From Perkinsus chesapeaki ATCC PRA-425 (taxonomy: Eukaryota; Protista; Perkinsozoa): DNA of 38,544 nt. Every line of letters starts with the position of its first letter. Positions within the stretch are counted from its first letter, which is position 1. The stretch lies in the NCBI GenBank assembly GCA_013115145.1, contig JAAPAO010000331.1:1-38544 (forward strand), in the 5' to 3' direction. The notes beneath the pieces were generated by a model that worked only from the letters and a program-made list of their open reading frames with translations, ran no database searches and was not told the origin of the DNA. Made by a program: the position numbers and the translations under genes. This document shows positions 1 to 38,544 of this stretch, in pieces.

Positions 1-215
1 ACCTTTTCGCGATTTCCGCGGTAATCACTAGGCGGTTACCAGGTTTTCGTGATTTTCAGGTGCATCTCCAATGGCAATTATTTCCAGTGTCGTCTCCGCG
101 GCTTTCGGCACGCGGATCTAAACCTGAGAAGTTTCTACGCAAGAACAATTCGAGAACATTATGCACAATTAATCCCATACCAAGCATAGTGTACTCAGTT
201 ACGTCACTCAGTTCC

Positions 216-358
216 ATCCGATCATCGGATTCCGATGCTACATCATCAGTACGCTATCAATACTCCGCATCTGAAGTTCGGATTCCGAACTTCCGATCGG
301 CGCCCCTGTTCATAGGGCCTATGAACAGGCCGAGGGGCCTATGACATAGGCCGTACGT
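216..358. repeat. Cluster of 1-nt-centred palindromes / 22-nt fold-back scars
   Basis: 216-237 ATCCGAT-C-ATCGGA-T-TCCGATG is a perfect 7-1-6-1-7 scar of the 8-mer ATCCGATG. 273-293 is a 10-bp-arm palindrome and 305-329 a 12-bp-arm palindrome. 337-358 is a scar with 2 mismatches. Confidence 0.9.
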
Positions 359-886
359 TCCGCCGTATTTCTGGAAATATTCTGCCCTTTCTAAGACACC
401 CTGTCACTCCATTTCTTTGTGTTTTTCCGATGAAACCACCAAGACCTGGCGATATCACTGGAGAGATGGTTAATGGTATCAATGTGAAGGAAGTCTTAGC
501 CATGATTGCGACGATAACGATAGCGTCAAGGAGAATAGCGACAAGGACGATATCGACATCCCAAGCGGTGTCGAGGTGAATAAAAATAGCGGCGATAGTT
601 CCCTATTCACTACTTATATAAAATCACCTCCAGCAAAAAGTCCAAGTAAGGCAATAAACCTTACCGCACCAAATCTCAGCCTGAAAGGTTCGGAGCGACC
701 TTCCCCCCTTCGCTGCCGGGACCAGTGACCTTAGCTCAGTCTCATGCGACAAAGCCGCTCGATGCTGCTATTTCATCTTCTCAGCTTACAGATAGGGCTC
801 GCGCCTTATCGTACAGAGAATACTACGCAAGGGCGTTTATCATTGACCATCATATTAAGACTGCGAGTGGCAGTGTGAGTTAATCG

Positions 887-927
887 ATCTGATCATCAGA
901 TTCTGACGAGAGTCCCATCATGGGACT
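887..927. repeat. 22-nt fold-back scar plus adjacent 8-bp-arm palindrome
   Basis: 887-908 ATCTGAT-C-ATCAGA-T-TCTGACG (1 mismatch); 911-927 AGTCCCAT-C-ATGGGACT. Confidence 0.8.
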
Positions 928-1274
928 TTGAGTCCCGTGGTTGGTCAACGTATATCTGGAGCTTTTCTCATGTTGAACGAGAATCGTATTAAATCTAACC
1001 GTCGAGAATGGTTCTGAGGGGAACAATGATTTTCCCCGCCGGTGGCCCACCCAAGGCACGCGCCTCACATACAAACAGGACTATGCGATATCGAAGTTCG
1101 TGGCCGGCGAAGTTGCCTATGTCCGACATAGTATGTCGTTGCTGAGAGACGCCTGGTACCTTCAAGGGGAAACAAGGCCTGGAGCAAAGCCTTCAGGGTC
1201 TGAAGTTCAGACTAGGTATGCTGTGAGATTACACTTGTCCAATGAAATGTCTGGGAGCTTTCTTGAGCGGGATC

Positions 1275-1296
1275 CGCTCCCCGGGAGCGGCTCCCG
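1275..1296. repeat. Perfect 22-nt fold-back scar (8-mer CGCTCCCG)
   Basis: CGCTCCC-C-GGGAGC-G-GCTCCCG. Confidence 0.9.
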
Positions 1297-1634
1297 CCCA
1301 GAGCCTCAGAAGCAGATGGAAGAGAAAACTTCAAGAAGACCACGCTTGAGTTTTTTCATTGAGCTGAGGGAGGATGACGTGGGCAGAATAAAGTAAAAAG
1401 TGCCTTCAATGGCCAAAATAGAGGAATGTCTTCCAGGTTGGAGGTGAAAGTGGGCGACCGGTGTCACTTGATAATCAAGTCTGGATTGGCGACAACAATC
1501 AATAGCAAAATATGAATAAATAGGAATTAATAATTCCTCATCATATTTTGCTAGCAGGTCAAGTTGACCGCCAATTTAATAGATTCAGTCTATGGTGGCC
1601 ATTGAGAGTCATTTACGAGAAATCGGTGGGCTGT

Positions 1635-1979
1635 ATTACAGACTGTAATTTACTGTACCTCAGCTGTAATTACCTCGTGAGTCACGAGTCGTGACACGTT
1701 GAACCTGTCAGGTTCCCAAACCTGGCTCACCTCGTGAAGCTCACCAAGTAGAGTCTATTGGGTAGATTGGGACCGACTCGGTCCGACCGAGTCATCCTAT
1801 TTGGGTGGTTCCGGTATACATCTCCATCACACGGCCATGCGCCATCAACCAGCCAGCCAGGGCGCCTGGGCCCTGAGCCCTTATTGAGTAAGCTAGCGAT
1901 GAGTCTACGATACCCGCGAGATAACTGATGATAACCGATGTTACTTTCGGTGACTTGGTCATAGTCTATGACTCATAGA
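1635..1979. repeat. Cluster of 22-nt fold-back scars
   Basis: 1635-1656 (ATTACAGT, 1 mismatch), 1674-1695 (CTCGTGAC, perfect), 1701-1715 single fold, 1770-1791 (GGACCGAG, perfect), 1958-1979 (GTCATAGA, perfect). Confidence 0.9.
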
Positions 1980-3069
1980 CTGTCACTCACAGCGAGTGCT
2001 GTACGTGCGCGCGCGTGCAGAAACCTTTGTGCAAGTGCAGGATTGCAATAAAAATGAACGCGCTGAGGCTCGATCCGGGATCGATGATCTGGAAAAGACT
2101 ATTTTGCGTCGATGCCAAGTTCGAAACAAATAACGTGTTGGTCTCCGGGACTAATGTATTCGCCCGGAGGAATGAGCTGGACCAACCGATGGCTTAAAAG
2201 CTGGTCTATCCAGTGGCGGGATATGAATGCTCGTTCGCGGTTAGTTTTTAACATTTCCGCAAGTTTTCAAAACTGATGATTTAAAGGTATTGTGTTCCAA
2301 GTCTCTACTGATCACCTTCTAAGTGGATTCTATTTGCATTATGATTGAGATTCCAACGATTGTTGGTAGATCAGCCACTGAAGATAGCCAGCAGCAGCAG
2401 CAGACCCTTCGCACCACCAACACAACCAATCCATCACCCATGAGTTATGATATGAAATTGTAAGAGGAGCTATTTTCGCCAAATTGGCATCTTGCATGAA
2501 AATGTGGTATTGCCATATCGATAACCGATGTAAAAACATGTACACTCCCTGGAAGAATTCTCATGACGATTTGTCCTGGGAATGTTCGACACTTTTGTGT
2601 GCCTCTTTGTGCGTATGTTATTGATAGAACCATACTGGTTCGGATGTACTAACATTATATAGTATTCATTATATAGCATTATAAAAGGTTTTTCATTCGG
2701 GTTTTGGGTTTTCGTAATGCTCTATCAGGCGAATAATTATGTTAATCATTATTGCGGACGCGGTATCAAATGCAGCATTCGACTACTCAGCTTCACTGTC
2801 GCCGATGATCACATTTTTCACAATTCAAGTAAGTTGTTTAAATTTGCGTTTGAAGCTGTCAAACGAGCAATGCAAATGCAATTGATGGATGACTGGGACT
2901 GTGAAGGCTCACTGGTACCCAAGACGCTCGGCTACACAACTTCTACGGAGGAGGCTCACCAACACCATTGGAAGAATCTCAACCTAGTTTACATTTTGGA
3001 GAATTCCCATTTCTCAGCGTCAATGTCGAGTCAGCGAACTCCTGAGCGCTTCAACATCATAAGGGTATC

Positions 3070-3143
3070 TTCCGGAAATTTCCCTTCCGTATGAATATTT
3101 TTTCGGAAATTTCCCTTCCGTATAAATATTTTCCGGAAATTTT
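3070..3143. repeat. ~30-bp tandem repeat, ~2.4 copies
   Basis: TCCGGAAATTTCCCTTCCGTAT(G/A)AATATTTT repeated directly. Confidence 0.8.
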
Positions 3144-6135
3144 CGTGATTGTCGTCACGGTTTTGATTTTCGTGGATTTGAATTATTGTATCTCAGATTA
3201 TCCTCCACATACTACTCCTGTTGATGTCATTTTTGGTATCTTGGAGCACCTTCCTTCAGCAGTTTGGTTTGCTTGGGATGGCCTGCCGAGACGGATCCCA
3301 AGTGGTCTGTCTCGGAATACTGAGATTCGGTAATGAAGGAAAACGTATTTATTCATCATCTTCGTTAGCGTCTCTCCTCGTCGTTCGCCTGCCGAGATTG
3401 ATATCAGCGTTCGAGTCTGAAGAGCCGATCAACTATGATGGATTTCAATTGACGATCCACTCTATGATTTCGGCTTGGTTATATGTCGCAGTGCTGAGGT
3501 AGTAATTGGTAACTGTTCGATGCTCTCTTCGTTCATATATTCTACATTTGAGCTCGTTTGATAATAATGTGATAATAGTTGAATTTTCTACCGGGTAACA
3601 TTGCAGGAGGAATTCATCTATTTTGACTCCTGAAAAATATCCGAACAAATATTTATTGAAGTATCTGTATTGTAAAAATACGTTATGTGACAGCATTTTT
3701 TCATCACCATTGCCTCCGCCTATTAGCGACGAACTTTTGACCGCCGGGGAGTAGCTTTCTGTGAGGCTAGATGAACACAGGAATTGGTTTTAGGCGTTTT
3801 TTTCAAGATACGGTGTACAACTAGGTCGAGCTAAGTATTATGATCCTGAGATATGGGTTAAGTGCGCAGCCGGAAGATTTTGAAAGATACGCCTGTTCTT
3901 CTTCTTCCTCATGATGATGATGATGGCATGCTGTGCTAAGTGACTGTATTTTCCACAAATGATTGTTGCTCTGTTAGTAAGTCGAATTTTGGGATTGATA
4001 TCCAAATTCAGGCTATTGGGACCAGAACAGAGGGCGGAAAATGAGGGGGCCGAGGCGGGTTCATTTTTATTGCTGACCAGCGCAGCAGGAGGAATCACTC
4101 CATGGAATAGCGCCAAATATTTCTAGATTGAATTTGAAGCTTGATTCGTTCTCCCCGCAATCGAGCATCAGCAACCGCTTGTGGCTAAATGATTCCCTGT
4201 CAAGATCGGACACCTTTCCTTAGCCAATTCTGGTTCATCCATGCCTATAGCAGCATCTTCTTCGGTAGTAGCATTCTATCACCCTCAGGTGGAAGGGTCT
4301 TTACGGTTGGCGGATACAACATGGGTAGTAAATGGGGAATAATGCGACATTGGTGTAGAGCACTAAGTCGGAGAGATTATCGAGGCAGTTGTAGCGATTC
4401 TGTGGAGTTCTCTGGGCGATCCATTACTCTCGCGTGAAAAATCCGATGAAGGAAATTTCAACATTATTAATCATGCATGAATTAGTTAATTTATTGAACT
4501 ACTCTGAGAGTATATATTATATAGAACTGAAAGAAACGGGTTTAAGACAAAAAGACTCCGGGCGAGTGGGTCTGGAGGACATGGACCATGTCATAGATGG
4601 TCAGTTAATAACTAACAACCGTATTGTTGAATAACTGTCAATCTCTGTCCAAGGGTCACAGAATCGATTAACTCGTTAGACTGAGATATTTGGCATTAAG
4701 ACCTTATAGTCTACGGGAAAAATGCAGCCACAAGCCGGACAAGTTGTTTATCAGTACTCGACAAATCTTCGGGGTTCCTCTCCTGCATGCATAACCTCGT
4801 AATCAGGGCAATGGCAAGCTATTAGATGATGTTAAAGTCGGTGGTCCAGTTCGGGAAGCAGGAGTAAGTGGCTCCAGCTACCTGACGTGGACATGTGAGA
4901 ACTCATTGATTTGTGGATCGGAAGGTAATATCGGGAAAGGGTCAGAGTCGGTCTGCTCAATTCGATTCGTACTATTATCGGCTTTATTAAATTTATCGTC
5001 TTTATTACCCTTATACACCAAAGTACTCTTTATTTCATTTTCCTGTATATTTCGTTCTTAGCGCGTCCCTCCCCGGGATAGAGTCTTCCTACCGGTTGCG
5101 CTCTCCCCATTCAGGTTGCTCTGGGTTTATAAGCTCTACGAATTTAATAGCGCGGAAATCAATTTGTTGCTGTCAGAATGCCTTTCGATATAGTAAAGCT
5201 GGTTAACAGTTTTTTACTGGTCATATTTCGCCTGTGTCGTCTGTCGAGATTTTTGCGTCTCACCCTGCGGTCAGGGAATACGAGCCCTTTTCATTCTCGC
5301 CAGTGGGAGTCTTCCACCTTCACCGTATCGCTTCGTGAAAATCGAAGTCCAGCAAAGTTTTGCGGAATTGTTATGATTACTGTAGATGACACTGCTATGG
5401 AATTTGCTCATCGAACTATCCGATTTCTCTCGAGTTCTTATACGGCTTGTCTTTACCAACTTTTCCTCTGTTTCAGGTACAGCATTTGAAGTTGCGCACG
5501 AAGCGCTTGGCGAGGTAGTATCGGCTGGGGAGATTTTTTTCGGGGGAAATTGAGTTTTCTATTTCTTAACAACTGTTCTCGAGAATTTTGATTGTCCAAC
5601 ATTGCACGTTTGGTTCCAGCGACCTTGCGATCTGGTAAGGGAGGAAGCCGATAGACATCCGATGTGGGCATAGTCTAAATTGACACTTTTTGCGCTGGGC
5701 CAGTGCCACTGGCATTTGCTATGATGAGGAGCTTTGGGCCCCAAAGCGTCTGTCGGCCTGCTCTATAACACACCTATTCGCCAAGATTTAGCTCTAAAAT
5801 TGGTATGTGGTATCTATCAGAGGTGAGTAGTACCAGATTTTGTATTTTACATTCCTCGGGGAGGTTCATACTGTTGCCTTAATCAACGCGGATTGATGGG
5901 TGAAAAAAGCTCAGGAGAAACTTCTTGTGGATTTACTTGGTTTTCATGGTCCTCGTCCACCTGGGCCATCACGCGCGTTCAGTTGCTCAGTAGTGGAATA
6001 TTACTAATAATAAATCTTGATTATACTTTCATCATAGTGATGAGTGATTTATTAATGTTGAATTCTATCAGTGTGTTCATCTTGAGTAATAAATGCTCAA
6101 TGATACGCAGTTAACAAGTACAGTCAAATCCTTCG

Positions 6136-7689
6136 TTGAGAAGATTTCATACTGAAGAGGCCGCTTGGTGTCCGCAGGTGCAATCAAGGGCAATTAAGGC
6201 GTTTTCGGACACCTCTGACATCTGGACGCTCCCCGATGGCCGTCTTCTATCGTCCTCACGGAGCTCGGGGGTTCGGATATTTCCTCCTTTTCCCAGCTGG
6301 GGGTCATCAGCATCGACGAGTCCGCAAAGCACGTTATCGATCCACGCGGCTTCGGCGGTTTGTGGCACCTCGGACGGGGGTAACATTTTATGGGGGACGG
6401 AGTCGGGATGTGTTCAACTGGTGAAAATTGAAGAGCTGGATGGGCCTCGATTTGAGTGGAAGATTGATGGGGTTAATGTTGGCGTGGCGTCGCTGAGGTG
6501 TACGGAGATCGGAGGGGGTAGCAGCTTCGCGGTGATGGCAGAAGACTGCAGCGTGCTCGTTGGTGATGTGCATGCGTGCGGAATTTGGAGCTACAAGATT
6601 CCATCGGAAAGTGAAGAAAGGATCGATCGATTGTCGTCGGATTTGGTGGCGCCCTCGCCGTGTAATGAGAGTCTGTTGGTTGCGGCGATCGGGCCGAGTA
6701 GGGCTATTCGGTTTGCGGATGTCCGACAGAAGAAGGCGTTGAAGGATCTTAGGTTGAAGCTTGCACCGAGCAGCGTATCGTTGCGGGCGGATGGGGCATT
6801 TATGGCAGTTGGATCGGAGGAGAGCGCTATCGTATATGATTTGCGGTCGCTTAGAAAGCCTGTTGTGGTTTATGAGAATACACCAGCAAGGAGTGTGGCA
6901 TTTTATAGGGAACATCATTATGAAAAAGAAGTAATAAATTTATTAGGTGGGTTTCAATAGATTACAACTTTTATGAGAAGGATAAAGTAAATATATAAAG
7001 GACTCCAAAGTTGTATACAGGCTAAATTAATTATAATGTGATTGAGATACTTTGCTGAATTGATCGGGATATTATCATTAACTGAGATCTCGCAGATTGG
7101 GATCTTTGTATTTACTAGCATAATTAAGTGTTTAATATGAAGCCTCATCACACGTTCGTGCGTTGTCGTTAGTTCGACGATCGTTTAAGTCGCCTTCCGT
7201 TCGATAGTGATCCTCGCTCAGGAGCCACCGAGCCCGAAGTCAACTCCACGCGGAAAGCAAAGTTCCAATGTGAGGTCGATGACGCCTCACACGCAAAGAC
7301 TCGCAGGAATGTTACGAAGAATCGGTGGAGGGTTGAACAAAACTACCAGCGATGACGTCACCGCGGTTTCGAGCAGATTGGGAATAGTTTCGAGGATCGA
7401 TGATGAGGAGGGTTCGAGAAGCATAATGGGCGAAAATGAGGAAGATGGCGAGAGTCATTTCGAGGAGAGACGAGGCTCGCAGGCGTCGGCGGGGGGAGTT
7501 AGTTTGAGAAAATTAAGTTTGAATGGAAACGGGAGCGATGCGGACATGGAAGGATTGATTTCGACGTTGAATAGGATGCATGTTGAGACCATTGGTAAAT
7601 TGAGTTATTTGGAGATGAGACAGAGAAAGATGGAAGAGACGTTGGAGAGGATTGTTAATATGTTATCATTACAGCATGAGAAAAAATAG
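6136..7689 (+). CDS. NEDD1: WD40-repeat protein with C-terminal coiled coil, NEDD1/GCP-WD-like (at least 2 exons: ~6136-6930 and 7222-7689; true 5' end unresolved)
   Basis: Segment SPCNESLLVAAIGPSRAIRFADVRQKKALKDL...SLRADGAFMAVGS..AIVYDLRSLRKPV resembles the last WD40 blades of NEDD1. A phase-0 GT(6931)-AG(7221) intron joins it to a Ser-rich linker ending in a helix (ISTLNRMHVETIGKL...), like the gamma-tubulin-binding tail. Recognised from memory of the family, not by search. Confidence 0.65.
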
Positions 7690-9377
7690 CCTTTTTAGTC
7701 TAGAGGTTAAGGGTTGTGTTTAGTAAGCCAAAGGTCCTCGGATCGATCCCTGGTTGATGCATTTCTCTGCAAATACGCATTTTGTGATAGTTGCGTTTAA
7801 AAAATATTTTGTCCAACATGGTGTTTCATCCTCCCGTTGTCCTGCCCTCTTTTATTAATCATGCTGAGTGACCTGAGCGAGATGTCTCTATTAGTGCACT
7901 CGCAATTTACTCTTTTCCTAGAGAGCTTACGCCGCGGCGATGTGGATTTCGCATAATTACAAACCTATGTAATAGGTTTTTTCTTCAGGCGCAGGGGTTG
8001 TTGGGATTGTTACCTTTTGCTCCTCAGTTTTTTGCATCTTGCCTGCACAAAGTCAACTGTATTGACTACACATCAATAAGATGTTTGAACTCGTTCCGAT
8101 ATATGTAATCGTTTATGCTCATCCGACTCGCTCTGATGCCCATGGGTTAGTAGCCCAGGTTTGTTCCTTAGTCTTTCGCACTTTGTCTCTTTGATAAAAC
8201 CAACCCGATGGCTTGAGCGTTGAAAAGCAGTTCTGCTGGCTCTTGTGACCCGACCGTTGAAAATCCGGCCATACGGGGAGGTCTGCTCGCCTGATCACGT
8301 TTCCTATTACATTTGTGATCCTCAATAGATCACGATATTAACTCCTTTCCTGGTTCACCATCGGCTCTCTGGAATGCTGTTTTGAAAAATCTGAAATTAA
8401 GACTTCTTTGAAACCGTTCTTTGGGAGCCGTTGGTTGCTTCTCTATGACTGCCTGCCTCTATAAGCGTTTTTATTATTCGTTTTACTGTCCACAGAATAC
8501 TGTTAATAATGTAGTTGATTGAGCCAAATTATATTTTCATTAGTAATGTTCGATCCAACTTCGTCGCTGGAACGAAAGCGTCCGAGGGATGAGCACGGTA
8601 ATAGGGGTCTGCTGGGGGGAAATGAAATGCCACGGGCTTGTTTATAAACTGGTTGAATAAACGTCACTACCTCGTTGCGAATTGTTATTAGGAAATGAGC
8701 TACTCGCTGATTGGGAGGTTATTTTGATAGGTCATGAGTTTGCCAATTTGGTTTCCAATTTACTAGTGATACTAGCTCTATCTAGTGGTCGGGAAATTTA
8801 TAGTAAATTTATATAGTATAGATTGCCATAAGCCATGATCATACTGATATAGATAATGGCTATAACGTAATACAAGTTTCATCGTTACCACATAAACTTA
8901 CCGACAAGACCAAATCTAGCGGTATTGATAATATATAAGACATAACTTATTTTTATTATTCATTTTTTTACTACAAATATGATTACCAAGTCTACGGGTC
9001 CTTCACCCCCAGAAGCTGAAACGTGCTCAGAAGGCCTTAGCCCGACAGCAATCAGGGAAGCGTCTGGGTTGGCAGGAATTTGTCTCCCGAGTGTCAGAAA
9101 TGTTTCCTAATACGGTGGAAATTCTGACAGAATTATTTTCCTAGACTGCTAGGGAGACGTCAACTGGCCCATTCCTTCCGGTCGGCCTGATATCTGACTG
9201 TTGAATGCTCCTTGAATGGTAGTGTAACAAGCGCCAGTTTACCGCGTCAGTTGAACTACAAAGAATATGCCCAACAAAAAACGCAGATGGAAAACATGTT
9301 CACCCCGGGGATTATACTTCTGATGGAAAAGGGATAAAAATTTTTACGTCAACATATGAATTCCTGATGATGGTGCA

Positions 9378-12300
9378 TTGAGTACGATCGTTGGTTGTTG
9401 TTGTTGCCCAGGTCCAAATGGTGGTGTGGCACCTGGGAGCAGTAGTGGTATGCTTCCTGGTCGTTATCAAGCTGCTATATCTTGTCCGGGTGTGGCTGTT
9501 AAAAAAGTTATACAACATTTGCCGGAGATTCAAGCGCAGAGTAGATGTGTTGTCCATGTGGATCATAATGAAAATGCGGATGGTGGAGGTGAAGAGGATC
9601 AACAACAGCAACAACAGCCGAGGACCCTAAAATTGGCTACCAGTAATAGAGGCAAATCGATCATGAACTGTTCCTCATCACACGCGGAAATAGTCGTCCA
9701 GTAGACCGTCGGTATGGCAAACGGGTTCGTATTCTTCTCCATTAGTAGATCTTTGGAAGCCGTAGTTCAACCTCGAAAGGGGAGGGGCTGCATACATTTC
9801 TTAGGGGCTGTATTGAACTCTCCTGCGTGTGCCGGATCAGCCCAGCGTTAGATAAATTAGCTAGCAGCGGGGAGAGGTACAGAAAGCTTTAGTGAATTTA
9901 TCACTGTCCGAAATTTCAAATGACGATTTCAATGATGCGGTATAAGAATCGTTGGATTCAAATTTGACACTAATCACTTTTGGTTGTTAAAGTGTCTTCC
10001 CGGGGTAGTAAATTTCCGTGGGGGTTATGGTGTGATCTATGCTTGGTTAGCTGAGCTCTATATGACGGTTTAATGATTAATAAGACTTGCAACCAAACAC
10101 CGTCTATCTTATGAAGTATGTAACATAATAACAGCTACCATAATAACGTAACCACTTATATGAATGAGTAATACTGAAGCTACTAGCGTGACGCTAAAAT
10201 ACTAAGCCGACACCACAATGAGTCATACGTCATGCACAAAAGTAGACAGATCAATGAACTGCTGAACCCAGCATACCATCGCCCACTTGAGATGACTCAG
10301 TACCGCAATAGTAATAAATAATGAATCTTTAGTATTATCCCAATAATGAACATCCTTGAATAATTTCACCGTGCTTTATTAATATTATATATATGATATT
10401 GTTTTTGTTGTGTAGACACTCAAAGTTGCTTGGATGACTGCCGTAATAGGATACATGAGTACATATCGGCGGTGTTATCGGCACATAGAGGGGATCTACC
10501 AGATGGCTATGAAAGAAGGGTAGTAGTCTGATAGGGAAGGATATGGCTGAAATTGGGGAGACTAATGCGGAAATTGAGGCTGAAATAAGGAAATCTCCGT
10601 CAGAAAATGCTAATTTGAGGATACAGTGGAATTCTTGGCAGGGAATATATATGTCTAGACCAAAGGGAAAGACCAAATGCAATCTTGGGGAAGTTTGATA
10701 TCACTCTGGCATTATGGATGGGTCCTCGAAAATCGCTGTGGTTTGTTAACCTATATTATATGACCAATATATTAGTGCTTATGAGTTTTAATATATTATC
10801 ATAGTATGAACATGTTTACAGCTACTATATATATTCCATCGCTTGAGTAACTAATAGTTGTCACTTGACTCAAGGTTTGCTTCATCAGACCTTAACTATC
10901 CCAGAGTCGAGTGTCGGATCAGTAGTAGGCCCCCGAGGGGCAGTTATAAGAGCGATCCAGAGAGACTCGGGAGCAAAACTTGACATTGCCCCGAGGCAGG
11001 AGAGGACGTCCGGTGGGGACCAGGAGCTGACTTTGGTCGGAGGAACGGATCAAGTCGCTGCGGCGGTGTGGATGGTTCACGATGTTATGGAAGGGCAGTA
11101 TAACGTCGACGCTGCGCTTTTGCAGCAGGAACAGGATAGAAGGGCCAAATCGATTGCGAGCGGCGGCGGTGGCGGAGGGACGCAGACAAGATGGTACGGA
11201 TCTAGGCATGCGGTGGATCCGAGCATTAAGGAGAAAAGAGTAGGCGGAAATGCGGTAGTAATTAGTAGTTGGGTTTCAGGTTATTTATGTACCGGTGGAG
11301 CACGTGGGGAATTTGGTGGGACCGAAGGGGGCGGTGCTGAGAGCGCTACAGCTTGACAGCGGAGCGAAGGTGGATATGGAACGTAACGATGGTGGATGTC
11401 GTGGCCGGGCGCACGTGTGTCTTGGAGAACTTGTTCGAATTATGGGTTAAGAATTATTTAGTTAATATTTAGTTTATTATTAGGTATTATATGTTAAGAA
11501 TCTGTGATAGGAATGATTTGAAATTTGATCATAAGAATCTTTAAAAATCTGAAAGTAATGTATTTTCTGTGATGTAGAGGTACTCTGAGGAGGATCTCGG
11601 GAAGTCGGAATTGGGAGTTTGGAGTTTTGGGAAAGGTTTATTGATCCGAGATTAGTGGACTAATTACGGACTCGGTTGGCATTGGAGCAAGTATTGCTGG
11701 TCGTCCAGCAGTAGAAAGACATTCCGGGCTTTATGGCAATCGGATTTTGCAAAACACGACAATGAGCGAGCTCCATGTCGTTCGTTGGGGAGGCCTGGTC
11801 TTCGGGGGATGGTGAAAATTGATGATAATTCATCACCAATCATCGTGGATAGAATATGAGTGTAGAGGGGGACAAATTACGCCGCGGAGAGAAGTGTTGG
11901 ATGGTGCTGCATAGAGCGGATCACTCCGAGACGTTCTGCCATATAGATGAATATCCTCGTTTCAGCTGCGCCTTCAGCTGGCAGCGACAGCGCTCGAGAT
12001 CCCAGAGCTTTGACTATTTCTGGATTGAGTCCACAAGTGTCTGTTGGTTATGATATGGCGATGTCGGTATTAGAAGGAACGTACGATATTGGGAGAGCTG
12101 TTGAGAGGGCTGGAGGGTAAGCGGCGCCTTCAGGCAATTAAATTCGCCGTTAAATGGCGTTGGTTTCAATTATTACTAATAATGTGTGCACTATCCCATT
12201 ACGGACAGAGTAGTCATTGTAACACAACAATGCTAGGTTGGGCTGATAGTTAAGTAATGGTTAGAATATCATGAGTTGTGAAAGCTAGTAATAAGATGGT

Positions 12301-13536
12301 ACGACAAATGTGCGGCGATAGACAGGAACTGTGTTACAATGGGGAGGTCTCGCTCGAATAACGGAAATCCACAACGGGGAAAATCAGCTCGTCAGATGTT
12401 CGATAATATCTGTTTGATATTACCTGGATCATTTTGGCCAAGCTGTTGCATGATACGAGCTCACAATCCCATTGTATTTAGTAGCTTCTTCGCGGACGGA
12501 CAGTCAGGATTCTGTATAGTGCATACCTCTTCGAAGTTCGGAGGAATTGTGGATGAAGTCGAAGATGCTCTTGTGAATTTTAGGCTTTCCCCGAAATGAA
12601 GTTCGCCATTGACTTGCGTCGAACTCGATACATTTCTTATCCGGCAGTAATATATTAAAATTCTGGGATTTTGTAGGGAAAGCTTTTTTCGAAGATGGTC
12701 TAGAGTAATCATTTGTGGCGATTTTAGGGTCCCCCTGACTAGAGGGCAATCGTCAACGGGCGGTGGCGGCGGTCCTCAAACGTATAACGCTCGGAATAAC
12801 CAAAGACATCATTCGGCTCATCAACCTCCACCACCGCCGGGACCACATATGACCAACAGGCCGGGAGGAGCATATGGGATGCTAATGAGCCCCACCGGTA
12901 ATGCGGCACCTATGATGGTTGGAGGCAGTCAACATATGGGCCCGCCGATGGGGCAGATGGGTGGTCATGGAGGGCCACCGCAGATGATGCCGATACATAT
13001 GACAGATGCTCCGGGAGTGAGGGTGCTTAGTGTACCATATGATAGCATTGGATCGGTGGTGGGACCGGGTGGGGTTGTCCTATGGGCGTTGCAGAATGAT
13101 TCTGGCGCGAAAGTCGATATGGAGAAGTCGGGGGTGCCTGGACAGCCAAGACCGTTGACTATCAAGGGTGACACTGTTAAGATAGAAAAGGCTATGGAGA
13201 TAATACATAGGGTTTTGCAGGTAAGGGGAGGGAAGGAGAGACATGTAGTAAAGTTAATGTAGGAATAGTTACGTGAATTGTAATAATAGAACTATTATAC
13301 GTAAGTATACGAACTTTTAAATGCTAATTTACTCACTAGTAAATTTAAAATCTCACTATTGAAATATTACACTTATATTATGGATTTGCGAAGTCTTAGA
13401 TTGCGCTACCGAGTTGCTTGCTATCACTGTTGCTTAGGGCCAGTTTGATGTCGATGACGCAATAATGAGGAGGAGGCAGTTGAGGCAACGTTACCAATCT
13501 GGAGAAGGAAGGGGCAATCAGACAGCTCAGGATTAG
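9378..13536 (+). CDS. Multi-KH-domain RNA-binding protein (FUBP/KHSRP-like architecture), multi-exon; well supported from ~10880 to stop at 13536, 5' part (9378-10690) tentative
   Basis: Three type I KH domains: IPESSVGSVVGPRGAVIRAIQRDSGAKLDI (10865 ORF); VPVEHVGNLVGPKGAVLRALQLDSGAKVDM (exon from 11280 after a 40-nt intron 11240-11279, completed by exon ~11970-12116 RALTISGLSPQV..); VPYDSIGSVVGPGGVVLWALQNDSGAKVDM (12849 ORF). Last intron 13221-13437; last exon GQFDVDDAIMRRRQ..* ends 13536. Confidence 0.85.
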
Positions 13537-13940
13537 GGTGTTATGGCCTATTAAAGACAGGCCAGGGATTTCGGGGGTTTCTGCAGAACTACTACGTTTT
13601 TTATTAATCGAGTTATCAACAACAGCTGGAGAAGGAAGCCTGCTGTGGGTCTCTTTTCTGAAGGGTTTTGCCTGCACCCTTTCGTTAATGAGTATGTGTT
13701 GAGCTATTTAAGTGTAAGAAAGTGAAGGTGGGAGCGAAGGATAGACCTGATCTATTAGATCAAATGCCTAGTTGTATACCACGCTACTAAGTTAACCGTA
13801 GCCCAATGTCGACAGTAGTATTATCAGATGATAATCTGCTAGTATGAAGTGTGTAGTGTGGGGGATGAGCCCCCGGTACTAGTCGGTCAGCTACTACCTC
13901 GTCAAGGAAAGTGCGACGTGTACGAAATCTCTCTGGGCAG

Positions 13941-14190
13941 CAGCTGTATGATGTGTCACTGAACCAGCTGCAACTGTACGAAATGGCCCTGAACGAGCGG
14001 CAACTGCACGGAATGGCACTGTATCAGTTGTAACTGTACCTAACAAAGTTGTACGGAATAATACTGTATCAACTTGATAGTATCAAGTTGATACTATCAA
14101 GTGCAACGAGACGAAATATTACTATACCAACTAATGCAAACATAGTTGGAAATGGACGGTTTGTCACTGTACGAGCTGCAACTGCACGGT
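13941..14190. repeat. Degenerate 30-bp minisatellite
   Basis: CAACTG(T/C)ACG(A/G)AATGGC(A/C)CTG-like units at exact 30-nt spacing (13941, 13971, 14001, 14031), with a further copy near 14165-14190. Confidence 0.75.
14066..14101. repeat. Compound fold-back scar with five alternating arms
   Basis: G-TATCAA-C-TTGATA-G-TATCAA-G-TTGATA-C-TATCAA-G; contains a perfect 22-mer at 14073-14094 (CTTGATAC). Confidence 0.9.
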
Positions 14191-14691
14191 ATGAAACTAA
14201 CACGAATTATGCTGTACGAAATAGGGTTGTAGCAGTTTGACCGCGTACGAATTGGACTCTGTACCACCTTGCACTGTACATATCATACTCGCCCGCCTAA
14301 TCGCGGTGGTCCAAAATGGCTTCTTTTCCCAGGGCACTTTAGATACCACCGTGCGTTCAAACGAGTCAAAATGCTGACTGGCAACATCTACCGGAACACG
14401 ATGTGTCCGACGCTTCCCTCGAATGGTGTTCAGAGGATTCTTCGGCCAGCAGCAACATCAGAGCTGCTCACAAGGCTGCGAACGAGGATAGAGTGCAGAG
14501 CGACTCAAGTTGTGATTCAGTTATGCAGCCTGGCCGCGGCAGGCATCGGACCTCTCAGATCCCTCCGATGACGAATCAGCTCACTGAGCTTGACAAGCTT
14601 GTTGACGAATAGCTTCTCCAGTAGCAGCCTGATTTCTTATTTTTTCTACGTAGACCTCTATAAACGTTTCAAGGGTTCTCGACAGAGATGA

Positions 14692-15875
14692 TATCAAGAC
14701 TTGATAATCAAGTAGTTACATTCATTCAATGCACTAACATATAATTGCACCTCAGGCCCTGAAGGTCAGTGCGCATAGATTGACTTCAATCACAGGCTGA
14801 TTAGGAAGGGTATAATATATGATATTATCATAATGATAATATGATGATCATATCGACGAGACACCAATCGACTAGTTATCAGCAAATGCGAGCATACTCT
14901 CTCAAATCCGAATCGTTGAACGTGATCGAGCTATCAAGGTAGTTTTTGCGTAGCTTCGCATACGTGAATGGGCTCCTTCGTGTGCGCAGTGCATCGTAAT
15001 AGATCGAAACCGGAATATCTCTTTCCGTCTGGGCACGTATGCATACCTTCCATCCCGTCGAATGCTATGATAGAATTGCTATCTTAGAGATAGCAACTGC
15101 GTCCGAGCGCGTCCGCCTGGCGTATGAGTCATACGGTATGACGCGCCACGTGTCTAGGGAAAGTCAGCTCGAGTCACGCAGGTAGTAGTGGAGCTGGATA
15201 CATAAGCAACAACTAACACCATCGATGATATTATCATTGGTCTGCGACTGTATGTGATGTACAGAAGCCGCTACGATAGCCACTGAATCTATTTTATCAT
15301 CTACATCTGCATCTACCATAACACTAGCTAAATCAAAAAATCCGTCTAAAATGTCCTCTACTATTTCGTAACTATTAGATAATTCAATTGTAGCACCTCT
15401 CAAAATTGCGTCAATTTCATGTTAGTTTCCTCGAATGCAGGTCACACAAAGCGGCAGCTGAGCCGGTATCAGTGAGCGGCTCACTTTGAGCCCGTAAAAT
15501 AAATTTTCCTCTAGAGAGCGTTGCATGCTCCATAGCGCTTCCGACACGTCTGGGGTTACAGCGGCATCAGCTGAAGTATCTTGTAGTACTCTCGTTCACT
15601 CTTTCACATCGTCTAGAGAGATTCGATCATCGCATCACGTTACGATCCCTGCGATGCATTACAGGCCAGTTAGCTCGGCGCGACATATCCCTCCTCGCGA
15701 AACTCCGAAAATGCGCAGTAGCTCGCATTGCAAGCCTTACGAATGGAAGTCATGGATTTGTTGGATAATCCAAGTAGGACTCAGGACATCTCTGGATTCA
15801 AAGCAGATTCAAGCCTGACACTGTCACGCTGACAGAGAATGTCTGCGCTCTGACAACGAACTTCGTTGAACGAAG
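14692..15875. repeat. Dispersed 22-nt fold-back scars
   Basis: Perfect: 14692-14713 (TATCAAGT), 14818-14839 (TATGATAA), 15121-15142 (CGTATGAC), 15854-15875 (CAACGAAG). One mismatch: 15471-15492 (AGTGAGCC). Confidence 0.9.
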
Positions 15876-16207
15876 CCCTAATGGAGCCAGTTTGACGGCC
15901 GGAGTCCGGCTTTAGTCTGCGGCTGAGCTGGCTAACGACGGAGTCCGGCGGTCGAACCACCTGACCACTGCTACGGTGCTTGGTATTTGCGGTGGGGGAG
16001 GGTGAGTGATCTGCGTGATAACGATTGGCTCACGTGAATTAGGTACACGTCAAACTCGTACACAGAATTTTTGACTTCTAACTGGTACATCAAACTTATT
16101 TACACCCGAATTCCAGTCAGGGAAATGTGATGTACCAAAAATAGGTCACTACCAAGTCGTACACAAAATCCCGTTCATCTTTGTGTTGCGGACAATGTCC
16201 GCACGAC

Positions 16208-16808
16208 ATGCCATTTTTAACTCGTCAAGTTAAAAATGGCATCACACCCCAAAATTTGGCGCCTAGACCGGGTAAAGTGCGAATCCCAAATTGACCGTCG
16301 ATCAAATGGGAAAGCAGATCGGACGTTAAAACCGGTTCGAGCCTCGAACCGGGAGCCCTCGAGTTTCGAAGAAAATGCTCTGCGGGCTAGACATAGAGCG
16401 GCTGGGTAGACATAATCTTATAACCTGGTTGCCTGATGCACGTCGAAGCGGGTCACAAACCCGAGGTTGGTACTTCACAGTATGTGCAAAACCCACTGGT
16501 AATCGGGGAGTGGCTGGAACATATATCCATCCTGTCACACGAATCCTGTGTCAATAAGCAATGCTAAGCATTGAATGCCCATCAGGGGTCCCGCGATAGT
16601 CAAAGGACGTCGTCCTTTAACCGGCACCAGAAGCGTGAAATTGGCATACTGGCAGTATGATACCGCATTGCAGTAACTGCAACGCATTACGCACTCCAGC
16701 AGCTGGAGTCCACCTCATGGCCTTTCACTGGCTGCCCACTAAACTTTAGTGACTAAAGTAGACTACTACCTTCTCCACAGGGCCGGGCTAACAATGTTAG
16801 CCTAACAT
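16208..16808. repeat. Dense cluster of palindromes and 22-nt scars
   Basis: 16208-16242 15-bp arms with 5-nt loop; 16332-16352 10-bp arms; 16559-16580 (2 mm); 16602-16618; 16645-16666 (1 mm); 16668-16682; 16694-16715 (1 mm); 16737-16758 (CACTAAAG, perfect); 16787-16808 (GCTAACAT, perfect). Confidence 0.9.
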
Positions 16809-16827
16809 TCGTTGCCGAACGACTCGT

Positions 16828-17045
16828 GCGGGTTTGGTGCATTAGATAGCTGAGCTACCTACTGCACCAAACCGTCACGCTATTATCACTATTATCACGC
16901 AAACATAATGAAATGACATTATGTGATGTATACCGCTTGGTGGTGTAAATCAAATGTCATGATCACTCCAAGGACGGCCAAAATGGGCTTGTAGGCAGAG
17001 TTCGGGTAGCCAGATCTTCGAACCGCACGGCCAAACTGATTACAC
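16828..17045. pseudogene. Destroyed copy of the tRNA-Met/tRNA-Leu cassette
   Basis: The first ~23 nt of tRNA-Met (GCGGGTTTGGTGCATTAGATAGC) are followed by their inverted copy. The cassette spacer (AAACATAATGAAATGACATTATGTGATGTATACCGCTTGGTGGTGTAAA) is intact. An 85-nt segment then keeps only the two ends of the Leu tRNA (TGTCA... and ...ACCGCACGGCCAAACTGAT). Confidence 0.85.
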
Positions 17046-17177
17046 ATCCAACGCATTACCGAGTATAGCGCCTTGATACTACTGAATCAGAGTCTTGATA
17101 CTACAGGTACTTATAGAACTGTGAACTGGGTTGCAAAAAGCACCGTCATGGTTCTTTTTGCAACCCATATGGCACCA

Positions 17178-17382
17178 CGGTGGTCACCACCGGGTGGTGC
17201 CGCCACCATAAGGCCACGACCCTTGCTTGACATGCAAATCAGCGGCCGGTTACTGCGACTCTGTGGGAGGCACCTCACAATATGAACTCATATTAGTCGT
17301 ATTATACGACAAGTGGGCCGGTAGTCCAATCACCTCCGCCATAGGTAGTCAGGTGGCCTAGGCAACAGTGTTGCCGCAACAC
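17178..17382. repeat. 22-nt fold-back scars
   Basis: 17178-17199 (CGGTGGTG, perfect), 17296-17310 single fold, 17361-17382 (GGCAACAC, perfect). Confidence 0.9.
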
Positions 17383-17397
17383 TGTCACCACTAATTC

Positions 17398-17606
17398 ACG
17401 TCATAATATGCAGCCCAATCTCTACGAGAGGAAAGGATTGGAACAATTTCAGAATAGGCCGACATCCACTAGGGATGACACAGGACAGACAAATATGGAC
17501 AGAAGAGAGCCATAACTAAAGAGGCATCCCCGACTCAGCCACAGCGAGTTCACAACAGAAACTGCCAGGCAGGGCGGTCAGTCGCACCGTGACACTGTGA
17601 CCGTGT
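17398..17606 (-). pseudogene. Decayed duplicate of a hexosaminidase intron/exon junction (paralogous to 22740-22920)
   Basis: Aligns with 22748-22919. On the minus strand, ...CGTAG|A GAT TGG GCT GCA TAT TAT GAC GTG (DWAAYYDV) matches DWAAFYDV in the main gene and is followed by a stop. Confidence 0.8.
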
Positions 17607-18041
17607 GGAAGGTGTCATTATAGACTTTAATAAGTGAAAATAGACCTTGTATTGAGGTAAGTTTTAGCCGGGTTTTCAGTTCTGGGACGCGAGGAATAGG
17701 AATCCGAGGGCGAGGCGGTAGTGTCGTAGGTAGTAGTTACTATAGTTAGTAACTGCTCTTGTGACAAGAGCATACAAAATACAATGAAAATCCTCGAAAC
17801 GTAGAACCTACACTCGAGAGGATTCGCTCGGCAGAAAGAAGTTGTTTCAAACAACATGCGTCTCCTTTGAGCTCATATGCAGGAGTCAACACCAAGCGCG
17901 TCTTATTACAGCACGCATATAACGTCTTATATGAGGCTTGTAACATGAGTTTTATACAAGTCTTTGGAGGCGTTGAAGATTCCTAACTCGCCACTAACAG
18001 CGGGCTTGGCCGCGCACTCCCTTAAATGTCATGTCACTCTC

Positions 18042-18063
18042 ATTTGCAGTGCAAATTTTGCAC
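18042..18063. repeat. Perfect 22-nt fold-back scar (ATTTGCAC)
   Basis: ATTTGCA-G-TGCAAA-T-TTTGCAC. Confidence 0.9.
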
Positions 18064-18227
18064 GCATACCACGCTAAATTGGTAATTCAGAACGACTCGT
18101 GCCTCGGCCGTAATGTGGGGAGGCATCAAAACTTCGAGACTGTCGATGGCAGCTTGTATCATTAACGGTGCACTCTACCTATCCTCCCTTCGTTAGGTCA
18201 CAGTATCCTCCTTTATCCATTTCCCTC

Positions 18228-18671
18228 ATGTCGGAGGCTCTGACCAACCCCTGTATTTCCTTTATGGTGATTCTTTTGTATGTAATTGGAGTAACGGAAT
18301 CTGTGATATACGGCTCGCAGTTTGGGAGCAATGATATCAAACTGTTGGTATTCTCTCCGGATGATGGCCGACCTGCTATCTTCACTCTCACCAATATAAA
18401 GTGTGTAACGGTGCCTGTATCATTCCGACAAAGCCCGACTGGTATTTCGTTCACATTTCGGTGGTCTACCATCGACCGGGTTAATTTTATTGGGGAGCTT
18501 AACAGTCTCGACGTAATTGCAAGAATGGTTCGCCCGGATGGTCTAAAGAAGCTGGTGCTCGACCCACAAATGCCCCTGTTAGACATGGGTGCAGGATATT
18601 GGGCTGGCGGTCGTAGACTCGCTGATGTGGATGCAGAGTTGCTGTACAATCACATCAAATGCGAAGAATGA
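18228..18671 (+). CDS. Intronless hypothetical protein, possibly secreted (start 18228 or 18264)
   Basis: Open frame with a hydrophobic N-terminus (MVILLYVIGVTES) followed by a globular beta-rich-looking sequence. No family recognised, and an equally long antisense ORF exists. Confidence 0.45.
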   Translation: MSEALTNPCISFMVILLYVIGVTESVIYGSQFGSNDIKLLVFSPDDGRPAIFTLTNIKCVTVPVSFRQSPTGISFTFRWSTIDRVNFIGELNSLDVIARMVRPDGLKKLVLDPQMPLLDMGAGYWAGGRRLADVDAELLYNHIKCEE

Positions 18672-19487
18672 CTCACTTCAGCTGCTCTCATGGGCTTTCA
18701 GAAGCCTAACGTTCTTCGACTATCAAAAGATCGAGACTCATTTATCGAGCAGCCTTGGCAGGGGAGTCATCCAATTCATCAGCCGCGATGGCAAGTCGAC
18801 GTGGTGCTACATTTTTTCCAGTAAAACTTGTTATTGTTTTGTTATTGGAGAGTAACAAATCAGTGTCATGTCGAATGAGTGACTCAAACTCCGAACCGAC
18901 GTGCTTTGATTTCATCCCAACCTCTCGAGTGAGCGCACCCTAATTTCACTTCGACACACTTCGTGTACCGTGCTATGAATCCCCTCAACGTATCCAGCAG
19001 GGCCGCTAGAAGCCATAAGCGGGGTGCGAGGACCGACGGATCGCTAAAGGAGGTAGATTCTAGCTCCATCACCAAGTAGGAGCTTTCGGCTTCTACCAGA
19101 CATGAGCCATGTAAGCACTGCTATTTAAGCTGACATTTGTGTAGGTGGATATATTTGTGGCCCAATTCGGCATATAGTTGGGGGATTGAGATTAGTTTTA
19201 CTGTTAATCTACGTTACACTATGTCCAAGTATTGTTATCCCACTACTGTATGCAATGAAATGAGCACATTGTCATAGGAACATCGTTTCATGCAGTTTGT
19301 TCACAAATATTAAATCAGAGAACAGTCGTACGAAAATTTGGTGGAGACAACATGCCGATGAACAGCAAGCTGTTCGGCATCACGAGGCAGAACTATAAAG
19401 TCACTGCAAGCAGGCGATGATCCGCTGTATCGAGTCGTCATCGGAGTTTCCCTAGGGCTCTAGCTTACGTTTCGCTGGCACAGAAAC

Positions 19488-19663
19488 ACCGCTACTAGCG
19501 GTCCGCTAGTGTGACGTTATCAATGATAACTTATCATGGACCTTTTTTTGTTATTCGGACAGCCTTTTCTCACAGTAGAGATATTTCTATTAGGATAGAA
19601 TTAAGGCAAACGTGAAGGCCTGATTAGTTATTAACTAATTGATTTTCTTAGGGGTAACCCCTA
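19488..19663. repeat. 22-nt scars and 1-nt-centred palindromes just upstream of the tRNA cassette
   Basis: 19488-19509 (ACCGCTAG, perfect), 19516-19537 (GTTATCAT, perfect), 19623-19639 and 19649-19663 single folds. Confidence 0.9.
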
Positions 19664-19815
19664 CCGCGAGATTGATGTCCCTATTCGCGAAAATGATTGC
19701 CTTATTCGCCAAAAATTTGTGGCCCTCAAACGCGAAATAGATTTCTGAAAAGCATAGTATACCAATATTCCTAGAATATTAGTCTCCAAAGGCTGAACTA
19801 AATTTTTGTCATCGA

Positions 19816-19888
19816 GCGGCTTTGGCGCAGTAGGTAGCGCGTAGGTCTCATAATCCTAAGGTCGCGAGTTCGATCCTCGCAGGCCGCA
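19816..19888 (+). tRNA. tRNA-Met (CAT), elongator type
   Basis: 73-nt cloverleaf; anticodon loop CT-CAT-AA; T-T at positions 31-39; TTCGATC T-loop; G1-C72, so not the initiator. Confidence 0.97.
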
Positions 19889-19952
19889 CTAATATATCAA
19901 ACATAATGGAATGACATTATGTGATGTATACCACTTGGTGATGTAAAGTTAA

Positions 19953-20034
19953 TGTCAGCTGTGGGATTCGAACCCACGAGGATCTCTCCACCAGAACTTG
20001 AGTCTGGCGCCTTAGACCGCTCGGCCAAACTGAC
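19953..20034 (-). tRNA. tRNA-Leu (CAA)
   Basis: GTCAGTTTGGCCGAGCGGTCTAAGGCGCCAGA-CTCAAGT-TCTGG..., long variable arm, GGTTCGAATCC B box, no intron. Confidence 0.97.
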
Positions 20035-20279
20035 TACACTCAGAACGCATCGCCAAGCACTTGGATTTGGTACTATTCATGTCATCAAGAGGCATCATTC
20101 AACAACACATTAGTACCACGCCATGGCAACCATTATTCAATACGCCAAACTAAGCTTCGTTCAAGCTGCGAACAAGAGTAGTTTTCGAACCAAAAGCCAA
20201 CCAACAGGTTGCGTAACCATGTCAGTCCACCCATGTGGCACGCTAGCAAATAAACGACCCGTCTTAGTGCACTGCCTGA

Positions 20280-20301
20280 CTACTACAGTAGTAGTACTAC
20301 C
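20280..20301. repeat. 22-nt fold-back scar (1 mismatch)
   Basis: CTACTAC-A-GTAGTA-G-TACTACC; low-complexity, so weaker evidence than the others. Confidence 0.65.
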
Positions 20302-20343
20302 CTGGCCTCGAGAAGCACCAAAATGCTGAGTGATGTTGTCCAA

Positions 20344-20430
20344 TGTTAAGTGCTGTAAAGTACCTAACATTAGACTACATCACTTAACATTTTGTAGTCT
20401 AATGTTAAGTACTTTATACAGCACTCAACA
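20344..20430. repeat. Long imperfect inverted repeat (~37-bp arms, 13-nt loop)
   Basis: TGTTAAGTGCTGTAAAGTACCTAACATTAGACTACA ... TGTAGTCTAATGTTAAGTACTTTATACAGCACTCAACA. Confidence 0.85.
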
Positions 20431-21526
20431 GTGTAAATGTATTTTGAAGAGAGCTGGACCGGTCACCGAGAATTGCGGTCCGCAAGGCAAAGCACCAGTG
20501 CAATGCACTCTGCGGATTGTACCACCACACCGTTTCGAGTGTTCGTTCAACAAACTTCGTTGATCTACCGTATAATGCAGTAGACCACAGCTTACAGGAG
20601 GAAAGACACCGGTTGTTCACCAAAATCGAGTCGAACGAGTTCTAACCAGAGTTCTGCAGGTTATTGAAAGATACTTCCACCTTACGAGGTGGAATACCTT
20701 ACAACACGACTTGTATATCCCAGCCGTCACTGTGCGTGTTTCGGATGCTACTTGTGTTGTAATTGGCCGATTGTTTCATTGTCCGTTATCGTTATTAGAC
20801 GTCAGTTGCACATAGAACATGACGAACACAAGAAACAAAATTAATATCAGAAATAGGCGATTTCAAGATTTCTTAAAGCGTTCAAATCCAATCTGCTTTC
20901 ACATAGTTTCATAAACTGGATACACGTCGACGCCGGTTGGAACGTCCCATTCTGGACACCACCACTGATAGTCGGTGAGGTTGAATCTAAAGAGCGAGAA
21001 AAGGACAGTAACTCTAGGAGAATCAAGATCGAACAAAGTACAGTAGTCTCGAGTAGAATATTATATCGCAGTTAGGGCAATTCAATTAACTGCGGTATAC
21101 AACGAGATAAACGATACTGTCGGTATCATACTGAACACACTGTCAGAAAAGAAAACCGGAAATCCGTCACCGGCAGTCTTTTTCAACTCGTAGTTAGGTC
21201 AGGCTTCAACGCCAAGCTAGTGAAGTTTGTAGCATACATCAGCAATAACCTTCAAGGCCAGACTTGGTGACGGCCACGGCATCTTACATATAGGAGGTGC
21301 TGGGATTGGAGATATCCTTATAGTTGCCAATCGGTGCAATATCGCCGGGGGCGCTGTGACCAAGGACGGCTGCAGAGAGAAAGCAGCGGGTTCTGAAAGG
21401 CAATACGAAGTATTATTATTGAAGCTGTCTGGGAAGCTAGTGTGGACAATGTTAATGATCAACATTAACGATTAATAGTTGATGATTCATTCAGAATGGC
21501 TGATTCTGTATGTAATGCTGAAGCAA

Positions 21527-21551
21527 TTGGACAAAGCGACGCTTTGTCCAA
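21527..21551. repeat. Perfect palindrome, 12-bp arms, 1-nt centre
   Basis: TTGGACAAAGCG-A-CGCTTTGTCCAA. Confidence 0.9.
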
Positions 21552-22227
21552 AAAAACGCTTTGTTTGGAGAAATGCATGCATTTTTGGTATACGAGGAGT
21601 TTCAGGTCGAAGTTTGATCGTTTTGGAAGGTTATTGATTCGCCATCATGTATATCGAACTGGTACGCACTACTGATGACCAACAGCTATATGGACTGTTG
21701 AATTATTGTTATTTTTGTGGCTTTATAATATTTCGTTTAGGCTTATCTCCACAAAAAGGTCGATCATACATCGACGGACTTGCCACGTTCAACAGTTCCG
21801 TAAACCCGGAATGGGCTCTCACAAATTATCCAAGTTATAAGCTACAGCCGTAGCTAACAAAAAAGAAAAACTTCAACTCTAACCGAACATTTGAGAAAAT
21901 TCATGGAAATAAGTATTTGATATTGCTCGAAATAATCATCGAAGCTTGAATTTCATTCGACCTCTGCCGAGAGAAAAGTGCTAAGAAAACATTCCACAGG
22001 ATGGTTGTGGATGCAGATTCGTTCTTGCATGAGTAAAATACCATCATTTATTATCTTAAAGATGCGATATTGCTGCACCCCAAAGATACGATGTTTAATT
22101 GAGCACTTCGTCCCCACTGAACCATTTCCACCGGCGGAAGAATGACAATGCTATAATCGCGTAGTAGTTCTGTGATAGTCACAATGATGTCCCAGCCAAA
22201 GATAGACAACTCGTTCTTCATCCTCAC

Positions 22228-25200
22228 CTGGCCAGTCTATTAACCGCCCATTCATGGTTAAATGGACAGATATCATCCTCAGCACACCATAGCCTCTCCG
22301 CAACAGCAGCAGCTCTGGGCCATACTCGGGGCATGAAGACACTCTCATCAACCGACTCGCCTGCAATGAGGGCAATCGATCCAGAGGAACGTTGGATTTT
22401 TGGGCCCAGAAGGAATGTGTCATTTATTGCTTCCCTTTGGTTGTCTAAAAACGTATTTTCTACCAAATTTCCGTCGTATCTCCTTTTCCGCATTTCTGTG
22501 CGACTAGATGCCCCCGTGGCTCGCTCTGGTTCAGTTTTGCGCATTCTGAATTCCACATCGAATGATTAGATCCAATACGCCACCTGGTTCAACCCGAAAA
22601 ACTTTTCAATTAGCCGCGCACATTTGATGGTTCATTTCAAGACTTGGTCGGCGAATTGAGGAAATAGCGGTATGAGCCTACCCCACATGCAAGCCTCCCC
22701 TCCAACCAAAATGCCATTCTTGTCTCGTTTAAAAGGGACGTCGTAAAATGCAGCCCAATCTCTGAGAAAGGAAATAATAGCTCAGCATCCACTAGGGATG
22801 ACACAAGACAGATAAAAATGAACAGAAGAGAGCCATAACTAAAGAGACATGATGTCTCAGACATCCCCGACTCGGCCACAGCCAGGAACTGCCACGCAGG
22901 GCGGCCAGTCGCACCGTGTGCGAGAATCAGTAACGAAACGTTCTCCATGTTGCGTGGTGAGAATCAATAACGAAATGATCTATGACACCTGCATTTTCTG
23001 GGCGAATCACCAATTTAGTGGCACTAAGTCCAATTTCAAGAGTTTTTCCTTGAAAGATTGAAGGTGGCGAGCTTGAAACATATAATAATATATAGTAGAA
23101 GTACAAGGTTATAAACCCGATTTTATACAATACACCAAATAATCGAAATATACAAACTTACTGCCCAAGTAGATCAAGATAGAAAGCAGAGCTGAAAATT
23201 AAACTTCTGAACTTCCCAGACTCTGCCATCTAAAAACCAAGTTATGAAAGCGATTGTGTGATCGATTTACTCACAGCCAGTGTCCTTGAGGCATCGTACA
23301 GCCAAATCTGCCATGTGTCCACAACATCCGTCTCTGTAGGGTTGTCATTCAGGAAGTCATTCCACAGAATCACAGTTGCTCCTGGAATGCAAATGAATTC
23401 CGATAAGCAATTTTCGGAGACAGGATTTGTGTCGGGGACAATTTTATTGTGCAACGCCAACGGCACGGAAAATTGCTAAAATTTTCTGGTCGGGTTAGAC
23501 TGGGGCAAGCTCGATCCATTGGTGATCGAGTTGGGAGAGTTGGATGAAAGTAATTAAGTTAATTCCTTTTCTACTGTTATTAATTAAGTGCATTAATTAG
23601 CATAAGAATTAACTAATACATTAACTAAGTATTAGATAATTGGATCTCTTCAGCATTTCTAGATGTCGCGCACTGTAATTAATCAATTTAATTATTGAGA
23701 AGACGAATTAGCATTTACCATTAATTTTATTTTATATCAACTATCATCAATTATTTTATGAAGGTAAATATTAATTAACATTATTAATTCATATAAATTT
23801 ATTAAGGTTATTAAGGTTACCTTTTGTATAACTTTTCTCAAGTTCTCCTTTTACAAGTGTTTCAGGAAGTTGTCTGTCCCAACTAACCCGCATGGGTTAC
23901 CTGTTTTCTCTTTAACTTCCTTCACCGCATGAGACAGCCAATAATCGACTAAATCTGTGCGGTTGTGGAATTTGCTAACAAAGCGAGGTAGCATTCAGCC
24001 ATTCAGGTAGGATACTCACCCGTGTTCTTGTGTCCATTTGGTGAGGGCCGCGGAATCCCAGGCATCACCGATTTCGTCACCTCCAAGGTGGAGCACCTTA
24101 TCTCCTGAAAACTGTACTTCCATTTTCGTCAAGTTAGCTAAATATTAATGCGGCAATGAGTTTAGTGATGCTTCATGGAAAAATACTCTATGCACGGCGA
24201 ACTTTCGAGCGGATTGCCGCACTCGATTTTTCATCCAGCACGCCGAGCTTGATTTTTGTCAGGCTCTGTACGATAAAGATCGTCATTAGTTATCGATGGA
24301 CTCATCGAGCTTTACCGTTATTGATTCTTCCGGATGCGTTGTTATAGAAGATATCCACGACCTCGGACATCACCGCGACGGTCATCTCTCTTGTCTTATC
24401 ATTTATGGGGTCCATCCAATACTTGGCGTCACCAGTGAGCCAGGGATATCTGATGACAACAAGGATAAACGGGACACCACCGTGGAGAGGAGGGACTGTA
24501 TTTCGCTCACCCATCGACGCAACACAAAACTGCTTCACATTCGGCGTCCAAGTGAAAAGTTTTGAAAAAGCCTACTTTTTATGACGTGACTGTAAGTCTC
24601 TCCGAGTCTAGCTCGTGAAGATGAGATTGCTACTCGGTTTTACAAACCCGAAACCGAGGGACAATTTTTCCCAAACTAGACTGAGCCATTTTCGGCAACG
24701 GTCCATGGTACGGCTGGTATCAATAGTAAAGGACGACTTCTCACCTCATCTTTCTTAGAGTGAAATTTTATAATGAACTATGAACCGTTTGGTTTTTTGT
24801 ATTTTCCAAACCTATTTGTAAAGGGTTTCAAAACTTCATTGGTCGAGTATTTGATCTGGAATCGGATGAAAAGTTATGGGACACCTTTCACAACGCAATC
24901 CTCTTACCCTCGGAGCCAGCTGGTCGTATGTGCTGGAACGTCAATCTCGGGTATCACTTTGATGCCCAAACGGTTCGCGAATTTCACGACGCTTCTCACC
25001 TCCGCCGGAGAGTAACTGAAGTTGCGTCGCCGACCAGGCGTGAAGTTGGCCTACGAGACAGGTGTGGGGTTCTTCTTCTGAAGGTCGGGGAAGCTATCGA
25101 GCTTCAATGAAAAGCTTATGTCGTCCGAAAGATGCCAGTGAAGGACATTCATCTGAAGAGGGAAGGGGACACTGCCCTTTCTAAAACGCTCGCAATTCTA

Positions 25201-28030
25201 TCAGCCTCGTCCGAGATTTCCGGCGGTGTCGATGCCGCCAGCTATTCTGGAAACTTTATAACAATTCGCTCACACCGTGTTCTGGAAGTGAACATACTTC
25301 AGGAGGGCAGTGTAGTGAGTTCATTAGTGTTTAAATATATGCATGTTCTCGCGGCGAATATGAACTGGCGGAAAAAATAAATTTCGAGATACTTCACAGA
25401 GTTCTTTGCATTAAAGAACATGTTATCTATGGCGATTCGGCGGAGTCAACCGAGGAAGAATCAACCAGAACTAGAATTTATAAAACTGTTGAGCGGGTCG
25501 AAGACTGGCAACCTTGAATCAATCTTCGATGGAGTGGTGGATGGCCCTTATACAGAGAGTTATTGGGGAGCATTAAACGTTCCCAGAAATGATGCATTTG
25601 GTCACCAAATTTTGGTGCTCCTCCAGGCCCTAGGGACCAATTTTCAAACGGAGTTCCTAGTATACAGGGTTTCCGCATTACGAACATCTTTTAGGTTACA
25701 CGTGAGGGTAGATAAATCCATTGTCGTTCGCCGAGCTCACCTTCGTCCAAGCCATAATGATGAGGTTCTTCTCAATGACACTGACCGGGAGATATCTGCG
25801 TCCTGTGTCGATAAGCATCCCCCGGTGATCGAAGGAGGGGTAATCGACGACAGTGAAGCCGTGGTAAAGCAGTGAGAATAAGTCCTCCTTGTGGTTGTGT
25901 GCGATTTGGAACTGAGGAGCCGACAATGTGGATACGGCTATGCCACGACGTTCTCTGATGATCGATATTGATTATGTTCAGTCACAGTGACAGAGTAGAG
26001 ATGTCAATCAATGACTGCCGAAGTTCCCACACCACTTACACCGGTGGCAGCTCCATACAAGAACCCAACTCGTGTGCTGTACTTCATGTGGCATCTCAGT
26101 TTCTCGCAGTTCAGCTCATAGCCTTCCCTCGGCTGCTCACTGTCGTAGACTACGGCGGTCTTTACGGGGTTGCCGCCTGAGAAGCTCGATGTTTGCATTC
26201 TATTCGCCATGTGGCGCCGTAACCTTCTTACAGATTCGATGGCCAAAAATACGGAGAATAATAAATCTATGTTGAGCTAGATACGTAAGGTTTAAGGTTC
26301 ATATACAGGTATAAGATTTATGTGTACGGCTCATACTGCATTGAAGTCAACTGAGTGAGCTACAGGGACTGAAGGCCTAGAAGCCAGTGAATAATCAGCG
26401 GCTTTGGCGCAGTAGGTAGCGCGTAGGTCTCATAATCCTAAGGTCGCGAGTTCGATCCTCGCAGGCCGCACTATTATATCAAACATAATGGAATGACATT
26501 ATGCGATGTATACCACTTGGTGGTGTAAAGTTAATGTCAGCTGTGGGATTCGAACCCACGAGGATCTCTCCACCAGAACTTGAGTCTGGCGCCTTAGACC
26601 GCTCGGCCAAACTGACTACGTGAACAATGAATCACCGCGGATACCGCACTCGCATATTGAGCTTTAGTTTTACGTCATCAACCAACTCTATCTCTCACGA
26701 AGGCGAATGCGCAGCGCAGTGCACCCAAGCAAGCGGTGAACCCTTAAACAACCAGTAGCCCGAAAACTCGAAGCCCAGAAACCGTGCAAAGGGATGGGCT
26801 ATGAGCCCGTAAACTGGCCGCCGCGGCGCGAGGGTGTAAATGACCTTATGGGTTTAAATTGCGAGCATAGACACGCACCCATGTTCGCAACATAAGCTCA
26901 AAGGGTCCAACCTGGGAGAGGAGGGTGGGTCAAAAACGCGGTAGAAAACAAATTATTATGGAATGCATGCACTGCCGCCCCGAACCTAGAAGGACCTTAT
27001 TTTCCTGCAAGTGCATGCACAGCGCACAAGGATTGTGCGCACGTGACCTGCTGACAGCAGGCTGCTGTCCGTGCACGCGTGCCGCAGATTGACGACAACA
27101 ACTAAACTTGTCTACTTCGTAAACCTCACATATTCTACTGTGTTGCACACTATTATAAGGAAGAACAATGGATATAAGTGTGACCGTGACAGCAAGCGTT
27201 CGACTCATGGCATGATTCGACGTTGGACGTAAATATGACCCTTCGAAGACATCCTAGGCCCTCCTAGACATTCTGAATGCCTGGGTTCGGCATGCTCAGC
27301 GAATAACTAAGCATCGACAGTTTGGCCGAGTGGTCTAAGGCGCTGGCTTAAGGCGCCAGTCCGAAAGGGCGTGGGTTCGAACCCCACAGCTGTCAAAGCT
27401 ATTGCAGCTTACTTTTCTGCTTGTACAAAGTCTTCCTCACAAAATCTAGATCTTCCTGCACCACTGGACCATTCGTTGAGCCTTTCCTCTCCGTCGATTC
27501 CTTTCCAAGATAAAAATCAAAATAATATTCACCATCGTTGAAGATATCTACAACGAAGCATGGTCAAAGATGCACCAACGCCGACGTTGTTTACTCTGAA
27601 CTTTCGGGTTAATCTTCATACTCTTCGGAACTGGCCATACGAGCAGTTCCGGTTGAGGAGGGACACTCGCAGCAGCGACTCTGATACAAGGAGGTAGTTG
27701 GATTGCAAAGAATTCGGTGGAGCGAATTTTTCGTTGAGAACGCACGAAGTTGTCGCAAAATCAAATTTCTGCCAACAGATTTGCTTCGCCCAAATGTTAA
27801 CCAACTCGATGCCTATCCTGCAAGACTCAACCAGGAATACTTCGAGAAGTGTGAATGACGATAAGAGATTCTTATCAACAATTTACGTTGCTCAGGTTGT
27901 CTAATGCATGATAGATTATTCGGAGGTCGAGAGTATCCGTGCTCAGATTGACTCCAAGAGCAGAAAATGTAAAGTTCCTCGAGACTTACATAATCGTCAG
28001 GAAGCTCGCAATGATATTCCTGCTCGGCAT
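22228..28030 (-). CDS. Beta-N-acetylhexosaminidase (GH20), secreted, about 13-14 exons identified; one in-frame TAG at 25051-25053; terminal exon(s) unresolved (possibly ~21217-21340)
   Basis: Spliced exons give: signal peptide MPSRNIIASFLTII (28030-27990) | VAAASVPPQPELLVWPVPK (27680-27595) | ... EGYEL..RVGFLYGAAT | DYPSFDHRGMLIDTGRRYLP | MNVLHWHLSDD..IKVIPEIDVPAHT (25152-24907) | LHLGGDE (24104-24020) | VILWNDF | SSAFYLD | QDWAAFY..VGGEACMWG (22761-22682) | ESVDESVFMPRVWPRAAAVAERLW (22360-22228). These are canonical GH20 motifs in order, with compatible intron phases where checked. Confidence 0.93.
22844..22865. repeat. Perfect 22-nt scar (GAGACATC) in a hexosaminidase intron
   Basis: GAGACAT-G-ATGTCT-C-AGACATC; the paralogous position 17521-17528 has only GAGGCATC. 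Confidence 0.95.
26398..26470 (+). tRNA. tRNA-Met (CAT), copy 2, intronic in hexosaminidase
   Basis: Identical to 19816-19888. Confidence 0.97.
26535..26616 (-). tRNA. tRNA-Leu (CAA), copy 2, intronic in hexosaminidase
   Basis: Identical to 19953-20034. Confidence 0.97.
27047..27068. repeat. Perfect 22-nt scar (CCTGCTGT) in a hexosaminidase intron
   Basis: CCTGCTG-A-CAGCAG-G-CTGCTGT. Confidence 0.9.
27316..27395 (+). tRNA. tRNA-Leu (AAG), intronic and antisense to hexosaminidase
   Basis: GACAGTTTGGCCGAGTGGTCTAAGGCGCTGGC-TTAAGGC-GCCAG...GGGTTCGAACCCCACAGCTGTCA; the 7-nt loop gives anticodon AAG. Confidence 0.95.
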
Positions 28031-28180
28031 TCCGGGAAACGGAACAACTACGAAGATCCTACTCCTGGAAAACCACACTTTCGAATCCTTCATCGGCGAT
28101 TATTTTCGAGAATAACTGAATTATTCAACACGGAAAAGATAGTAGATGGTGGATGGCCCCCAAATGTGCGCTACTTGGCA

Positions 28181-29302
28181 AATAAAACACTCGAAACCGA
28201 ACCAACTACTCGATAACGACGATAAGGCAGGCTCGTCATGGGCCATCGCTTAAGCTGGAACGAGCAAGCCTTCGACCGAGGCATTTGGCGAGTAACATTT
28301 TTGGGAGCCAGCGGAAGCTACCGAACATGAGTCTGAGTACCCCTACAGAAATGTGCTAAGCAAGATCCAAATACACCATTTCCAGACCTGTTCAAATAAA
28401 GCTCAGACCGTCGATTTCGATGATACGCCACTGGATCTGATCGATCGCCTATAACCATGGTACACGCTAATTCTTATCCCAGCGCGACCCATCCAAGACG
28501 CGCTTGAGTAGTGGTGGCTATCACAATGGTGCTTCAACTATATGTTAACATTGTATCCACGGTGTTCAGTTATGGGAGATAGATCGGTCCGCGGCGGAGT
28601 GCTTCATCGACCACATAGACGCCACGATGATATGACACGCGTTGTAGTGCTACGAGTGAAACTCAGTGACTTTACTACACTTCATGTTGACCGTCACTAG
28701 AGTTTGATTTCCTGGCTCACAAGATTCTCTAGTTCAACCCTACCAAATAGGTCTCGCGCTTTACTTAATTGTTCTGGGGTTTTACTAACTTGCTCTTGAA
28801 ATGGTGTATATGTTGTCACTGACAAGTTGCCAGCATGGAGGTAGAACGCACTTGTGGAAGATCGGAGATCGACTCTATCGAAACCATAACATTAAATCGG
28901 TTACATTCTCTCCTGAAGAAGCTTGTGTTCCCCCAACAACAACAACATCATCATAGGCAAGTTGCCCGGGGCAACTTCTATCAATTGAGAGCACTGCTGT
29001 TGCTGAGAACTGCAGAAAATTCAACAGCTTACAATTGATAAATACCCACGCTGTTGGTCCAACAGATGCATTGTTGCCGATTAGGCAATATAGCGTTCTC
29101 TAGTTGTTCGATATCAGTATCGGTGACACTAATCCAGATTTACTATCGCGAAATCTAGTGCCCGGTCTTTTTCCAAATATAAAGATACCCTTGCCCCAGC
29201 GTGATTAAAACACTCGAAATCAAAACAAAGGTTCAATAACGACAATCAGGTCGACTGTTCATGGGCCATCACCGTAGCTGAAATGAGAACCATAGACGCA
29301 GG
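28181..29302. repeat. Pair of diverged ~100-bp direct repeats (28181-28280 and 29204-29302)
   Basis: Shared blocks TAAAACACTCGAAA, ATAACGAC, TCATGGGCCATC and AGCTG at matching spacing; they cover the C-terminus and 3' flank of the 29246-29479 ORF. Confidence 0.7.
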
Positions 29303-32300
29303 TTCGATCCCGGCACCTCGCAACTTACGTCTCTTCGGAGCCACCGGTGCTTCGAGTGCGGCTGCCTTGTGGGCGTCAATGTAGACCTTACGCTGGAGAA
29401 AAAGTGCGATAATTAACAGAAAAACCGACAAGCCAAATCCAAGCGTGAAGGCAAGCAAGACTCGACCTGAGGGAGACACTGTGTTGAGCCCGCAGTAGAC
29501 TGAAGAACAAGTCCACCCAGTTAGACTATGTTGTGTTCGATCCAGTAACCTAGAACCAGCTTATACTATCCCTACAATTCAGAGATAAATCTATATATCT
29601 TTTATGATAGGAAGTAGACTAAACCTGACTGGCTACCATGCAGTGTTCGATAATGCCGAGGCGAGAGCATTGCTGTGATGGTACAATCTCAGAGAGCTCC
29701 CAATATTGTAACATTACAGCAATACGGTCACACGTAACATCACGGCCGATGACAGGAATAAGATCACAATCGAGTCAATGCCCCCATGGCGGACTTATTA
29801 GTTGTTTGGAAATGATATAAAGCTGCTGCGGTCGACTAGCACCGAGCGCCAGCGGTAGTAGACTCATGAGCCTTCTGCTGAATATACAATTCGATATTGT
29901 GATACAATATATGGGGGAAGACATTATAATCCCACGTCCCAGCATAAATTATTCTATCATTTCAGATCTCAAACTCTCCAGGATTATTGACCGATTCGGA
30001 CAATTCGGTTCACTCAAGAAAATAGATATGCGAAATCTGGGACTACTATAGCTCGCATTAGTTACTGCAGAAGCTTCTCTTCAAGCTCTATAAAGTCATT
30101 CCTAGCGGAGCGAAGCGTTTCATGTTACCGGTTTTTCGCGAGATAGCACGGCCTTCATCAACGTGGCCTTCCTCTAGTAGAACCGCCGTGTTGATCTCAT
30201 CAACGGCGAGATCAAGAAACTGCGAAGCAAATCTTGCGCGCCACGAAATTATGGCTCACCTTGACCAATCGTGTGCTCTGAGTCGCCTCAGTGGATGGCA
30301 CAGTGAGGAGAAGGAGTAAACAAGTTAGAAAAGTCATTAAAAGGTAATAGCTACAAGAGCATCTTAGCTTGGAGCGCGGAAGATACAAATGAGGTTGAAG
30401 GTAATACAACAAGAGAAGCTTATGAAGCGTAATCAACTTTACCATGTTACATTTAATTTCAACTTCTTCCCGTGCCTACGAATTCCCGTGAAGTGCTGGC
30501 TACCCCAAAAAAGGAGCGTTAACTCACCGACAGTCGACGACGTTACTGGCCATCCTAAAACTGCAACTTCCGAGGTGCACCAAATGCAGATGAGATAAAG
30601 TCCGTGACTTGACTCTGAAAAAATAAAACCCAATAGAGTCGAATCTGCTAATGCTACACCATACGGAGGCTCATCGAAAGAATAGAATCGATACGTTGGA
30701 AAGGATTCCTGATCCCGAGGATCTTCATCTGCGTCGGTGGTCCACTGGCAACAATTTTGCGCGACTTTTTGTTAGTACTTTTTGTTAACTTTTTGTTAAA
30801 GTATTTTTGTTATTCTGGACGCTCGTTCAAGGTGGTTGGCAATCTGACTATATCATTCCTTTCATAGATAGTCTTCCTAGATAGACATATCATCTGTGTT
30901 CCTTCATGTAATAAAGAGGTAAGTGGGAGGTGACATTTCAGAAGTGACTAACATTCGCCATAAAAATATCTCACTTCAACCGAGCCCGCTCTCTTCCGTG
31001 GCAGCCAGGGCGGAGACTCTACCTCCCTGGGAATCTTTGGCGGTGTCGAGTAGCCTGCCAATCTGCTGACAGCGAAAGTTTTATCATCGAACCCTACCTC
31101 CAGGAGCTATATGCTTCTCGGGAGTCGACTTGACCTTCTCCTGAGAATGATGCGAATAACTACTAATTGAAATGACTGCCTCGTAGACGACAACGAAACT
31201 GCTTTCCCGCGATAAAGTGCTCTTGTAGCACCAAGAGTCAGGCCCTCTCTATCAGGCACTGATTCGTGTTCGGGCAGTCCGTCCAGAAGGAACGTCTCCA
31301 CCTTTCTGTTTGGTAGTCCAGCAACACATTTTGTGGCCCATTGTGTCTCGGCATTGCAGGCGTTTTCAGCTTCTTGCGGAAAGCAATAATCGGCGGTGAG
31401 ATGCTTCCTTGATTGCACTGTGCCATTATTTATTTCTAATATCGATGTCATAGAGGGATAATATGACTATTTACATTGGGAAGTAATACAGTACCCGTGC
31501 CGCCTCACCAGTCTGGAAGTGCGTTAATACCGAATACTTCTACATTCTGATTTTAATTACAAAATTATTTGTTATTTTATTCGGTTTAAGAATCATCAAA
31601 TCCATGGAGCTAGGAAATGAACTCCTGTGCTCCAATCAGATATCTCGCCAGAATAATACCGAATCGTTACTTCGCGAACTATCCTCGCTCCTCATGAGCC
31701 TTACCGTAGAAATGATGCTCCCGCTCGTGGCGCAAATCTGTGCTACCTCCGAGTGGATGTTTTTTTCTGCCTCATTTCGAGACCTAACAGGTTTAGCAGT
31801 CCATACCACAATTCCTTTTCGAAAGGGAACGTTCACAAAAAAATCGATCAACCCTGTTCGAGTGAGTCGATCAACAAAAGGTTTAAGCGAACTCTCGTCC
31901 CAGAATCACAAAATCCTAAACTCTCAGAAACCACACTTTCCGACTGAGCTATCTTGTAACTAGCAACAGCTGAACGACGGCGAGAAGTATCCAACAGAAA
32001 CGGTTCCAGAGAGCTCACCGTGAATTATCAGTTGTACGATGTTTTTTATGCGGAGGACTGGAGTCGTGCCGTGACGAGCATTCCATAAATATTTCAGCAA
32101 GTGGCAAGCTGGAGGTGAAAAAATGACATAATTGTTGTGCAAGCTTACTCGCCCCCACAAACTCTAGAGGAACCACGTGTGAGACACACCAATAGTTGAG
32201 ATCGTGCGGCTTTGGCGCAGTAGGTAGCGCGTAGGTCTCATAATCCTAAGGTCGCGAGTTCGATCCTCGCAGGCCGCACTATTATCTCAAACAAAATGAA

Positions 32301-33045
32301 ATGACATTATGTGATGTATATTTATTAATATAATATAAACTATATATATAATTATAATAACCAGCTATACGATAACTAATAATATATTCTATTCACTAAT
32401 AATATCTATATAAAATACCAATAAATGGTAATATTGCTATAGGGATAAATTTATATAAGTATACCACTTGGTGTTGTAAAGTCAATGTCAGCTGTGGGAT
32501 TCGAACCCACGAGGATCTCTCCACCAGAACTTGAGTCTGGCGCCTTAGACCGCTCGGCCAAACTGACTCTGCACATCCCTCGCGATATCTCGCCAAATAT
32601 CCTAATTCAGTTACACACTTTTCTATGTATCCTTCTGTGAACACTTTGACAATTGATTCGGATAGAAGCCTTTCAATGACCAAACACCCAAACAGAGTGT
32701 TGTCAAAAACAGTAACTATCATTTTCCCAAGTTGCTAATTGCAACGACCGAGAGTTCATCCCCGAAAGTATATCAATCTATTTCCTCTCTCCCTGTGGGA
32801 AAGACTTTTGTTTAATATTTCTCCCTGCCCCCCAGCGCCAAGCGTTCCCTTTATTAAACAACCAAACGAAGCCTATGCTTGAATAACAGCATGACAAGCG
32901 TGATGATGGAATCAACAGTCAAAGTCTTGCGGGACGATTTTGCCTTCTGGACACCTGAAAGACGAAAAATGTTTTTTGGGCAACTTCCCGAGAGCACAAG
33001 CCGCCTATCCATCAATAAGAATCTATTTATTTTCATAATTGGCAT
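29246..33045 (-). CDS. Probable multi-exon hypothetical gene(s) ending in a single transmembrane exon; structure unresolved
   Basis: Last exon has a clear TM helix (VLLAFTLGFGLSVFLLIIALFL) followed by basic residues. Several AG/GT-bounded open segments upstream (~31.1-31.4, 31.6-31.8, 32.0-32.1 kb). No family recognised. Confidence 0.35.
32206..32278 (+). tRNA. tRNA-Met (CAT), copy 3
   Basis: Identical to 19816-19888. Confidence 0.97.
32321..32463. other. AT-rich insertion in the tRNA cassette spacer, flanked by a GTATA direct repeat
   Basis: Absent from the other three spacers; GTATA occurs at 32316-32320 and 32459-32463. Confidence 0.85.
32486..32567 (-). tRNA. tRNA-Leu (CAA), copy 3
   Basis: Identical to 19953-20034. 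Confidence 0.97.
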
Positions 33046-33109
33046 CTTTCACAATATCTATTAATTCCGATTATTTAGATTTCAAATCCTCCCAGCTCAC
33101 ATAAAACTA

Positions 33110-36100
33110 AACTGATGTTGTCGGTTGCTGTTGAGCTGCTTCTCGACGGGCTTTGTACTAAACAAGCAGACAGGTCGCAGGTTCGAATCCCACCGACTCC
33201 ATTTTACCTTCGGTTGTCGACGAGGCATCGCCGGGATGCCCTCTTCGCTCGGCATCGCCACCGAATTATCGACGAACGGCGAAGTCTGTAACATTGTCGC
33301 GGCGAGCGAGGAGGCTGAAAAAATGGGTAAAATTAATTTACTTCTTGTAATTTGCAGAGACGTTTAAGCTGAGTATCTTATAACCAATGAGGAGGTTGCA
33401 ACCACTGAAGAGTCCTCACTTCTGGAAGACACCGACCTATGCCATCACACCAACTCACCCATACTCCGTTCCTGACCCCTGACAACTGATGACGGCTCCA
33501 CTGCGGTGCTCGATACCGCCTCACTTGCCGCTGGTTGTTCCAGACGACCCTGGAAAATTGCTACTTTTTATTGATTTCAGCATTTCCCTTTACCTTCGTT
33601 GCAGAGCTATTCGGTTGCCTCAACGCCGCACTGGCGTTGATAACCCCCCGAATCTTCTTACTTGCCGAAGACGCACCTGTCATCGTTCGTTGAGCTCGCG
33701 CTGGTCGCCTGAAAATATTATATTTTACCAAAAGAACACTGCGTTTTCTAATTTGCCAGTGAAAAAATTCCAGAATCGGAAAGACCAAAATAGGTACATT
33801 TTCTTGCTCCCCGAAGTATACAGAATCGACTGGTCTGTTCGATTGAGCAGTTAAAAACTGAGTGTATATCATACGGTATGTGCAATACGTAAATTAAGTA
33901 GTTAACCTTCTTTCACTGTAACGGATTTCGGACAACTCATCTTCCCCAAATGCTACCCGCGAAGAGGATATCTTAAAATTTTCCTACAGAAAATAAATAA
34001 ATTTCCGAACTATACAAACTGAAAAATTTTCTATTCAAAAATTCTATCTATCATTCCTATATCTCTTTGGTGAAGGATCTCTTCGTCTTTCTGGAAAGCT
34101 CATCCGAGAAAACCAGACTTGATAATCTTCGACCCGAACCCGTCATCTCCCCAATTATGCGCCTATTTTAATACGATTTACTCAACAGTGTTTCGATACT
34201 TTTCGTACGATATTGTCATTAAAGTGATCTTCTCTTTTCAAATGTATCATTACTTTCTATACATTTCCCCATTCTGCATTTTAACAATCGTTTATCAGTA
34301 TCATATTTTTTAATCTTGCTTTCTATGTTTTCTTCCAATAATTGAATAATAAAGAAAATAATAAGAAATATGGAGAGAGAATTGAAATTTAATTCTCTCC
34401 ATATTTCTTACTTATTATTATTTTGAAGTGAAAAAACGTTTTCTAAGAAATTTTCCCGAAATTCAGAAATTCCGTTTTAATACTAAATTCTATCATTCGT
34501 TCATTGATGCGATATTTCATATGACGTCATTTTTATTTTCAGCATTTTCCCACAGCGCCATCCGAAGTTGGTTCGAGTACTTATCACACAAATGGTCGTT
34601 TGCCAGTTTAACATCATTGCAGAAGTCAACGGAAAATTATTTATTATCAATTCGCTCAGATTCATCATCATTAATTAGCTATCAATTCATTTCCGCAATT
34701 CCGTTATAAAAGCCGAAAAGTGCCACCACCCGACTTACGGCTCGAAAAATTTATACCAAAGAAATAGAACCAGCGCAGTGATGACGAAAATTCCGCAAAG
34801 AAGGAGAAGTGGGATGCGACGACTGTTCGACTCGACCGGCGGCGTCGTCGTCGGAGCCACCGTTGTCGGAGCCAAGGTGATCGGTGGAACAGTGGGACTG
34901 AAAAAAGAGAATGATACTGAAGTACTAACTAAGTCGAACTCTGACTATTTCATATCAATATGGTGGGACTCCCACCGTGGGAGTCATTTTGTAAGTATAA
35001 ATTTGATATAAACTGTTATTGAATATTTATTCTCCCTACTGGATCGTCGGTTTATCTATCTGTTGATTATTATTAGTATCGAGGCATGCTATATTATTAA
35101 CACATCAGTCCTTCCAAGCGTGCAAAGGGATTGTAAAATATGTTCGTCCGCGAACAGCTATCTACTGTGTTCAATGTGACAGTGAGCTGGAACGACAGGA
35201 AACGAACAGCTCGGTAAAATGATCTGGAATATCAACTTGATAATATTAATCATCTGACGAGCCGATTCTTCCGATCAGACGTTCTCAATAGACCGTGAAT
35301 CCCTTACGCCAGTGTAGCTGCCATGGTTGTGATGACCGCAGCAGCTGTTGTTGGTTGTGATGGTGCGATTGTTGTCGAAGATGGTTGCTGGGGAGACGAA
35401 GTAACTAAGTCATAACAAGTAGTGTGCCTCCTCGAAGCTTAGCAGTTTGACAACTACAGTGCGATGGAGAGCTCTAGGAAAATTATCAGTAACAGGTAAC
35501 CACAGCAGTAAGCTCGAACTTTAATTATATATATTATTTACTATCTTTTTTTCTCGAGTGGCAGCACCCCTCCTCTCACCAGGCAGCAGACAGTATAGGA
35601 GTATTGCTGCGTGCTCACTCACTCGTGGAAGGCTAAGCAGCAGCAGCCCTATGAAGTGTAGAGGCCCCATGAGGGTTAGTTTATATATATATAGTTTATA
35701 TGTATATATAGTTTATATGTATATATAGTTTATATGTATATATAGTTTATATAGTTTTATATATAGTTTATTATAGATTTATTAACTTATTCTAGCCATT
35801 CATGAACATCGAGGAACAGTATGACATAATTATCGAATAGAGGGCAAGTAAGTGAATTATTAATGTGCTTTAAGATATATCAAGTCTAGCAACCAGAGTG
35901 GACCTCTTCGAGATACACTTTGTGTGTTCCGTACTGAAATGTAGACTTTGATATACACATCACTTAGCAAACTGTCCTGTCGCATATTATATGCACTATA
36001 TCGCTTCGTCTGTTAGATTGATTAGTTCATCAACCCCGTCTTGGGGATATCGACCATCGACAATCTTCACAGCACATGAAAGCGATTATCATTCTTACCA

Positions 36101-36660
36101 CCTGCGGCTTGAGCTGTTGTCGATGCCACTGTTGTTGGTTGAGATGGAGCGAGTGTTGCTACTGCTGCGGGGGAGGCGGTGGTGGGAGCGGAATCTAACC
36201 GTGAGGTAATGGTTGCATGAATCGTATTATTTAGTGCGATTGTGTTATGGTTAAGAAACTGTCCCCACAAAAATCAAGCGCTTTCTCTCTGGACCGAACA
36301 CCTGATGCTCCTCTATGTGTTTCGGCAGAATCTGCCCGCTTGCTGCCACCGTCCGAGATGAGGCGAATTGAACACGACAGCACCGACAATAACTTACTGA
36401 GAATAACTTTGCCAAGATGAGACTTCCCAATGGTAATCCCCGCTGTTAGGCGGAAAAATAAAAGGAGAAATGCCGGCCCAATGAGCCGCAGACGAAATAA
36501 GTCGATGGAAGAATGTAGTAACATTAGATGAGTTGGTTAAGATGTTGGCTAAGACATCCAAAGGTCGCGAGTTCGAATCCCAATTAACGCAAAGCGATTT
36601 TATCAACAACTGTTTCGCATGTAGCATCATCTGTGATGTCATTTATTCGAGTCGGCCAGA
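33110..36660 (-). CDS. Multi-exon mucin-like single-pass membrane protein (boundaries approximate; may be more than one gene)
   Basis: Thr/Ala/Pro/Ser-rich exons (APTTASPAAVATLAPSQPTTVASTT ~36.1-36.2 kb; SSTTIAPSQPTTAAAVITT ~35.35 kb; PTVPPITLAPTTVAPTTTPP ~34.85 kb), then TM helix IPLLLLCGIFVITALVLFLWYK and Ser-rich cytoplasmic exons with GT-AG boundaries. Confidence 0.5.
33172..33201 (+). pseudogene. tRNA 3'-half relic
   Basis: AGGTCGCAGGTTCGAATCCCACCGACTCCA followed by TTTT; B box intact, T-stem mismatched, no 5' half. Confidence 0.55.
35678..35790. repeat. AT-rich 17-bp minisatellite
   Basis: (AGTTTATATGTATATAT)n, three exact units plus degenerate units. Confidence 0.9.
36518..36591 (+). 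pseudogene. Degenerate tRNA (Ile-AAT-like)
   Basis: TTAGATGAGTTGGTTAAGATGTTGGCTAAGACATCCAAAGGTCGCGAGTTCGAATCCC aligns with eukaryotic tRNA-Ile(AAT) (TTAGCTCAGTTGGTTAGAGC...CTAATAA...AAGGTCGCGGGTTCGATCCC); acceptor stem lost. Confidence 0.55.
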
Positions 36661-37074
36661 CTTATATCCGACAACTTAACTTCCTGGCGACGCTTCTTCC
36701 GACGCGCCTGATGAGAGGAAAACAATTCTAAGTCTTCAATTTTGAAATCGATACCGTCCCACAACTATTAAGTGCTCAGACGGAGAATGCCTCTTGAAGA
36801 AATGACGAATCGAAACCAGATATTTTCACTCATGACTGTTACGATGAAAAATGCTACCATGGATGACGACCGTCGGTGCGACTGAAGAGTTCTTATCAAA
36901 CCATCAAACTGAGTTACTAGTAATGTGAGATATCTAATAAGAAGATCCTGCTGATTTTTTGGTGCTCGAAGTAAAGAACCAATCGGAAGTTGGATATGAG
37001 CACGAAACGTAAAAAATAGAACCGAAAAGACGAAAAAATTGGGAAAACGGAAAAAAAACTTTTTAATGAGGCAC

Positions 37075-37805
37075 TCACCCGGCGACTCGTTCCCGGTTCC
37101 GGCCTCTCTCGACCAACTTCCTGGACGTCCTCGGGGGCTTCCTCAACAACCTCTGGGGCATCTTCGATCACCTCAACTTCATCCTCACTGAGATAGGAGA
37201 TACCATATTTTTAAGCATTTATAAATATTTCAATACTTCCTTCAAATTTCTACACACAAATAATTGATAGAAAATAACAAACAACATAATTGACAAATAA
37301 TTCTTTCCTAATAAAATTAATGATTTCCTAAAATCTGATTCAAGCCGAATGGTAGTCCGCCCAGCCGCGGCTCATTTGATGCTCCCTTCTCTATTTTTCG
37401 TTACCACAAGTTTGTAAGGCTACCATTTTATAACACCTAACAAGCCCTTTCGATTGGTATGCATTGCATCATCATCAACGTCGATGGCTGTGAAAGGGGT
37501 TACGAGGGCAAGGCAATTATTTCTCATACACCCTGTATTAGGAGCACGTTTCTGTAAGGCTAGCTGACTGGAAACTAAACTGAGTTATTGCATGATCAAT
37601 ATTTTGCGGTTTCCGCCTACCTTTCATCATCATTGGCATCATCCACAGCTGCCGCCTGGTTGTCCACCAACGGTGCCTCCTCTTCATTGCCAACATTCTC
37701 CTTCTTTCCACCAACCATAGACTTCAACATAATCCCAATCGCCAAAACGATAAGGGATGTGCCAGCAGTTATATAAATGATATGGATAGCTAAGCCAAAA
37801 TTCAT
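37075..37805 (-). CDS. Small N-terminally anchored acidic membrane protein, multi-exon (3' end uncertain)
   Basis: MNFGLAIHIIYITAGTSLIVLAIGIMLK (TM), then acidic exons EEEAPLVDNQAAAVDDANDDE and EDEVEVIEDAPEVVEEAPEDVQE ending at a GTGAGT donor. Confidence 0.45.
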
Positions 37806-38544
37806 ATGCTAGTGTCGACCGTTTTATGCGACAGACTGTCACATATTAATCGTAGTAATAATAATGCCCCTGGTGCATCACTGTCCCGTCGCACAATTGT
37901 CAAATGCCTACTCAATAATTCTCCTATTCCCGTTGGTCATCTTCCACTTTAATTAGTGGAGGTTACCACACAGTTGGCTGTTCTAAATATTACAAAATTA
38001 ATAGTAGGCGATTGTCTATCGAAATACCAATGTGAACTAATTTATTCTTCGGATGCGTTAATAACATTCAAACGAATCTATCACATTAATGACGTATCTC
38101 ACCTTTGTTGAGTTTTGGATGTGCGTCACTGCGCCCCGAAATTCTACGGAGTCGCCGGCGCTTACCTGACACCGAGGTTGAGCGTGCTCGATTCGCCGAA
38201 AAAGATACTCATTCACACAAAAGACAGATAGGAAAAGATCTTACAAGGGGAAATTCAAAACTGAATTAATTATTTTTATTATTATCGAAGTTAACCAGCA
38301 GCATCAGTTATTAATTAGTAATAGTATTCAATTAATAGTGTAAGTAATATAATAGTGAATTCTTGATGCAAGGGGATAGTAATGACCAAGAGTTAGCTTA
38401 TCTCGTATCCATCGAGAGTTACTAACTCGACAAGTCGGCGGATTGGCCAGATAATCAAAAGGGGGCCACTAACTGATTGGGGCCATTTGCGCCCGTATAG
38501 CTAATATAGCTAATCTATTTCTGCGGCGTCACGACGATCGCGCG

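Follow-up and report, generated by a model that had tools for sequence, protein, structure and literature searches.

What process writes the same 22-nt pattern of inverted repeats into non-coding DNA, each time from a different sequence, is the question raised by a 38,544-nt stretch of Perkinsus chesapeaki (the window). The initial annotation had listed 19 such scars and read them as footprints of hAT transposons excised through hairpins, and all 19 starts proved to be perfect copies of X1-7 + revcomp(X1-8) + X2-8, where X is an 8-mer. An exhaustive scan of all 38,544 nt brought the number of perfect 22-nt scars to 22, adding those at 1117, 25596 and 34962, and X differs in every one of them (22 scars, 22 different 8-mers). 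No description of this scar class was found in the literature. The scars were probably formed in three steps: insertion of a hAT element, its excision through hairpins, and annealing, in register, of the inverted overhangs left by the target duplication.

Scar counts, geometry and controls

The perfect scars and associated features are as follows (window coordinates, strand "." throughout).

216..237, strand., perfect scar, X = ATCCGATG
1117..1138, strand., perfect scar, X = CTATGTCG, absent from the initial annotation
1275..1296, strand., perfect scar, X = CGCTCCCG
1674..1695, strand., perfect scar, X = CTCGTGAC
1770..1791, strand., perfect scar, X = GGACCGAG
1958..1979, strand., perfect scar, X = GTCATAGA
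14066..14101, strand., nested scar chain of 36 nt (22 + 14), outer X = GTATCAAG, inner X = CTTGATAC, the inner scar perfect (14073-14094)
14692..14713, strand., perfect scar, X = TATCAAGT
14818..14839, strand., perfect scar, X = TATGATAA
15121..15142, strand., perfect scar, X = CGTATGAC
15854..15875, strand., perfect scar, X = CAACGAAG
16737..16758, strand., perfect scar, X = CACTAAAG
16787..16808, strand., perfect scar, X = GCTAACAT
16825..16879, strand., long fold-back with a one-base centre and 27-nt arms, 85% complementary (inverted-repeat analysis)
17178..17199, strand., perfect scar, X = CGGTGGTG
17361..17382, strand., perfect scar, X = GGCAACAC
17521..17528, strand., empty 8-mer GAGGCATC in a paralogous copy of the segment carrying scar 22844
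18042..18063, strand., perfect scar, X = ATTTGCAC
19488..19509, strand., perfect scar, X = ACCGCTAG
19516..19537, strand., perfect scar, X = GTTATCAT
22844..22865, strand., perfect scar, X = GAGACATC, longer by exactly 14 nt than the paralogue at 17521-17528
25596..25617, strand., perfect scar, X = ATTTGGTG, absent from the initial annotation
27047..27068, strand., perfect scar, X = CCTGCTGT
34962..34983, strand., perfect scar, X = GGTGGGAG, absent from the initial annotation

The exhaustive scan also found 16 sites with one constraint broken (269, 887, 1191, 1466, 1635, 1694, 5692, 13741, 14066, 14080, 15471, 16645, 16661, 16694, 17834 and 20280) and 16 further sites with two. Seven one-mismatch sites had been proposed earlier; six of these hold, and the seventh, 17585, has two mismatches. 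Scars with 0, 1, 2, 3 and 4 mismatches numbered 22, 16, 16, 26 and 49, against 0, 0.03, 0.13, 1.7 and 13.6 expected from 40 Markov-1 shuffles, and the window holds 65 distinct loci at up to three mismatches. The scar observation is real, and stronger than originally stated. Across 0–3 mismatches the excess over chance is approximately flat (22/16/16/24), which is the expectation under continuous birth and decay. Perfect scars occur here at about one per 1–2 kb of non-coding DNA, and scar bases make up 18.7% and 11.6% of two zones and <2% elsewhere in the window, a clustering that is compatible with local hopping.

Unit lengths of k = 4 to 13 with end offsets of 0–2 were compared with shuffles. 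Above k = 5, enrichment was confined to k = 8 with offset 1/1 (22 vs 0.0), with nothing at k = 6, 7 or 9–13 in the window, and a few k = 4–5 combinations showed only a modest excess. The initial annotation had seen no series with another unit length and had proposed such a scan as a check; the single peak above k = 5 bears it out. Palindromes with a 1-nt centre were likewise strongly enriched (arm 7, 52 vs 2.3; arm 8, 15 vs 0.6; arms 9–15, 13 vs ~0.2), and those with 0- or 2-nt centres were at chance level in the window, as expected from the earlier remark that even palindromes were missing. Most odd palindromes with arms of at least 7 nt (65 of 80) lie inside scars of up to two mismatches; leftover target-duplication suffixes were sought alongside the 15 stand-alone cases, and none were found. 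Both centres of the scar are the complements of the 8-mer ends (x8' and x1'), and X1-7 and X2-8 flank every scar. Centres of 1 nt only fit a covalent hairpin at a 1-nt offset, not a base-paired loop.

Empty, scarred and nested sites in Perkinsus

The window is in synteny with a Perkinsus olseni locus, and in six paralogue or allele comparisons a scar equals a single empty 8-mer plus exactly 14 nt.

Pair 1, window 22844 vs 17521, paralogues
Pairs 2 and 3, P. olseni L001:1121 vs L002, and L004:6563 vs L001
Pairs 4 and 5, P. marinus hAT copy L009:10447 and L009:11485 vs L006
Pair 6, nested scar at P. olseni L004:20861 vs sister tandem units

Contigs from the Sanger-sequenced P. marinus and from several P. 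olseni isolates also carry scars, likewise restricted to k = 8. Other Perkinsus loci, 68.8 kb in all, gave 11 distinct X at k = 8 against 0 expected, and k = 8 was again exclusive. Two isolates carry identical scars at identical sites, other scars are polymorphic among isolates, and none occurred in a fourth perkinsid contig, which comes from Logan and is nearly all coding (L010). A further Logan contig (9.6 kb, word depth 79) matches window positions 14000-19841 with zero differences, including the 12 perfect scars in that 5.8 kb; it derives from a public run that is perhaps the assembly's own source sample, hence it is not independent but shows the scars in reads. The Logan-based comparison revealed no allelic variation in 14000-19900.

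Sequence parsing of the nested chain at 14066..14101 shows an older scar whose middle 8-mer took a second +14 event, with centre bases C, G, G and C, and a second nested case is the scar at L004:20861. In both cases the identical 8-mer was hit again, and each new centre is complementary to an end base of that middle 8-mer. Judged from these bases, the nested centres agree with a second round of this mechanism and not with 14-nt slippage. Replication slippage of 14 nt was considered as a source of nested scars and rejected, as it predicts the wrong centre bases.

A tRNA-Met relic has its 3' portion replaced by the fold-back at 16825..16879, which may have come from the same process as a hairpin product of one side only.

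Target consensus and hAT elements

Taken together, the scarred 8-mers give a palindromic consensus that resembles a target, S-T-Y-n-n-R-A-S, derived from 34 distinct X in three species after symmetrisation. S1/S8 reaches 76% (p 7e-7) and T2/A7 46% (31 of 68 symmetrised positions, p 8e-4), with Y3/R6 at ~71% as a tally of the consensus counts that carries no significance test. The pattern nTnnnnAn (T2/A7) is a hallmark of Ac/hobo/Hermes-type hAT targets, and in this respect the scar consensus agrees with such a target.

A candidate family of elements is present in sister species. In P. olseni, L004:13963-15145 holds a polymorphic 1167-bp element, which has TATAGATGGGC as its 11-bp terminal inverted repeat and ACTCGGAG as its 8-bp duplication; the site is cleanly empty in three other haplotypes or isolates. 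When ORF pieces of this element were scanned singly against Pfam, nothing was returned; its assignment to hAT is made because of a full-length relative in P. marinus. That copy (L006) opens with the same terminus, and its 482-aa ORF matches Dimer_Tnp_hAT at E 1.4e-7, a score that passes the curated cutoff, and the structures of Hermes transposase at E 8e-6. Two sister species harbour a hAT family that looks active and makes 8-bp target duplications. The four readable hAT target duplications (ACTCGGAG, TTGTAGTT, CTCTCGAT and CCAGGGTA) are too few for comparison with the scar consensus, and show no strong S1/S8 bias.

Within the window itself the search for elements with an 8-bp duplication and a 10-bp terminal inverted repeat found 0 (0.4 expected), flanking duplications checked at long inverted-repeat pairs were none of them convincing, and P. 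marinus hAT ORFs (tblastn) and the terminus pattern gave nothing above chance. The window therefore holds no hAT element, coding remnant or sister-species terminus that these searches could find, despite ~65 scars. The search for hAT genes and 8-bp-duplication elements suggested by the initial annotation was in this way rewarded by the P. olseni element and the P. marinus transposase, but not in the window. In the comparison of three site states that it had proposed, empty versus scar was observed six times and empty versus occupied once, but no site both occupied and scarred was seen among the compared alleles, the FOZ62/FOZ63 contigs (L007, L008) ending short of the ACTCGGAG site.

A model of excision and annealing

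Footprints of hAT elements keep the 8-bp duplication on both sides, carry P-nucleotide inverted flanks centred on the complement, and are joined at microhomology (PMC5873905, PMC1978519). The scar geometry is the one that the initial annotation had predicted for hAT hairpins, with an 8-bp duplication and centres on the complement of the element-adjacent base, as in Ac/Ds (PMC5873905). Footprints of Ac/Ds, Tam3, hobo and Hermes are alike in the retained duplication and in inverted flank copies with complement centres.

Each scar would be the donor-site footprint of a cut-and-paste element of the hAT superfamily, autonomous or miniature, that formerly occupied that 8-bp target. Insertion would duplicate the 8-mer X on either side of the element. 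At excision the transposase would nick one nucleotide into each flank (the nick offset of Hermes is said to be 1 nt in the 2004 work of Zhou et al.), and the flank 3'-OH would attack the opposite strand to give a covalently closed hairpin on each flank, whose tip would be complementary to the element-adjacent base (x8' left, x1' right). Host nucleases would open the hairpins at a distance from the tip, leaving 3' tails of x8'x7'... on the left flank and X1X2... on the right, which would be complementary in register because both derive from the same duplicated 8-mer. After openings that leave at least 9 inverted nucleotides in total, the 3' ends could pair, and fill-in would always yield X1-7 + revcomp(X) + X2-8, the empty site plus 14 nt. 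Scars would build up at a fairly steady rate and then decay through point mutation, and the middle copy could be re-hit to produce nested scars because it is the sole intact copy of the preferred 8-mer. Former occupation of every scar, the hairpin step, the place of opening and the end-joining pathway are all parts of the model that we infer.

The initial annotation had placed hairpin opening ~7 nt from the tip. In-register annealing would lead to the 22-mer, but exactly 7 nt are unneeded, and the uniform outcome can be explained by any opening pair leaving at least 9 inverted nucleotides. Known hAT footprints are experimental revertant alleles, heterogeneous and mostly of a few nucleotides, whereas the Perkinsus scars are a cross-species repeat class with one dominant product, a full inverted 8-mer and +14 nt. 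Short footprints of 1–3 inverted nucleotides per side dominate hAT excision in plants and fungi, but this family (n + m < 8 inverted nucleotides) is not enriched in the window. Under the hAT reading, their absence would need a host repair outcome that is unusual and nearly deterministic; a literature search returned no survey of end-joining genes in Perkinsus. The reading put forward by the initial annotation thus gains from the geometry, k = 8, the +14 nt, the sister-species hAT and T2/A7, and is weakened by the lack of an occupied-and-scarred site and of an element in the window.

Alternative explanations

Other systems share some of these features. V(D)J coding joints (RAG/Transib) are alike in the flank hairpin, off-centre opening and palindromic P-nucleotide additions, but RAG-type hairpins join directly across to give even palindromes and the joints lack an 8-bp duplication, whereas the scars have one-base-centre palindromes only. 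Mobile palindromic mini-repeats (MITEs, organelle double-hairpin elements) resemble the scars as short hairpin-formers scattered in non-coding DNA; such families share sequence among their copies, whereas each of the 22 scars is built from its own local 8-mer, so that the rule is common and the sequence is not. A different 8-bp staggered, hairpin-forming element or enzyme, either Mutator-like, from another 8-bp superfamily or a domesticated hAT-like nuclease, is an unlikely source, if the least unlikely of the alternatives. It would accommodate a window without a resident element, the S1/S8 bias that is not visible in four hAT duplications, and the re-use of exactly the same 8-mer in nested scars, which suggests strong site preference. 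The MULE Muta1 makes 8–9 bp duplications and also forms flank hairpins, but its excision is reported to be mostly precise (PMC5499845). Moreover, among the Perkinsus loci that were retrieved the sole element with an 8-bp duplication belongs to hAT, Ac/Ds excision is documented to leave palindromes whose centre is the complement of the adjacent base, and a nuclease acting without an inserted element has no route to a duplicated 8-mer. There is a rather slim chance that a hAT-derived, possibly domesticated hairpin-forming enzyme acts again and again on favoured 8-bp sites where no transposon resides, to which the lack of an element beside ~65 scars, the same 8-mer in both nested events and the near-deterministic outcome all point. 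If true, this would be an endogenous mutational system producing +14-nt inverted triplications, and a sizeable share of perkinsid intergenic DNA.

Replication or repair error without any transposon, in which a nascent strand jumps to the complementary template, then returns, and so copies a short stretch forward, inverted and forward again (double template switch or fold-back synthesis), is similarly improbable. Template-switch mutations make inverted repeats in many genomes and are alike in their local inverted copies of adjacent sequence, and both palindrome chains and the missing resident element would suit them. They vary, however, in length and switch point, and have neither the fixed 7-1-6-1-7 geometry nor the target-like consensus of the scars, which show a unit of 8 and a spacer of 1 nt only. 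A fixed 8-nt unit, with k = 6, 7 and 9–13 absent in two data sets, is left unexplained, and so is the restriction to 1-nt centres when centres of 0 and 2 nt stay at chance level; a palindromic consensus at both unit ends is not predicted, and in neither nested scar does slippage-type expansion give the right centre bases. Some library preparations are known to generate palindromic chimeras, but an origin of the scars in sequencing or assembly is extremely improbable. The Logan contig repeats 12 perfect scars unchanged, though its run may stem from the very sample that was assembled, and the class recurs, with shared and polymorphic sites, in several P. olseni isolates and in P. marinus ATCC 50983, whose assembly we take to be Sanger-based. 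Scars in the assemblies of other species effectively refute an artefact.

Implications for perkinsid genomes

Cut-and-paste footprints are normally small, variable and unrecognisable later, hence long-term transposition rates are not measurable. If the scars are hAT footprints, perkinsid genomes hold a countable and datable record of excision, and the flat mismatch spectrum suggests long, continuous activity. This lineage would then repair hairpin-capped breaks by distal opening and annealing, with apparently little classical end joining. Excision would also be a directional mutational force, adding 14 nt of hairpin-prone DNA each time and reaching 12–19% of bases in two zones. Genes may be disrupted by such scars, as in the P. 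marinus transposase itself and probably in a tRNA gene in the window, and polymorphic scars are possible strain markers for Perkinsus parasites of molluscs.

Scar census and sequence geometry

An exhaustive scan of the window with 14 pairing constraints recovered 22 perfect scars, each a 22-mer of the form X1–7 + revcomp(X1–8) + X2–8, where X is a local 8-mer. All 19 start positions listed in the initial annotation carry this perfect form, and three further scars start at 1117, 25596 and 34962. The same scan returned 16 imperfect scars in which a single constraint is violated and another 16 in which two are; six of seven sites previously described as having one mismatch were correctly described, the seventh (17585) having two. 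The numbers observed with 0, 1, 2, 3 and 4 mismatches were 22, 16, 16, 26 and 49, against 0, 0.03, 0.13, 1.7 and 13.6 expected from 40 shuffles generated under a first-order Markov model of the window, and 65 distinct loci have three mismatches or fewer.

The unit length of X (k) was scanned against shuffles from k = 4 to 13, with end offsets of 0 to 2. Above k = 5, the sole enriched combination was k = 8 with each junction lacking one base (22 versus 0.0), the unit length originally proposed; k = 6, 7 and 9–13 gave no signal in the window, and a few k = 4–5 combinations showed a modest excess. Perfect palindromes with a one-base centre exceeded chance at arm 7 (52 versus 2.3), arm 8 (15 versus 0.6) and arms 9–15 (13 versus about 0.2), while zero-centre and two-base-centre palindromes were at chance level in the window, agreeing with the earlier impression that even palindromes are not in excess. 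Most odd palindromes with arms of at least 7 (65 of 80) lie inside scars, hence the 22-mer is the dominant form in the window, not one among many.

The excess over chance is approximately flat (22, 16, 16 and 24 for 0, 1, 2 and 3 mismatches), as would be expected for steady birth with decay by point mutation. Scars cover 18.7% of bases in 1–2000 and 11.6% in 13701–20600, two zones flanking the gene block, and <2% elsewhere in the window; this clustering fits either transposition to nearby sites or insertion favouring open chromatin, proving neither. At 5000–14000, where the WD-like and KH-domain genes form a plus-strand block, GC skew is strongly positive and reaches 0.26; the scar-rich zones show no such skew.

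Empty and scarred sites across Perkinsus

A WD-repeat-like protein encoded in the window has its closest named relative in Perkinsus olseni (63% identity), and the window is syntenic with the P. olseni locus of that gene, which marks the source as a Perkinsus-like perkinsid. The comparison set comprised P. olseni contigs (five assemblies), contigs of the Sanger-based P. marinus ATCC 50983 assembly and one Logan contig from a further relative. A sequencing or assembly artefact is extremely improbable as the source of the scars. A 9.6-kb Logan contig (word depth 79) shows zero differences to window 14000–19841, including twelve perfect scars, although the underlying run possibly comes from the very sample that was assembled, hence the match proves only that the scars are present in reads. 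The same scar class is also present on P. olseni and P. marinus contigs, and in 68.8 kb of the contigs from these two species the unit-length signal was again at k = 8 only (11 distinct 8-mers versus 0).

In six independent comparisons (window, P. olseni, P. marinus) the scar equals the empty 8-mer plus 14 nt. Two paralogous segments of the window, 82% identical, differ in length by exactly 14 nt, with a single 8-mer GAGGCATC at 17521–17528 and a scar from GAGACATC in the paralogue at 22844. In P. olseni, AGCTGGAG is scarred in L001 and L003 and occurs as one 8-mer in L002, and CAGTCCGG is scarred in L004 (6563) and L008 and single in L001. At the CAGTCCGG site, L002 (about 3870–3935) has yet another, complex allele of the L004:6563 scar; parsed in part, it holds the scar's start and the left flank copied in inverted orientation, and may be a different repair product of the same site. 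Between two P. marinus hAT copies, 96% identical, scars account for two of the four indels of at least 4 nt in the well-aligned stretch, both in L009 (10447, 11485) and not in L006. All six scars of the 21.5-kb L009 locus (8468–13405) lie inside or close to its hAT copy, and two of them fall within the transposase region, where a 14-nt frame shift would follow.

A P. olseni 1.38-kb tandem array (L002:11500–21309, L004:15200–21400), located between the WD-like and KH-domain genes and without a counterpart in the window's syntenic portion, has the same three scars in every unit, which are therefore older than the array expansion. One of the scars common to all units contains, in a single unit, a further nested +14 event. 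A state limited to one transposon copy or one tandem unit is derived, so the scar is the insertion, and polymorphism among isolates indicates that the process is recent.

Nested scars, with new centres that are complements of the middle 8-mer's ends
Window 14066–14101: nested scar, new centres C,G,G,C
L004:20854–20889 (P. olseni): nested scar, new centres T,G,A,C

Replication slippage in 14-nt units predicts C,C,C,C and T,C,T,C, unlike the observed centres, which instead indicate a second run of the same process on the sole intact copy of the preferred 8-mer.

A hAT family in Perkinsus and the probable origin of the scars

An element with 8-bp duplications, anticipated in the genome or close relatives, was found at an occupied site in P. 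olseni: a 1167-bp insertion (L004:13963–15145) flanked by the duplication ACTCGGAG and ending in an 11-bp terminal inverted repeat, TATAGATGGGC, that is perfect. Haplotype alignment gives a clean single ACTCGGAG in L001, L002 and L003. A longer P. marinus copy (L006:1057) starts with the same terminus, and its 482-aa ORF matches both the C-terminal dimerisation domain of hAT (E 1.4e-7, exceeding the Pfam cutoff) and the Hermes transposase structures that have been solved (E about 8e-6). The genus thus contains a hAT family with 8-bp duplications that appears to have moved recently.

We consider the scars to be probably hAT excision footprints. Their two centres complement X8 and X1, the same symmetry as in published hAT footprints, which have arms of up to 20 nt in yeast and a joint using microhomology (PMC5873905, PMC1978519). 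The scarred 8-mers (34 distinct X pooled from three species) share the palindromic consensus S-T-Y-n-n-R-A-S, with S1/S8 at 76% (p 7e-7), T2/A7 at 46% (p 8e-4) and Y3/R6 at about 71% (a hand tally carrying no significance value). T2/A7 is a hallmark of Ac/hobo/Hermes-type targets. A dimeric transposase would produce such a palindromic preference and polymerase error would not be expected to, which makes template switching independent of a transposon improbable. Slightly less improbable, though still unlikely, is a different element or enzyme making hairpins at 8-bp sites. No hAT element, remnant or terminus was found in the window, and the four readable hAT duplications are too small a set to compare with the scar logo. 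Among the three states proposed for comparison, empty and scarred sites were paired in the six cases and empty and occupied at one; occupied and scarred were never seen at one site in the haplotypes compared, the contigs of two further isolates (FOZ62, FOZ63) ending before the polymorphic insertion. Many scars per element pose no problem in principle, since scars pile up and cut-and-paste copy number does not.

Under hAT excision, nicking the flank at an offset of one base would give a left hairpin L-X1..X7-x8'-x7'..x1'-L' (primes denote complements) and its mirror image on the right. Such an offset nick was reportedly described by Zhou et al. in 2004. This offset is in line with the rule for hAT footprints (PMC5873905). 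Opening 3' of the tip would leave 3' tails x8'x7'... (left) and X1X2... (right), complementary in register because both derive from the duplicated 8-mer. For openings leaving at least nine inverted nucleotides in total, the 3' ends could pair and fill-in would yield the same 22-mer; longer tails would require trimming of the flaps. Footprints with a lower total of inverted nucleotides, common in plants and fungi, are not enriched in the window, which suggests either that hairpin opening always takes place well away from the tip or that this lineage seldom joins ends without annealing them.

Other repeats and tRNA genes

A convergent tRNA-Met(CAT)/tRNA-Leu(CAA) cassette occurs in three intact copies and one relic, along with a lone tRNA-Leu(AAG).

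tRNA features of the window
19816–20034: intact cassette
26398–26616: intact cassette
32206–32567: intact cassette
27316–27395: lone tRNA-Leu(AAG)
16825–16959: relic cassette

Dada transposons, which target tRNA genes, have been reported in P. marinus (PMC3706591). In place of the 3' part of the relic's tRNA-Met is a fold-back (16825–16879; 27-nt arms, one-base centre) that resembles what a hairpin on one side, accompanied by a deletion, would leave. A nested inverted repeat at 20342–20416 (outer arms 16 nt, inner arms 24 nt at 96%, core 13 nt) is outside the 22-mer class. AT-rich low-complexity blocks (TATA/AAACTATATA-like) at 32321–32376 and 35522–35785 make up imperfect inverted repeats spaced about 3.3 kb apart. 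In P. olseni, a polymorphic 121-bp insertion (L004:4467–4587, not in L001 or L002) with terminal inverted repeats of about 22 bp (GGGGATGTTCAATAGACCTCCC...) probably represents a miniature element from a different superfamily, as its duplication appears shorter than 8 bp.

Known and new aspects

The proposed chemistry is textbook hAT. Full-text literature searches, Perkinsus-specific ones included, returned no description of a single dominant product (full inverted duplication, +14 nt), of a sequence-independent repeat class abundant across a genus, or of scars used as an excision record. The finding is of high interest for transposon and DNA-repair specialists.

Follow-up and report, generated by a model that had tools for sequence, protein, structure and literature searches.

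Uniform 22-nt scars built on 8-mers in Perkinsus chesapeaki, probable footprints of hAT-type transposon excision

Two paralogous segments of a Perkinsus chesapeaki contig differ at two places where one segment carries a plain 8-mer and the other a 22-mer made of copies of that 8-mer in alternating orientation. This raises the question of which form is derived, when the change took place and what kind of event would add or remove 14 nt. We considered it in the window, the whole stretch of 38,544 nt that was analysed, and in other Perkinsus sequences.

The paralogous segments and their two sites

Copy A (17398-17606, + strand) is an isolated copy of a fragment of ~200 bp within the intergenic stretch 13537-18227, and copy B (22738-22919, + strand) belongs to the GH20 hexosaminidase gene FOL47_005990; both are placed by their paralogy and by the gene ranges. 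Copy B consists of the exon start (22738-22762, the gene being on the - strand) and the 3' 157 nt of an intron of ~400 nt, and copy A contains the same exon start with the 3' part of the same intron. Copy B is probably the source of copy A. The initial annotation had paired 17408-17606 with 22748-22919: the strings that it quoted are present and the paralogy holds, but its extent was drawn too short, as BLAST reaches 17398-17591/17606 against 22738-22918/22919. It also spoke of hexosaminidase introns, but the first ~25 nt of both copies are the beginning of a hexosaminidase exon. The similarity covers ~190-200 bp at 88.6% identity (148 of 167 core positions identical, a divergence p of 0.114), and the alignment holds two more indels, of 17 and 10 nt, besides the 14-nt ones described below. 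In the same window a tRNA-Leu gene is found at 19989-20027, with identical copies at 26571-26609 and 32522-32560.

At the first site, copy A reads ccataactaaa-GAGGCATC-cccgactc, with the plain 8-mer GAGGCATC at 17521-17528, and copy B reads ccataactaaa-GAGACATGATGTCTCAGACATC-cccgactc, with the 22-mer at 22844-22865. If the plain 8-mer is called X, the scar form (listed without strand, as are the 8-mers) is X[1-7] + revcomp(X) + X[2-8]; that of copy B, of which the 8-mer of copy A represents the empty-site state, is a perfect scar on GAGACATC (GAGACAT, GATGTCTC, AGACATC) situated 79-100 nt upstream of the 3' splice site. At the second site the roles are exchanged: copy B has gtcg-CACCGTGT, the plain 8-mer occupying 22912-22919, and copy A has gtcg-CACCGTGACACTGTGACCGTGT at 17585-17606, a scar on CACCGTGT whose middle arm has undergone one G>T change. 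The initial annotation had already recorded one mismatch in this scar and a left flank as the only alignable one, and both points stand. The pairwise alignment that it called for, made with MAFFT, has a single clean 14-nt gap at the first site, and both sites are clean 14-nt indels with matching flanks, the left flank only being alignable at the second. Copies A and B provide empty-site controls inside one contig. Their paralogy stops flush with the second site (plain 8-mer in B, scar in A), a feature that a simple story of duplication followed by scarring leaves unexplained. Another perfect scar, on GGCAACAC, lies at 17361-17382, 15 nt beyond the left boundary of copy A.

The scar class in the window and in Perkinsus olseni

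The 22-mer pattern exceeds chance: the window contains 22 perfect copies and 21 with one mismatch, whereas 50 Markov shuffles gave 0.0 and 0.02. With a further 12 copies carrying two mismatches, the age spectrum of the scars is flat. When word lengths of 5-12 were scanned at offsets of 0-3, enrichment was seen only at length 8 and offset 1 (22 vs 0), and the same scan gave no 9-mer or 10-mer analogue of the scar. There are 80 perfect palindromes that have a 1-nt centre and arms of 7 nt or more, against 2.4 expected (~30-fold), whereas even-centred palindromes are at or below chance (2 vs 2.6 expected); in the scars, the palindrome centres by construction complement X8 and X1. The number of footprints with short palindromic tracts is close to that expected by chance, so that one repair product dominates. 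An RNA gene was also considered as the identity of the repeat, and Rfam gave nothing.

The 8-mers at which scars occur carry T2 together with A7 in 45% of 43 sites, against 28% in the background (p = 0.004), and have T1/A8 depleted, so that the target logo leans to nTnnnnAn; the preference is moderate, and neither 8-mer of the A/B sites fits it. Mismatches are spread evenly over the three arms (11:8:8) and 56% of them are transitions, as would be expected of ordinary decay after scar formation. Scars are found in intergenic DNA and in introns, and none was found in the range of the KH gene or in the 147-aa gene.

Two arrangements in the window are more elaborate. The five-arm chain of 36 nt at 14066-14101, whose first scar is on GTATCAAG, is the exact product expected of a second event in the middle arm of the first scar and in the same 8-bp register. 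At 305-352, twin single-base-centred palindromes with arms of 12 and 8 nt are joined via short filler and both rebuild TCATAGGC; as they rebuild one 8-mer from both sides, two hairpins appear from the sequence to have been unfolded over 8-12 nt, in this case without annealing in register.

Perkinsus olseni carries the same scars. One of them forms a scar/empty pair between haplotypes, and another is common to three haplotype contigs from separate assemblies that are ~12% diverged and bear independent substitutions, so the scars are heritable and not assembly artefacts. Empty and scarred states have now been seen at three sites, the two of the A/B pair and the one in P. olseni. The core of the initial reading, in which a frequent and continuing process lengthens a plain 8-mer by 14 nt to give the 22-mer, is supported by the clean 14-nt indels, the P. 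olseni pair, the nested five-arm scar and the flat age spectrum. In another Perkinsus locus (L007), an integrase-bearing element is riddled with scars and seemed suited to reading polarity from the consensus of a repeat family; the only second member of its cluster is 646 bp long.

Direction of the change

Both scars of the A/B pair probably arose after the duplication, according to a rough model of birth and decay rates that gives 0.80 to two gains, 0.19 to one gain with one precise loss and 0.01 to two losses. We regard it as unlikely that the plain 8-mer is instead derived at one or both sites, the A/B ancestor having been scarred and one copy having later lost exactly 14 nt. The route could be slippage, or a deletion at microhomology, from one direct arm to the other, since the arms of a scar are direct repeats of 6-7 nt, 14 nt apart, flanking a hairpin-prone core, and a precise 14-nt deletion between them is mechanistically possible. 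The model itself concedes its middle figure to a mixed history, and the perfection of a scar gives no date, because scars can be as old as ~12% divergence. Two ancestral scars within 190 bp are nevertheless unlikely in an intron with 0.4 scars per kb, and losing both, the history to which the model gives least, is the form of this alternative that fares worst. Scars, moreover, last: the counts of 22, 21 and 12 with no, one and two mismatches cap their total decay at ~6.7 times the per-site substitution rate, and the shared P. olseni scar is retained in three of three haplotypes. An outgroup for the two sites was not found, as the orthologous introns of P. olseni and P. marinus are only ~45 nt long, against ~400 nt, and cannot be aligned; nor was a third paralogue, two other P. 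chesapeaki GH20 loci sharing exon sequence only. Exact-protein look-ups for other haplotypes of the window, with the GH20 protein and the 147-aa gene, returned this contig alone.

Search for a donor element

The window and eight other Perkinsus loci were searched for a donor element, which should show as an insert that ends in inverted termini and is flanked by an 8-bp duplication; none was found, nor was a filled state in which an element separates two copies of the 8-mer. The sole apparent case of such an insert, 32321-35785, was rejected, its resemblance being AT-rich low-complexity similarity to a tandem repeat. No transposase domain was found in the 82 reading frames of at least 80 aa that were scanned in the window, out of 89 listed, or in the ten longest ORFs of the other loci, and the large indels between P. 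olseni haplotypes are without clean duplications. The inverted termini of a hAT element, its transposase with hAT dimerisation and RNase-H-like domains, and filled sites were not encountered in the window or these loci, and an absence over 38 kb is compatible with an element elsewhere. Since a few hopping elements can leave unlimited scars, the scars may far outnumber the elements.

Proposed mechanism

The 22-mers are probably repair scars left by the excision of a cut-and-paste transposon with hAT-type chemistry. Two features of hAT footprints are present: an 8-bp target-site duplication, as only length 8 is enriched and the palindromes at 305-352 rebuild one 8-mer, and a flank hairpin offset by 1 nt, as only offset 1 is enriched and the single-base-centred palindromes are in such excess. 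Insertion would duplicate the 8-bp target; at excision the transposase would nick one base inside each flank, and the freed 3'-OH would attack the opposite strand, sealing each flank as a covalent hairpin that has at its tip the complement of the base that adjoined the element. Hermes, according to what Zhou et al. reportedly showed in 2004, forms its flank hairpin after just such a nick one base inside the flank, which would yield the 1-nt palindrome centre seen in Perkinsus. The hairpins would next be cut open on their 3' side, 8 nt or more away from the tip, so that each end acquires a 3' tail that is an inverted copy of the 8-bp duplication. The two tails, perfectly complementary over 8 nt, would anneal, and after trimming of the flaps, filling-in of 7 nt per side and sealing of the nicks, the sole possible product would be the observed three-arm form, 14 nt longer than the original site. 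For the A/B pair, a piece of ~200 bp from the hexosaminidase exon/intron junction (B) would have been copied to the intergenic site (A), after which each copy would have taken one hit, on GAGACATC in B and on CACCGTGT in A, the corresponding 8-mer of the other copy staying unhit.

Another superfamily that forms flank hairpins or 8-bp duplications (Mutator-like elements of the Muta1 type, with 8-9 bp, or Merlin, Zisupton or Novosib) is an improbable source. Muta1 does form flank hairpins and duplications of 8-9 bp, but its hairpins run to 43+43 nt, which gives no hint that they are offset by 1 nt, and over 90% of its excisions are precise (PMC5499845); the scars depart from a Mutator-like footprint, i.e. 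a duplication of 9-10 bp, sometimes 8 bp, with mostly precise excision, the 9-mer and 10-mer analogues are absent and the moderate T2/A7 lean is towards the hAT preference. An origin independent of transposons, be it template switching during replication, fold-back priming or staggered breaks by a nuclease of the host, is less probable again: it would fit with the failure to see a donor, and template switches can produce inverted repeats, yet three arms from a single 8-mer need a prior duplication. Fold-back priming would hold neither the length at 8 nor the centre at 1 nt, and a target preference that is itself palindromic suggests that the enzyme is a dimer. That the scars are an artefact of sequencing or assembly is scarcely credible. 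The single sequencing run found to hold the window may be the assembly's own source, but the same scar recurs, with independent substitutions, in contigs of three separate P. olseni assemblies, and the scars avoid genes and decay like neutral DNA.

Relation to known systems

Excision with hAT-type chemistry, our preferred reading, has its closest parallels in Ac/Ds and Tam3, in which the 8-bp target duplication is likewise retained and palindromes are centred on the complement of the element-adjoining base; a hairpin model for their footprints is reportedly due to Coen and others. The published footprints of these elements are varied and mostly short, whereas those of Perkinsus are nearly uniform and have the whole 8-mer inverted. 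The published ones include 28 types in 128 events, with tracts of up to 3 nt, in Candida, and a heterogeneous set with arms of up to 20 nt in yeast. In descriptions of Ac/Ds, the inserted palindromes have as their centre the complement of the base that bordered the element (PMC5873905). Hermes duplicates 8 bp of its target and favours the sequence nTnnnnAn (PMC10368747); Perkinsus shares the 8-bp unit, and its target preference leans the same way but is weaker than a strict consensus. The P nucleotides of V(D)J joining are also palindromic additions from the off-centre opening of covalently closed hairpins, but the hairpins made by RAG lack the 1-nt offset, opening takes place within a few bases of the tip and the ends go through classical end joining, whereas in Perkinsus the opening would have to lie at least 8 nt from the tip and joining is proposed to use 8-nt annealing. 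The precise excision of mPing resembles the proposed process in that the target duplication supplies the homology for a stereotyped repair; there, direct copies anneal and one is lost (PMC4561436), whereas in Perkinsus inverted, hairpin-derived copies would anneal and 14 nt would be gained. A literature search turned up neither scars like these nor work on end joining in Perkinsus.

Significance

Excision footprints are normally too short and too varied to be recognised in a genome sequence. Each Perkinsus scar declares its own ancestral site, its change in size (+14) and, via its arm mismatches, its age, and transposition history and neutral decay could therefore become directly measurable. 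At ~1 scar per kb in P. chesapeaki, the scars contribute appreciably to the indels of introns and intergenic DNA, and they could be used to mark strains and haplotypes almost without homoplasy. The uniformity of the product also amounts to a testable statement on double-strand-break repair in a shellfish parasite and bears on genome editing in Perkinsus. We suggest tentatively, as a conjecture about which we are doubtful, that in Perkinsus the hairpin-capped breaks left by excision are repaired almost exclusively in one way, in which both hairpins unfold and the inverted target duplications anneal. If so, these organisms would lack or bypass both tip-proximal hairpin opening and classical end joining, such breaks may also capture ectopic fragments, for example copy A with its scar-flush end, and every excision would leave one self-identifying, datable 14-bp mark, the genome then being a record in which transposition events could be counted by the tens of thousands.

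Reciprocal states in two paralogous segments

The initial annotation described two paralogous segments in which each carries a plain 8-mer where the other has a 22-mer, and both the paralogy and these reciprocal states are upheld by BLAST and MAFFT pairwise alignment, the strings given for the two segments being present at their positions. The window comprises the entire contig JAAPAO010000331.1 of P. chesapeaki assembly GCA_013115145.1. Segments A (17398-17606) and B (22738-22919) are the sole copies of their sequence in the window according to both programs, and 148 of the 167 positions of the aligned core are identical (p = 0.114, Jukes-Cantor 0.123). B lies in FOL47_005990, a GH20 hexosaminidase gene annotated on the minus strand at 21284-28284. 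In an alignment with the P. olseni (L001) and P. marinus (L002) hexosaminidase loci, a 3' splice site falls at 22763; 22738-22762 is accordingly exon, and what is left of B belongs to the 3' portion of the intron. A, found between a KH-domain gene (8546-13536) and a 147-aa gene (18228-18671), has the exon start as in B, then reaches a stop and shows no further homology; A is thus a fragment copy, with B as its probable source.

The plain 8-mer GAGGCATC of A (17521-17528) has as counterpart in B a perfect 22-mer (22844-22865), the sequences to its left and right being identical in the two copies. Reciprocally, the plain 8-mer CACCGTGT of B (22912-22919) is matched in A by a 22-mer (17585-17606), whose one reported mismatch is indeed present: the middle arm has a single G>T substitution. 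The intron that houses B (22763-23163) is about 400 nt long in P. chesapeaki versus about 45 nt in P. olseni (L001:1404-1448), and two direct repeats of 19 nt (GAGAATCA.TAACGAAA.G) lie in its 5' part.

Abundance and distribution of the scars

Using the pattern X[1-7]+revcomp(X)+X[2-8], we scanned the window and Markov shuffles and recovered 22 perfect, 21 one-mismatch and 12 two-mismatch scars, against 0, 0.02 and 0.22 in the shuffles. Of all combinations of word lengths 5-12 and overlap offsets 0-3, the pairing of length 8 and offset 1 was the sole prominent one (22 versus 0). Also in large excess are perfect palindromes whose arms, each 7 nt or longer, surround one unpaired base (80 observed, 2.4 expected), and even-centred palindromes (0 or 2 nt) are at chance or lower. 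Footprints with both target copies and shorter palindromic tracts are near chance, so a single repair product dominates. In one-mismatch scars the odd base is spread evenly over arm 1, the middle arm and arm 3 (11/8/8) and 56% of the scar mismatch changes are transitions; the mismatches therefore look like ordinary later substitutions.

Scar density reaches 6 per kb at 1-2000, the densest cluster of the contig, with several nested or overlapping scars (269-297, 1268-1296). It is 4.1 per kb in the intergenic stretch 13537-18227, 1.9 in the intergenic stretch 18672-21283, 0.4 in the GH20 gene range, 0 in the KH and 147-aa genes and 0.1 at 28285-38544. Part of this pattern is accounted for by selection acting against 14-nt insertions in exons, and non-coding stretches themselves differ ten-fold. 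An AT-rich tandem repeat (35680-35775, unit about TATATATAGTTTATATG) lies within a low-GC stretch nearly free of scars.

A head-to-head tRNA-Met(CAT)/tRNA-Leu(CAA) module occurs three times (19816-20034, 26398-26616 and 32206-32567, spaced by 5.8-6.6 kb), with a fourth, partial copy of its spacer at 16887-17081; the second module and a tRNA-Leu(AAG) (27316-27395) fall inside the annotated hexosaminidase gene range. Only the third module carries a 138-bp AT-rich insertion (32321-32458), for which the other two represent the empty site; GTATA, a 5-bp direct repeat, flanks the insertion, which is not an element of the 8-bp-duplication kind.

Two other P. chesapeaki GH20 loci have a density similar to that of the window (L003, 8+5 scars in 12.3 kb; L004, 1+2 in 4.1 kb). 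P. olseni has scars as well (L007, 9+6 in 26.5 kb; L005, 1; L008, 1+1). Where L007 has a perfect scar at 13412-13433, L005 and L006 show the unscarred 8-mer CACTCATT, the alignment opening a clean gap of 14 nt. Another scar, L007:9940-9961, is shared: L007 and L008 both have it without mismatch, and in L005/L006 it differs from the perfect form by two substitutions. As the contigs belong to different assemblies, with a divergence of about 12%, the scars are genomic, inherited and long-lived rather than artefacts. A degenerate element of P. olseni (L007:20400-26516) contains nine scars in 2.8 kb; it includes an ORF for an integrase (rve) and, on the minus strand, several broken ORFs. Further copies of its family would provide polarity by consensus.

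Timing at the two sites

A 22-mer of scar form cannot be primordial. The scars may have arisen after the duplication, as first proposed, or may have preceded it and then been lost by precise 14-nt deletion. The orthologous P. olseni intron, at about 45 nt against about 400 nt, cannot be aligned as an outgroup, the other GH20 loci (L003, L004) share exon sequence only and so offer no third paralogue, and protein look-ups returned no second haplotype of the window on record. We judged polarity by a rough rate model that assumes constant scar formation. The counts of 22, 21 and 12 hold all scar decay to at most about 6.7-fold the substitution rate per site, and from the local density of perfect scars 0.72 gains are expected in A, and 0.14 in B, over the time elapsed since duplication. 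Under this model two gains after duplication are the probable history, one gain with one precise loss would be a fairly unlikely course, and two losses would be highly improbable.

Proposed mechanism and origin

The flank nick and hairpin chemistry are known for Hermes, for which Zhou et al. reportedly described in 2004 a nick one base inside the flank. The scar geometry can be derived stepwise from such hAT chemistry, in which we infer opening far from the tip and annealing. With an 8-bp target duplication (bases 1 to 8, complements c), the transposase would nick one base inside each flank, giving the hairpin strands 1..7-c8..c1 on the left and c8..c2-1..8 on the right. Each hairpin would be nicked at least 8 nt from the tip on the 3' side, leaving 3' tails c8..c1 (left end) and 1..8 (right end); being fully complementary, these would anneal, flaps would be removed and 7 nt filled in on each side, yielding 1..7 c8..c1 2..8. 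Opening closer to the tip would produce tails incapable of pairing, and hence no enriched intermediate forms.

Three observations support this mechanism. Two palindromes, each centred on a single base, adjoin at 305-352; their arms measure 12 and 8 nt and both rebuild the 8-mer TCATAGGC, which shows two hairpins unfolded over 8-12 nt and joined via a short filler. A 36-nt five-arm chain at 14066-14101 matches what results when a scar on GTATCAAG is hit once more in its middle arm, with the register unchanged. In the pooled target logo T2/A7 is moderately favoured (45% versus 28% background, p = 0.004) and T1/A8 is depleted, in line with the Hermes preference nTnnnnAn (PMC10368747). Longer hairpin-like inverted repeats with arms of 12-45 nt occur at 20341-20433, 16208-16242, 17127-17167 and 21527-21551, the last having a perfect single-base centre and resembling a one-sided long footprint.

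It is geometry and target preference alone that suggest a hAT source. Ac/Ds footprints are palindromes centred on the complement of the base adjoining the element, and hAT footprints are described as heterogeneous (PMC5873905), whereas the Perkinsus scars are one uniform 22-bp product; our literature search returned no account of uniform 22-bp scars and none of break repair in Perkinsus. Mutator-like elements form flank hairpins too (PMC5499845), and an origin from them predicts 9-10-mers and mostly precise excision, neither of which was observed in the length scan. No donor insert bounded by inverted termini and an 8-bp duplication was found in the window or the other loci searched. The 82 scanned of 89 window reading frames of at least 80 aa gave no transposase domain, and neither did the ten longest ORFs from the other loci. 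Each cut-and-paste departure leaves a scar, so scars can outnumber elements without limit.

On the right, the paralogy of A and B stops exactly at the 8-mer CACCGTGT (22912-22919 in B), which in A became the scar 17585-17606, a flush end with a coincidence probability of roughly 1-2% at local scar density; on the left, A ends 15 nt from a perfect scar (17361-17382). Possibly the fragment was captured while an excision break was being repaired. The A/B pair is a useful internal control for the scar class, and the position of its ends at or near scars hints at a possible link between the capture of fragments and the repair of excision breaks.
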